From: Leptogorgia sarmentosa
Taxonomy: Eukaryota
Direction: 5' to 3'
NCBI GenBank assembly: GCA_964658305.1
Contig: OZ210885.1
Location: 5,456,001 to 5,520,000 of the forward strand
Length of the DNA: 64,000 nucleotides
Both the position numbers and the translations under genes were made by a program. This document shows, one piece after another, positions 1-64,000 of the stretch. Positions within the stretch are counted from its first letter, which is position 1, and every line of letters starts with the position of its first letter. The notes beneath the pieces are model-generated. The model had not been told where the DNA came from, ran no database searches, and saw only the letters and a program-made list of their open reading frames with translations.

Positions 1-1134
1 CGTTGTATTAGCGCAGATTTTGCCTATACACATACACATATACTTGTACACATTGAGCGAACATAAACGAGACTGGAATTACTCATGCATGAAATGGCGC
101 GATTTATTCTATAAGGTCACTTTTATGTGAAACATCTCGCGCAGTCTAACCTTAATGCCACAAAACAACTTATTATCTATGTACTTACTTTGGTTTGCTA
201 ACGCACCAAACTTAGCTCCTTTTACAGCGTAGACTTAGCGTGGCTTCTTCCTAAGCCTGGGTAGATATAGTCTTCTTAACGTGGATAGAACTTGGCTAAT
301 ACGAAGCCCAAACTACTATTGCTTACTCACAAGCGTCCGCGTTAACGACTTATGGCCGAATGAACACTGTAGGCTATGTAAACTGTTTTAGCGCAAAAAC
401 AACCGGAATTTACTGAGCAAACAACATTTTACAACAACTCTATGTTTTTCGCAACGGATATAGCGTATCTAGGCTTGGAAACCGCATTGCGCATTTGCTA
501 ACCATACTTGCGCATTGCTGACCATGGCTGCATATTTCCCATGGGAATCTAGCTAACTGCGGAAAATAACAAACTTGTTTGTTTTCTTTCGAATCTTTCG
601 AATACGCTGCTTTGACCTTCCGTTTCGAAACCAACAGTATTGCAACTCCTGCCTTCAAAAAATAGCAGGAGTGAAACACCAGTCGCGTGTAAATCAATGA
701 TTATCCGCAAATTGGCGCTTGTAGAGACTATTAGGTAACAGACTAACAAAATCGTAAAATCTTTTAGTAAGTGGGATTCTTTGCTTAAATTTTTTTAAAA
801 AATAATGAAAAATGACCAGAATTTCGACGAGAGAAAGGAAAATAAAAAAGGAATAATTTAAGTTTAGTTGGAAAATGATTTGTCCATTTTATGGAAATTT
901 TTAGTCCTGCTCAGCAGGACAAGCAGGACCAGCAGGACCTCTAGCTACGCCACTGCCTGTTCCTTACAACAAAAAATGCAGACTGTTTCCCCCCAAACGG
1001 CAGTGAATGTTCATGTAACATCCTCAGGTAACACTAGACCAGTGTTGTAAAGCTTTTTCTTGCACATATCTTGACAATTGGTCGAAATAAATGAAGGAAT
1101 GTGCAAGCGGGAAAAAACAAACAAAAATGCTTCG

Positions 1135-1337
1135 AAAAAACAAACATCACGTCCTAGGTCAAAACCGGAAGTGAACTTACGTCACTCTCACGTCGTTTTA
1201 GAAGTCGCGTCATGTTTTCTAAATCTATCCAAAAATTCTTGAAAAAAACAAACATCACGTCCTAGATCAAAACAGGAAGTGAACTTACGTCACTCTCACG
1301 TAGTCTTGGACGTCTCATCGTGTTTTCTAAATCTATC
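1135..1337. repeat. Two diverged ~95-bp direct repeats (period ~108 bp)
   Basis: AAAAAACAAACATCACGTCCTAG...GGAAGTGAACTTACGTCACTCTCACGT...TGTTTTCTAAATCTATC occurs twice. Confidence 0.8.
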
Positions 1338-3968
1338 TAATGTTTACGATGCCATCAAAGGTCAATGTTAACAACCACCTCCTTCCGCATGTCTTGACAC
1401 TTTGTGTTTGTTCTCTAAATTGCTCATCACGTCTCGGTCGTGAATAGCTCTTCATGGGTGTTCTGTTATTGTGCATGTCACGTGCTTCGTATTCTTTAAC
1501 TTTTGCTTCAATAGAAGTTCAGTCGGTACCGCCGTTGGGCTTTCCGTATAAATATAGGGCACGGAGCACCTCAGCTTGCATTACCGACCTCACTGGAAGA
1601 GCACAGGAGTTCGATCAAATACTTGAAGAATTGGTTGATTAACGCAGAACTACGCCAAATTTGTAAGTGTGCATACTACCATTTTCAACTTTTTGTGAAT
1701 GTACAATAGTTTTTAGAAAGTTGTTGAACTGGACAATTTAAACTGGCGTTTATGTTGCCGGCATTTCCAACTAGGGACCTTCATCCGAGCAAATGAGGTC
1801 GCGTTCGTTTGTATTTCACTGTAGAAATAGCTTTCAGGAAGTTGGGTATAAATTGAGACTCATATAACACAAACCTCGGTCTTGATAATTCTCAATATCT
1901 TACGCAACCTCATTCAATAATTTGACTAGAAGTTACTATCGCAAGGGAAGTGCTGCCTCGACTCAACCACAGCACCACAGTCTGCCCATTCAATTGCCAT
2001 ACATGTTCACAAAGCGTCATAATAAGATCTTATTATGTGAACTGATGTGTCTGAGAGAAAACTTGTAACATGATACATCGTCATGATGGGCATCGCGCAG
2101 ACAATCGCTAATGCATGCTTCTCGTCGTTGTTCGCTCGAAGACAATCGCTAATGCTTCCCTTCACTTCGGACGAGCGAATGTGATAAAACTCGCTCGCTT
2201 CGACACATAGCTCAATATATGTATCGCCAATAACATTATAACTTATCAATCGCCAAATGTTCGGCATTTGTCGCGCCGTCACAAACCATTTGATTTCACA
2301 TCTATATGACTATTGTCGGAAACCATCGTCAATGTCGCGCTGCCACAAACAAAAAAATTTGATCTCAGATCTATATAACTCACTCGGAATCAGTCGTCAA
2401 ATCCTCGGCTGCCACAAACATTTCCGATCTCGAAAAGTGAGGGTCGTATCAAGATTAGCAATAACATTGGATAACGAAATACGGGGAATGCGAGAAATGC
2501 AAAAGGTACGGAAGCAATCCGTCAAGACAAAGCATTGGTTATTACATTGGTTAGACTTGAATGTAGACATACTATAATACACGCAGCCAACAGGTGGGAA
2601 ATTTGTCGGCGCTGACCACAATATCGCGGGCACATTGTGTTTACATTCCAAAACATGGCAGAAAGTTAGCAAACGACTGTTTTAGCTGACGAATTTTTGC
2701 TTTTTATTCAAATGATGTCTAACTTAGTGCTTAATCTTTTAAAATCGATCATGAATTCCTTGTTTTGCTGTGGTTTTTTTTGCAATCGAGTGCGTGGAAG
2801 AAGTAAATATGGCGACGTTAAAATAGGAGCAATTGAGTGGCAAATACCGTAAATGTCGAGATGTGGCTTGTTTGAAACCGTAATGACTAATCAACGAGGA
2901 AAACGTGATATGAGAATGAAATGAAAGTTGAAATTATTCTTTTTATTTCTCAAATTTCCCATAATTTGTTTGTTAGTGTAACTTGTGCGATTTATACTCG
3001 AAGTACTAGCTCGCGAAATTTGACGAATTTTGAAAATTTGTGAAAATAGCTTGACTTTGAACTGTATTTTTGTAAAAATCGCCGGTGGCCTCAATTTCAA
3101 ATATAGCTAAATGAAAAGAAACACTTCTTTGGCGTTTAGTGGTACCAAACCTATCAACAGGAAAATAGGGCCTCATGATGCTTTACTTAAATGTTTGAGA
3201 CCCACTTGCTTCACGCGTGTTGTGGTCAAATTCTGGCCAAGAATCAAAGACCCAAAAGTTAGTTTACATCATCAAATCTGCTTCGAGAAAGGTCTAGTTT
3301 AAAAATATAGCTTTTAATTTAGATTTCGTGAGCATAATTTGGTTAGAAATGAAATATTTTTGTATTTGATGAGATTCAAAATTTTGTGTTTATTCAAGTC
3401 AGGCTTCAGTGTAATTATAATGATAACCGGCAATGAAATGAAGATATTTCAAAAACTGGCGGTGGCCTCACGATGAAACATTCCAAAAATACTCTCCATT
3501 TCATGTATTTTCTTGTGATACTTTACTTGTAAGCGTCAAAATAGGGCCTTGAACAGGCCCGGGGTTTGTATTTTAGCCTTCGGTAGAAGTGAAATCTCAC
3601 GCCTCATCACAAGTTATTTTGCTCCGCCGTGATTTGTGCTCTGTCGCTGATATTTAAACCTTTACGACATAAATATTGTCATCCTCGTTAGGATACGAAC
3701 ATTGCACAGAAAATTCTAATTATTGCAGATTAACTTGTGACTGTAAACAGTAGGTAGAAGTATGCCATTCAGAATCGACACAAGATTTGTTTTGATTGTT
3801 CGTGAAATGTACATTTCTTCTTCCCGCAAAATACACGCACGTCTCGTGGGGATTTCCCGCGCATGCTCAGTCAATTTTCCCACCTGTTCACGCAGCCGGG
3901 TTTGGTTTTAAGTTCCCTATAATTAGGTAACACAGTAGGCTTCTCGAATCCCCAGTATACTTCTTAAT

Positions 3969-4333
3969 ATCATTGTAGTCAATTTCCTGGACGCTGATTG
4001 GCTAAACATTAATTACACAGGTGTGTAATTAATATTTCAAAATTCAAATACCACACTTCGAGCCCGCGATACATTATAAAAACAAATAAATAAACGCTTA
4101 TCAACGCTAAAATTCTTGTTTTTTTTGTCATTTATTGTCAACTTTGGACAAAAAAGTTTAGTGAACGTGTACTACAATGATATTAATACGAAATTACACT
4201 TGTTCTCGAAGTATTAATGAAAAATTGCACTTGTGTTTGGCGAAATACCGCTCGTGCTTCGCACTCGCGGTATTTCGCCAAACGAGCGTGCAATTTTTCA
4301 TTAATACTTCTCGAACCGTGTAATTTCCTATAC
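3969..4333 (+). mobile_element. Independent copy of the TAAT-flanked palindromic element
   Basis: Largely identical to 38969-39353 with unrelated flanks, again bounded by TAAT...TAAT. Confidence 0.75.
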
Positions 4334-4428
4334 TAATCCTTGGCGAAAGTCAGTCGTACAAATACACCTCCTGTGTTTCCGGTCTTTGTCTGAAGGATTA
4401 TTTAGTTTAAACAACGCCCATCAATGAT

Positions 4429-4692
4429 TATAAAAGGCTTGTCACTACAACGCTTGGACATTCAATTCGCCCTCAACTGGCTGGCTACTGGGAACACTTA
4501 CTTGTTGATCTTTGTCGAATAGAGGAAAAGATGTAAGACACTGCCGAAGATTTTATTTCCAGCATGTGTGCAATCGTTTATAGTCGTTGTTTACTAGTTG
4601 TCGTGCGCAAGATATCCTAAACTAATGTTCTTTGTTGAACATTGTCTAAAATTACGTCCTTTATTTCCTTCCTTTTCTTAAGATTGTGAAAC
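4429..4692 (+). promoter_or_regulatory. Candidate TATA box, short non-coding first exon and 5'UTR intron of the crystallin-like gene
   Basis: TATAAAA at 4429-4435 and Inr-like TCAATTC ~30 nt downstream. Donor GTAAGA at 4533. Pyrimidine tract plus AG acceptor ends at 4682, 10 nt before the ATG at 4693. Confidence 0.5.
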
Positions 4693-6054
4693 ATGACGGA
4701 TGTGGCAGTTGAATTGATGAATACAACAACCGGTTTACGAACCGCGCTCAGCGTCAGCAGCCCAACAATAGAAGGCAGCGGATATGACATGGCAGAGCTA
4801 AAAAATGGGAAGTGGGTCCTTTACGACGGAGAAGGTTACCCTTCAAGTGGTAAATACCAGATTTTGGACACCTTGGGTGAGCAGTCCCTGAATTTTTCAC
4901 CCAAATCTGCCAAGAGTTTGGCATATCAGGAAGAAGCGTTGGTTCTTTTTTCGCATCCGCACTTCGCTGGAAAAGAAAGGGTTAGTATGAGAAAGTTTGA
5001 TTTACTCCTTGCTTTGTCTCCAGGGTTTATAACAAGGTCGCTAATTACTTGTGCTGCTCCAAGTTGGTCAGAGAACGTATCTAATTATTTATAATGCCAT
5101 TTTTTTTTGCATGCATGAGTTTTTTTTCATTTCTGCCATTATGGTCCCCCCCCTAAGCTCGACTGCCTCCATCGAAGTTATGTCGAGCTTACCCATTAAG
5201 TTCGACATCGGGCGACGGACGTTGGTGCCATAGTGGTTAATTTCCGTGCCTTCCACCTCTGTGACCCGGGTTCGATTGAGCAGTTATCTGATTAAAAATA
5301 TCACCCCAGTCACATCTGGGAAGAGTGCTTCCAGTTTGACTTTGCCAAACGTCGCAGGTTTACTCCTGTAGTAACACTGGACCAATGAGGGATGGCCTTC
5401 ACTGGATCTCTAGGGAGAACAGTTTAGTAAAATTGATAGAGCTATCCAGTATAAAAATAGAGTATTGTTATTATTATCTGTTTTCATTGTCGGGTTTACC
5501 ATGCGCCGAATTCAATTCAAATGAGCAAGGAGTATGAACAAAGTATGATCGAACGAACCATTGACGAAAAGAATCTGGGTTTTTTTCATTTGAGAATTAC
5601 GCGTGAGTAATTCAATTCGACGTTTGAACAATCTTTGTGTCATTGAAAATTGATTTGACGTCTTTGTTGAAATTTGCAGCTTTAATTTTCCAAAAATTGG
5701 CCTATCAGCTTGTTGCATGTAAGCGCTTTTCGAAATTCTGTTTAACATCTGCATACCAGGATATGCTACGCGACAGTGAAACGTGATGTAGCTATAAGCT
5801 AGGTACTAAAATACTTGCATTATTTATTTTTTCAGTTGTATACCTCTGCTGACACTGACATCACAAATGACTTTCCTCAAAACCCACCGGACGGTGTATC
5901 TTCGTTAATTGTTTGGCCAGCTGGAACTTGGACGGTCTACAATAAACCCGGACTTAGTGGGTCATATGCTGACATGGGAACGGGCTATCATGCGAATCCT
6001 ACCGACATACCGGTTGGAGAAGATCAAATTGCAAGTGTGGCTCCAAAGCATTAA
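4693..6054 (+). CDS. Spliced ~168-aa protein with beta/gamma-crystallin-like Greek-key motifs; coding exons 4693-4980 and 5836-6054
   Basis: Exon 1 ends ...HPHFAGKER at AGG|GTTAGT (4980/4981). A polypyrimidine tract and ttcag acceptor end at 5835, and the frame continues in phase 0 as LYTSADT...DGVSSLIVWPAGTWTVYNKPGLSG...DQIASVAPKH*. Motifs GxWxLY, LFxHPxFxG, VSSLIV..GTWxVY and DQIASV resemble beta/gamma-crystallin Greek keys (recognised by eye). AATAAA at 6150-6155. Confidence 0.7.
5215..5477 (+). mobile_element. tRNA-derived SINE in the crystallin-like gene intron
   Basis: A-box-like GGTGCCATAGTGG, B-box GGTTCGATT (5269-5277), unique body and (TAT)n-type tail at ~5463-5477. Confidence 0.6.
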
Positions 6055-7344
6055 ACGAACTCAGAACTCTTTTCATAAAGATTTTCCTTTTCATAGCAAA
6101 CGTGTTTACAAACACTTCAATTGACTTCATATTTTTGTAACTGAATTGCAATAAAAAAAACTTTCACCAAATCTGACAGGCGTGGCATTGATGTGTAAAT
6201 GTTCTGCACTGGCACAAGAAATTGGGCCCGTTTTGACGAATTCGGTCACTCATGCGACATGTTTGTGCAAAGTATATTCAACATTTGCAGCATTGCGATG
6301 GAATGAAGATTCATCTACTCAGTGAGTTCGTCAGTGACTGGTGTTCACAATTCGTAATTTTTGGGGGTGTACGAGTGTGACCATCTCGCACTATTTCGCT
6401 TCTTGCAATCCGATTGGTCGACGCAGCAAATTTTTTTTCCGTACCCAGTCGGACTCCTCTTTTATTAGCGTCCAGACTCTTTCACTTGATCAATTGATGA
6501 TACTAACACTTACCCAAACGGTAGTTCTCACCCTAACCTTGTCGACAACAAGGTGATACCAACGTTGCTTGGACGTTTTTTCAGGACGTTGCATTCACGT
6601 TATCCAATGTTTCAACCTGGAATTAGCGTTGATTTCCTGATGTCACTTGCCAACCAAAATTCAACGTTTTTTCAACATTATTTATAGGACGTTGCATGAA
6701 CGTTATAGAGTTGACTTTTTTTTTAACGTGGAATTAAGCGGTACGTGATTTCTTTTTTTACCAACTAAAATTCAGTTTCAACATTGTTTTTAAGACGTTG
6801 GATCAACGTTATAGAATTGACGGTGTTTTAACGTGAAATCTGCGTTGATTCTTCGACGTTACTTCATATTTGATGTAAACTGGCAACCAACATTTTCAAA
6901 ATGATATAAAAATAGAAAATTAAAAGAGTTTATAAAAGCACGAAGAGCAAGAACAAGAATGAAAAAGATACAGGTTAGTAGAAGGTAAAATTAGATCGTT
7001 TTAACGTATTAAAATATGGTTTTAAATCCTTCAACCAGAGAAATTATACAAAAATACGCCAAAGGCGGGAAAATGTGCGAAAAATACCAAATTTGTAGAC
7101 CTTTAGAATTCACAGTACCTTGCGAGTGTTTCATGAAGTCTGTAGAAAGTTTTTTTTTGAAGATAAGTATTGCGTGTGTTACTTAATCTTACCATTTCTC
7201 ATGTGTATAAATATTTAATTGAACATAATTTTTCGTCTTTTAACAATGAAAAACATTACTGACATACGTTGTGCCAAATCTAATAATTTTTTTAACATGT
7301 ATAGTGGAAGTAGTTCTTTATTTGAATTAAAATCCCATTTTAAC

Positions 7345-7660
7345 ACCTGTGTGAACACATGAAGCTGCACATGTGTGAATTCACATGTATAAGACGTGAA
7401 CTCATCTGAGCATTCACATGTCGGGCTTCACATATGTGACGGCTTGAAATATTTGATAATTATTCACGTGTGTGAACAAATTCATGTCTGTGAAATTTCA
7501 CACACGGGAAGCCTTCACATGTTTAAGCTTTCACACATGTGGAAATTCACATGTGTAGATTCACATGTTGCAAATTAACATGTTCAATTTCTCGCATGTG
7601 GAAATTGACATGGGTAGATTCCCGTGTTCTAAATTCACATGTTCAATTTAACACATGTGA
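7345..7660. repeat. CACATGTG/TTCACATG-rich degenerate tandem repeat (also ~13820-14135, 24493-24806, 37340-37938, 52178-52496, 60318-60577)
   Basis: Dense recurrence of (TT)CACATGT(G)(AA) every ~10-21 bp, downstream of each ZnF gene. Confidence 0.85.
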
Positions 7661-8962
7661 AAAGGGGAAGTTTCCTTGTCTAGTTCATCTAGGCGTACAT
7701 TGGGGCCGAAAAAGAAAAATTTCATTTTTTTCTATATTGCACACCTTTGGTTAAATTTTTACCGACGACCGCTCTTAAACGCAAGTGTAATATGGGCGGG
7801 AAAATATGCGAAACAAACAAACAGGCAGTCGAATGTTGCTGTGGGCAAATACAACTCTAGCGACACCCATTTTCCCCGCACATGCATTACCATAATTTAT
7901 GATTCGATATCAAATTACACTAGTTAATTTTTAATTAATATGAATTGCCATTAAATATCAATTTACAGTTGTACCCAAACTCCATTATGTGATGGAGCAA
8001 TCCGACTATAATATATATACAATAGAAAAGATATATGCATATAAGAAAGTTTTGTCCGGACGCGTACGAAATGTTTGAGTCAAAACTTCAATTTTTCAAC
8101 CAATATGAAACTCCTCTTATTAGTAAATTCGTAGCGTTATATTGGTAATTGTTGTTTTAGTGGTATCACCGATATTGAAGATTTTATCCTTGAATGAAAA
8201 CGTTGAATGGTTGGGTGAAAATGTGCATAGCTTTCCTTAGAGCTCTTACAGGGGACATTTAATATTAATAATATTAAATTAAAATATTTAATATATCAAT
8301 GAACCACTAAAACCACAATGCAGCACGTTATCAATAAAGGAAATACAGTACTAGAAGGTGGACAAGCCATATTAATATAAGTTGTCATCAGAAATTGTAC
8401 GATTGTTTGATCCTGTGTTAGGACAAGTGGACGAACGAATATCTTCGAAAACTGATACAGCGTAGTGGGAAACAAAGTCGTGAAACCCCACAATTTTTGA
8501 ACGAATGATTTTCTGATTTAATTCAATAATTTTGAAAAAATTTTAAAAATCTAGAAAATGCCGAATTTTCAACGAATCTTCAATGACGTCTTTTTCGCAA
8601 CTCAGTGAAATCGGAAAAAAGCGTCAACCACAAATAGAAAGGCACAATATCAATTTTTACACGCGTTCAGCCGAACGTGTAATGACCACATGTGAAAATT
8701 AACAGCTTACCTGAAATTAAAAATTTGAATTTTTTGTGACGTCATACGAGAAAATCGCATTTTCGTCGCTTTCCCTTTGGTAATTTTTTTGAAACATTGC
8801 GGGCTTAAATGAAACCGCAAGGTGTATATGTTTCACGTTTATACGTTGTATCAAGAGGAAATAAATGATATTCAAGCGACTAAACATTTTGTTAAAACAA
8901 CTAGGGAGCCACCTTGTTCTTGTTCCACTTGAGCAACGAAATGTCATACCGCATTGTTCACA

Positions 8963-10048
8963 TTAAAAAGGTCTTTCTCCAGTGTGCACTCGTTCGTGTG
9001 TCTTTAAGTGACTTGATTGACTAAATGTCTTACCACATTGTTCACACTGGAAAAGTTTTTCTCCAGTGTGCACTCGTTCGTGTGTCTTCAAGTTACCTGG
9101 GCGACTAAATGTCTTACCACATTGTTCACACTGGAAAGGTTTTTCTCCAGTGTGCACTCGTTCGTGTCTCTTTAAGTGACTTGATTGACTAAATGTCCTA
9201 CCACATTGTTCACACTGGAAAGGTTTTTCTCCAGTGTGCACTCGTTCGTGTGTCTTCAAGTTACTTGGGCGACTAAATGTCTTACCACATTGTTCACACT
9301 GGAAAGGTTTTTCTCCATTGTGTACTCGTTCGTGTGTTTGTAAGTTGATTTGCTGATTAAATGTCTTACCACATTGTTCACATTGGAAAAGTTTTTCTCC
9401 ATTGTGCACTCGTTCGTGTCTCTTCAAGTTACCTTTTTGACTAAATTTCCTGGCACATTGTTCACACTGGAAAGGTTTTTCTCCAGTGTGCACTCGTTCG
9501 TGTATCTTTAACCTGCTTGGGCAACTAAATTTCCTACCGCATTGTTCACACTGGAAAGGTTTTTCTCCAGTGTGCACTCGTTCGTGTGTCTTCAAGTTAC
9601 TTGGGTGATTAAATGTCTTACCACATTGTTCACACTGGAAAGGTTTTTCTCCAGTGTGCACTCGTTCGTGTGTCTGTAAGTTGATTTGCTGATTAAAAGC
9701 TTTAGCACATTGTTCACATTGGAAAGATCTTTCGCCAGTGTGAATTCGTCCGTGTGTCGCCAAATGACTTTTATCTTTGCATGCTTTACCACATTGTTGA
9801 GAGTCTGTTAAACGATAAAAGAATTAGGGGTGAACAGGAAAATAAAGGACAATACTGAATATTTACCATTTTGACTATTTGCTCAGTGGTTTTGTGAATG
9901 GTTGTTTGTATAGTGAAAAACGTTCATTAAACTTACAAATATAATGATCATCATCAGGAATTTCTTCTTCAGTGTCATTCGGACATTCAGTACGGATTGT
10001 AGATTTTCTCGTAATGTGTGAGGGGTGCGGGTGCGACACATCCCCCAT
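8963..10048 (-). CDS. PRDM9-like copy 1, PR/SET-deleted: SSXRD-like exon + 9 intact C2H2 fingers (~317 aa); exons 10048-9937, 9804-8963
   Basis: Exon [37 protein letters not shown] ends in a phase-1 GTAAGT donor. After the aacag acceptor it reads (Y)SQQCGKACKDKSHLATHGRIH, in frame with the finger ORF. TAA replaces the Gln codon of finger 10. Could be a pseudogene. Confidence 0.7.
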
Positions 10049-12322
10049 TATCACAATCTGAAAAAGGTAGAGTTAAGACTCTAAAATTGGCCGTTTCCAG
10101 CGATCTGCTCTCTAAATTCAAACGATTGAAAATTCAATCTATTTATCCGTAAAAACATTCTCGTTGGGATTGTTTTTACCGACCAAACATTTTCTATTGG
10201 AAATCAATCCTACTACATTTCAAAAATGCAGTTGCAAATTGAAACGCTAATATCTTGAGCAATACTTTACGAAAATACATGTATTATACGTCAAAATTTA
10301 AGTTGGGCTTTTATGAATTCAGCTACATTTATTTGAACGATGTAGTGCTTATGCTTTCCTCACTTTACTAAGGGGCTGTATACATGAGCCCGGTTTGGCT
10401 GGCCCGATTCAACGAGGCGCCCGGCTTCATACTAATTTCTTATTAATTATAACAATTCGACTTTACATGCAAACCGGGCTAGCCCACTTAGGTGGGTTCT
10501 CACTTGACTCAAACGGGGCGCCCGGTCAACCGGGATGAATTTTTTCTTTGTTTTTGTAAAAAAAAGCCGAAATTTTGTTTTTATGTTGAAAAAATCAAGA
10601 TGAAAAGGCCGAATTTTTGTACGGCTGAAACGGTTTCACAATCCCTATAAAAAAGCACAGTTTTTTTCAACCCGAAAGGTAAATCTAATTCCTTTTTTAT
10701 GCAAACAATTGAATAAAATATTTTCTAAAAAGACTACCTTTCAAGTTTCAAATGAGATTTTCGAGCTCTGAAGATCTGTGTCGCTTCATTTTTAACTAAC
10801 TAGAATAGATGTCGCTACTTCTTCAGTCGTCTTGAAGGCAGCAAATGATATCAGAATGTCAAAAAAGGATGAAAACCAAAAAATCCTTTGCAAAAACCAA
10901 AAATCCAAAATATTTTCGCAAAAAAAAAACTTTAGCAGGCTCAAAGTTAGTTGTGGTCAGTGGTGCTCCAATGAAAATTAGGAACCAGCTAGTGGCGTGG
11001 ATTTGAATGAATCCACGCCATAATTTTGGCTTCACTTTTTGTTGCCGTGCATTCTCTCCAGTAATTCTTTAAGCTCAGTGATTAAAGTCGTTTCGTATAC
11101 AGGCGGGCGGGAGACACATAATTTTTGGCGACCTAAAAATTTAGTGCTTCTTTGGTGCCGCACTAAATGGTTTATATCGTCCAGACGAATAATTCGTCTC
11201 CCGCCCGTCTTTATGCGAAACGATTTCAAGACATGTTAAAATGCTGGTTGGCCAAAGTCGTCCAGACACATTATTCGTCTGTAAAAACGGCCGTTACGTA
11301 AATATTCTCACTTCGTATCATCGTATCATGATAACAAGTTATAGTTTCAAAAATGGACGGGCATTCTATAATTTGACCTTTGGTTTATTTTGTGAAAAAT
11401 ACGTGCACTTGGACTACAGTCACTATATATATAGTCATGTTGCAATTGTTCCTAAATATAAATATACAAATACATCCAGACATCACAAAATGTAAACAAT
11501 ATAAACTGCGATATATAAACAATGCAGTCCGGAAATCATTTCGTTGATGAATGATAAGGCCTTAAAATATCGGCCAGCAGGCAGTCTGACATTCATAATG
11601 AGTCGGACATTTTAAAAATTATCTCCGATGGCCATGAGGCTAATTTTAAAATCATGTTGACAGTATAGGCTGATTACCACTTGCACGTGTTTTTAAATTC
11701 AGCACGTTCACGCACGTAAAGTATGAAATAACCGAATAACGACTGACAAATTACTGTGTAATGAAGCGAAAATAAAGACATATACGAGCCAAAATAATGT
11801 AGCAAACAAAGGCGTGGCAGAACGCTGTGCAACCGGACAGTAAGGCGCGTTTTAAACGTCGAATTTCTGTCGCATTGAATGCAATTCAAACAATAGAAAA
11901 TGAAATAACTTTGCTCATTAACTATGGTTTGAATTTTATTAGGCGCGACGAAAATTTGAGGTCTAAAATGGGCCTAAACAACATAGAAACATACCTGAAG
12001 AATGACGATTTTTGCTAGGTCTTTGAATATTCAAAATCATTCAGACATTCACAGATTCACTTCAGCTGGCCGAAAGAATCGCTGTCGGATAATGTTCGGA
12101 ATAGCTCGGAAATTAATTGGTCCTTCGAACTTCCAAAGTAATTTGAAACAATTAAAAAATTTTCCTCTTTTAGCTGAACATTCGAATTAAGAAAATAAAT
12201 TAGCACAGCTAGAAAAGACTAATAAATTTGGTAAAATAAATGCGAATTTGGACAGTATTGTATACGCGTATTCGCCAAATTCATCTCGAGTGCGCCGTAA
12301 AGACGTGATAATTGAGGATAAC

Positions 12323-12545
12323 AAATGAGGATAAAACGCGGATTCTGCAAATGAGGATAAAACGCGGATTCCGCAAATGAGGATAAAACGCGGATTCCAC
12401 AAATGAGGATAAAACGCGGATTCCACAAATGAGGATAAAACGCGGATTCCACAAATGAGGATAAAACGCGGATTCCGCAAATGAGGATAAAACGCGGATT
12501 CCGTAGGCGAATTCCGCACATGAGAATAAAACGCGGATTCCGCAA
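12323..12545. repeat. 26-bp minisatellite (AAATGAGGATAAAACGCGGATTCCGC)n, unit 1
   Basis: Head-to-tail near-perfect repeats with no spacers. Confidence 0.95.
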
Positions 12546-12709
12546 AACTCATGGGTGAGACCGCTTTTCTGCGCGTTCATTTTCGAAGGCCGAGCAACTG
12601 ATTGAAATTGACTGGACTGTTAGCTTTCTATGCAATTCACTGCGTGAAGTTTAACAACTGGACTGGTATCGTGAATTGTGATTTCACAATTTTACCAATT
12701 TTTACCTTA

Positions 12710-13017
12710 GGGACCGTTCATTATTTATGCCCGGGGTTGGTACCGAAGAGAAACAAAAAATAGTGCAAATATTTTTTTTACCCAACCTCGGCATGGCTAA
12801 AAAATTTTTTAACCCAACCACCCTGTTTATTTCCTAAAATATAAATCTACTATGTGGTGAATATATCTACTATGTGATGAATACCAATTTCATTTTACCT
12901 ACTGTTGGTATATCAGGCTAAACTTTTTTTTACCCAACCCATGAGCTAGTCAAAAAATTGATTACCCAACACATATATCTTCGGTACCAACCCCAGGCAT
13001 AGATAATGAACGGTCCC
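12710..13017. mobile_element. PIF/Harbinger-like MITE (paralogues 21378-21686, 34931-35237, 50364-50670, 57905-58211)
   Basis: ~40-bp TIRs GGGACCGTTCATTAT(T/C)TATGCC(C/T)GGGGTTGGTACCGAAGA flanked by TTA on both sides (12707-12709, 13018-13020). Confidence 0.8.
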
Positions 13018-13129
13018 TTAGTTGCATTATGGCTCTGATCACCCCTAGATCCGCCCCTGCCTGATGGGGATTTGTGAAAAAGTATTCACCCATTTCGTTT
13101 TTTATTACTCGTTGCAAGATATCAAATTC

Positions 13130-13202
13130 GCCTCATTAACTCAGGGGTTAGAGCACTGGTCTTGTAAACTTGAGGTCCAGAGTTCAAATCTCTGATGGGG
13201 CT
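13130..13202 (+). pseudogene. tRNA-Thr(TGT)-derived pseudogene (unit 1)
   Basis: Paralogue of 21799-21871 with D-stem (ACTC) and anticodon-stem (ACTTG) mismatches. Confidence 0.65.
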
Positions 13203-15573
13203 GTGTGAATAAGTATTCATCCATTTCCTTTTTCGTTATTCGTGACAAGATATCAAGTTAATTTTTAACATTGTTTTTAAGACGTTGGGATCAACGTTAT
13301 AGAATTGACGGTGTTTTAACGTGAAATCGACGTTACTTCATATTTGATGTTAACTGGCAACCAACATTTTCAAAATGATATAAAAATAGAAAATTAAAAG
13401 AGTTTATAAAAGCACGAAGAGCAAGAACAAGAATGAAAAAGATACAGGTTAGTAGAAGGTAAGATTAGATCGTTTTAACGTATTAAAATATGGTTTTAAA
13501 TCCTTCAACCAGAGAAATACAAAAATACACAAAAGGCGGGAAAATGTGCGAAAAATACCAAATTTGTAGACCTTTAGAATTCACAGTACCTTGCGAGTGT
13601 TTCATGAAGCCTGTAGAAACTTTTTTTTTCAAGACAAGTATTGCGTGTGTTACTTAATCTCAACATTTCTCATGTGTATAAATATTTAATTGAACATAAT
13701 TTTTCGTCTTTTAACAACGAAAAACATTACTGACATGCGTTGTGCCAAATGAAATAATAATTTTTTTAACATGTATACTGGAAGTAGTTCTTTATTTGAA
13801 TTAAAATCCCATTTTAACACCTGTGTGAACACATGAAGCTGCACATGTGTGAATTCACATGTGTAAGACGTGAAGTCATCTGAGCATTCACATGTCGGGC
13901 TTCACATATGTGACGGCTTGAAATATTTGATAATTATTCACATGTGTGAACAAATTCATGTCTGTGAAATTTCACACACGGGAAGCCTTCACATGTTTAA
14001 GCTTTCACACATGTGGAAATTCACATGCGTAGATTCACCTGTTGCAAATTAACATGTTCAATTTCTCACATGTGGAAATTGACATGGGTAGATTCACATG
14101 TTCCAAATTCACATGTTCAATTTAACACATGTGAAAAGGGGAAGTTTCCTTGTCTAGTTCATCTAGGCGTACATTGGGGCCGAAAAAGAAAAATTTCATT
14201 TTTTTCTATATTACACCTTTGGTTAAATTTTTAGCGACGACCGCTCTTAAACGCAAGTGTAATATGGGCGGGAAAATATGCGAAACAAACAAACAGGCAG
14301 TCGAATGTTGCTGTGGGCAAATACAACACTAGCGACACCCATTTTCCCTGCACATGCATTACCATAATTTATGATTCGATATCAAATTACACTAGTTAAT
14401 TTTTAATTAATATGAATTGCCATTAAATATCAATTTACAGTTGTACCCAAACTCCATTATGTAATGAAGCAATTCGACCATAATATATATACAATAGAAA
14501 AGATATATAGATATAAGAACGTTTTGTCCGGACGCGTACGAAATGTTTGAGTCAAAACTTCAATTTTTCAACGAATATGAAACTCCTCTTATTAGTAAAT
14601 TCGTAGCGTTATATTGGTAATTGTTGTTTTAGTGGTATCACCGATATTCAAGATTTTGTCCTTGAATGAAAACGTTGAATGGTTGGGTGAAAATGTGCAT
14701 AGCTTTCCTTAGAGCTCTTACAGGGGACATTTAATATTAATAATATTAAATAAAAATATTTAATATATCAATGAACCACTAAAACCACAATGCAGCACGT
14801 TATCAATAAAGGAAATACAGTATTAGAAGGTGGACAAGCCATATTAATATAAGTTGTCATCAGAAATTGTACGATTGTTTGATCCTGTGTTAGAACAAGT
14901 GGACGAACGAATATCTTCGAAAACTGATACAGCGTAGTGGGAAACAAAGTCGTGAAACACCACAATTTTTGAACGAATGATTTTCTGATTTAATTAAATA
15001 ATTTTAAAAAAATTTTACAAACCTAGAAAATGCCGAATTTTCAACGAATCTTCAATGACGTCTTTTTCGCAACTCAGTGAATTCGGAAAAAAGCGTCAAC
15101 CACAAATAGAAAGGCACAATATCAAATTTTACACGCGTTCAGCCGAACGTGTAATGACCACATGTGAAAATTAACAGCTTACGTGAAATTAAAAATTTGA
15201 ATTTTTTGTGACGTCATACGAGAAAATCGCATTTTCGTCGCTTTCCCTTTGGTAATTTTTTTGAAACATTGCGGCATTAAATGAAACCGCAAGGTGTATA
15301 AAATCATCAATTTTCGTAATCTAAGATACAAAAAAGGTGTTTCACGTTTATACGTTGTATCAAGAGGAAATAAATTGTATTCTAGCGACTACAACATTTT
15401 GTTAAAACTACTAGGGAGCCACCTTGTTCATCATGGTGTGAATATATTACTACATGCTTGACTATGAAAGGCTTGTATCCCTGCTGTGAGTTCGTACGTG
15501 TACTTAGAAGGTAGTTTGTCGTGAAAAACATTCACATTGTAGACATTAGGAAGATCTTTCGCCCCCGTTGAGA

Positions 15574-17763
15574 CTAAATGGAGACTAAACGCTTTGCATT
15601 AGTTGCATGACCCCAGTGCCCTCGTTCATGCCTCTTCAAGTCACCTTTTTGACTAAATTTCCTGCCACATTGTTCACACTGGAAAGGTTTTTCTCCAGTG
15701 TGCACTCGTTCGTGTCTCTTCAAGTCACCTTTTTGACTAAATTTCCTGGCACATTGTTCACATTGGAAAGGTTTTTCTCCATTGTGAATTCCTTCGTGTG
15801 TCTTCAAGTTACTTGGGTGATTAAATGTCTTACCACATTGTTCACACTGGAAAGGTTTTTCTCCAGTGTGTACTCGTTCGTGTGTCTTTAAGCTACTTGA
15901 GCAACGAAATGTCTTACCGCATTGTTCACATTGGAAAGGTCTTTCTCCAGTGTGCACTCTTTCGTGTGTCTTCAAGTTACTTGGGCGACTACATGTCTTA
16001 CCACACTGTTCACACTGGAAAGGTTTTTCTCCAGTGTGCACTCGTTCGTGTGTCTTTAAGCTACTTGTGTGACGAAATGTCATACCACATTGTTCACACT
16101 GGAAAGGTTTTTCTCCATTGTGAATTCGTTCGTGTGTCTTCAAGTTACTTGGGTGATTAAATGTCTTACCACATTGTTCACACTGGAAAGGTTTTTCTCC
16201 AGTGTGCACTCGTTCGTGTGTTTGTAAGTTACTTGGGCGACTAAATGTCTTACCACATTGTTCACACTGGAAAGGTTTTTCTCCAGTGTGCACTCGTTCG
16301 TGTGACTTCAAGTGACTTCGTTGACTAAATGTTTTCCCACATTGTTCACACTGAAAAGGTTTTTCTCCAATGTGCACTCGTTGGTGTGACTTCAAGTGAC
16401 TTCGTTGACTAAATGTCTTACCACATTGTTCACACTGGAAAGGTTTTTCTCCAGTGTGCACTCGTTCGTGTCTCTTTAAGCTACTTGTGTGACGAAATGT
16501 CATACCACATTGTTCACACTGGAAAGGTTTTTCTCCAGTGTGTACTCGTTCGTGTCTCTTCAAGTCACCTTTTTGACTAAATTTCCTGGCACATTGTTCA
16601 CACAGGAAAGGTTTTTCTCCATTGTGAATTCCTTCGTGTGTCTTCAAGTTACTTCGGTGATTAAATGTCTTACCACATTGTTCACACTGGAAAGGTTTTT
16701 CTCCAGTGTGCACTCGTTCGTGTGTCTTCAAGTTACTTGGGTGATTAAATGTCTTACCGCATTGTTCACACTGGAAAAGTTTTTCTCCAGTGTGCACTCG
16801 TTCGTGAGTCTTTAAGCTACTTGAGCAACGAAATGTCTTACTGCATTGTTCACATTGGAAAGGTCTTTCTCCAGTGTGCACTCGTTCGTGTCTCTTGAAG
16901 TTACTTGGGTGACTAAATGTCTTACCACATTGTTCACACTGGAAAGGTTTTTCTCCAGTGTGCACTCGTTCGTGTCTCTTCAAGTTACTTGGGCGACTAA
17001 ATGTCTTACCACATTGTTCACACTGGAAAGGTTTTTCTCCAGTGTGCACTCGTTCGTGTGACTTTAAGCTACTTGTGTGACGAAATGTCTTACCACATTG
17101 TTCACACTGGAAAGGTTTTTCTCCAGTGTGCACTCGTTCGTGTGACTTTAAGCTACTTGTGTGACTAAATGTCTTACCACATTGTTCACACTGGAAAGGT
17201 TTTTCTCCAGTGTGCACTCGTTCGTGTCTCTTCAAGTTACTTGGGCGACTAAATGTCTTACCACATTGTTCACACTGGAAAGGTTTTTCTCCAATGTGCA
17301 CTCGTTCGTGTATCTTTAAGCTACTTGGGCAACTAAATGTCCTGCTGCATTGTTCACACTGGAAAGGTTTTTCTCCAGTGTGCACTCGTTCGTGTGTCTG
17401 TAAGTTGATTTGCTGATTAAAAGCCTTACCACATTGTTCACATTGGAAAGATCTTTCGCCAGTGTGAATTCGTCCGTATGTCGCCAAATGACTTTTATCT
17501 TTGCATGCTTTACCACATTGTTGAGAGTCTGTTAAACGATAAAAGAATTAGGGGTGAACAGGAAAATGAAGGACAATACTGAATATTTACCATTTTCAGT
17601 ATTTGCTCAGTGGTTTTGTGAATGGTTGTTTGTATAGTGCAAAACGTTCATTAAACTTACAAATATAATGATCATCATCAGGAATTTCTTCTTCAGTGTC
17701 ATTCGGACGTTCAGTACGGCTTGTAGATTTTCTCGCAATGTGCGGGTGCGACACATCCCCCAT
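15574..17763 (-). CDS. PRDM9-like copy 2, PR/SET-deleted: SSXRD-like exon + 22 C2H2 fingers (~685 aa); exons 17763-17661, 17528-15574
   Basis: Same splice sites and in-frame deletion junction as copy 1. Uninterrupted 637-aa finger ORF with 28-aa periodicity and TGEKPF-type linkers. Confidence 0.8.
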
Positions 17764-18959
17764 TATCACAATCTGAAAAAGGTAGAGTTAAGACTCTGAA
17801 ATGGCCGTTTCCAGCGATCTGCTCTCTAAATTCAAACGATTGAAAATTCAATCTATTTATCCGCGTAAAAACATTCTCTTTGGGATTGTTTTTACCGACC
17901 AAACTTTTTCTATTGGAAATCAATCCTACTACATTTTAAAAATGCAGTTGCAAATTGAAACGCTAATATCTTGAGCATGCAATACTTTACGAAAATACAT
18001 GTATTATACGTCAAAATTTAAGTTGGGCTTTTATGAATTCAGCTACATTTATTTGAACGATGTAGCGCTTATGCTTTCCTCACTTTACTAAGGGGCTGTT
18101 TACATGAGCCCGGTTTGGCTGGCCCGCTTCAACGAGGCGCCCGGCTTCATACTAATTTCTTATTAATTATAACAATTCGACTTTACATGCAAACCGGGCT
18201 AGCCCGCTTAGGTGGGATCTCACTCTACTCAAACGGGGCGCCCGGTCAACCGGGATGAATTTTTTCTTTGTTTTTGTAAAAAAAAGCCGAAATTTTGTTT
18301 TTATGTTGAAAAAATCAAGATGAAAAGGCCGAATTTTTGTACGGCTGAAACGGTTTCACAATCCCTATAAAAAAGCACAGTTTTTTTCAACCCGAAAGGT
18401 AAATCTAATTCCTTTTTTATGCAAAAAATTGAATAAAATATTTTCTAAAAAGAATACCTTTCAAGTTTCAAATGAGATTTTCGAGCTCTGAAGATCTGTG
18501 TCGCTTCATTTTTAACTAACTAGAATAGATGCCGCTACTTCTTCAGTCGTCTTGAAGGCAGCAAATGATATCAGAATGTCAAAAAAGGAAGAAAACCGAA
18601 AAATCCTTTGCAAAAACCAAAAATCCAAAATATTTTCGCCAAAACAAATCTTTAGCGGGCTCAAAGTTAGTTGTGGTCAGTGGTGCTCCAATGAAAATTA
18701 GGAACCAGCTAGTGGCGTGGATTTGAATGAATCCACGCCATAATTTTGGCTTCACTTTTTGTTGCCGTGCATTCTCTCCAGTAATTCTTTAAGCTCAGTG
18801 ATTAAAATCGTTTCGTATACAGGCGGGCGGGAGACACATAATTTTTGGCGAGCTAAAAATTTAGTGCTTCTTTGGAGACGCACTAAATGGTTTATATCGT
18901 CCAGACAAATATTTCGTCTCCCGCCCGTCTTTATGCGAAACGATTTCAAGACATCTTAA

Positions 18960-19204
18960 AGGGGGGTTACAGTCTCTAATGTAAACAAACGCTTTGTTTA
19001 CATTTTGAGTTGCTATATTTGTACATTTGATTGAACTACTGAATATTTGACACTTTTCGGGTTTGCTATGCTCCTAAAACAATATAAACCAGCGTTTCGA
19101 TTCAAAAAAGTTTCAAAACATGCGAAATTCGGACAATGTTTACGTTTAGTAGTCTCCTTTTGTTATGAGCAGAACCGATGCGCAGAATCGACTGTAACCC
19201 CTCT
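18960..19204. mobile_element. Kolobok-like MITE with TTAA target duplication, unit 2 only
   Basis: TTAA-AGGGGGGTTACAGTC...GACTGTAACCCCTCT-TTAA. Empty site catcTTAAaatgcc at ~56341 (also ~33354). Confidence 0.85.
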
Positions 19205-20302
19205 TTAAAATGCCGGTTGGCCAAAGTCGTCCAGACACATTATTCGTCTGTAAAAACGGCCGTTACGTAAATATTCTCACTTCGTATCATCGTATCATGA
19301 TAACAAGTCATAGTTTCAAAAATGAACGGGCATTCTATAATTTGACCATTGGTTTATTTTGTGAAAAATACGTGCACTTGGACTACAGTCACTATATATA
19401 TAGTCATGTTGCAATTGTTCCTAAATATAAATATACAAATACATCCAGACATCACAAAATGTAAACAATATAAACTGCGATATAAACAATGCAGTCCGGA
19501 AATCATTTCGTTGATGAATGATAAGGCCTTAAAATATCGACCAGCAGGCAGTCTGACATTCAGAATGAGTCGTACATTTTAAAAATTATCTCCGATGGCC
19601 ATGAGGCTAATTTTAAAATCATGTTGACAGTATAGGCTGATTTCCGCTTGCACGTGTTTTTAAATTCAGGACGTTCACGCACGTAAAGTATGAAATAACC
19701 GAATAACGACTGACAAATTACTGTGTAATGAAGCGAAAATAAAGACATATACGAGCCAAAATAATGTAGCGAACAAAGGCGTGGCAGAACGCTGTGCAAC
19801 CGGACAGTAAGGCGCGTTTTAGACGCCGAATTCTGTAGCTTTGAATGCAATTCAAACAATAGAAAATGAAATAACTTTGCTCATTAACTATGGTTTGAAT
19901 TTTATTCCGCGCGACGAAAATTTGACGTCTAAAATGGGCCTAAACAACATAGAAACATACCTGAAGGATGACGATTTTTGCTAGGTCTTTGAATATTCGA
20001 AAATCATTTAGACATTCACAGATTCACTTCACCTGGCCGAACGAATCGCTGTCGGATAATGTTCAGAATAGCTCGGAAATTAATTGGTCCTTCGAACTTC
20101 CAAAGGAATTTGAAACAATTAAAAAATTTTCCTCTTTTAGCTGAACATTCGAATTAAGAAAATAAATTAGCACAGCTAGAAAAGACTAATAAATTTGGTA
20201 AAATAAATGCGAATTTGGACAGTATTGTATACGCGTATTCGCCAATTATTATTTCATCTCGATCGAGTGCGCCGTAAAGACGTGATAATTGAGGATAATA
20301 AA

Positions 20303-20907
20303 CAGCGCTCTCACAACGAATTTTCAAAATTCCTTAGCGTGAGCTCCGGAATTCCTCAGATATTCCCAAAATTCCTTAAATAACTTGTTTATCCTTGCAA
20401 CTACCCCCAAAGTACCCTGCAATCCCGTTCTTTTGCCTCTTGTTTTAAAAACAAGACTCAAATAGTTGGAAAATCGTTAATAAACACAATTTGTGAGGTA
20501 CCTGAGCTTACTTAAGTATATACAAGATAAAATGGGATAGAATGAGCGACTTATCATCTCCTGAGCCGGACCGGAAACGCACATTCGCGCAATTTATCAG
20601 AAACTATAATTATGTAAATTAACTATAATCACCATTTTTTAAATTTTAGTTTGCTGTGACATATGTTTCACAGGCATTTTACCACTAAGATAAAGAATTA
20701 CTTTATTATTAATTAGTAATTCTTTAGCTCAGGGCATTTTACCAAAGGCTTTTCTCACTGAGCTAAAGAATTACTGGAGAGAGTGGCTTTTCTCGAAATA
20801 TTAAAATTCCTTAGAAAATTCCTTAAAAATTGAATTCCTTAAAAAAATCCTTAAAACTTTGCTAAATTCCTATTTCTGAGGAAAAATCCTTAGAAGTGAG
20901 AGCACTG
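20303..20907. mobile_element. Non-autonomous DNA transposon (CAG...CTG ends, hAT-like), unit 2 only
   Basis: TIRs CAGCGCTCTCAC / GTGAGAGCACTG with subterminal AAATTCCTTA repeats at both ends. Absent from other units. TSD imperfect (TAATAAA). Confidence 0.7.
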
Positions 20908-20914
20908 AATTAAT

Positions 20915-21226
20915 AAATGAGGATAAAACGCGGATTCGATAAGCGGATTCCGCATAGAGAATAAAACGCCGATTCCAGAAATGAGGATAAAACGCGGATT
21001 CCGCACATGAGGATAAAACGCGGATTGGGCAAATGAGGATACAACGCGGATTCCGCACATGAGGATAAAATGCGGATTCCGCAAATGAGGATAAAATGCG
21101 GATTCCGCAAATGAGGATAAAACGGGGATTCCGCAAATGAGGATAAAACGCGGATTCCGCAAATGAGGATAAAACGCGGATTCTGTAGGGGAATTCCGCA
21201 CATGAGGATAAAACGCGGATTCCGCA
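20915..21226. repeat. 26-bp minisatellite, unit 2
   Basis: Same repeat unit, different copy number. Confidence 0.95.
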
Positions 21227-21798
21227 AAACTCATGGGTGAGACCGCTTTTCTGCGCGTTCATTTTCGAAGGCCGAGCAACTGATTGAAATTGACTGGACT
21301 GTTAACATTGCGTGAAGTTTAACAACTGGACTGCTATCGTGAATTGTGATTTCACAATTCTACCAATTTTTATCTTCGGGACCGTTCATTATTTATGCCC
21401 GTGGTTGGTACCGAAGACAAAGAAAAAATAGTGCAAATATTTTTTTTACCCAACCTCGGCATGGCTAAAAATTTTTTTTACCCAAACCCTGTATATTTCC
21501 TAAAATATAAATCTACTATGTGGTGAATATATATCTACTATGTGATGAATACCAATTTCATTTTACCTACTGTTGGTATATATCAGGCTAAATTTTTTTT
21601 ACCTAACCCATGAGCTAGTCAAAAAATTGATTACCCAACCCATATATCTTCGGTACCAACCCCAGGCATAGATAATGAACGGTCCCTCAGAGGCATTATC
21701 GCTCTAATCACCCCTAGATCCGCCCCTGCCTGATGGGGCTTTGTGAATTAGTATTCACCCATTTCGTTTTTTATTACTCGTTGCAAGATATCAAATTC

Positions 21799-21871
21799 GC
21801 CTCATTAGCTCAGTGGTTAGAGCACTGGTCTTGTAAACTAGAGATCCAGAGTTCAAATCTCTGATGGGGCT
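21799..21871 (+). tRNA. tRNA-Thr (TGT), foldable with a G:U in the anticodon stem
   Basis: Same cloverleaf with anticodon stem CTGGT/ACTAG and variable loop AGATC. Confidence 0.55.
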
Positions 21872-22398
21872 TTGTGAATAAGTATTCATCCATTTCGTTT
21901 TTGGTTATTCGTGACAAGATATCAAGTTAACTCTCGTGATTGTATGAAAAGTGTGACCAGAATGAAAATTTTTGAAGAGAATTTATTTCATGAAAATCAT
22001 GTGATAATTCAGAAAATTAAGTTTAATTAACTTCTTAATATCCTTGTAGTCAATTTTCTGGACGCTGATTGGCAAAAAGCTTCAACAACTGTGCGAATTA
22101 ATGCGAATTAAACATTAATTACACAGGTGTGTAATTAATTTTTCAAATACCACGGTTTCGACCCGCGATATATGAGCGGTAAATTTAAAAACAAGTAAAA
22201 CCACAGTAAAATTTTTGTTTTTCGTATGAATTTACGATGGTTTTGATTTGTTTGATATTGAAATTGCACTGAAATTGACTACTGTGAAAAATTGCACTTG
22301 TGTTTGGCGAAATAAATAAATTTTCATTAATACTTCTGGAACCATGTAATTTCCTATACTAATTGGATTTATATTCTGAGTTTAAAGGGGAATAAGTA

Positions 22399-23714
22399 GC
22401 CTCATTAGGTCAGTGGGCACTGGTCCTGTAAACCAGGGGAGCAGACTTCAAATCTCTGATGGGTCTCCAAAGTGTCGTTTCCAAAAATCGGCCTGATTGT
22501 TTTGAGAATGCGAAATCATTTTTGAAGTGGCACTCAGAGTTCCGCTCACTTGTAATATATTCCTTATTATAATTCAATCTAAGACTAAATGGTAAAGTTT
22601 TACAAAGAAAGAAAACAAGTTCATAACCTTCTCCCTTATTTTTACCATTTTGAAACATCACACGAGTGCAGGATGGGAAAGTAATATAATTTTACCGCAA
22701 GCTTTCAAGCTGCCTCATTAGCTCAGGGGTTAGAGCACTGGTCTTGTAAGATGTCTAGTAAACCAGGGCTCCAGAGTTCAAATCTCTGATTGGGCTGTAT
22801 TTTCTTTAATTTTTCGTATTTAAAATAATAAAGCTTTTGAAAAAGTACTACATACCTTCGAAAAAACATGCTTTGAAGATTTTAGTAGGTTGCCTCATTA
22901 GCTCAGTGGTTGGAGCACTGGTCTTGTAAACCAGGCGTCCAGAGTTCAAATCTCTGATGGGGCTCAAACGTGCCGTTATCAAAAATCGGCCCGTTAGTTT
23001 TGAGAAAGCGAAATAGTTTTGAGAAAGCGAAATAATTTTGAAAGTGGTACTCAGAGTTCCGCTCACTTGCATGTTATATATTCGTTATTATAATTCAATG
23101 AATGAGTAAATTGTAACGTTTTACAAAGAAGGAAAACAATTTTATAATCTTCTCTGCTATATTTAGCATTTTGAAACCTGACAATAGTGAAGAATTCTAC
23201 CGCAAACGCTTGAGCTGCCTCATTAGCTCAGGGGTTAGACCACTGGTTTCGTAAACCAGGGGTCCAGAGTTCAATTCTCTGATTTGTCTGATGAGGCTTC
23301 GGAAACTAGGAAGAACGTGGAAGGCATACGCCTGAAATGTCTTCCATATGCAGTTCAAGGTGTTAACATATTCGATTTTACAACTCAATCAAATTAAGTT
23401 TAATTAACTTCTGAGTTGGATTTCTATTCTGAGTTCCAAGGGAATGAAATCGCCTCATTAGCTGAGGGGTTAAGCACTGGTCCAGTAAATTATCTAGTGG
23501 AATATAAAGAAAGAAGAAAAAGATAAACATGGAAGATAAACTCGGATAACGTGGAAGATAAGCGTCCCGAATTTCATTCATATGCAGTTCAGGGTGTTAA
23601 AAACAATATTGGAAGAGTAGTACAGTACGTTGGAAAAAACCACGAGGAGGTTTTTAGCATGTCGCCTCCTTAGCTCAGGGGTTAGAGCGCTGGTTTCGCA
23701 AACCAGGGGTTCAG
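22399..23714 (+). pseudogene. Unit 2 tRNA-Thr pseudogene copies at 22399-22466, 22712-22796, 23217-23298 (CGT anticodon), ~23452 and ~23664 (3'-truncated)
   Basis: Repeated GCCTC(A/C)TTAGCTCAG(G/T)GGTTAGAGCACTGGT-like heads with indels or truncations. Confidence 0.7.
22892..22964 (+). tRNA. tRNA-Thr (TGT), fully foldable cloverleaf
   Basis: Acceptor GCCTCAT/ATGGGGC, D stem GCTC/GAGC, anticodon arm CTGGT-CTTGTAA-ACCAG, T arm CAGAG-TTCAAAT-CTCTG; 73 nt. Confidence 0.75.
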
Positions 23715-26249
23715 GTTTATTTTATTTAATATTATTACAATAATATAATAATAATAATATTACAACATTTTGATTTTATGACAAGTTAGTGCGAGCGGAA
23801 TTCAATTTTTTGGGGAAAGCTTATTCAACGTTGTCTCAACATTATATCTAGGACGTCGTTGCATGAACATTATAGAGTTGACGTTTTTTAACGTGGAATT
23901 AAGCGGTGATTTTCCTTCTTAGCAACTAAAATTCAGTTTCAACATTGTTTTTAAGACGTTGGATCAACGTTATAGAATTGACGGTGTTTTAACGTGAAAT
24001 CGACGTTACTTCATATTTGATGTTAACTGGCAACCAACATTTTCAAAATGATATAAAAATAGAAAATTAAAAGAGTTTATAAAAGCACGAAGAGCAAGAA
24101 CAAGAATGAAAAAGATACAGGTTAGTAGAAGGTAAAATTAGATCGTTTTAACGTATTAAAATAAGGTTTTAAATCCTTCAACCAGAGAAATACAAAAATA
24201 CACAAAAGGCGGGAAAAATGCGAAAAATACCAAATTTGTAGACCTTTAGAATTCACAGTACCTTGCGAGTGTTTCATGAAGCCTGTAGAAAGTTTTTTTT
24301 TTCAAGACAGGTATTGCGTGTGTTACTTAATCTTAAGATTTCTCATGCGTATAAATATTTAATTGAACATAATTTTTCGTCTTTTAACACTGAAAAACAT
24401 TACTGACATACGTTGTGCCAAATCGAATAATAATTTTTTTTAACATGTATAGTGGAAGTAGTTCTTTATTTGAATTAAAATCCCATTTTAACACCTGTGT
24501 GAACACATGAAGCTGCACATGTGTGAATTCACATGTGTAAGACTTCACGTCATGTGAGCATTCACATGTCGGGTTTCACATATGTGACAGCTTCAAGCAT
24601 TTGATAATTTTTCACATGTGTGAACAAATTCATGTGTGTGAAATTTCAAACGGGAAGCCTTCACATGTTTAAGCTTTCACACATGTAGAAATTCACATCT
24701 GTAGATTCACATGTTGCAAATTAACATGTTCAATTTCTCACATGTGGAAATTGACATGGGTAGATTCACGTGTTCCAAATTCACATGTTCAATTTAACAC
24801 ATGTGAAAAGGGGAAGTTTCCTTGACTAGTTCATCTAGGCGTACATTGGGGCCGAAAAAGAAAAATTTCATGTTTTTCTATATTGCACACCTTTGGTTAA
24901 ATTTTTACCGACCGCTCTTAAACGCAAGTGTAATATGGGCGGGAAAATATGCGAAACAAACAAACAAACAAACAGGCAGTCGAATGTTGCTGTATGCAAA
25001 TACATCTCTAGCTACACCCATTTTCCTTGCACATTACCATAATTTATGATATTCGATATCAAATTAAACAAGTTAATTTTTGATTAATATGAATTGCCAT
25101 TAAATATCAATTTACAGTTGTACCCAAACTCCATTATGTTATGGAGCAATCCGACTATAATATATATACAATAGAAAAGATATATGCATATAAGAAGGTT
25201 TTGTCCGGACAAATTGTTTGAGTCAAAACTTGAATTTTTCAACCAATACGATACTCCTCTTATTAGTAAATTCGTAACGTTATATTGGTAATTGTTGTTT
25301 TAGTGGTATCACCGATATTCAAGATTTTGGAAAACGTTGAATGATTGGGTGAAAATGTGAATGACCATAGCTTTCCTTAGAGCTCTTACAGGGGACATTT
25401 AATATCAATGAACCACTAAAACCACAATGCAGCACGTTATCAATAAAGGAAATACAGTATTAGAAGGTTGACAAGCCATATTAATATAAGTTGTCATCAG
25501 AAATTGTACGATTGTTGATCCTGTGTTAGAACAAGTGGACGAACGAATATCTTCGAAAACTGATACAGCGTAGTGGGAAACAAAGTCGTGAAACACCACA
25601 ATTTTTGAAGGAATGATTTTCTGATTTAATTCAATAATTTTAAAAAAATTTAAAAAATCTAGAAAATGCCGAATTTTCAACGAATCTTCAATGACGTCTT
25701 TTTCGCAACTCAGTGAAATCGGAAAAAAGCGTCAACCACAAATAGAAAGGCACAATATCAATTTTTACACGCGTTCAGCCGAACGTGTAATGGCCACATG
25801 TGAAAATTAACAGCTTACGTGAAATTAAAAATTTGAATTTTTTGTGACGTCATACGAGAAAATCGCATTTCCGTCGCTTTGCATTTGGTAATTTTTTTGA
25901 AACATTGCGGGCTTAAATGAAACCGCAAGGTGTATAAAATTATCAATTTTTGTAATCTAAGTTACACAAAAGGTGTTTCACGTTTATACGTTGTATCAAG
26001 AGGAAATAAATGATATTCAAGCGACTAATTAAACATTTTCTTAAAACCACTAGGGAGCCACCTTGTTCATCATGGTGTGAATATATTACTACATGCTTGA
26101 CTATGAAAGGCTCGTATCCCTGCTGTGAGTTCGTACGTGTACTTAGAGGTAGTTTGTCATGAAAACCCTCACATTGTTGACATTAGGAAGATCTTTCGCC
26201 CCCGTTGAGACTAAAATGGGACTAAACGCTTTGTATTTATTGCATGACC

Positions 26250-29200
26250 CTAGTGCACTCGTTCGTGCTTCTTTAAGCTGCTTGATTGACTAAATGTCTT
26301 ACCACATTGTTCACACTGGAAAGGTTTTTCTCCAGTGTGCACTCGTTCGTGTGTCTTTAAGTGACTTGGTTGACTAAATGTCTTACCACATTGTTCACAC
26401 TGGAAAGGTTTTTCTCCAGTGTGCACTCGTTCGTGTGTCTTTAAGTGACTTGGTTGACTAAATGTCCTACCACATTGTTCACACTGGAAAGGTTTTTCTC
26501 CAGTGTGCACTCGTTCGTGTGTCTTTAAGTGGCTTGGTTGACTAAATGTCTTATCACATTGTTCACAGTGGAAAGGTTTTTCTCCAGTGTGCACTCGTTC
26601 GTGTCTCTTCAAGTTACATTTCAGAGTAAATTTCCTGCCACATTTTTCGCACTGGAAAGGTCTTTCTGGCATATGAAGTCGTTCATGTGTCTCTAAGTTG
26701 ATTTGCCGATTAAATGCCTTGCCACATTGTTGACATTGGAAAGGTTTTTCTCCAGTGTGAACTCGTTCGTGCTTCTTTAAGCTGCTTGATTGACTAAATG
26801 TCTTACCACATTGTTCACACTGGAAAGGTTTTTCTCCAGTGTGCACTCGTTCGTGTGTCTTTAAGTGACTTGGTTGACTAAATGTCCTACCACATTGTTC
26901 ACAGTGGAAAGGTTTTTCTCCAGTGTGCACTCGTTCGTGTCTCTTCAAGTTACATTTCAGACTAAATTTCCTGCCACATTTTTCACATTGGAAAGGTCTT
27001 TCTGGCATATGAAGTCGTTCATGTTTCTCTAAGTTGATTTGCCGATTAAATGCCTTACCGCATTGTTCACATTGGAAAGGTCTTTCTGGCATATGAAGTC
27101 GTTCATGTCTCTCTAAGTTGATTTGCCGATTAAATGCCTTGCCACATTGTTGACATTGGAAAGGTTTTTCTCCAGCGTGAACTCGTTCGTGTGTCTTTAA
27201 GTGACTTGGTTGATTAAATGTCCTACCACATTGTTCACACTGGAAAGGTTTTTCTCCAGTGTGCACTCGTTCGTGTGTCTTTAAGTGACTTGGTTGACTA
27301 AATGTCCTACCACATTGTTCACAGTGGAAAGGTTTTTCTCCAGTGTGCACTCGTTCGTGCTTCTTTAAGCTGCTTGATTGACTAAATGTCTTACCACATT
27401 GTTCACACTGGAAAGGTTTTTCTCCAGTGTGCACTCGTTCGTGTGTCTTTAAGTGACTTGGTTGACTAAATGTCCTACCACATTGTTCACACTGGAAAGG
27501 TTTTTCTCCAGTGTGAACTCGTTGGTGTGTCTGTAAGTGACTTGGTTGACTAAATGTCCTACCACATTGTTCACACAGAAAAGGTTTTTCTCCAGTGTGA
27601 ACTCGTTCGTGTGTCTTTAAGTTACTTGGGTGACTAAATGTCCTACCACATTGTTCACACAGAAAAGGTTTTTCTGCAGTGTGAACTCGTTCGTGTGTCT
27701 TTAAGTTACTTGGGTGATTAAATGTCTTACCACATTGTTCACATTGGAAAGGTCTTTCTCCAGTGTGAATTCGTCCGTGTGTCGCCAAATTACTTTTACT
27801 TTTGAATGGTTTACCACATTTCTGGCATAGAAAAGGCGTTTCCCCGCTGTTAACTCTACACCAATGTCTTTCCTCATTGTCAATTTGCTCGTGTTCGTGT
27901 TCCCTTCTACTAATATGGGAATTGAGGTAATCTTCGCTGGTGTATTTTCTACTACACTGAGGACATTCCCATAGTTCTGTGCACGTCAACAATGGACACC
28001 TTCGTACGTGAGATTCGAGGTAATTGAAATAGGTAAACATTCTTCCACAGTGTTTGCAAGTATGACCGCCTTCAAAAAGACAAAGTATGAATTAAATAAA
28101 ACAAGCATTGAATGGGATGTGGAGAGGAGATACGAATGTTTGTTTTGACACATTACTGGGTGTTTCCATTGTTATTTCCAACCAAGTTTTATTTTGGTTG
28201 AGAAGCGCGTGTTCAAAAACACAACGAATTTTTCCCGCCTAAACTCAAATGGTTTTTTATAACCAATAAGATCGCGTGTTCGCCATTTCAAACGGCAATT
28301 TTTGCACGGCAGATAACCGAAGGCTGAGGCAAATAACACAAACCGAGGCCTGAATAATTCCCCATATCCTACGAGGACCGAATTCAATAATTGTTTTATT
28401 ATTTATTTGTATATAGCGCTTGCAAAAACACGCAATTGCAAGGTACTGGAAATAGAACAATAATATAGTGTTCGCAAGATTGAATAAGCCAATCAGACTA
28501 CAAGAGAAAATGTTCTTATAGTTGTTGTACATTTCAAGGTCGCAGTCAAAGCAATTCAACATAGCTAAAGAAGGATTAAATCAAACAAATTTATTTCAAC
28601 TCAATATAAACGTTTGGAAGAACCTTTCCTTTGAGGAAGCCATTTGTATTTTCCACTATTTTTCCGCTTTTGGCATATGCAGAATAAATTAGTCGACGTC
28701 ATAATGTCGTATAATTTTCAATATACGACATAATTACGTCATAATGTCGTATATGAGGATTTATTGCACTGCTCTTAACCAATCAATGCAAAACTCTTGA
28801 ATTGTTTGAAATAAATAACAATATTATTTACTTGCCAACCTTATCATATTATACTAATGAATGGTACGTCATGCCCAAATAAGGTGTGTGACGTCATTTC
28901 CACATCCTGGTCGACGCCATATTGTGTTGGCCAAAGAACTCTATTCAATAATTCGACGACAAACGAGAATCCACAATTGGAAAACAACTCGCCTTTCGGG
29001 CTTGTGTTTCCACACATTTCTCGTTCTCCCAGACTTGCACTCGTGTTTACATAACTCGATGTAAACATGGAAAATGTTATATAAAACTTAAATAACGTCT
29101 AGTTTATACCTTCAAAGCGCTTTCCCTCTTGTTTTTCGTCCTCCTCGTATAGCGGTATGCCAAGGTCTTCTGCATATTCATCTCCATACCATACCAGGAG

Positions 29201-32200
29201 TTCACCATTTGCTCTGATCTCTTTATACACTCTGTAGTAAATATCTCCATGATATTGGAAGGCAACTATATTTTGCTCGTCCTCGCATCGCGAACAGTTT
29301 ACAAAACGCATCCAATTGCTTTGAGATGGATCTTTGCCGTCGATATAATACTGGATCTTTCCAAATTTTACGATCTGTTAATAAATCAGTTGGCAATTCA
29401 TGAATAATTTATGAAGAAACACAACAAAAATCATGAACATGAGGAAGCTTGTTGAAACCCGGCAGATTCACATAAAGTTTGATTATTTTCATAAACAATT
29501 ACTCATATGGTTTCCGTGTTTGGATGGCCTGATCCAAACACGCGAGAATGCTGCGAGAGTTGGTCTGTGGAAATTATATGAGAAATAGGAACCAGTGGCG
29601 TCAGCAACGGTAAAATCTGCCATGTTTCTGGCTTCACCCCTTTGAACCCAAAAAGTTGAGTGCACTCTCTCCAGTCTTTCTTTAGCTCAGTGTCTGCGAG
29701 CCCGTAAATCCAATATGGCGGCAAGAAAGAGGAATATATTAAACTATCATGAATTGGATTCTTTATCATCAGTTGTTTTATACAACATATATTTTTCTTT
29801 TAAATCTTTCCAGCTTTTCAGTACTTTATTTGTTATGTGCAGTGTAAACACAACCACTTCAGAATCCACACAAAGCTTTTTTATGTACTGTAAGCAATGA
29901 TTATCATCGACAACTACATCTTGCTTGTACCTCTGGTAATCATAATTATCTTTAAAAACGTCACACATAATACAGGCTCATTATACTTTTAAATAAACCA
30001 GAAAATATGGACTTCCCACAAGTTACAATTCATAATTCGCGCGAAGCTTTAATTCGCGCAAAATAATTCACCCGAAGTAAAACAACCACGGAGTTAGCCG
30101 CTGAAATTGCTGATTGTTTTTAGCATATCCCATCAGGCAATACTGGCCTAGATTCTGCAGGTCATGGCGATTATTTTGATACCAAACACTTGGCATTATG
30201 GCGTGCCTTTTTGTTACTATACTATTTAACAATTAGATTACGAGCTCGAGATTTCTATGAGGTGATAGTTGATGAGGGCGAAGCCCGAATCAACTATCAT
30301 CTCGTAGAAATCGAGAGCGAGTAATCTAATTGTTTTAGTAGAATCAGAGATCAAACATGAAAATATTGCAAAAAATAATTTAAAAACGCGTCTCAGAATA
30401 CATTTTCTTTAACGAAAATTCACATATTTTGCTACTCGCTATGTATCGAGGAATAGATATCGAGTAGAGTAGCCAATCAAATTGCAGCATTTGCAATAGT
30501 ATACGAGTATGATTCTACTAATGAATGTTACGTCATCAGTGCGTTGGGCTACTATATGCCATGACAGCAAAGTGGCCAAATTAAATGTTTCCACTGTTCA
30601 CAAGCTTAGTAATATGCCAGTTGTTGAGTCAGCAGCTATTTTAGCTTTGTTCATCTCAAATATTGACAATTTTTCTATTTGTATAAACAAAATGCTAGAG
30701 ATTTAGATAAAGAGATTTGCCGCGTAGGACGCAGGCGCACTATAGTACAAGATGGCCGAAGCTGGTGCATTTCCTCTATTTAGCTGCAAGTCCCACTCTG
30801 AAGCGTCGCCATATTGCATACATAAATATTTCATTCACCGCGAACACGTGCTCACTTCGAGAAGTATTAGAACGTGCGGTAATTCGCCAAACACGCGTGA
30901 AGTCTTTCATTAATACTTCGAGAAAAAGTATAATTTCCTTTTAATATCATGGTAGTCAATAATTTCAGTGCAATTTCAATATCAAACAAATCAAAACCCA
31001 TCGTAAATTGATACGAGAAACAAAAATTTTACTGTACTTTTACCTGTTTTTAAATTTACCGCTCGCATATCGCGGGCTCGAAACCGTGGTATTTGAAATT
31101 AAATTACACACTTGTGTAATTAATGTTTAATTCACACAGGTGTTGAAGCTTTTTAGCCAATCAGCGTCCAGGAAATTGACTACAGTTATATTATCAGAAA
31201 AACTCATGGTGGTATTGCAGAGACATTATAGATTTAAAGGAATATCATCGGACCTATTTTAAAAGAAAATGCTTGAAATAGGTTTTTTCAAACACGACGT
31301 TAAACGATTATACATGCACGAACATTTAGTTTAATGCAGTGGCGTCTAGGGGGCCATGGCCGCCCCTAGAATTTGAGGCTTGTCACGGAAATTTTTAGAA
31401 ATTTAATACTTGTCGGAAAAGCTAGTCGATCATCTTCTAAAAATTATTGCTTTTGTTTGGTGATATTAAGTCACGCTGGCGTCCACCTCGTATTTTTATA
31501 TCCACTTCTGAAACGATAATGAAATAGTCGTTTCCGGCGATTTAAAGGTCCTAAATGTTCAAAATTTTCCCGCGAGGGGCCAACCAGATAGTTAGCTTTC
31601 GTGGGCACATTTCTAAGACACTGATGACCATGCCCTTTACTCGTGCAAAATCCCGTAACACCCCCGCCCCATTGTCATGTACTGGTAAATGTAAAATTTT
31701 GGTTTCGGAAAAATCTGGTTTTGCCCCCCCCCCCCTTGGAAAAGCTCCCACGACGCCACTGTATTTAGGAAAAGTTTTATCACAAACGTTTTCGAAGTTA
31801 AATTTTCTGTCATTGAAACTGATAATTCTTATGTTGTTTAGCCACTTTAAAAAAAAAAATAAGTTGGGCTACTTCGTGTTCCACAAATATAGTTGCATCA
31901 TCAGTTATGAAAACGAGGGGTGCATGTACACATATATTTCTATTAGAGCTTTCAATTGTATTTACCTGCCACATGTACGATGTATCCTCTCCTTCAGTCT
32001 CCAGAACTTTCACCCCACGATATGGTCCAAAACGAGTATTAACCTCGATCTTTTTCTTAGTAAAGACTCCCAGACCAGCTCCGGGAATCCTTGAACGTCT
32101 CACACACAAACTTTTAGGTAGCGACGTGATTGCTTCAGGCATCTTCCCTCTTTCCACGACATTGTCGTCCATGATGTTGAATTTATGTGTTTCGCATTCG

Positions 32201-33001
32201 CCATAATAAACATCATCACATTGTTCACAGTCTGTTAAACGATTAAAGAATTAGGGGTGAATAGGAAAATGAAGGACAATATACGATTTTTGGACGAGGC
32301 TGAGCAAAATATCGTGATTTATCTGTGGCGAGCAGATCAATTATTTGCCGATGGCAAAGCCCAATAATTGATCTGCGAGCCACTGATAAATCACGATATT
32401 TTGCGACAGCCAAGTTCAATAATTGTTTTATTATTCAGTTTATTATTTACGATCGTTTGTCACTCGCTTCGACGTAAAATTTCCCGACCACGGCAAAGTT
32501 TACTTTTGGACGCCAATAAGTCCTTTGAATTATAAGTACTCTTGAAAAAAAGTTAAAGCAGATTCGGTTGCTTTCTTGGTGTTTTCGGGCCGTCTTTTTC
32601 GTGTGGAAGATCTAATCCAGTAATCGGACGCAAACAAATTTAAGTCAACTGCGCATGAGCAAGCCATTATTTGAAGCTGAGCGAGTTTTGAACTAAATGC
32701 GCATGCTCAGTAAACTGTTTGCACCAATTATTTGCAGTTGAAGTGACATTTGTAGGCAGTATTTGTAGGTAAATTAACCAATCAAAATTGAGTAAATAAT
32801 AAACTGAATAATAATACTGAATATTTACCATTTTAACTATTTGCTCAGTGGTTTCGGGAATGGTTGTTTGTATAATGAAGAAAGTTCATTAAACTTACAA
32901 ATATAATGATCATCATCATCAATTTCTTCTTCAGTGTAATTCGGACGTTCAGTACTCCTTGAAGATCTTCTCGGAATGTGCGGGTGCGACACATCCACCA
33001 T
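26250..33001 (-). CDS. PRDM9: PRDM9-like copy 3, histone methyltransferase with SSXRD-like exon, zinc knuckle, PR/SET, post-SET fingers and 19-finger array (~817 aa); exons 33001-32899, 32231-31966, 29374-29110, 28069-26250
   Basis: All introns are GT-AG with consistent phases (1,0,1). Translation includes [40 protein letters not shown]...[21 protein letters not shown]...FGPYRG...SYMWQ-IVK...[40 protein letters not shown]...[16 protein letters not shown]. This matches PRDM9/PRDM7 motifs and exon layout. Orthology not tested. Confidence 0.88.
30227..30518 (+). mobile_element. TIR-less hairpin element inserted in intron 2 of copy 3 only (related start at ~63779)
   Basis: Starts TAACAATTAGA; hairpin centred on GGGCGAAGCCC. 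Empty site atacTATTgaatg at ~43105 in copy 4. Confidence 0.7.
31337..31761. mobile_element. Intronic MITE with CAGTGGCGTC/GACGCCACTG ends (paralogue 43894-44323)
   Basis: 10-bp TIRs shared with the 38418-38570 element; TSD not clear. Confidence 0.6.
32281..32815 (+). mobile_element. TIR-less hairpin element in intron 1 of copy 3 (same insertion at 45288-45807 in copy 4)
   Basis: Inserted in ggaCAAT^actg (empty in copies 1 and 2) and ends with AATAAT. Internal inverted repeat AAAATATCGTGATTTATC.../...GATAAATCACGATATTTT. Confidence 0.75.
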
Positions 33002-34452
33002 TATCATAATCTGAAAAAGGTAGAGTTAAGACTCTAAAATGACCGTTTAAACGATTGAAAACTCAATCTATTTATCCGTAAAAACATTTTCTTTCGTATT
33101 GTTTTTATGATCCAAGCTTTTTCTATTGAAAATCAATCCTACGCGAGATTGAAGGAAAAATCAATCTTAAAGGAGTTACTTTTCAATCAAATTTCAATCG
33201 AATTATCTTCATACATTGCCAGAAATCGTCCCCACGCGAATTAATTATACTCGCCCCAGTCGAATTTTTCGACTTTCTAGCTAAATGGTTTATATCGTCC
33301 CGACGAATAATTCGTCTCCCGCTCGTCTTTATGCGAAACGATTTCAAGATATCTTAAAATGCCGGTTGGCCAAAGTCGTCCAGACACATTATTCGTCTGT
33401 AAAAACGGCCGTTACGTAAATATTCTCATTTCGTATCATCGTATGATGATAACAAGTCATAGTTTCAAAAATGAACGGGCATTCTATAATTTGACCTTTG
33501 GTTTATTTTGTGAAAAATACGTGCACTTGGACTACAGTCACTATATATATAGTCATGTTGCAATTGTTCCTAAATATAAATATACAAATACATCCAGACA
33601 TCACAAAATGTAAACAATATAAACTGCGATATAAACAATGCAGTCCGGAAATCATTTCGTTGATGAATGATATGGCCTTAAAATATCGGCCAGCAGGCAG
33701 TCTGACATTCAGAATGAGTCGGACATTTTAAAAAATTATCTCCGATGGCCATGAGGCTAATTTTGAAATCATGTTGACAGTATAGACTGATTTCCCCTTG
33801 CACGTGTTTTTAAATTCAGCACGTTCACTCACGACGCACGTAAAGTATGAAATAACCGAATAACGACTGACAAATTACTGTGTAATGAAGCGAAAATAAA
33901 GACATATACGAGCCAAAATAATTCAGCGAACAAAGGCGTCGCAGAACGCTGTGCAACCGGACAGTAAGGCGCGTTTTAGACGTCGAATTTCCGTCGCATT
34001 GAATGCAATTCAAACAATAGAAAATGATTAAATAACTTTGCTCATTAACTATGGTTTGAATTTTATTAGGCGCGACGAATATTTGACGTCTAAAATGGGC
34101 CTAAACAACATAGAAACATACCTGAAGGATGACGATTTTTGCTAGGTCTTTCAATATTCGAAAATCATTCAGACATTCACAGATTCACTTCACCTGGCCG
34201 AACGAATCGCTGTCGGACAATGTTCGGAATAGCTCGGAAATTAATTGTCATTTGAATTTCCAAAGGAATTTGAAACAATTAAAAAATTTTCCTCTTTCAG
34301 CTGAACATTCGAATTAAGAAAATAAATCAGTTGCACAGCTAGAAAAGACTAATAAATTTGGTAAAATAAATGCGAATTTGGACAGTATTGTATACGCGTA
34401 TTCGCCAATTTCATCTCGAGTGCGCCGTAAAGACGTGATAATTGAGGATAAT

Positions 34453-34765
34453 AAATGAGGATAAAACGTGGATTCGGTAAGCGGATTCCGCATAGAGGAT
34501 AAAACGCCGATTCCACAAATGAGGATAAAACGCGGATTCCGCACATCAGGATAAAACGCGGGTTCCGCAAATGAGGATAAAACGCGGATTCCGCAAATGA
34601 GGATAAAACGCGGATTCCGCAAATTAGGATAAAACGCGGATTCCGCAAATGAGGATAAAACGCGGATTCCGCAAATGAGGATAAAACGCGGATTCCGCAA
34701 ATGAGGATGAAACGCGGATTCCGTAGGCGAATTCCGCACATGAGGATAAAACGCGGATTCCGCAA
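34453..34765. repeat. 26-bp minisatellite, unit 3
   Basis: Same repeat unit. Confidence 0.95.
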
Positions 34766-35349
34766 AACTCATGGGTGAGACCGCATTTTTGCGCGTTCAT
34801 TTTCCAAGGCCGAGCAACTGATTGAAATTGACTGGACTGTTAACTTTCAATGGCAATTCACTGCGTGAAGTTTAACAACTGGACTGCTATCGTGAATTGT
34901 GATTTCACAATTTTACCAATTTTTACCTTTGGGACCGTTCATTATTTATGCCCGGGGTTGGTACCGAAGAGAAACAAAAAAATAGTGCAAATATTATTTT
35001 TACCCAACCTCGGCATGCCTAAAAAAATTTTTTACCCAACCCCTGTATATTTCCTAAAATATAAATCTACTATGTGGTGAATATATCTACTATGTGATGA
35101 ATACCAATTTCATTTCACCTACTGTTGGTATATCAGGCTAAATTTTTTTTTACCCAACCCATGAGCTAGTCAAAAAATTGATTACCCAACCCATATATCT
35201 TCGATGCCAACCCCAGGCATAGATAATGAACGGTCCCTTAGTCGCATTATCGCTCTAATCACCCCTAGATCAACCCCTGCCTGATGGGGCTTTGTGAATA
35301 AGTATTCACCCATTTCGTTTTTTATTACTCGTTGCAAGATATCAAATTC

Positions 35350-36565
35350 GCCTCATTAGCTCAGGGGTTAGAGCACTGGTCTTGTAAACTAGATGTCCCG
35401 AGTTCAAATCTCTGATGGGGCTGTGTGAATAAGTATTCATCCATTTCGTTTTTGGTTATTCGTGACAACATATCAAGTTAACTCTCGTGATTGTATGAAA
35501 AGTGTGACCAGAAACAAAATTTTTGAAGAGAATTTATTTCATGAAAATCATGTGATAATTCAGAAAATTAAGTTTAATTAACTTCTTAATATCCTTGTAG
35601 TCAATTTTCTGGACGCTGATTGGCTAAAAAGCTTCAACAACTGTGCGAATTAATGCGAATTAAACATTAATTACACAGGTGTGTAATTAATTTTTCAAAT
35701 ACCACGGTTTCGACCCGCGAAATTTAAAATCAAGTAAAACCACAGTAAAATTTTTGTTTTTCGTATGAATTTACGATGGTTTTGATTTGTTTGATATTGA
35801 AATTGCACTGAAATTGACTACTGTGAAAAATTGCACTTGTGTTTGGCGAAATAAATAAATTTTCATTAATACTTCTCGAACCGTGTAATTTCCGCTCACT
35901 TGCATGTAATATATTCGTTATTATAATTCAATGAATGAGTAAATGGTAACGTTTTACAAAGAAAGAAAACAATTTTATAATCTTCTCTGCTATATTTAGA
36001 ATTTTGAAACCTGAGAATAGTGAAGAATTCTACCGCAAACGCTTGAGCTGCCTCATTAGCTCAGGGGTTAGAGCACTGGTTTCGTAAACCAGGGGTCCAG
36101 AGTTCAATTCTCTGACTTCTCTGATGAGGCTTCGGAAACTAGGAAGAACGTGGAAGGCATACGCCTGAAATGTCTTCCATATGGAGTTCAAGGTGTTAAC
36201 ATATTCGATTTTACAACTCAATATAATTAAGTTTAATTAACTTCTGAGTTGGATTTCTATTCTGAGTTCCAAGGGAATGAAATCGCCTCATTAGCTGAGG
36301 GGTTAAGCACTGGTCCAGTAAATTATCTAGTGGAATATAAAGAAAGAAGAAAAAGATAAACATGGAAGATAAACTCGGATAAACGAGAAAGATAACGTGG
36401 AAGATAAACGCCCCGAATTTCATTCACATGCAGTTCAGGGTGTTAAAAACAATATTGGAGGAGTAGTACAGTAGCTACGTTGGAAAAAAACACGAGGAGG
36501 TTTTTAGCAGGTCGCCTCCTTAGCTAAGGTGTTAGAGCGCTGTTTTCGCAAACCAGGGGTTCGGG
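35350..36565 (+). pseudogene. Unit 3 tRNA-Thr-derived cluster (35350-35422, 36050-36131, ~36285, ~36514)
   Basis: Paralogous to the unit 2 copies; T-stem mismatch, 9-nt insertion or truncation. Confidence 0.65.
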
Positions 36566-37430
36566 TTTATTTTATTTAATATTATTACAATAATATAATA
36601 ATAATAATATTACTACATTTTGATTTTATGACAAGTTAGTGCGAGCGGAATTCAATTTTTTGGGGAAAGCTTATTCAACGTTGTCTCAACATTATATCTA
36701 GGACGTCGTTGCATGAACATTATAGAGTTGACGTTTTTTAACGTGGAATTAAGCGGTGATTTTCCTTCTTAGCAACTAAAATTCAGTTTCAACATTGTTT
36801 TTAAGACGTTGGATCAACGTTATAGAATTGACGGTGTTTTAACGTGAAATCGACGTTAATTTATATTTGATGTTAACTGGCAACCAACATTTTCAAAATG
36901 ATATAAAAATAGAAAATTAAAAGAGTTTATAAAAGCACGAAGAGCAAGAACAAGAATGAAAAAGATACAGGTTAGTAGAAGGTAAAATTAGATCGTTTTA
37001 ACGTATTAAAATATGGTTTAAATGCTTCAACCAGAGAAATACAAAAATACACAAAAGGCGGGAAAATGTGCGAAAAATGCCAAATTTGTAGACCTTTAGA
37101 ATTCACAGTACCTTGCGAGTGTTTCATGAAGCCTGTAGAAAGTTTTTTTTTCAACACAAGTATTGCGTGTGTTACTTAATCTTAACATTTCTGATGTGTA
37201 TAAATATTTTATTGAACATAATTTTTAGTCTTTTAACAATGAAAAACATTACTGACATACGTTGTGCCAAATCTAATAATAATTTTTTAAACATGTATAG
37301 TGGAAGTAGTTCTTTATTTGAATTAAAATCCCATTTTAACACCTGTGTGAACACATGAAGCTGCACATGTGTGAATTCACATGTGTAAGACGTGAAGTCA
37401 TCTGAGCATTCACATGTCGGGCTTCACATA

Positions 37431-37710
37431 CCAGGTGATCTCGATACACGGAAAAGGACTGGGACTAGCTGTCAAATAGAAATCCATTTTTCGACCGAAA
37501 CAACTGAGTATCTCTCATAATATACTTTATTTCGATTCCATATTTTTGTCAGAGCTATAGTTCTCATAACCAAACATATTTACATAATTTTAAGTAGTTT
37601 CGTACAGAATAACGAAAGATATAATCGTGTGAATACAGCAAAATGGATTTCTATTCGGGCAACCCTTTCTGAGCGCTGATTGGCTGAAACACGAATACGA
37701 GATCATCTGG
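37431..37710. mobile_element. MITE with TA duplication (Tc1/mariner-like), unit 4 only
   Basis: TA-CCAGGTGATCTCG...CGAGATCATCTGG-TA. Empty site cacaTAtgtgacgg in other units. Confidence 0.8.
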
Positions 37711-38417
37711 TATGTGGCGGCTTGAAATATTTGATAATTATTCACATGTGTGAACAAATTCATGTGTGTGAAATTTCACACACGGGAAGCCTTCACATGT
37801 TTAAGCTTTCACACATGTGGAAATTCACATGTGTAGATTCACATGTTGCAAATTAACATGTTCAATTTCTCACATGTGGAAATTGACATGGGTAGATTCA
37901 CGTGTTCCAAATTCACATGTTCAATTTAACACATGTGAAAAGGGGAAGTTTCCTTGACTAGTTCATCTAGGCGTACATTGGGGCCGAAAAAGAAAAATTT
38001 CATTTTTTTCTATATTGCACACCTTTGGTTAAATTTTTAGCGACGATCGCTCTTAAACGCAAGTGTAATATGGGCAGGAAAATATGCGAAACAAACAAAC
38101 AGGCAGCCGAATGTTGCTGTGGGCAAATACAACTCTAGCGACACCCATTTTCCCTGCACACGCATTACCATAATTTATGATTCGATATGAAATTACACTA
38201 GTTAATTTTTAATTAATATGAATTGCCATTAAATATCAATTTACTGTTGTACCCAAACTCCATTATGTGATGGAGCAATCCGACTAAAATATATATACAA
38301 TAGAAAAGATATATGCATATAAGAAAGTTTTGTCCGGACGCGTACGAAATGTTTGAGTGAAAACTTCAATTTTTCAACCAATATGAAACTCCTCTTATTA
38401 GTAAATTCGTTTGCGTT

Positions 38418-38570
38418 CAGTGGCGTCGCCAGCTCGATAAGTGAGGTGGACATATTCATATATTCGTGTTTTGCACAATTAATTTCTATTGAAATCGATT
38501 GTTTTTATGGTCTGCGAACACGTATATATGAATATGTCCACCCCACTTATCGACTCTGGCGACGCCACTG
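38418..38570. mobile_element. 153-bp hairpin MITE (CAGTGGCGTC ends, hAT-like), unit 4 only
   Basis: ~53-bp TIRs. Flanks GTTTGCGTT / GTAGCGTT approximate an 8-bp TSD of the empty site GTAGCGTT. Confidence 0.8.
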
Positions 38571-38968
38571 GTAGCGTTATATTGGTAATTGTTGTTTTAG
38601 TGGTATCACCGATATTCAAGATTTTGTCATTGAATGAAAACGTTGAATGGTTGGGTGAAAATGTGCATAGCTTTCCTAAGAGCTCTTACAGGGGACATTT
38701 AATATTAATAATATTAAATAAAAATAAAAATATTTAATATATCAATGAACCACTAAAACCACAATGCAGCACGTTATCAATAAAGGAAATACAGTATTAG
38801 AAGGTGGACAAGCCATATTAATATAAGTTGTCATCAGAAATTGTACGATTGTTTGATCCTGTGTTAGAACAAGTGGACGAACGAATATCTTCGAAAACTG
38901 ATACAGCGTAGTGGGAAACAAAGTCGTGAAACACCACAATTTTTGAAGGAATGATTTTCTGATTTAAT

Positions 38969-39353
38969 ATCATTGTTGTCAATTTCCTGGACGCTGATTG
39001 GCTAAAAAGCTTCAACAACTGTGCAAATTAATCTTTAATTTGCACAGTGTGCAAATTAAACTTAATTGCACGGTTTCGAGCCCGCGATACATTATAAAAA
39101 CAAATAAATCAACGCTTAAATCAACGCTAAAATTCTTGTTTTTTTTGTCATTTATTGTCAAATTTGGACAAAAAAGGTTAGTGAACGTGTACTACAATGA
39201 TATTAATACGAAATTACACTTGTTCTCGAAGTATTAATGAAAAATTGCACTTGTGTTTGGCGAAATACCGCTCGTGCTTCGCACTCGCGGTATTTCGCCA
39301 AACACGCGTACAATTTTTCATTAATACTTCTCGAACCGTGTAATTTCCTATAC
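38969..39353 (+). mobile_element. TIR-less palindrome-containing element flanked by TAAT (family copies 3969-4333, 22040-22359, partial ~35590, ~51028, ~58568, partial inverted ~31060-31192, ~43660-43784)
   Basis: TAAT-ATCATTG...CCTATAC-TAAT. Empty site ctgattTAATtcaa in other units. Long internal hairpin centred on GCTTCGC. Confidence 0.75.
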
Positions 39354-39992
39354 TAATTCAATAATTTTGAAAAAATTTAAAAATCTAGAAAATGCCGAAT
39401 TTTCAACGAATCTTCAATGACGTCTTTTTCGCAACTCAGTGAAATCGGAAAAAAGCGTCAACCACAAATAGAAAGGCACAATATCAATTTTTACACGCGT
39501 TCAGCCGAACGTGTAATGACCACATGTGAAAATTAACAGCTTACGTGAAATTAAAAATTTGAATTTTTTGTGACGTCATACGAGAAAATCGCATTTTCGT
39601 CGCTTTCCCTTTGGTAATTTTTTTGAAACATTGCGGGATTAAATGAAACCGCAAGGTGTATAAAATTATCAATTTTCGTAATCTAAGATACACAAAAGGT
39701 GTTTCACGTTTATACGTTGTATCAAGAGGAAATAAATTGTATTCAAGCGACTACAACATTTTGTTAAAACTACTAGGGAGCCACCTTGTTCATCATGGAG
39801 TGAATATATTACTACATGCTTGACTATGAAAGGCTCGTATCCCTGCTGTGAGTTCGTACGTGTACTTATATTACAAGGTAGTTTGTCGTGAAAAACATTC
39901 ACATTGTTGACATTAGGAAGATCTTTCGCCCCCGTTCAGACTTAATGGAGACGAAACGCTTTGCATTAGTTGCATGACCCCAGTGCCCTCGT

Positions 39993-42900
39993 TCATGTCA
40001 CCTTTTTGACTAAATTTCCTGCCACATTGTTCACACTAGAAAGGTTTTTCTCAGTGTGCACTCGTTCGTGTCTCTTTAAACTACTTGAGCAACGAAATGT
40101 CTTACCGCATTGTTCACATTGGAAAGGTTTTTCTCCAGTGTGTACTCGTTCGTGTTTCTTTAAGTCACCTTTCTGGCTAAATGTCTTACCACATTGTTCA
40201 CACTGGAAAGGTTTTTCCCCAGTGTGCACTCGTTCGTGTCTCTTTAAGCTATGTGAGCAACGAAATGTCTTACCACATTGTTCACATTGGAAAGGTCTTT
40301 CTCCAGTGTGCACTCGTTCGTGTCTCTTCAAGTCACTTTTTTGACTAAATTTCCTGGCACATTGTTCACACTGGAAAGGTCTTTCTCCATTGTGAATTCC
40401 TTCGTGTGTCTTCAAGTTACTTGGGTGATTAAATGTCTTACCACATTGTTCACACTGGAAAGGTTTTTCTCCAGTGTGCACTCGTTCGTGTCTCTTCAAG
40501 TCACCTTTTTGACTAAATTTCCTGCAACATTGTTCACACTGGAAAGGTTTTTCTCCAGTGTGTACTCGTTCGTGTTTCTTTAAGTCACCTTTCTGGCTAA
40601 ATGTCTTACCACATTGTTGACACTGGAAAGGTTTTTCTCCATTGTGCACTCGTTCATGCCTCTTCAAGTCACCTTTTTGACTAAATTTCCTGCAACATTG
40701 CTCACACTGGAAAGGTTTTTCTCCAGTGTGCACTCGTTCGTGTGTCTTTAAGCTACTTGGGGAACGAAATGTCTTACCACATTGTTCACATTGGAAAGGT
40801 CTTTCTCCAGTGTGCACTCGTTCGTGTGTCTTTAAGTAACCTTTCTGGCTAAATGTCTTACCACATTGCTCACACTGGAAAGGTTTTTCTCCAGTGTGCA
40901 CTCGTTCGTGTGTCTGTAAGTTGATTTGCTGATTAAATGCCTTACCGCATTGTTCACATTGGAAAGGTCTTTCTGGAAGATGAAGTCGTTCATGTCTCTC
41001 TAAGTTGATTTGCTGATTAAATGCCTTGCCACATTGTTCACATTGGAAAGATCTTTCGCCAGTGTGAATTCGTCGGTGTTTCGCCAAATTACTTTTACTT
41101 TTGAATGGTTTACCACATTTCTGGCATTGAAAAGGCGTTTCCCCGCTGTTAACTCTACACCAATGTCTTTCCTCATTGTCAATTTGCTCGTGTTCGTGTT
41201 CCCTCCTACTAATATGGGAATTAAGGTAATCTTCGCTGGTGTATTTTCTACTACACTGAGGACATTCCCATAGTTCTGTGCACGTCAACAATGGACACCT
41301 TCGTACGTGAGATTCCAGGTAATTGAAATAGGTAAACATTCTTGCACAGTGTTTGCAAGTATGACCGCCTTGAAGAAGACAAAATATGAATTAAATAAAA
41401 CAAGCATTGAATGGGATGTGGAGGGGAGATACGAATGTTTGTTTTGACACATTAGTTGTGTTTCAATTGTTATTTCCAACCAAGTTTTATTTTGGTTGAC
41501 AAGCGCGTGTTCAAAAACACAACGAATTTATCCCGCCTAAAATCAAATGTTTTTTTATAACCAATAGGATCGCGTATTCGTCATTTCAAACGGCAATTTT
41601 TGCACGGTAACAGGCATCCAGAATCGAGACACGGCAAATTCAAAGAAATTTTTTCGTCTTTTTCACAAGTTTTGTGCCAGAAAACGTTGTACATATTTGG
41701 TAATATACTAGGGCTACGTTTTTAGCCAAGTTTATACTAATGAATGGTACGTCATGCCCAAATAAGGCGTGTGACGTCACTTCCACATCCTGGTCGACGC
41801 CAGATTGTGTTGGCCAAAGAACTCTATTCAATAATTCGACGACAAAAGAGAATCCACAAATGGAAAGCAACTCGCCTTTCGGGCTTGTGTTTCAAAACAT
41901 TTCTCGTTCTCCCAAACTTGCACTCGTGTTTACATAACTCGATGTAAACATGGAAAATGTTATATAAAACTTAAATAACGTCTAGTTTATACCTTCAAAG
42001 CGCTTTCCCTCCTGTTGTTCGTCGTCCTCCTCGTATAGCGGTATGCCAAGGTCTTCTGCATATTCATCTCCATACCATACCAGGAGTTCTCCATTTGCTC
42101 TGATCTCTTTATACACTCTGTAGTAAATCTCTCCATGATATTGGAAGGCAACTATATTTTGCTCGTCCTCGCATCGCGAACAGTTAACAAAACGCATCCA
42201 ATTGCTTTGAGATGGATCTTTGCCGTCGATATAATACTGGATCTTTCCAAATTTTACGATCTGTTAATAAATCAGTTGGCAATTCATGAATAATTTAAGA
42301 AGAAACACAACAAAAATCATGAACATGAGGAAGCTTGTTGAAACCCGGCTGATTCATATAAAGTTTCATTATTTTCATAAACAATTACTCATATGGTTTC
42401 CGTGTTTGGATGGCCTGATCCAAACACGCGAGGATGCTGCGAGAGTTGGGCTGTGGAAATTATATGAGAAATAGGAACCAGTGGCGTCAGCAACGGTAAA
42501 ATCTGCTATGTTTCTGGCTTTACCCCTTTCAACCCAAAAAGTTGAGTGCACTCTCTCCAGTCTTTCTTTAGCTCAGTGTCTGCGAGCCCGTAAATCCAAT
42601 ATGGCGGCAAGAAAGAGGAATATGTTAAACTATCATGAATTGGATTCTTTATCATCAGTTGTTTTATACAACATATATTTTTCTTTTAAGTCTTTCCAGC
42701 TTGTCAGTACTTTGTTTGTTATGTGCAGTGTAAACACAACCGCTTCAGAATCCACACAAAGCTTTTTTATGTACTGTAAGCAATGATTATCATCGACAAC
42801 TACATCTTGCTTGTACCTCCGGTAATCATAATTATCTTTAAAAACGTCACACATAATACAGGCTCATTATACTTTTAAATAAACCAGAAAATATGGACTT

Positions 42901-45900
42901 CCCACAAATTACAATTCATAATTCGCGCGAAGCTTTAATTGGCGCAAAATAATTCACCGGAAGTAAAACGGCCACGGAGTTAGCCGCTGAAATTGCTGAT
43001 TGTTTTTAGCATATCCCTTCAGGCAATACTGGCCTAGATTCTGCAGGTCATGGCGATTATTTTGATACCAAACACTTGGCATATGGCGTGCCTTTTTGTT
43101 ACTATACTATTGAATGTTAAACGTCATCGCGTGCGTTGGGCTACTATATGCCATGATAGCAAAGTGGTCAAATTAAATGTTTCCACTGTTCACAAGCTTA
43201 GTAATATGCCAGTTGTTGAGTCAGCAGCTATTTTAGCTTTGTTCATCTCAAATATTGACAATTTTTCTATTTGTATAAACAAAATGCTAGAGATTTAGAT
43301 AAAGAGATTTGCCGCGTAGGACGCAGGCGCACTATAGTACAAGATGGCCGAAGCTGGTGCATTTCCTCTATTTAGCTGCAAGTCCCACTCTGAAGCGTAG
43401 CCATATTGCATACATAAATATTTCATTCACCGCGAACACGTGCTCACTTCGAGAAGTATTAGCACGAGCGGTAATTCGCCAAACACGCGTGAAGTCTTTC
43501 ATTAATACATCGAGAACAAGTATAATTTCCTTTTAATATCATGGTAGTCAATAATTTCAGTGCAATTTCAATATCAAACAAATCAAAATCCATCGTAAAT
43601 TGATACGAGAAACAAAAATTTTACTGTACTTTTACCTGTTTTTAAATTTACCGCTCGCATATCGCGGGCTGGAAACCGTGGTATTTGAAATTAAATTACA
43701 CACTTGTGTAATTAATGTTTAATTCACACAGGTGTTGAAACTTTCTAGCCAATCAGCGTCCAGGAAATTGACTACAGTTATATTATCAGAAAAACTCATG
43801 GTGGTATTGCAGAGACATTATAGATGTAAAGGAATATCATTTTTTCAAACACGACGTTAAACGATTATACATGCACGAACATTTAGTTTAATGCAGTGGC
43901 GTCTAGGGGGCCATGGCCGCCCCTACAATTTGAGGCTTGTCACGGAAATTTTTAGAAATTTAATACTTGTCGGAAAAACTAGTCGATCATCTTCTAAAAA
44001 TTATTGCTTTTGTTTGGTGATATTAAGTCACGCTGGCGTCCACCTCGTATTTTTATATCCACTTCTCAAACAATAATGAAATAGTCGTTTCCGGCGATTT
44101 AAAGGTCCTAAATGTTCAAAATTTTCCCGCGAGGGGCCAACCAGATAGTTAGCTTTCGTGGGCACATTTCTAAGACACTGATGACCATGGCCTTTACTCG
44201 TGCAAAATACCGTAACACCCCCGGCCCATTGTCATGTACTGGTAAATGTAAAATTTTGGTTTCGAAAAAATCTGGTTTTGCACCCCCCTCCCCCCCTTTG
44301 GAACAGCTCCCACGACGCCACTGTTTTTAGGAAAAGTTTTATCACAAACGTTTTCGAAGTTAAATTTTCTGTCATTGAAACTGATCATTCTTATGTTGTT
44401 TAGCTACTTTTTAAAAAAAAATAAGTTGGGCTACTTCGTGTTCCACAAATATAGTTGCATCATCAGTTATGAAAACGAGGGGTGCATGTACACATATATT
44501 TCTATTACAGATTTCAGTTGTATATACCTGCCACATGTACGATGTATCCTCTCCTTCAGTCTCCAGAACTTTCACCCCACGATATGGTCCAAAACGAGTA
44601 TTAACCTCGATCTTTTTCTTAGTAAAAACTCCCAGACCAGCTCCGGGAATCCTTGAACGTCTCACACACAAACTTTTAGGTAGCGACGTGATTGCTTCAG
44701 GCATCTTCCCTCTTTCCACGACATTGTCGTCCATGATGTTGAATTTATGTGTTTCGCATTCGCCATAATAAACATCATCACATTGTTCACAGTCTGTTAA
44801 ACGATTAAAGAATTAGGAGTGAATAGGAAAATGAAGGACAATAAACAATTATTGGATGAGGCTGAGCATGATATCAAGAATTATTCAGACCGAGGTCAAT
44901 GTTATCTGCCAAAGCGAAGCTGAGGCGGATAACATTGACCGAGGTCTGAATAATTCTTGATATCATGCGAAAGCCGAATCCAATAATTGTTTTATTATAC
45001 ATTTAAAAGAGTGCTCACTTTCATTCAGCGAAGCAAATCTCTGCAGGTCATTGTTTGTTTGTTTGTTTTTTCGCGCGCTTTTAGCTTCAAGCTTTTGACA
45101 GCGCTGGGGCTTGGGCACGAGAGAGTCCAATAATTTTTTTTTTGGATGCAAGTTCGATCCAAAAAAATAATTATTGGACGCTGATGGCGTCATCGGCGGA
45201 AAATACGTAATAAATACCGAATACTGAGAATTAGCCGGTGCTTTCTGACCAATCAGGAACGAGAATAAATTTTAAATGTATAATAATATACGATTATTGG
45301 ACGAGGCTGAGCAAAATATCGTGATTTATCTGTGGCGAGCAGATCAATTATTTGCCGATGGCAAAGGCCAATAATTAAAAAAAATCACGATATTTTGCGA
45401 CTGCCGAGTTCAAAAATTGTTTTATTATTCAGTTTATTATTTACGATCGTTTGTCACTCGCTTCGGCGTAAAATTTCCCGACCACGGCAAAGTTTACTTT
45501 TGGACGCCAATAAGTCCTTTGAATTATAAGTACTCTTGAAAAAAAGTTAAAGCAGATTCGGTTGCTTTCTTGGTGTTTCCGGGGTCTTTTTCGTGTGGAA
45601 GATCTAATCCAGTAATCGGACGCAAACAAATTTAAGTCAACTGCGCATGAGCAAGCCATTATTTGAAGCTGAGCGAGTTTTGAACTAAATGCGCATGCTC
45701 AGTAAACTGTTTGCACCAATTATTTGCAGTTGAAGTGACATTTGTAGGCAGTATTTGCAGGTAAATTAACCAATCGAAATTGAGTAAATAATAAACTGAA
45801 TAATAATACTGAATATTTACCATTTTAACTATTTGCTCAGTGGTTTTGGGAATGGTTGTTTGTATAATGAAGAAAGTTCACTAAACTTACAAATATAATG

Positions 45901-45993
45901 ATCATCATCATCAATTTCTTCTTCAGTGTAATTCGGACGTTCAGTACTCCTTGAAGATCTTCTCGGAATGTGCGGGTGCGACACATCCCCCAT
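39993..45993 (-). CDS. PRDM9: PRDM9-like copy 4 with SSXRD-like exon, zinc knuckle, PR/SET and 13-finger array (~670 aa); exons 45993-45891, 44793-44528, 42260-41993, 41368-39993
   Basis: Same exon structure and intact PR/SET motifs as copy 3. A 1-nt deletion near 40051 frameshifts only the last finger. Confidence 0.85.
44843..45287 (+). mobile_element. Second related TIR-less hairpin element stacked at the same intron-1 site, copy 4 only
   Basis: Starts AAACAATTATTGGATGAGGCTGAGC and ends ATAATAAT. Inverted arms GCATGATATCAAGAATTATTCAGACC / GGTCTGAATAATTCTTGATATCATGC. Confidence 0.75.
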
Positions 45994-46205
45994 TATCACA
46001 ATCTGAAAAAGGTAGAGTTAAGACTCTAAAATGGCCGTTTCCAGCGATCTGCTCCCTAAATTCAAACGATTGAAAATTCAATCTATTTATCCGTAAAAAC
46101 ATTTTTTTCCTATTGTTTTTATGGTCAAAGCTTTTTCTATTGAAAATCAATTTTGCGCGAGATTGAAGGAAAAATCAATCTAAAAGGAGTTACTTTTCAA
46201 TCAAA

Positions 46206-46779
46206 TATGCGACATGCAGTATTACGCAATGGGCATTCGGACTTTCAAAATGCTCGTAAATTTATAGTATGCAACAACGCAAAATAGTATGTTTTCTTAC
46301 ATGCGAAGTATAAACATGGTAAATCGACTTGTAGTGAATCGAAAAAGTAAAATATTGTGATATTTAGAAGCCGATAAACCTTGTCCCCGAGCGATTCAAA
46401 CGTATCCATGGATTGTAGCGTATTAGCCGCCATTAATCATCAATTCTTATATACTTCACTGAAAGAGAGCGGTGTTTTAGGATACATGAAATACAAATTC
46501 CAACATGCGAAGCTTGATTTGTCAAGATGGGGTTTCGGCGGCTTCAACTAATATAAAACCTATAAAAGGTTACGTATCTTTCCCTTGTCCAGCTTTACGT
46601 TTATGTTCGATAGTTATGGATATTTCAAGCAAAGCGAAGCACTTTGCCGAACATAAGTCGATTTACCATGTTTATACTTCGCATGTAAGAAAACATACTA
46701 TTTTGCGTTGCTGCATACTATAAATTTACGAGCATTTTGAAAGTCCGAATGCCCATTGCGTAATACTGCATGTCGCATA
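46206..46779. mobile_element. 574-bp MITE with ~125-bp near-perfect TIRs inserted at AAA^TTT without TSD (Spy-like)
   Basis: tcAAA-[TATGCGACATGCAG...CTGCATGTCGCATA]-TTTc. The paralogous empty site is tcAAATTTca at ~33187-33196. Confidence 0.75.
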
Positions 46780-47329
46780 TTTCTAGCCATGCACCACGCG
46801 AATTAATTATACTCGCCCCAGGCTACTTCAGTGCGCGCGATATATAACAAAAATAATAGGAAAACATATACAAGGCAACATTTATTCTTCAAATACAGTT
46901 TTTTAGTAAAGTTTGAACAAATTGTGAACCTCACACGTGAATAAGAAACTTATAATCTAGAATCCAAAAATTTTGTCGTATTATTATGTAATGCTCGTTT
47001 TTAATCAGTCTGGGTAATAAAAGCTTTCAGAATGCTCCTCGTTCTTAACACTTTCAAACTGTACTTTAAAAAAAATCAAATTTTTTAAAGCCAATCAGAT
47101 TGCGCCATAATAACACATAATAAACAATATTAATAGATATTAAATGAATAAACTAAAAAAACATGCAACACGAAGAAGCTTCGGCTCCTGTGATAACTGT
47201 ACAGTCATTTGTTTAGGGTAAGTTGTACAAATCACAGATTTAGCTCGGGAGGTTAAACTCCGGCTGCTACACGGTAGCTCGCAGGTTCGAACGTATTTAG
47301 TTTTAAATATGATTGATAATACCAACATA

Positions 47330-47567
47330 CAGGGGGTGGACAAAAAAAAGTGGCCCCCAGAACAATTCGGTTTATAAGCGGCAAGCTCCACAACCTTGCA
47401 GATTTAAGGAAATATACTTAGATGAACAATAAACAAAGATGAATAATAAAAATGAACATTTTGCTTAGGTCGTACTCAAACCAAACGGGGTTCTGCAATC
47501 CCGAGAGAGATGTTTTTCAGTAAAAACTGAATTTTTATCGAGGGCCACTTTTTTTGTCCACCCCCTG
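47330..47567. mobile_element. Tc1/mariner-like MITE
   Basis: TA-CAGGGGGTGGACAAAAAAAAGTGGCCC...GGGCCACTTTTTTTGTCCACCCCCTG-TA. Confidence 0.8.
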
Positions 47568-50130
47568 TATGTATTTACTAGCTTTCGCATTTATAGTTTG
47601 TTTTCGCCGTATTCGACTCTTCGTCGCCTCGCGGTATTGCCATTCATTTACTAATGTACTTCTCATTTAATAATATATCATCTAATATACTTCCAAAAGA
47701 ATAATTTACTACAATTAAACTCAGCCAGTTTCTCCTTGTTGTTTTGTAATGCGACGATATGACTCAACACTGGTGTGAAGAGTCGACGGCTTCACTATAA
47801 AGCTTGGATTGTTTGTTGACACGACGTACAGGGGACTTTTTGAAGTGGGAGGGGGGGGGGCGAATATCTGATTATCCCCCCCCCCCCACCCACTGTTTAT
47901 CATGTTTAAACACATTGTTTTTTGGTAATCTTAAAACCCCATGCTTGTATGCTATACATCGTGAATTGTGAAGTACAATAAACAATCTGAGATCAGAAGA
48001 AAACTATTCGGAGCCTTCGAATAGTTCTGCGAATGAAATCCTAATTGGAAAGGCAATAAACGGACCTCAGCCACGCACACACGTTCAAATTAGCTTTTGT
48101 TTTTATTGATCATTTTATGTACAATTGATATAATTGTTAAAGAAATCATTTCATATTTTCATTTGCGATTCAAATCTTTATTGTTTTATTAAAAATATAC
48201 GTATTCGAATAATACACATTCGACATCGACAAAAAATTGTCGTATAATTTAGGCAAGAAATTCGGCGGAATTATTTTAGTAAAAATCGTTCCCAGAACGC
48301 TGAAAATGGTATTTGTGCATGATGTTTCAAATTTCAAAATTTTTCGGGGAAGATTGCCCCGAGACCCTTCTAGAAAGGGGCACGTTTCATTACAATTTTA
48401 CAACAGACAGATTTTTGTTCCCCCCCATAGGCGTACGAAGCGGGGGGGACAAGGGCGGCAACTGCCCCCCCTCCCAAAATTCAAATAATGTCAACAATCG
48501 TCCAGTCGTTCACCTGAACGAGCGTACCAAGAAAGTGGAGTTAGGACTCGCTCGGCGCCAACCACGGTGGTGCCTCGTGTCATTCACTACCCTCAAATTT
48601 GGCCAAAGGTCTCTCTGCACCCTCCCTGAATAAATGTAACCCGTAAGCTTATGGTCCCCCCCCCCCACTTTTTGGAACGGATTGACGCCCTTGCCTGATA
48701 CTGTGAATAAGCTGGATATTTTATTACGACGCATATGATATGTATTATTTAAAAATAACTTAAAGGTCAGAGGTCAGAGATTTATCTGATTTGCGTTTAA
48801 CGCGACTGCTGCCAGTTGCTTTCTGACAATAAAATAGTGATTATTATCATATCACGTCAACACTGATTTTAGCTGTATTTCTTCTTAGAAACTTTGCACT
48901 ATCCTTCGATCCCTATAGTTATACTACAAACGTGTAATGCGTCTGGACGACCTTGGGCAACGGGCATTTTAAGATTAAAATCGTTTCGTATACAGGCGGG
49001 CGGGAGACATAATTTTAGGCGACCTAAAAATTTAGAGCTTCTTTGGAGACGCACTAAATGGTTTATATCGTCCAGACAAATAATTCGTCTGTAAAAACGG
49101 CCGTTACGTAAATATTCTCACTCCGTATCATCGTATCACGATAACAAGTCATAGTTTCAAAAATGGACGGGCATTCTATAATTTGACCTTGGTTTATTTT
49201 GTGAAAAATACGTGCACTTGGACTACAGTCACTATATATATAGTCATGTTGCAATTGTTCCTAAATATAAATATACAAATACATCCAGACATCAGAAAAT
49301 GTAAACAATATAAACTGCGATATAAACAATGCAGTGCGGAAATCATTTCGTTGATGAATGATAAGGCCTTAAAATATCGACCAGCAGGCAGTCTGACATT
49401 CAGAATGAGTCGGACATTTTAAAAATTATCTCCGATGGCCATGAGGCTAATTTTGAAATCATGTTGACAGTACAGGCTGATTTCCGCTTGCACGTGTTTT
49501 TAAATTAAGCACGTTCACGCACGTAAAGTATGAAATAACCGAATAACGACTGACAAATTACTGTGTAATGAAGCGAAAATAAAGACATATACGAGCCAAA
49601 ACAATGTAGCAAACAAAGGCGTCGCAGAACGCTGTGCAACCGGACAGTAAGGCGCGTTTTAGACGTCGAATTTCTGTCGCATTGAACGCAATTCAAACAA
49701 TAGAAAATGAAATAACTTTGCTCATTAACTATGGTTTGAATTTTATTAGGCGCGACGAAAATTTGACGTCTAAAATGGGCCTAAACAACATAGAAACATA
49801 CCTGAAGGATGACGATTTTTGCTAGGTCTTTGAATATTCGAAAATCATTCAGACATTCACAGATTCACTTCACCTGGCCGAACGAATCGCTGTCGGATAA
49901 TGTTCGGAATAGCTCGGAAATTAATTGTCCTTTGAACTTCCAAAGGAATTTGAAACAATTAAAAAATTTTCCTCTTTTAGCTGAACATTCGAATTAAGAA
50001 AATAAATTAGCACAGCTAGAAAAGACTAATAAATTTGGTAAAATAAATGCGAATTTGGACAGTTATTGTATACGCGTATTCGCCAATTTCATCTCGAGTG
50101 CGCCGTAAAGACGTGATAATTGAGAATAAT

Positions 50131-50298
50131 AAATGAGGATAAAACGCGGATTCGGTAAGCGGATTCCGCATAGAGAATAAAACGCCGATTCCACAAATGA
50201 GGATAAAACGCGGATTCCGCACATGAGGATAAAACGCGGATTCCGCAAATGAGGATAAAACGCCGATTCCGCAAATGAGGATAAAACGCGGATTCCGC
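50131..50298. repeat. 26-bp minisatellite, unit 4 (shortened; right flank deleted)
   Basis: Same repeat unit; runs directly into gaagtttaac, lacking the ~110-bp flank seen in other units. Confidence 0.9.
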
Positions 50299-50782
50299 AG
50301 AAGTTTAACAACTGGACTGCTGTCGTGAATTGTGATTTCACAATTTTACCAGTTTTTACCTGAGGGACCGTTCATTATTTATGCCCGGGGTTGGTACCGA
50401 AGAGAAACAAAAAATAGTGCAAATATTTTTTTTACCCAACCTCGGCATAGTTAAAAAAATTTTTTACCCAGCCCCTGTATATTTCCTAAAATATAAATCT
50501 ACTATGTGGTGAATATATCTACTATGTGATGAATACCAATTTCATTTTACCTACTGTTGGTATATCAGGCTAAATTTTTTTTTACCCAACCCATGAGCTA
50601 GTCAAAAAATCGATTACCCAACCCATATATCTTCGGTACCAACCCCAGGCATAAAATAATGAACGGTCCCTTAGTCGCATTACCGCTCTAATCACCCCTA
50701 GATCCGCCCCTGCCTGATGGGGCTTTGTGAATAAGTATTCACCCATTTCGTTTTTTATTACTCGTGGCAAGATATCAAATTC

Positions 50783-52010
50783 GCCTCATTAGCTCAGGTG
50801 TTAGAGCACTCACTGGTCTTGTTAACTAGAGGTCCAGAGTTCAAATCTCTGATGGGGCTGTGTGAATAAGTATTCATCCATTTCGTTTTTGGTAATTCGT
50901 GACAAGATATCATGTTAACTCTCGTGATTGTATGAAAAGTGTGACCAGAAACAAAATTTTTGAAGAGAATTTATTTCATGAAAATCATGTGATAATTCAG
51001 AAAATTAAGTTTAATTAACTTCTTAATATCCTTGTAGTCAATTTTCTGGACGCTGATTGGCAAAAAGCTTCAACAACTGTGCGAATTAATGCGAATTAAA
51101 CATTAATTACACAGGTGTGTAATTAATTTTTCAAATACCACGGTTTCGACCCGCGATATGCGAGCGGTAAATTTAAAAACAAGTAAAACCACAGTAAAAT
51201 TTTTGTTTTTCGTATGAATTTACGATGGTTTTGATTTGCTTGATATTGAAATTGCACTGAAATTGACTACTGTGCAAAATTGCACTTGTGTTTGTCGAAA
51301 TAAATAAATTTTCATTAATACTTCTCGAACCGTGTAATTTCCGCTCACTTGCATGTAATATATTCGTTATTATAATTCAATGAATGAGTAAATGGTAACG
51401 TTTTACAAAGAAAGAAAACAATTTTATAATCTTCTCTGCTATATTTAGCATTTTGAAACCTGACAATAGTGAAGAATTCTACCGCAAACGCTTGAGCTGC
51501 CTCATTAGCTCAGGGGTTAGAGCACTGGTTTCGTAAACCAGGGGTCCAGAGTTCAATTCTCTGATTTCTCTGATGAGGCTTCGGGAACTAGGAAGAACGT
51601 GGAAGGCATACGCCTGAAATGTCTTCCATATGCAGTTCAAGGTGGTAACATATTCGATTTTACAACTCAATCCAATTAAGTTTAATTAACTTCTGAGTTG
51701 GGTTTCTATTCTGAGTTGCAAGGGAATGAAATCGCCTCATTAGCTGAGGGGTTAAGCACTGGTCCAGTAAATTATCTAGTGGAATATAAAGAAAGAAGAA
51801 AAAGATAAACATGGAAGATAAACTCGGATAAACGAGAAAGATAACGTGGAAGATAAACGCCCCGAATTTCATTCGTATGCAGTTCAGGGTGTTAAAAACA
51901 ATACTGGAAGAGTAGTACAGTACGTTGGAAAAAACCACGAGGAGGTTTTTAGCAGGTCGCCTCCTTAGCTCAGGGGTTAGAGCGCTGGTTTCGCAAACCA
52001 GGGGTTCAGG
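50783..52010 (+). pseudogene. Unit 4 tRNA-Thr-derived cluster (50783-50859, 51499-51580, ~51734, ~51959)
   Basis: Paralogous copies with a CACT duplication, a 9-nt TTTCTCTGA duplication or truncation. Confidence 0.65.
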
Positions 52011-53881
52011 TTTATTTTATTTAATATTTCTCATGTGTACAAATATTTAATTGAACATAATTTTTCGTCGTTTAACAATGAAAAACATTACTGACATACG
52101 TTGTGCCAAATCTAATAATAATTTTTTTAACATGTATAGTGGAAGTAGTTCTTTATTTGAATTAAAATCCCATTTTAACACCTGTGTGAACACATGAAGC
52201 TGCACATGTGTGAATTCACATGTGTAAGACGTGAAGTCATCTGAGCATTCACATGTCGGGCTTCACATATGTGACGGCTTGAAATATTTGATAATTATTC
52301 ACATGTGTGAACAAATTCATGTCTGTGAAATTTCACACACGGGAAGCCTTCACATGTTTAAGCTTTCACACATGTGGAAATTCACATGTGTAGATTCACA
52401 TGTTGCAAATTAACATGTTCAATTTCTCGCATGTGGAAATTGACATGGGTAGATTCACGTGTTCCAAATTCACATGTTCAATTTCTCACATGTGAAAAGG
52501 GGAAGTTTCCTTGTCTAGTTCATGTAGGCGTACATTGGGGCCGAAAAAGAAAAATTTCATTTTTTTCTATATTGCACACCTTTGGTTAAATTTTTACCGA
52601 TGTTGCTGTGGGCAAATACAACTCTAGCGACACCCATTTTCCCCGCACATGCATTACCATAATTTATGATTCGATATCAAATTACACTAGTTAATTTTTA
52701 ATTAATATGAATTGCCATTAAATATCAATTTACAGTTGTACCCAAACTCCATTATGTGATGGAGCAATCCGACTATAATATATATACAATAGAAAAGATA
52801 TATGCATATAAGAAAGTTTTGTCCGGACGCGTACGAAATGTTTGAGTCAAAACTTCAATTTTTCAACCAATATGAAACTCCTCTTATTAGTAAATTCGTA
52901 GCGTTATATTGGTAATTGTTGTTTTAGTGGTATCACCGATATTCAAGATTTTGTCCTTGAATGAAAACGTTGAATGGTTGGGTGAAAATGTGCATAGCTT
53001 TCCTTAGAACTCTTACAGGGGACATTTAATATTAATAATACTAAATGAAAATAAAAATATTTAATATATCAATGAACCACTAAAACCACAATGCAGCACG
53101 TTATCAATAAAGGAAATACAGTATTAGAAGTTGGACAAGCCATATTAATATAAGTTGTCATCAGAAATTGTACGATTGTTTGATCCTGTGTTAGAACAAG
53201 TGGACGAACGAATATCTTCGAAAACTGATACAGCGTAGTGGGAAACAAAGTCGTGAAACACCACAATTTTTGAAGGAATGATTTTCTGATTTAATTCAAT
53301 AATTTTGAAAAAATTTTAAAAATCTAGAAAATGCCGAATTTTCAACGAATCTTCAGTGACGTCTTTTTCGCAACTCAGTGAAATCGGAAAAAACGTCAAC
53401 CACAAATAGAAAGGCACAATATCAATTTTTACACGCGTTCAGCCGAACGTGTAATGACCACATGTGAAAATTAACAGCTTACGTGAAATTGAAAATTTAA
53501 AGTTTTTGTGACGTCATACGAGAAAATCGCATTTTCGTCGCTTTCCCTTTGGTAATTTTTTTGAAACATTGCGGGATTAAATGAAACCGCAAGTTGTAGA
53601 AAATTATCAATTTTCGTAATCTAAGATACACAAAAGGTGTTTCACGATTATACGTTGTATCAAGAGGAAATAAATTGTATTCAAGCGACTACAACATTTT
53701 GTTAAAACTACTAGGGAGCCACCTTGCTCATCATGGTGTGAATATATTAGACTATTAGACTATATTTCACTATGAAAGGCTCGTATCCCTGCTGTGAGTT
53801 CGTACGTGTACTTAAAAGGTAGTTTGTCGTGAAAAACATTCACATTGTTGACATTAGGAAGATCTTTCGCCCCCGTTGAGA

Positions 53882-55159
53882 CTAAATGGAGACTAAACGC
53901 TTTGCATTAGTTGCATGACCCCAGTGCCCTCGTTCATGCCTCTTCAAGTCACCTTTTTGACTAAATTTCCTGGCACATTGTTCACACTGGAAAGGTTTTT
54001 CTCCAGTGTGCACTCGTTCGTGTCTCTTCAAGTCACCTTTTTGACTAAATTTCCTGGCACATTGTTCACACTGGAAAGGTTTTTCTCCATTGAGAGTTCC
54101 TTCGTGTGTCTTCAAGTTACTTGGGTGATTAAATGTCTTACCACATTGTTCACACTGGAAAGGTTTTTCTCCAGTGTGCACTCGTTCGTGTGTCTTTAAG
54201 CTACTTGTGTGACGAAATGTCATACCACATTGTTCACATTGGAAAGGTCTTTCTCCAGTGTGCACTCGCTCGTGTGTCTTCAAGTTACTTGGGCGACTAA
54301 ATGTCTTACCACATTGTTCACACTGGAAAGGTTTTTCTCCAGTGTGCACTCGTTCGTGTCTCTTCAAGTTACTTGGGCGACTAAATGTCTTACCACATTG
54401 TTCACACTGGAAAGGTTTTTCTCTAGTGTGTACTCGTTCGTGTGTTTGTAAGTTGATTTGCTGATTAAATGTCTTACCACCTTGTTCACATTGGAAAGGT
54501 TTTTCTCCAGTGTGTACTCGTTCGTGTCTCTTCAAGTTACATTTCAGACTAAATTTCCTGCCACATTTTTCACACTGGAAAGGTTTTTCTCCAGTGTGCA
54601 CTCGTTCGTGTGTCTTCAAGTTACTTGGGCGACTAAATGTCTTACCACATTGTTCACACTGGAAAGGTTTTTCTCCAGTGTGCACTCGTTCGTGTCTCTT
54701 TAAGCTACTTGGGCAACTAAATGTCCTGCTGCATTGTTCACACTGGAAAGGTTTTTCTCCAGTGTGCACTCGTTCGTGTGTCTGTAAGTTGATTTGCTGA
54801 TTAAAAGCCTTACCACATTGTTCACATTGGAAAGATCTTTCGCCTGTGTGAATTCGTCCGTGTGTCGCCAAATGACTTTTATCTTTGCATGCCTTACCAC
54901 ATTGTTGAGAGTCTGTTAAACGATAAAAGAATTAGGGGTGAAAAGGAAAATGAAGGACAATTATACTGAATATTTACCATTTTGACTATTTGCTCAGTGG
55001 TTTTGTGAATGGTTGTTTGTATAGTGAAAAACGTTCATTAAACTTACAAATATAATGATCATCATCAGGAATTTCTTCTTCAGTGTCATTCGGACATTCA
55101 GTACGGCTTGTAGATTTTCTCGTAATGTGTGAGGGGAGCGGGTGCGACACATCCCCCAT
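53882..55159 (-). CDS. PRDM9-like copy 5, PR/SET-deleted: SSXRD-like exon + 11 finger repeats, two with lost Zn ligands (~380 aa); exons 55159-55048, 54912-53882
   Basis: Same deletion junction as copies 1 and 2. Fingers CEQG... (Cys>Gly) and HEGTL (His>Leu) are degenerate. Confidence 0.72.
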
Positions 55160-57426
55160 TATCACAATCTGAAAAAGGTAGAGTTAAGACTCTAAAATGG
55201 CCGTTTCCAGCGATCTGCTCTCTAAATTCAAACGATTGAAAATTCAATCTATTTATCCGTAAAAACATTCTCTTTCGTATTGTTTTTACCGACCAAACTT
55301 TTTCTATTGGAAATCAATCCTACTACATTTTAAAAATGCAGTTGCAAATTGAAACGCTAATATCTTGAGCAATACTTTACGAAAATACATGTATTATACG
55401 TCAAAATTTAAGTTGGGCTTTTATGAATTCAGCTACATTTATTTGAACGATGTAGCGCTTATGCTTTCCTCACTTAACTAAGGGGCTGTTTACATGAGCC
55501 CGGTTTGGCTGGCCCGCTTCAACGAGGCGCCCGGCTTCATACTAATTTCTTATTAATTATAACAATTCGACTTTACATGCAAACCGGGCTAGCCCGCTTA
55601 GGTGGGATCTCGCTTGACTCAAACGGGGCGCCCGCTCAACCGGGATGAATTTTTTTTTTGTTTTTGTAAAAAAAAGCCGAAATTTTGTTTTTATGTTGAA
55701 AAAATCATGATGAAAAGGCCGAATTTTTGTACGGCTGAAACGGTTTCACAATCCTTATAAAAAAGCACAGTTTTTTTCAACCAGAAAGGTAAATCTAATT
55801 CCTTTTTTATGCAAAAAATAAAATATTTTCTAAAAAGACTACCTTTCAAGTTTAAAATGAGATTTTCGAGCTCTGAAGATCTGTGTCGGTTCATTTTTAA
55901 CTAACTAGAATAGATGTCGCTACTTCTTCAGTCGTCTTGAAGGCAGCAAATGATATCAGAATGTCAAAAAAGGAAGAAAACCGAAAAATCCTTTGCAAAA
56001 ACCAAAAATCCAAAATATTTTCGCAAAAACAAATCTTTAGCGGGCTCAAAGTTAGTTGTGGTCAGTGGTGCTCCAATGAAAATTAGGAACCAGCTAGTGG
56101 CGTGGATTTGAATGAATCCACGCCACAATTTTGGCTTCACTTTTTGTTGCCGTGCATTCTCTCCAGTATTTCTTTAAGCTCAGTGATTAAAATCGTTTCG
56201 AATAAAGGCGGGCGGGAGAGACATAATTTTAGGCGACCCAAAAATTTAGTGCTTCTTTGGTGCCGCACTAAATGGTTTATATCGTCCAGACGAATAATTC
56301 GTCTCCCGCCCGTCTTTATGCGAAACGATTTCAAGACATCTTAAAATGCCGGTTGGCCAAAGTCGTCCAGACGCATTATTCGTCTGTAAAAACGGCCGTT
56401 ACGTAAATATTCTCACTTCGTATCATCGTATCATGATAACAAGTCATAGTTTCAAAAATGAACGGGCATTCTATAATTTGACCTTTGGTTTATTTTGTGA
56501 AAAATACGTGCACTTGCACTACAGTCACTATATATATAGTCATGTTGCAATTGTTCCTAAATATAAATATACAAATACATCCAGACATCACAAAATGTAA
56601 ACAATATAAACTGCGATATAAACAATGCAGTCCGGAAATCATTTCGTTGATGAATGACAAGGCCTTAAAATATCGGCCAGCAGGCAGTCTGACATTCAGA
56701 ATGAGTCGGACATTTTAAAAATTATCTCCGATGGCCATGAGGCTAATTTTAAAATCATGTTGACAGTATAGGCTGATTTCCCCTTGCACGTGTTTTTAAA
56801 TTCAGCACGTTCACGCACGTAAAGTATGAAATAAGCGAATAACGACTGACAAATTACTGTGTAATGAAGCGAAAATAAAGACATATACGAGCCAAAATAA
56901 TGTAGCGAACAAAGGCGTGGCAGAACGCTGTGCAACCGGACAGTAAGGCGCGTTTTAGACGTCGAATTTCTGTCGCATTGAATGCAATTCAAACAATAGA
57001 AAATGAAATAACTTTGCTCATTAACTATGGTTTGAATTTTATTAGGCGCGACGAAAATTTGACGTCTAAAATGGGCCTAAACAACATAGAAACATACCTG
57101 AAGGATGACGATTTTTGCTAGGTCTTTGAATATTCGAAAATCATTCAGACATTCACAGATTCACTTCACCTGGCCGAACGAATCGCTGTCGGATAATGTT
57201 CGGAATAGCTCGGTAATTAATTGGTCCTTCGAATTTCCAAAGGAATTTGAAACAATTAAAAAATTTTCCTCTTTCAGCTGAACATTCGAATTAAGAAAAT
57301 AAATTTGCACAGCTAGAAAAGACTAATAAATTTGGTAAAATAAATGCGAATTTGGACAGTATTGTATACGCGTATTCGCCAATTTCATCTCGAGTGCGCC
57401 GTAAAGACGTGATAATTGAGGATAAT

Positions 57427-57738
57427 AAATGAGGATAAAACGTGGATTCGGTAAGCGGATTCCGCATAGAGGATAAAACGCCGATTCCACAAATGAGGAT
57501 AAAACGCGGATTCCGCACATCAGGATAAAACGCGGATTCCGCAAATGAGGTTAAAACGCGGATTCCGCAAATGAGGATAAAACGCGGATTCCGCAAATTA
57601 GGATAAAACACGGATTCCGCAAATGAGGATAAAACGCGGATTCCGCAAATGAGGATAAAACGCGGATTCCGCAAATGAGGATGAAACGCGGATTCCGTAT
57701 GCGAATTCCGCACATGAGGATAAAACGCGGATTCCGCA
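57427..57738. repeat. 26-bp minisatellite, unit 5
   Basis: Same repeat unit; variant order nearly identical to unit 3. Confidence 0.95.
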
Positions 57739-58323
57739 AAACTCATGGGTGAGACCGCATTTCTGCGCGTTCATTTTCCAAGGCCGAGCAACTGATTGAA
57801 ATTGACTGGACTGTTAACTTTCAATGGCAATTCACTGCGTGAAGTTTAACAACTGGACTGCTATCGTGAATTGTGATTTCACAATTTTACCAATTTTTAC
57901 CTTAGGGACCGTTCATTATTTATGCCCGGGGTTGGTACCGAAGAGAAAGAAAAAAATAGTGCAAATATTATTTTTACCCAACCTCGGCATGCCTAAAAAA
58001 ATTTTTTACCCAACCCCTGTATATTTCCTAAAATATAAATCTACTATGTGGTGAATATATCTACTATGTGATGAATACCAATTTCATTTCACCTACCGTT
58101 GGTATATCAGGCTAAATTTTTTTTTACCCAACCCATGAGCTAGTCAAAAAATTGATTACCCAACCCATATATCTTCGATACCAATCCCAGGCATAGATAA
58201 TGAACGGTCCCTTAGTCGCATTATCGCTCTAATCACCCCTAGATCAACCCCTGCCTGATGGGGCTTTGTGAATAAGTATTCACCCATTTCGTTTTTTATT
58301 ACTCGTTGCAAGATATCAAATTC

Positions 58324-59543
58324 GCCTCATTAGCTCAGGGGTTAGAGCACTGGTCTTGTAAACTAGATAGATGTCCCGAGTTCAAATCTCCGATGGGGCT
58401 GTGTGAATAAGTATTCATCCATTTCGTTTTTGGTTATTCGTGACAACATATCAAGTTAACTCTCGTGATTGTATGAAAAGTGTGACCAGAAACAAAATTT
58501 TTGAAGAGAATTTATTTCATGAAAATCATGTGATAATTCAGAAAATTAAGTTTAATTAACTTCTTAATATCCTTGTAGTCAATTTTCTGGACGCTGATTG
58601 GCTAAAAAGCTTCAACAACTGTGCGAATTAATGCGAATTAAACATTAATTACACAGGTGTGTAATTAATTTTTCAAATACCACGGTTTCGACCCGCGAAA
58701 TTTAAAATCAAGTAAAACCACACTAAAATTTTTGTTTTTCGTATGAATTTACGATGGTTTTGATTTGTTTGATATTGAAATTGCACTGAAATTGACTACT
58801 GTGAAAAATTGCACTTGTGTTTGGCGAAATAAATAAATTTTCATTAATACTTCTCGAACCGTGTAATTTCCGCTCACTTGCATGTAATATATTCGTTATT
58901 ATAATTCAATGAATGAGTAAATGGTAACGTTTTACAAAGAAAGAAAACAATTTTATAATCTTCTCTGCTATATTTAGAATTTTGAAACCTGAGAATAGTG
59001 AAGAATTCTACCGCAAACGCTTGACCTGCCTCATTAGCTCAGGGGTTAGAGCACTGGTTTCGTAAACCAGGGGTCCAGAGTTCAATTCTCTGACTTCTCT
59101 GATGAGGCTTCGGAAACTAGGAAGAACGTGGAAGGCATACGCCTGAAATGTCTTCCATATGCAGTTCAAGGTGTTAACATATTCGATTTTACAACTCAAT
59201 ATAATTAAGTTTAATTAACTTCTGAGTTGGATTTCTATTCTGAGTTCCAAGGGAATGAAATCGCCTCATTAGCTCAGGGGTTAAGCACTGGTCCAGTAAA
59301 TTATCTAGTGGAATATAAAGAAAGAAGAAAAAGATAAACATGGAAGATAAACTCGGATAAACGAGAAAGATAACGTGGAAGATAAACGCCCCGAATTTCA
59401 TTCACATGCAGTTCAGGGTGTTAAAAACAATATTGGAGGAGTAGTACAGTAGCTACGTTGGAAAAAAACACGAGGAGGTTTTTAGCAGGTCGCCTCCTTA
59501 GCTCAGGTGTTAGAGCGCTGTTTTCGCAAACCAGGGGTTCGGG
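58324..59543 (+). pseudogene. Unit 5 tRNA-Thr-derived cluster (58324-58400, 59028-59109, ~59263, ~59492)
   Basis: Paralogous copies with a 4-nt (TAGA) duplication, a 9-nt insertion or truncation. Confidence 0.65.
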
Positions 59544-61941
59544 TTTATTTTATTTAATATTATTACAATAATATAATAATAATAATATTACAACATTTTG
59601 ATTTTATGACAAGTTAGTGCGAGCGGAATTCAATTTTTTGGGGAAAGCTTATTCAACGTTGTCTCAACATTATATCTAGGACGTCGTTGCATGAACATTA
59701 TAGAGTTGACGTTTTTTAACGTGGAATTAAGCGGTAATTTTCCTTCTTAGCAACTAAAATTCAGTTTCAACATCGTTTTTAAGACGTCGGATCAACGTTA
59801 TAGAATTGACGGTGTATTAACGTGAAATCGACGTTACTTCATATTTGTTGTTAACTGGCAACCAACATTTTCAAAATGATATAAAAATAGAAAATTAAAA
59901 GAGTTTATAAAAGCACGAAGAGCAAGAACAAGAATGGAAAAGATACAGGTTAGTAGAAGGTAAAATTAGATCGTTTTAACGTATTAAAATATGGTTTTAA
60001 ATCCTTCAACCAGAGAAATACAAAAATACACAAAAGGCGGGAAAATGTGCGAAAAATACCAAATTTGTAGACCTTTAGAATTCACAGTACCTTGCGAGTG
60101 TTTCATGAAGCCTGTAGAAAGTTTTTTTTTCAAGACAAGTATTGCGTGTGTTACTTAATCTTAACATTTCTCATGTGTATAAATATTTAATTGAACATAA
60201 TTTTTCGTCTTTTAACAATGAAAAACATTACTGACATACGTTGTGCCAAATCTAATAATAATTTTTTTAACATGTATAGTGGAAGTAGTTCTTTATTTGA
60301 ATTAAAATCCCATTTTAACACCTGTGTGAACACATGAAGCTGCACATGTGTGAATTCAAACGTGTAAGACGTGAAGTCATCTGAGCATTCACATGTCGGG
60401 CTTCACATATGTGACGGCTTGAAATATTTGATAATTATTCACATGTGTGAACAAATTCATGTCTGTGAAATTTCACACACGGGAAGCCTTCACATGTTTA
60501 AGCTTTCACACATGTGGAAATTCACATGCGTAGATTCACATCTTGCAAATTAACATGTTCAATTTCTCACATGTGAAAAGGGGAAGTTTCCTTGTCTAGT
60601 TCATCTAGGCGTACATTGGGGCCGAAAAAGAAAAATTTCAGTTTTTTCTATATTGCACACCTTTGGTTAAATTTTTACCGACGACCGCTCTTAAACGCAA
60701 GTGTAATATGGGCGGGAAAATATGCGAAACCAACAAAGAGGCAGTCGAATGTTGCTGTGGGCAAATACAACTCTAGCGACACCCATTTTCCCTGCACATG
60801 CATTACCATAATTTATGATTCGATATCAAATTACACTAGTTAATTTTTAATTAATATGAATTGCCATTAAATATCAATTTACAGTTGTACCCAAACTCCA
60901 TTATGTGATGGAGCAATCCGACTATAATATATATACAATAGAAAAGATATATGCATATAAGAAAGTTTTGTCCGGACGCGTACGAAATGTTTGAGTCAAA
61001 ACTTCAATTTTTCAACCAATATGAAACTCCTCTTATTAGTAAATTCGTAGCGTTATATTGGTAATTGTTGTTTTAGTGGTATCACCGATATTCAAGATTT
61101 TATCCTTGAATGAAAACGTTGAATGGTTGGGTGAAAATGTGCATAGCTTTCCTTAGAGGTCTTACAGGGGACATTTAATATTAATAATATTAAATAAAAA
61201 TAAAAACATTTAATATATCAATGAACCACTAAAACCACAATGCAGCACGCTATCAATAAAGGAAATACAGTATTAGAAGGTGGAAAGCCATATTAATATA
61301 AGTTGTCATCAGAAATTGTACGATTGTACGATCCTGTGTTAGAAAAAGTGGACGAACGAATATCTTCGAAAACTGATACAGCGTAGTGGGAAACAACGTC
61401 GTGAAACACCACAAATTTAAAAATCTAGAAAATGCCGAATTTTCAACGAATCTTCAGTGACGTCTTTTTCGCAACTCAGTGAAATCGGAAAAAAGCGTCA
61501 ACCACAAATAGAAAGGCACAATATCAATTTTTACACGCGTTCAGCCGAACGTGTAATGACCACATGTGAAAATTAACAGCTTACGTGAAATTGAAAATTT
61601 GAATTTTTTGTGACGTCATACGAGAAAATCGCATTTTCGTCGCTTTCCCTTTGGTAATTTTTTTGAAACATTGCGGGATTAAATGAAACCGCAAGTTGTA
61701 TAAAATTATCAATTTTCGTAATCTAAGATACACAAAAGGTGTTTCACGATTATACGTTGTATCAAGAGGAAATAAATTGTATTCAAGCGACTACAACATT
61801 TTGTTAAAACAACTAGGGAGCCACCTTGTTCATCATGGTGTGAATATATTAGACTATTAGACTATATTTCACTATGAAAGGCTCGTATCCCTCCTGTGAG
61901 TTCGTACGTGTACTTAAAAGGTAGTTTGTCGTGAAAAACAT

Positions 61942-63590
61942 TCACATTGTTGACATTAGGAAGATCTTTCGCCTCCGTTGAGACCAAATGGAGACTAAAC
62001 GCTTTGCATTAGTTGCATGACCCCAGTGCCCTCGTTCATGCCTCTTCAAGTCACCTTTTTGACTAAATTTCCTGCCACATTGTTCACACTGGAAAGGTTT
62101 TTCTCCAGTGTGAATTCCTTCGTGTGTCTTCAAGTTACTTGGGTGATTAAATGTCTTACCACATTGTTCACACTGGAAAGGTTTTTCTCCAGTGTGCACT
62201 CGTTCGTGCGTCTTCAAGTGACTTCGTTGACTAAATGTCTTACCACATTGTTCACAATGGAAAGGTTTTTCTCCAGTGTGTACTCGTTTGTGTCTCTTCA
62301 AGTCACCTTTTTGACTAAATGTCCTGGCACATTGTTCACACTGGAAAGGTTTTTCTCCATTGTGAATTCCTTCGTGTGTCTTCAAGTTACTTGGGTGATT
62401 AAATGTCTTACCACATTGTTCACACTGGAAAGGTTTTTCTCCAGTGTGAACTCGTTCGTGTGTCTTCAAGTTACTTGGGCGACTAAATGTCCTACCACAT
62501 TGTTCACAGTGGAAAGGTTTTTCTCCAGTGTGCACTCGTTCGTGTGTCTTTAAGCTACTTGAGCAACGAAATGTCATACCGCATTTTTCACATTGGAAAG
62601 GTTTTTCTGCAGTATGCACTCGTTCGTGTCTCTTTAAGCTACTTGAGCAACGAAATGTCTTACCGCATTGTTCACATTGGAAAGGTCTTTCTCCAGTGTG
62701 TACTCTTTCGTGTTTCTTTAAGTCACCTTTCTGGCTAAATGTCTTACCACATTGTTCACACTGGAAAGGTTTTTCTCCATTGTGCACTCGTTCATGCCTC
62801 TTCAAGTCACCTTTTTGACAAAATTTCCTGCAACATTGTTCACACTGGAAAGGTTTTTCTCCAGTGTGCACGCGTTCGTGTGTCTTTAAGCTACTTGGGG
62901 AACGAAATGTCTTACCACATTGTTCACATTGGAAAGGTCTTTCTCCAGTGTGCACTCGTTCGTGTGTCTTTAAGTGACTTGGTTGACTAAATGTCTTACC
63001 ACATTGCTCACACTGGAAAGGCTTTTCTCCAGTGTGCACTCGTTCGTGTCTCTTCAAGTTACTTGGGCGACTAAATGTCTTACCACATTGTTCACACTGG
63101 AAAGGTTTTTCTCCAGTGTGCACTCGTTCGTGTGTCTGTAAGTTGATTTGCTGATTAAATGCCTTACCGCATTGTTCACATTGGAAAGGTCTTTCTGGAA
63201 GATGAAGTCGTTCATGTTTCTCTAAGTTGATTTGCTGATTAAATGCCTTGCCACATTGTTCACATTGGAAAGATCTTTCGCCAGTGTGAATTCGTCCGTG
63301 TTTCGCCAAATTACTTTTACTTTTGAATGGCTTACCACATTGCTGGCATTGAAATGGCGTTTCCCCGCTGTTAACTCTACACCAATGTCTTTCCTCATTG
63401 TCAATTTGCTCGTGTTCGTGTTCCCTCCTACTAATATGGGAATTAAGGTAATCTTCGCTGGTGTATTTTCTACTACACTGAGGACATTCCCATAGTTCTG
63501 TGCACGTCAACAATGGACACCTTCGTACGTGAGATTCCAGGTAATTGAAATAGGTAAACATTCTTCCACAGTGTTTGCAAGTATGACCGC
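61942..63590 (-). CDS. PRDM9: Last exon of PRDM9-like copy 6 (post-SET fingers + 16-finger array); upstream exons outside window
   Basis: Acceptor ttgaag| at 63591/63590, then (G)[24 protein letters not shown] as in copy 3. The TAG of copies 2/5 is TGG here, extending the C-terminus by 14 aa. Confidence 0.8.
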
Positions 63591-64000
63591 CTTCAAGAAG
63601 ACAAAGTATGAATTGAAAAAAACAACCATTGAATAGGATGTGGAGGGGAGATACGAATGTTTGTAATCATTAGCATATAGTACGTTCACTTATATTTTCC
63701 ATTGCAAGTGTGGAAGTATCCTGATTTAGACAACCACGGAATTTCTCGTTTCTCCCAAACTTCCACGCATGTTTCAATTTAACAATTAGACAACGAGGTC
63801 GAGTTGTCTATGAGCGAATAGTGAACGAGGACGAACTCCGAGTTGAATATTCGCTCATAGACAACGAGACAGAGTTGTCTATACCCAGAATTATTTATAT
63901 CAAGAAAATTCTTCAGAAACATCAGCAAAATGCGAGTTTTCTGCAGGTTTCCTTTGCTTTTTCGCGAACCGTCATCTATTTAACAATTAGTCGCCGAAGG

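Follow-up and report, generated by a model that had tools for sequence, protein, structure and literature searches.

A probable birth-and-death PRDM9 array with an internal-deletion variant lacking PR/SET in Leptogorgia sarmentosa

The window analyzed here is a stretch of 64,000 nucleotides from Leptogorgia sarmentosa (assembly GCA_964658305.1, contig OZ210885.1, positions 5,456,001 to 5,520,000). It contains six C2H2 zinc-finger arrays in tandem units, all on the minus strand, in agreement with the six same-strand genes proposed in an earlier, sequence-only reading. The units are arranged head to tail with a stop-to-stop spacing of 6.6 to 13.9 kb, and their non-coding flanks share 94–98% identity, which bears out the local amplification that had been suggested. 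The exon models listed below are predictions from splice consensus and homology, and their coordinates are positions in the window.

8963..9804, minus strand: copy 1 last exon, with SET-less junction, hybrid finger, and 9 fingers
9937..10057, minus strand: copy 1 SSXRD-like exon, ATG at 10048
11995..12103, minus strand: copy 1 putative non-coding upstream exon, predicted only; conserved CAG|GTATGT donor, 5′ end uncertain
15574..17528, minus strand: copy 2 last exon, with SET-less junction (microhomology at 17514–17520), hybrid finger, and 22 fingers
17661..17772, minus strand: copy 2 SSXRD-like exon, ATG at 17763
19961..20070, minus strand: copy 2 putative non-coding upstream exon, predicted only; 5′ end approximate
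26250..28069, minus strand: copy 3 last exon, with two post-SET fingers, spacer, and 19-finger array
29110..29374, minus strand: copy 3 second PR/SET exon, with the equivalents of human Y341 and Y357
31966..32231, minus strand: copy 3 zinc-knuckle and first PR/SET exon, with the equivalent of human Y276
32899..33010, minus strand: copy 3 SSXRD-like exon, ATG at 33001
34122..34231, minus strand: copy 3 putative non-coding upstream exon, predicted only
39993..41368, minus strand: copy 4 last exon, with two post-SET fingers and 13-finger array; tail frameshifted past the last finger
41993..42260, minus strand: copy 4 second PR/SET exon
44528..44793, minus strand: copy 4 knuckle and first PR/SET exon
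45891..46002, minus strand: copy 4 SSXRD-like exon, ATG at 45993
49802..49911, minus strand: copy 4 putative non-coding upstream exon, predicted only
53882..54912, minus strand: copy 5 last exon, with SET-less junction, hybrid finger, and 11 fingers (two with a zinc ligand lost)
55048..55168, minus strand: copy 5 SSXRD-like exon, ATG at 55159
57098..57207, minus strand: copy 5 putative non-coding upstream exon, predicted only
61942..63590, minus strand: copy 6 SET-type last exon, with two post-SET fingers and 16-finger array; upstream exons outside the window

The spliced models of copies 3 and 4 are open and encode 817 and 670 amino acids, respectively, with GT–AG introns and a PR/SET domain carried across two exons. 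Open models with two coding exons each were also obtained for copies 1, 2, and 5 (317, 685, and 380 amino acids); as had been read, they have no PR/SET and each has its own finger array. The SET-type last exon claimed for copy 6 was confirmed and has two post-SET fingers, and the 5′ part of this copy lies past base 64,000. The arrays of copies 1 to 6 contain 9, 22, 19, 13, 11 (2 of them broken), and 16 fingers, and the degenerate hybrid first finger of the SET-less copies is additional to these counts. In the last exon of copy 1, a nonsense codon terminates the frame ahead of one more, truncated finger.

Several lines of evidence bear on the ancestry of the SET-bearing copies. Copies 3 and 4 encode an SSXRD-like motif, a knuckle, a PR/SET domain with three catalytic tyrosines, and fingers, and the Pfam PR/SET profile PF21549 matched copy 3 with an E-value of 6.6e-9 and copy 4 with 2.5e-30. 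Both copies have Tyr at the three aligned catalytic positions (Y276, Y341, and Y357 in human numbering, which was taken from the literature), spaced 65 and 16 residues apart in the human chain. In a ranking of PDB matches that took in 11 PRDM types, PRDM9 was the best match to both SET exons, with 93 bits compared to 68 for PRDM14 and 56 for PRDM1; the whole knuckle and first SET exon matched PRDM9 structures with 45 bits, the knuckle being aligned. In a SET tree, copies 3 and 4 grouped with the PRDM9s of Paramuricea, Dendronephthya, and Xenia with support of 100/99, and in a second tree with support of 99. AU tests rejected a grouping with PRDM14 (p 0.003) and narrowly rejected one with PRDM1 (p 0.049), and in these trees and tests PRDM1 and PRDM14 were the only outgroups. 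Collectively, these sequence comparisons place the SET of copies 3 and 4 in the PRDM7/9 clade and not with other PRDMs, and the proposed PRDM9 ancestry is upheld by both the structural ranking and the octocoral PRDM9 clade. The two SETs are sister to those of the three octocoral genera rather than nested within them, and may thus represent an old octocoral paralogue.

The N-termini of cnidarian PRDM9s matched the five SSXRD-like exons (tblastn, best E-value 1e-9), and the DDHYI intron at which this exon terminates is shared with many single-exon cnidarian matches. The Pfam SSXRD profile gave no match in the SSXRD-like exons of the window or in four cnidarian PRDM9s, and the Pfam KRAB profile gave none even in cnidarian PRDM9s; a custom profile with controls was therefore used. 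Built from six cnidarian N-termini, this profile found no KRAB-like head in six frames of the window (best E-value 2.4), and in the control it found 8 of 12 proteins (E-values 2e-28 to 1e-5), the 4 misses being Xenia models. A KRAB-like domain is absent from 5 of the 5 visible 5′ ends, that of copy 6 being outside the window. Copies 3 and 4 had been called complete; this holds for their open reading frames with PR/SET but not for the 5′ ends. Because of the missing KRAB-like head, they are classed as truncated "XSZ" forms and not as full PRDM9, combining SSXRD, SET, and fingers without KRAB as in the cnidarian definition of that form. The possibility that the putative upstream exon is a vestige of KRAB was rejected, because its frame, followed into exon 2, meets a stop codon with no ATG thereafter. 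Copy 6 and whatever stands past base 64,000 could be full-length.

The SET-less copies share a single, precise lesion. Copies 1, 2, and 5 have an identical breakpoint, an in-frame deletion of 257 codons at a microhomology of 6 to 7 nt, which fuses the CEQC codons of the knuckle to the first array finger. These CEQC codons, which open the knuckle exon, and the CxxC codons of the first array finger have AATGTG/CAATGTG in common; the opening codons of the copy 3 knuckle exon match the 5′ side of the breakpoint. By copy 3 coordinates, the deletion spans approximately 4.4 kb; it removed the knuckle, SET, and post-SET fingers, and the splice acceptor and frame were retained. Around exon 2, the SET-less type is approximately 8% diverged from the SET type, and the columns that separate the two types number 16 of 301 there compared to 3 of 974 upstream. 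The reported mix of SET-bearing and SET-less copies is real.

Alternatively, part of the array could be artefactual, the assembly having stacked two haplotypes (with copies 4 and 6 for example being alleles), or the majority of copies could be pseudogenes that died recently. In keeping with such stacking, the copy 3/4 and copy 5/6 boundaries share a 4.1 kb block at 98.2% identity, and copies 4 and 6 have a three-finger run in common. However, even in a diploid, three SET-less and three SET-type copies call for two or more loci of each type. No two arrays are alike (the longest exact between-array match is 62–130 nt), and intron insertions differ. Short-read contigs of runs X1 and X2, checked over copy 2, also bridge its SET-less junction. 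Runs X1–X3 behave as DNA, because introns are covered and splice joints are absent; they come from one sample of one study, possibly the source sample and hence not independent of it. Against the pseudogene variant stands the constraint on the SET copies, in which exons differ at 10 of 771 sites compared to 83 of 3138 in introns (Fisher p 0.025); of the codon changes, 4 are replacement and 6 silent (p 0.013). The SET copies are under purifying selection. We consider both the artefact and the pseudogene reading very improbable.

Turning to the fingers, the share of diversity at DNA-contact sites is 0.31–0.44 in the window arrays compared to 1.0 in Dendronephthya PRDM9, the latter equal to the published value, and the window values fall inside the low end of the range of 0.29–1.0 published for full-length cnidarian PRDM9 (10.64898/2026.09.07.749791). 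Contact-site pN (0.27–0.40) is approximately equal to all-site pS (0.23–0.37), and fingers within a copy are no more similar than fingers of different copies. These values bear on the possibility that the cluster helps to place hotspots in meiosis. The KRAB function would then come from a full-length PRDM9, located upstream of copy 6 or at another site, and the array would widen the motif repertoire. The intact catalytic tyrosines would fit such a role, contact positions hold two to three times their share of diversity (expected 4/28), and several full-length paralogues coexist in other octocorals (10.64898/2026.09.07.749791). However, KRAB is missing from every visible 5′ end, replacement change at contact sites is not in excess, and the fingers are old and poorly homogenized, so that this role appears highly unlikely. 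KRAB-less PRDM9s have also been argued not to direct hotspots (PMC5519329, PMC11703093). Since all visible copies are without KRAB and finger diversity is low, the hotspot-type PRDM9 system envisaged earlier is not supported, and the cluster itself is likely not hotspot-placing.

The SET-less copies show a different record. Compared to the SET copies, their SSXRD motif has 6 to 7 replacement and 0 silent codon differences, and its conserved Tyr is changed to Asp. Their hybrid finger has lost its first Cys, copy 5 has lost two zinc ligands, and copy 1 has its terminal stop; all three frames and splice sites are still open. A count of expected stops and frameshifts is no proof of selection here, because array turnover resets finger age. 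Private framework changes in the SET-less arrays number 5 replacement to 3 silent, compared to a neutral ratio of 4.2:1 (p 0.18), which leans toward constraint and is not significant.

Competitor, partner, or nascent repressor roles had been suggested for these copies, and they may indeed be functional PR-minus partners which, if expressed, would bind sites overlapping those of the SET copies or co-assemble with them through the fingers. Histone methylation would thereby be weakened or redirected, and our explanation would otherwise stand unchanged. Three open copies have been retained and re-duplicated. Finger types are common to the two kinds of copies: 31 of 42 SET-less fingers have a −1/+3/+6 code also present in SET-type arrays, and identical finger DNA occurs in both. 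PRDM9 multimerization through fingers alone has been described (PMC6643046), and precedents exist in PR-minus isoforms of other PRDMs, in the SET-less paralogue ZNF683, and in an independent SET-less PRDM9 gene model in Hydra. On the other hand, SET-less and SET arrays have at most 2 consecutive fingers in common, and long motifs therefore differ; the constraint test is not significant; the SSXRD motif is eroding; and a preference for self-assembly and no trans-complementation in vivo are reported as well (PMC6643046). On this evidence, a partner role is possible but rather unlikely.

On a slight balance of probability, we favor the explanation that KRAB-less derivatives of PRDM9 make up the tandem array and that a single in-frame deletion, for which microhomology was the likely guide, stripped the knuckle and SET from one lineage. 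The SET copies are predicted to be sequence-targeted histone methyltransferases whose likely role is chromatin regulation and not hotspot placement, and the SET-less copies are probably by-products under weak constraint. First, a PRDM9 duplicate would have lost its 5′ KRAB exons and come to begin at the ATG in the SSXRD exon; the order of events is the most plausible one rather than an observed one. Second, the sequence common to the CEQC and CxxC codons may have led, through a presumed repair mechanism, to the 257-codon deletion behind the observed identical breakpoint. Third, both types would have been re-duplicated, their upstream region homogenized, and a common finger pool reshuffled until every array differed; the mosaic identity is observed, and unequal crossing-over and conversion are its probable causes. 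Fourth, the SET copies would retain methyltransferase activity under selection, and the SET-less copies, which show no measurable constraint, would bind overlapping short motifs if expressed. In sum, the locus is judged to be a PRDM9 array shaped by birth-and-death turnover that includes a new internal-deletion variant, and the finger-only proteins of copies 1, 2, and 5, predicted to be DNA-binding-only, could illustrate a one-step route from PRDM9.

Compared to known systems, the array has both familiar and distinct features. The premise that PRDM9 is typically single or low copy fails for cnidarians, in which 109 homologs are known from 28 species, tandem and truncated copies included (10.64898/2026.09.07.749791). 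The XSZ PRDM9s in that survey (Rudler et al., bioRxiv 10.64898/2026.09.07.749791) have the same SSXRD–SET–finger form without KRAB, keep the tyrosines, and show low diversity at contact sites and birth-and-death turnover, with recent octocoral duplicates located on the same scaffold. However, SET was an entry requirement of the survey, and the truncations it reports are confined to 5′ or 3′ exons; three copies in the window are instead internally deleted to an SSXRD–finger form and are interspersed among SET copies. Canonical full-length PRDM9 (mammals, salmonids, and Dendronephthya XP_028394808) shares the SET sequence, three tyrosines, knuckle, SSXRD-like motif, and 84-bp finger minisatellite within one exon, but the visible copies of the window lack KRAB and their fingers are far less homogenized. 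The salmonid tandem PRDM9-alpha a/b genes (PMC11703093) are likewise tandem duplicates with gene conversion and many truncated or KRAB-less copies; the window differs in having at least six units and one SET-deleting breakpoint amplified three times. PR-minus PRDM forms (RIZ2, EVI1 isoforms, and ZNF683/Hobit from PRDM1) are finger-only counterparts with overlapping DNA specificity; the SET-less copies of the window, whose likeness to them lies in the shared finger codes, are separate tandem genes that arose by genomic deletion.

The KRAB-ZNFs (tetrapod KZFPs and coelacanth aKRAB-ZNFs) have a proposed PRDM9 origin by SET loss and growth by duplication (PMC4592553, PMC8835667). Copies 1, 2, and 5 resemble them in having no SET and tandem clustered fingers, but no KRAB is joined to these fingers; the window copies lost KRAB and keep the SSXRD-like motif, which is the reverse. 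The suggested likeness to KRAB-ZNF birth is therefore only partial, standing for the loss of SET and not for KRAB.

Multi-copy, tandem, and truncated cnidarian PRDM9s have been described (10.64898/2026.09.07.749791), and what is new is the internal-deletion SET-less variant. In the literature searched, which took in few subscription papers, no SET-less or internally deleted PRDM9 paralogue was found. The proposed descent of KRAB-ZNFs from PRDM9 passes through a SET loss that has so far been inferred only (PMC4592553). In the window, such a loss is visible to the base level, with the parental form adjoining and both open, so that the mechanism and fate of such births become directly testable. 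Furthermore, surveys anchored on SET are blind to SET-less genes, and finger-only derivatives may thus be undercounted in invertebrates.

A broader reading is that PRDM9 has a built-in weak point: since its knuckle and its fingers have similar CxxC codons, one in-frame deletion would remove the enzyme and leave a ready-spliced DNA-binding gene. The array would then capture birth by one deletion and amplification as a working writer/blocker system, and the SET-less gene of Hydra would point to recurrent loss of SET in cnidarians, a repeat of the step proposed as the origin of the vertebrate KRAB-ZNFs. We put this forward tentatively and regard it as doubtful in full. The Hydra vulgaris proteins XP_047143624-7 ("zinc finger protein 260/813") are also PRDM9-derived, lack SET, and have fingers attached to an SSXRD-like motif, but they keep a KRAB-like head (isoform X2), have another breakpoint and only 4 fingers, and are known as a gene model only; by sequence, this model shows a SET loss independent of that in the window. 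Among 147 distinct proteins matching the SSXRD profile (the best 120 of 153 from one search and 61 of 61 from another), 124 have neither SET nor fingers and are mostly single-exon fragments, 11 have SET only, 11 have SET and fingers, and 1, that of Hydra, has fingers without SET.

A six-frame scan of the whole window found six C2H2 finger arrays, all of them on the minus strand, and no C2H2 fingers on the plus strand. Self-comparison showed that the repeat units run head-to-tail from about position 6660 to the window end at a spacing of 6.6–13.9 kb, with unit flanks 94–98% identical, and splice consensus and homology placed five 5′ ends in the window. The exon models are predictions from the same two sources and not from transcripts. 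Four coding exons make up the open models of copies 3 and 4 (817 and 670 aa) and two make up those of copies 1, 2 and 5 (317, 685 and 380 aa); copy 6 is visible in the window by its last exon alone, which is of the SET type. The tandem cluster mixing SET and SET-less copies is real, and the sequence-only reading, which had described six same-strand genes with their own finger arrays, PR/SET in copies 3 and 4, its absence from copies 1, 2 and 5 and a SET-type last exon in copy 6, was borne out.

Several observations link the SET copies to PRDM9. First, the proteins closest to the second SET exon are those of Paramuricea (82% identity), Dendronephthya (76%) and Xenia (68%), which points to an octocoral as the likely source. 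Second, PRDM9 was the top structural match of both SET exons in a PDB ranking, scoring 93 bits where PRDM14 reached 68 and the remaining PRDMs at most 56, the knuckle also aligns to PRDM9 structures, and copies 3 and 4 carry Tyr at all three catalytic positions. Third, a 46-row tree, built from copies 3 and 4 together with 44 of 144 collected proteins, made the window SET sister to the octocoral PRDM9s with support of 100/99, and this grouping persisted (support 99) after removal of 16 long or redundant rows. In AU tests, placing the window SET with PRDM14 was rejected (p 0.003), as was, by a small margin, placing it with PRDM1 (p 0.049). The PR/SET phylogeny that had been proposed as a check thus placed the window SET with octocoral PRDM9s, PRDM1 and PRDM14 being its only outgroups and other PRDMs being compared by PDB ranking only. 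Exon 2, furthermore, agrees with cnidarian PRDM9s both in its SSXRD-like motif and in the intron position at which it ends.

No KRAB-like head was found in the window with a profile of six cnidarian PRDM9 N-termini (best E 2.4), which recovered 8 of 12 control proteins; tblastn of 13 N-termini against the window returned SSXRD exons only. This makes copies 3 and 4 XSZ forms (SSXRD, SET and fingers without KRAB) in the code of Rudler et al. (10.64898/2026.09.07.749791). By eye, the cnidarian PRDM9 head resembles a sea-urchin-type PRDM9 head; this resemblance and the same study support its being the ancestral KRAB. Baker et al. (PMC5519329) and Raynaud et al. (PMC11703093) linked hotspot control to KRAB and SSXRD. 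Of the earlier proposal of an amplifying PRDM9 system, the PRDM9 ancestry and the tandem units stood, but a hotspot role is unlikely, no KRAB-like head being present at the five 5′ ends in the window. Birth-and-death of a KRAB-less PRDM9 derivative is the best reading of the array; its SET-bearing copies probably retain histone methylation at sites set by their fingers, apart from the hotspot pathway.

The origin of the SET-less copies can be followed at base resolution. In copies 1, 2 and 5, an intact knuckle-exon acceptor is followed by AC TCT CAA CAA TGT G, after which comes the first array finger. In copies 3 and 4, the knuckle exon opens with AC TGT GAA CAA TGT G; (C/A)AA TGT GGT is what the first array finger carries. 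The junction sits in the common AATGTG (7 nt when compared with copy 6), and the deletion removes 257 codons in frame, about 4.4 kb by copy-3 coordinates. Because the breakpoint is identical in three copies, a single event followed by duplication is indicated, and the SET-less copies are best read as stemming from one deletion bounded by microhomology. Identity around exon 2 is 91–93% between the SET and SET-less types and 96–98% within type. Columns splitting the types number 16 of 301 around exon 2 and 3 of 974 upstream; thus, the upstream region was homogenised while the two types persisted. The copy 2 junction was spanned by contigs of two runs behaving as DNA, X1 and X2 (17445–17708 with four other letters; 17460–17578 with one), which come from a single sample, possibly the source of the window itself.

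Hybrid first finger of the SET-less copies
9745–9804, minus strand, hybrid first finger
17469–17528, minus strand, hybrid first finger
54853–54912, minus strand, hybrid first finger

This finger has lost its first Cys and acquired a Cys where Phe is conserved. The resulting pattern in copies 1 and 5 is C-x3-C-x8-H-x3-H; in copy 2, Tyr replaces the first His. The changes are replacements only, and the pattern may reflect chance or a new zinc site.

Multi-copy PRDM9 in cnidarians is already known. Rudler et al. describe 109 PRDM9 homologs from 28 cnidarians, with several full-length copies in Xenia, Paramuricea and Corallium, as well as XSZ forms and same-scaffold duplicates. SET was required of all candidates there, and the variants were all end truncations, whereas copies 1, 2 and 5 carry an internal deletion. 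Tandem truncated PRDM9 copies are described in PMC5519329 and PMC11703093, and SET-less ZNF683 in PMC7662092; RIZ2 and EVI1 isoforms are further PR-minus forms of other PRDMs. Within the available portions of the literature searched, no PRDM9 paralogue that had lost SET by an internal deletion was described; Table S5 of Rudler et al. may list related octocoral loci. What is new is the internal SET deletion, resolved to the base, alongside its parental form. Among the matches listed for an SSXRD profile, one of 12 finger-bearing proteins was SET-less, namely Hydra vulgaris XP_047143624-7, which is 78–84% identical to Hydra PRDM9 across the common parts. Like the window SET-less copies, it combines an SSXRD-like motif with fingers and lacks SET; unlike them, it has a KRAB-like head, and it has 4 fingers and another breakpoint. 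These Hydra entries are annotated as ordinary zinc-finger proteins and, by gene model only, are PRDM9-derived without SET; their contig equals in length the one bearing Hydra PRDM9. PMC4592553 and PMC8835667 present the proposal that KRAB zinc-finger genes originated from PRDM9 and note repressive potential in the SSXRD of SSX; in PMC6643046, PRDM9 multimers form via the fingers, self-assembly being preferred.

Each finger array is unique, with longest exact matches between copies of 62–130 nt. Finger DNA likeness is 0.82–0.86 between copies and 0.81–0.86 within them; different copies have 6 of the 72 distinct finger cores exactly in common, and the contact code of 31 of 42 SET-less fingers is also present in SET-type arrays. 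All arrays draw on one finger pool. The diversity proportion at the four contact residues is 0.31–0.44 in the window arrays and 0.37–1.0 in 15 homologs (for Dendronephthya, the computed value of 1.0 agrees with the published figure). Contact codons show a replacement change (0.27–0.40) similar to the silent change over all codons (0.23–0.37), and the finger framework is constrained (0.04–0.07 replacement change).

Between copies 3 and 4, differences occupy 10 of 771 exon sites but 83 of 3138 intron sites (p 0.025); the codon changes comprise 4 replacements and 6 silent ones (p 0.013), indicating purifying selection. The SET-less copies retain intact reading frames and splice sites. Private framework changes, replacement to silent, are 5:3 in SET-less (p 0.18) and 4:4 in SET-type copies (p 0.048). 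Differences in the SET-less SSXRD motif are all replacements, including the conserved Tyr to Asp; in copy 5, two zinc ligands have been lost, and copy 1 terminates at a nonsense codon.

The repeat unit also carries tRNA-Thr(TGT) genes, which lie on the strand opposite to the finger genes and upstream of them, accompanied by additional degenerate tRNA matches; these were amplified together with the array.

Other features of the window
13130–13202, plus strand, tRNA-Thr(TGT) gene
22892–22965, plus strand, tRNA-Thr(TGT) gene
35350–35422, plus strand, tRNA-Thr(TGT) gene
50783–50859, plus strand, tRNA-Thr(TGT) gene
58324–58400, plus strand, tRNA-Thr(TGT) gene
12322–12503, 26-bp tandem repeat
20943–21183, 26-bp tandem repeat
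34481–34723, 26-bp tandem repeat
50159–50299, 26-bp tandem repeat
57455–57697, 26-bp tandem repeat
4693–4980 and about 5836–6054, plus strand, two-exon gene flanking the array, weak beta/gamma-crystallin matches
1122–1337, 108-bp tandem repeat in two copies, outside the array

The 26-bp repeat has a palindromic core and 5.5–9.4 copies; its distance upstream of the putative first-exon donor is about 330–360 bases in four units and 980 in copy 2, and it is possibly a promoter-proximal length polymorphism. First introns range from 1.1 to 3.8 kb; that of copy 2 (17743–19446) holds interspersed repeats at very high copy, with summed contig depth far over the flanks in all three runs. The crystallin matches of the flanking gene, one per exon (E 0.073 and 0.013), fall below Pfam's cut-off.

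Follow-up and report, generated by a model that had tools for sequence, protein, structure and literature searches.

A likely route from PRDM9 to zinc-finger-only genes: loss of the SET domain by an in-frame internal deletion in an octocoral gene cluster

Within a tandem cluster of PRDM9-like zinc-finger genes in the octocoral Leptogorgia sarmentosa, three copies (1, 2 and 5, the short copies) descend from one deletion event, and represent a new structural form of truncated PRDM9 paralog with a clear birth mechanism, whose function is a prediction and on which constraint is weak. The explanation that we favour, with moderate confidence, is that an in-frame deletion between the zinc knuckle and the first array finger, likely arising by recombination through similar CxxC-coding bases, generated likely transcribed, weakly constrained zinc-finger-only paralogs that were spread by unequal crossing-over. 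In short, copies 1, 2 and 5 illustrate what is likely to be a route from PRDM9 to genes made of zinc fingers alone.

The window, by which we mean the whole stretch of 64,000 nucleotides that was analysed, holds six such copies in tandem on the minus strand, from ~6,660 to beyond its end (Table 1). Copies 3 and 4 are SET-bearing and have four coding exons each, namely a short first exon, one encoding the knuckle and part of the PR/SET domain, a second PR/SET exon, and a last exon in which two post-SET fingers are followed by an array of 84-nt units. In the SET-less copies 1, 2 and 5, where the PR/SET domain and zinc knuckle have been deleted, spliced models run from an upstream exon across a GT..AG intron (132, 132 and 135 nt, respectively) into the array, with start codon and splice sites intact and a single open frame throughout, so that splice phase and frame are preserved as an earlier sequence-only reading of this DNA had claimed. 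Intact Cys2His2 units after finger 1 number 9/10 in copy 1 (with a stop in the last), 22/22 in copy 2 and 9/11 in copy 5, and donors homologous to that of copy 1 exon 0 lie at 19961, 34122, 49802 and 57098.

Table 1. Features of the cluster, with positions in the window (X1, X4, X8 and X9 are sequencing runs described in the text)
Feature	Positions	Strand	Basis or detail
Copy 1 first coding exon, shortened SSXRD-type; ATG at 10048, phase-1 donor	9937..10057	-	tblastn match to SSXRD-knuckle border of octocoral PRDM9; exon profile retrieves PRDM9-like proteins
Copy 1 GT..AG intron of 132 nt; insertions seen in copies 3 and 4 are absent	9805..9936	-	Exactly skipped in X8 and X9 contigs
Junction of the deletion in copy 1; array finger 1 fused, inside CxxC-coding stretch, to the acceptor and opening bases of the knuckle exon	9790..9804	-	Spanned by X1 and X4 DNA contigs
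Copy 1 fused exon; broken hybrid finger, 9 intact C2H2 fingers, stop in next unit; ~317 aa from ATG	8963..9804	-	Spliced model
Copy 1 exon 0, likely 5' UTR; donor 11995, 5' end approximate	11995..12120	-	Joint 10057-11995 in X8 and X9; in-frame stop upstream, no usable in-frame ATG
Copy 2 first coding exon	17661..17772	-	Spliced model
Copy 2 fused exon with junction at 17528; 22 C2H2 units behind a broken hybrid finger in which His1 has also become Tyr; ~685 aa	15574..17528	-	
Copy 5 first coding exon	55048..55168	-	Spliced contigs match copy 5
Copy 5 fused exon with junction at 54912; 11 units, 9 of them intact, behind a broken hybrid finger; ~380 aa	53882..54912	-	
Copy 3, SET-bearing	26250..33010	-	Exons 33010-32899, 32231-31966 (knuckle and PR/SET part 1), 29374-29110 (PR/SET part 2), 28069 onward (post-SET fingers and array)
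Copy 4, SET-bearing, frameshift in last array unit	39993..46002	-	Exons 46002-45891, 44793-44528, 42260-41993, 41368 onward
Copy 6 last exon, post-SET fingers and array; 5' exons past window end, SET domain inferred	61942..63590	-	

The parentage of the cluster can be read from its SET-bearing members. Both PR/SET exons of copies 3 and 4 match Pfam PRDM2_PR, their top solved-structure match is PRDM9 (E 7.9e-11 and 9.4e-26), and the equivalents of the catalytic residues Tyr276, Tyr341 and Tyr357 are kept, with GPY, IYY and WYG motifs that align with PRDM9. PR/SET exon 2 is 82% identical to P0001 (Paramuricea clavata), 76% to P0002 (Dendronephthya gigantea) and 66-69% to P0003 and P0004 (Xenia sp.), and in a tree with fish PRDM14 as the sole non-PRDM9 PRDM, copies 3 and 4 fall inside the octocoral PRDM9 clade (support 100/99), apart from PRDM14. 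The first coding exon carries the SSXRD signal: 24-30 aa match octocoral PRDM9 in all five exons (E 1e-3 to 1e-8), with no Pfam match to this SSXRD-type exon, which retains just the 3' part of the exon found in other octocorals and in which the conserved Tyr of the motif is substituted in the short copies. For the knuckle exon, no homologs were found at E<=0.001 among 20 candidates.

At the 5' end, a KRAB domain was sought near every copy. There was no tblastn match, and a seven-sequence profile run in six frames gave a best E of 2.9 in a search whose sensitivity is weak, its partial positive control reaching only E 0.4; the spliced upstream exon with its in-frame stop also points to KRAB absence. 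Even the ‘full’ copies 3 and 4 therefore look like KRAB-less, 5'-truncated paralogs, and, because no KRAB was found, the SET-bearing copies are probably not the hotspot-directing gene. Diversity at the DNA-contact positions (-1, +2, +3, +6) is 0.31-0.38 across all six arrays, which is the low end of what full-length cnidarian genes display (0.29-1.0) and also lies inside the range of truncated genes.

How, then, was the enzyme lost? A minus-strand motif search finds the junction at three places (first exon bases 9804, 17528 and 54912), all of them in frame in the spliced models and all of them anticipated by the sequence-only reading, and the intact knuckle motif at two (32231 and 44793). Measured against copy 3 the deletion is 4,402 bp, and against copy 4 it is 3,665 bp, in good agreement with the ~3.7-4.4 kb first estimated; the knuckle, PR/SET domain, post-SET fingers and two introns were all removed in frame. 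Thirteen of the first 15 bases past the junction acceptor match the knuckle, and from base 9-10 the sequence is that of finger 1. Over 69 nt, the fused finger shows 7 differences from finger 1 of copies 3, 4 and 6 and at least 18 from every other finger in those copies, which identifies finger 1 as the donor.

The precise point of exchange is less sharply defined than had been proposed, namely across a shared CAATGTG and guided by the likeness of knuckle and finger CxxC. The guidance stands, whereas the full 7 nt are matched exactly by finger 1 of copy 6 alone, copies 3 and 4 sharing 6 nt, and since two bases close to the join are not clearly those of either parent, the crossover can be placed only somewhere within a ~13-nt imperfect CxxC-coding match. 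Raw material for such an exchange is plentiful, the first 13 coding nt of the knuckle recurring unchanged at the start of 63 fingers in the window (65 matches when the two knuckles are counted), while the knuckle start and finger 1 themselves share 6-7 exact nt. The resulting hybrid finger is without Cys1 and the core Phe, both lost in the common ancestor of copies 1, 2 and 5. Because the CxxC of knuckle and finger lie in the same codon phase, an in-register join keeps the frame, which we would read as a by-product of register and no sign of selection. Two other origins were considered and set aside: a second common TTAACAG upstream of finger 1 does not mark the breakpoint, given that the short copies retain knuckle bases after TTAACAG, and a processed (retro) pseudogene is rejected on the grounds that the intron before the junction, the upstream exon and the flanks are kept and that the join falls mid-exon, not at exon borders.

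Could the junction be no more than an artefact of assembly, in which knuckle and finger sequences were collapsed for their similarity in a region that is rich in repeats and offers short exact matches between the two? This we regard as next to impossible, because contigs that cross the junction and bear its specific bases come from three studies, as DNA in two and spliced in the third. Four of 17 listed sequencing runs were compared, of which X1 and X4 are DNA-like and come from two studies, while X8 and X9 are two samples of a third study and were taken as RNA from their exact GT..AG splicing, joints of a kind that X1 and X4 do not show. The junction is spanned by contigs in X1 (9736-9854) and X4 (9736-9951), each with one difference and each continuing into the intron. 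Contigs of X8 and X9 instead skip exactly 9804-9937, a 132-nt GT..AG intron on the minus strand (the shorter side of the joint having 123 and 121 letters, respectively), and also 10057-11995, with an additional joint to 10738 in X8. The absence of any transcript using the junction had been named beforehand as grounds for abandoning the idea, and these contigs provide one. They differ from copy 1 at four positions in the fused exon and two in the first coding exon, which are the very counts that separate copy 1 from copy 5, and the four listed positions agree, so this is a copy-5-type spliced transcript; a spliced transcript over the junction exists for that copy type. Metagenome contigs gave 0 matches to the junction motif, and such contigs are uninformative for an animal locus.

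The same junction and a set of shared derived changes establish the single origin, just as the sequence-only reading had it, and careful alignment reveals no distinct breakpoints. All three short copies share amino-acid changes in finger 1 relative to the three SET-type finger 1s (C>S, P>A, F>C, S>D and N>H), and in the 5' module 17 sites separate copies 3 and 4 from copies 1, 2 and 5, as against 3 conflicting two-copy sites. It is conceivable that independent deletions at a recurrent hotspot gave the three copies, a process made mechanically easy by the match of the knuckle start to most fingers over 13 nt, and we consider this very improbable indeed: all three use finger 1 and agree in derived bases to the left and right of the join, along with the 17 diagnostic sites upstream, and these shared changes refute separate events unless later gene conversion overwrote separate junctions. 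The lineage born of that one event is older than its three copies. Within the 5' module short copies are 1.8-2.7% apart, whereas their distance to copies 3 and 4 is 7-12% with alignment ends counted, and their first coding intron is free of the insertions present in copies 3 and 4, such that the short lineage likely split off before those insertions. The shorter first intron was also considered as a second deletion and rejected, since it is most likely the empty site of the insertions.

What happened afterwards is messier than the threefold amplification first suggested, and is better described as one event and at least two later spreads with mosaic flanks. Only over the final ~1.4 kb leading up to the junction do copies 1, 2 and 5 cluster with one another, and the upstream flank of copy 5 is 0.4-1.3% from SET-bearing copy 3 in several 600-column windows, a mosaic that fits unequal crossing-over or conversion in the cluster and not three clean duplications. 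The arrays themselves have been exchanging units, with c2_21 identical to c6_12 and c2_23 to c6_16 across the two classes, and with the nearest outside neighbour lying in a SET-type copy for 11 of 43 short-copy units. A further possibility is that the deletion is real and that its count of three is inflated by haplotypes assembled in tandem, with fewer loci in reality. Two 4.2-kb stretches (33281-37430 and 56268-60409) are indeed 98.2% identical, minisatellite arrays assemble poorly, and a copy-5 variant at 9737 is seen in X8 and X9 and is not listed in X1 or X4, meaning that copies vary among samples. This explanation nonetheless seems to us improbable: array length and unit order differ in all copies, the copy order (full, short, full, full, short, short) is non-repeating, and flank similarity changes partner along the repeat, as unequal crossing-over predicts and two haplotypes do not.

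Whether the short copies are doing anything useful is a more delicate matter, and here we part company with the sequence-only reading, which took the long open frames as a hint of retention by selection. The in-register join keeps the frame itself, Cys1 and Phe were lost ancestrally, structural residues have changed at a neutral rate, and units are shared across classes, a traffic by which frames could stay open even if the short copies were under no selection. In counts of private mutations and diversity that kept 82 units and left out terminal array units, the SET-less arrays have 11 private changes, 4 of them at structural residues with 4.1 expected, and the SET-bearing arrays have 13, with 0 at such residues where 4.8 were expected (P=0.0025). 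The contrast between the classes has a Fisher p of 0.031 on these 24 mutations and of 0.19 with terminal lesions included (5/12 vs 2/15). The unique coding part of the short copies has accumulated 5 nonsynonymous and 2 synonymous changes in ~567 nt (1.2%), and the adjacent intron 45 substitutions and 4 indels in 1,172 columns across three copies (45/3,516, or 1.3%); in the SET exons of copies 3 and 4, by comparison, 4 of 498 nt differ (0.8%), 3 of them synonymously, and their introns differ by 2.6-4.4%. Taken together, these counts favour constraint on the SET-bearing copies and relaxed constraint on the SET-less ones, and they are small enough to leave room for weak selection on the open array.

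Signs of such selection do exist. Only 1 frame-breaking event is seen in the three short coding regions, where ~6.7 would be expected at the intron rate (P=0.009), a deficit that is gone only on an array clock rescaled to the 12 private changes observed (1.6 expected, P=0.52); the short arrays carry just 11-12 private changes and are thus young through unit turnover. Synonymous changes make up 4 of the 11 private ones in the short arrays, with 15% expected, an excess that hints at some constraint. Weak constraint also has to be squared with the age of the lineage, whose 7-12% distance in the 5' module from copies 3 and 4 makes it older than its three copies. Contact-position diversity is 0.35-0.38 in the short arrays and 0.31-0.34 in the SET-type arrays, contact pN/pS is 0.30/0.23 vs 0.07/0.18 elsewhere, and 15 finger cores are private to the short copies.

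One might therefore ask whether the SET-less copies have been selected as zinc-finger-only regulators, which would occupy the sites of their siblings or multimerise with them and blunt histone marking, or would act as new sequence-specific binders. The shortage of frame-breaking changes at the intron rate would fit, as would contact diversity as high as in SET-bearing arrays, together with the contact pN/pS. So would the fact that 3 of the 6 copies in the window are SET-less, the presence of the junction in three studies, the copy-5-type spliced contigs in both RNA-like runs, and the behaviour of zinc-finger-only human PRDM9, which in the accessible text of one report is nuclear and pulls down the full-length protein (PMC5705219). 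Against this, the N-terminal part evolves at the intron rate, mutations strike structural residues as often as neutrality predicts, 2 of the 11 fingers are broken in the transcribed copy 5, the SSXRD Tyr is replaced in the short copies, and the siblings, having no KRAB that we could find, are unlikely to direct hotspots. On balance we think a selected function unlikely, and rank above it, as the more probable account, near-neutral persistence.

Our working model of near-neutral persistence would run as follows. The start of the knuckle was joined to array finger 1 of a PRDM9-like gene through similar CxxC-coding bases, by a repair route that we infer to have been either microhomology-mediated joining within one gene or an unequal crossover between tandem copies, which would yield the same product, and the form then presumably spread in the cluster by unequal crossing-over. 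The predicted protein (317-685 aa) would consist of an SSXRD remnant of ~35 aa, one dead finger and 9-22 further fingers; if made, it should be nuclear, with DNA sites overlapping those of its SET-bearing siblings and no deposition of H3K4me3 or H3K36me3, and perhaps it would also bind those siblings, by analogy with what the available text on zinc-finger-only human PRDM9 describes (PMC5705219). Open frames were most likely kept by the recent origin of array units and by unit exchange with constrained siblings, all within the usual birth-and-death turnover that a PRDM9 cluster undergoes.

Why should this matter? Loss of SET is the assumed first step towards the vertebrate KRAB zinc-finger family, and in the literature that we found its breakpoint is nowhere described; this locus supplies a SET-loss breakpoint at base resolution, with both parents adjoining. 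The route is also a general one, in that knuckle and fingers share CxxC codons in phase, so that joining one to the other takes out the enzyme without disturbing the frame. As far as the accessible portions of the cnidarian and vertebrate surveys tell, both start from SET and would overlook genes of this kind; from the route one would therefore predict a class not yet counted, which can be searched for as an SSXRD exon plus array with no SET. If a protein is made, the cluster moreover offers a ready-made experiment on competition between SET-less arrays and PRDM9-type siblings. A bolder proposition, namely that this is a natural, transcribed, enzyme-dead PRDM9 paralog lineage, born by recombination of knuckle with first finger and retained because it competes sequence-specifically or serves as a new transcription factor, is in our view more doubtful still than selected function at large. 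Were it true, we would be looking at an independent repeat, resolved to the base, of the SET loss from which the KRAB zinc-finger genes are presumed to descend, by a mechanism repeatable in any PRDM9 cluster.

A second SET-less form did not turn up among 62 SSXRD-profile matches, where all those with zinc-finger Pfam domains also have a PR domain and most others are single-exon fragments. Nor did we find a report of a SET-less cnidarian PRDM9 derivative in the literature searched, whose coverage stopped short of supplements and subscription papers. The closest comparison is a survey of 28 cnidarian genomes, the accessible part of which lists truncated Prdm9 paralogs of the types kXSZ, XSZ, SZ, sZ, S and s with tandem turnover, retains only SET-containing loci, and describes variants that are 5' or 3' whole-exon losses (bioRxiv 10.64898/2026.09.07.749791). 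Insofar as that part goes, our cluster resembles its octocoral paralogs in consisting of recent tandem Prdm9 duplicates under birth-and-death by unequal crossing-over, and copies 3 and 4 resemble its KRAB-less XSZ forms in their three catalytic Tyr residues and low-range contact-residue diversity. Copies 1, 2 and 5 are unlike the forms described there, being products of an internal mid-exon deletion that leaves an SSXRD remnant and zinc fingers, a combination that a survey requiring SET could not have listed. With the octocoral proteins P0001-P0004 the cluster shares the order SSXRD-knuckle-SET-post-SET; it differs from them in that its copies have no detectable N-terminal ancestral-KRAB region and lack most of the SSXRD exon, and three are also without knuckle and SET.

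Among vertebrates, gene models in one survey were, on the evidence of its available text, made only where SET matched (PMC5519329), and the portion of a salmonid study open to view includes partial and pseudogenised copies in its clusters (PMC11703093). The KRAB zinc-finger genes are proposed, in the accessible text of one paper, to have originated by SET loss from a PRDM9 ancestor (PMC4592553), and an account of the coelacanth, likewise in its accessible text, describes ancestral-KRAB zinc-finger genes with neither SSXRD nor SET (PMC8835667). To both groups, thought from those texts to be PRDM9-derived, to have lost SET and then to have been amplified in clusters, our short copies bear a likeness in combining a short N-terminal exon with one array exon. 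Of the traits of KRAB zinc-finger genes, copies 1, 2 and 5 share two, the absence of SET and a tandem array in one exon; as to KRAB itself, the first coding exon is an SSXRD remnant, the upstream spliced exon is non-coding in frame and the KRAB search was weakly sensitive. They are also unlike KRAB zinc-finger genes in that no KRAB was found, the SSXRD remnant is kept, there are only three copies in the window, and a repressor role would for them be hypothetical. The engineered human zinc-finger-only PRDM9, reported in the text available to be nuclear, to bind itself and to bind the full-length protein (PMC5705219), is a similar array without SET, in that case a laboratory construct in human cells. 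Judged by their architecture, then, copies 1, 2 and 5 would resemble the first, SET-losing step on the path to the KRAB zinc-finger genes and not members of that family.

One contig of X8, a sequencing run whose contigs are read as RNA from their exact GT..AG splicing, joins an alternative GT donor within the upstream intron to 10057; no in-frame coding gain was seen from this joint. The upstream intron of copy 4 harbours an inverted repeat whose two arms share 99% identity, and this pair is likely to be a young non-autonomous transposon. Further upstream, every copy has a tandem repeat of variable repeat number, standing near what is likely the promoter.

Features in and around the PRDM9-like cluster (window positions)
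Feature	Position	Location	Strand	Basis
Alternative GT donor	10738	within upstream intron		
Inverted repeat pair, 128 nt	46203-46330 and 46655-46782	upstream intron, copy 4		
26-nt-period tandem repeat	12320-12550, 20910-21230, 34450-34770, 50130-50300, 57430-57740	upstream of exon 0 (likely 5' UTR)		
Insertions	32267-32812 (copy 3), 44830-45800 (copy 4)	first coding intron		
Stop codon	8963	copy 1, last array unit		
Stop codon	26250	copy 3, last linker of array		
Frameshift	40050	copy 4, last array unit		
Two-exon gene	4693-4970 and 5838-6054	adjoins cluster's 3' end	+	reading frames, weak Pfam match

In copies 3 and 4, a short ATT repeat flanks the site of the first-coding-intron insertions, where copy 5 has 3 additional bases, possibly a footprint or the product of slippage.

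Damage at the ends of the finger arrays is found in the SET-less and SET-bearing classes alike, and the arrays of copies 2, 5 and 6 have one terminal read-out in common. The neighbouring gene bears a weak resemblance to beta/gamma-crystallins (Pfam Crystall, E 0.11, for its first exon).

Finally, among octocoral relatives, the Xenia protein P0007 keeps the SSXRD remnant and PR/SET and apparently misses the zinc knuckle, which represents either a gene-model error or a further case of a PRDM9 paralog in octocorals losing an internal part.
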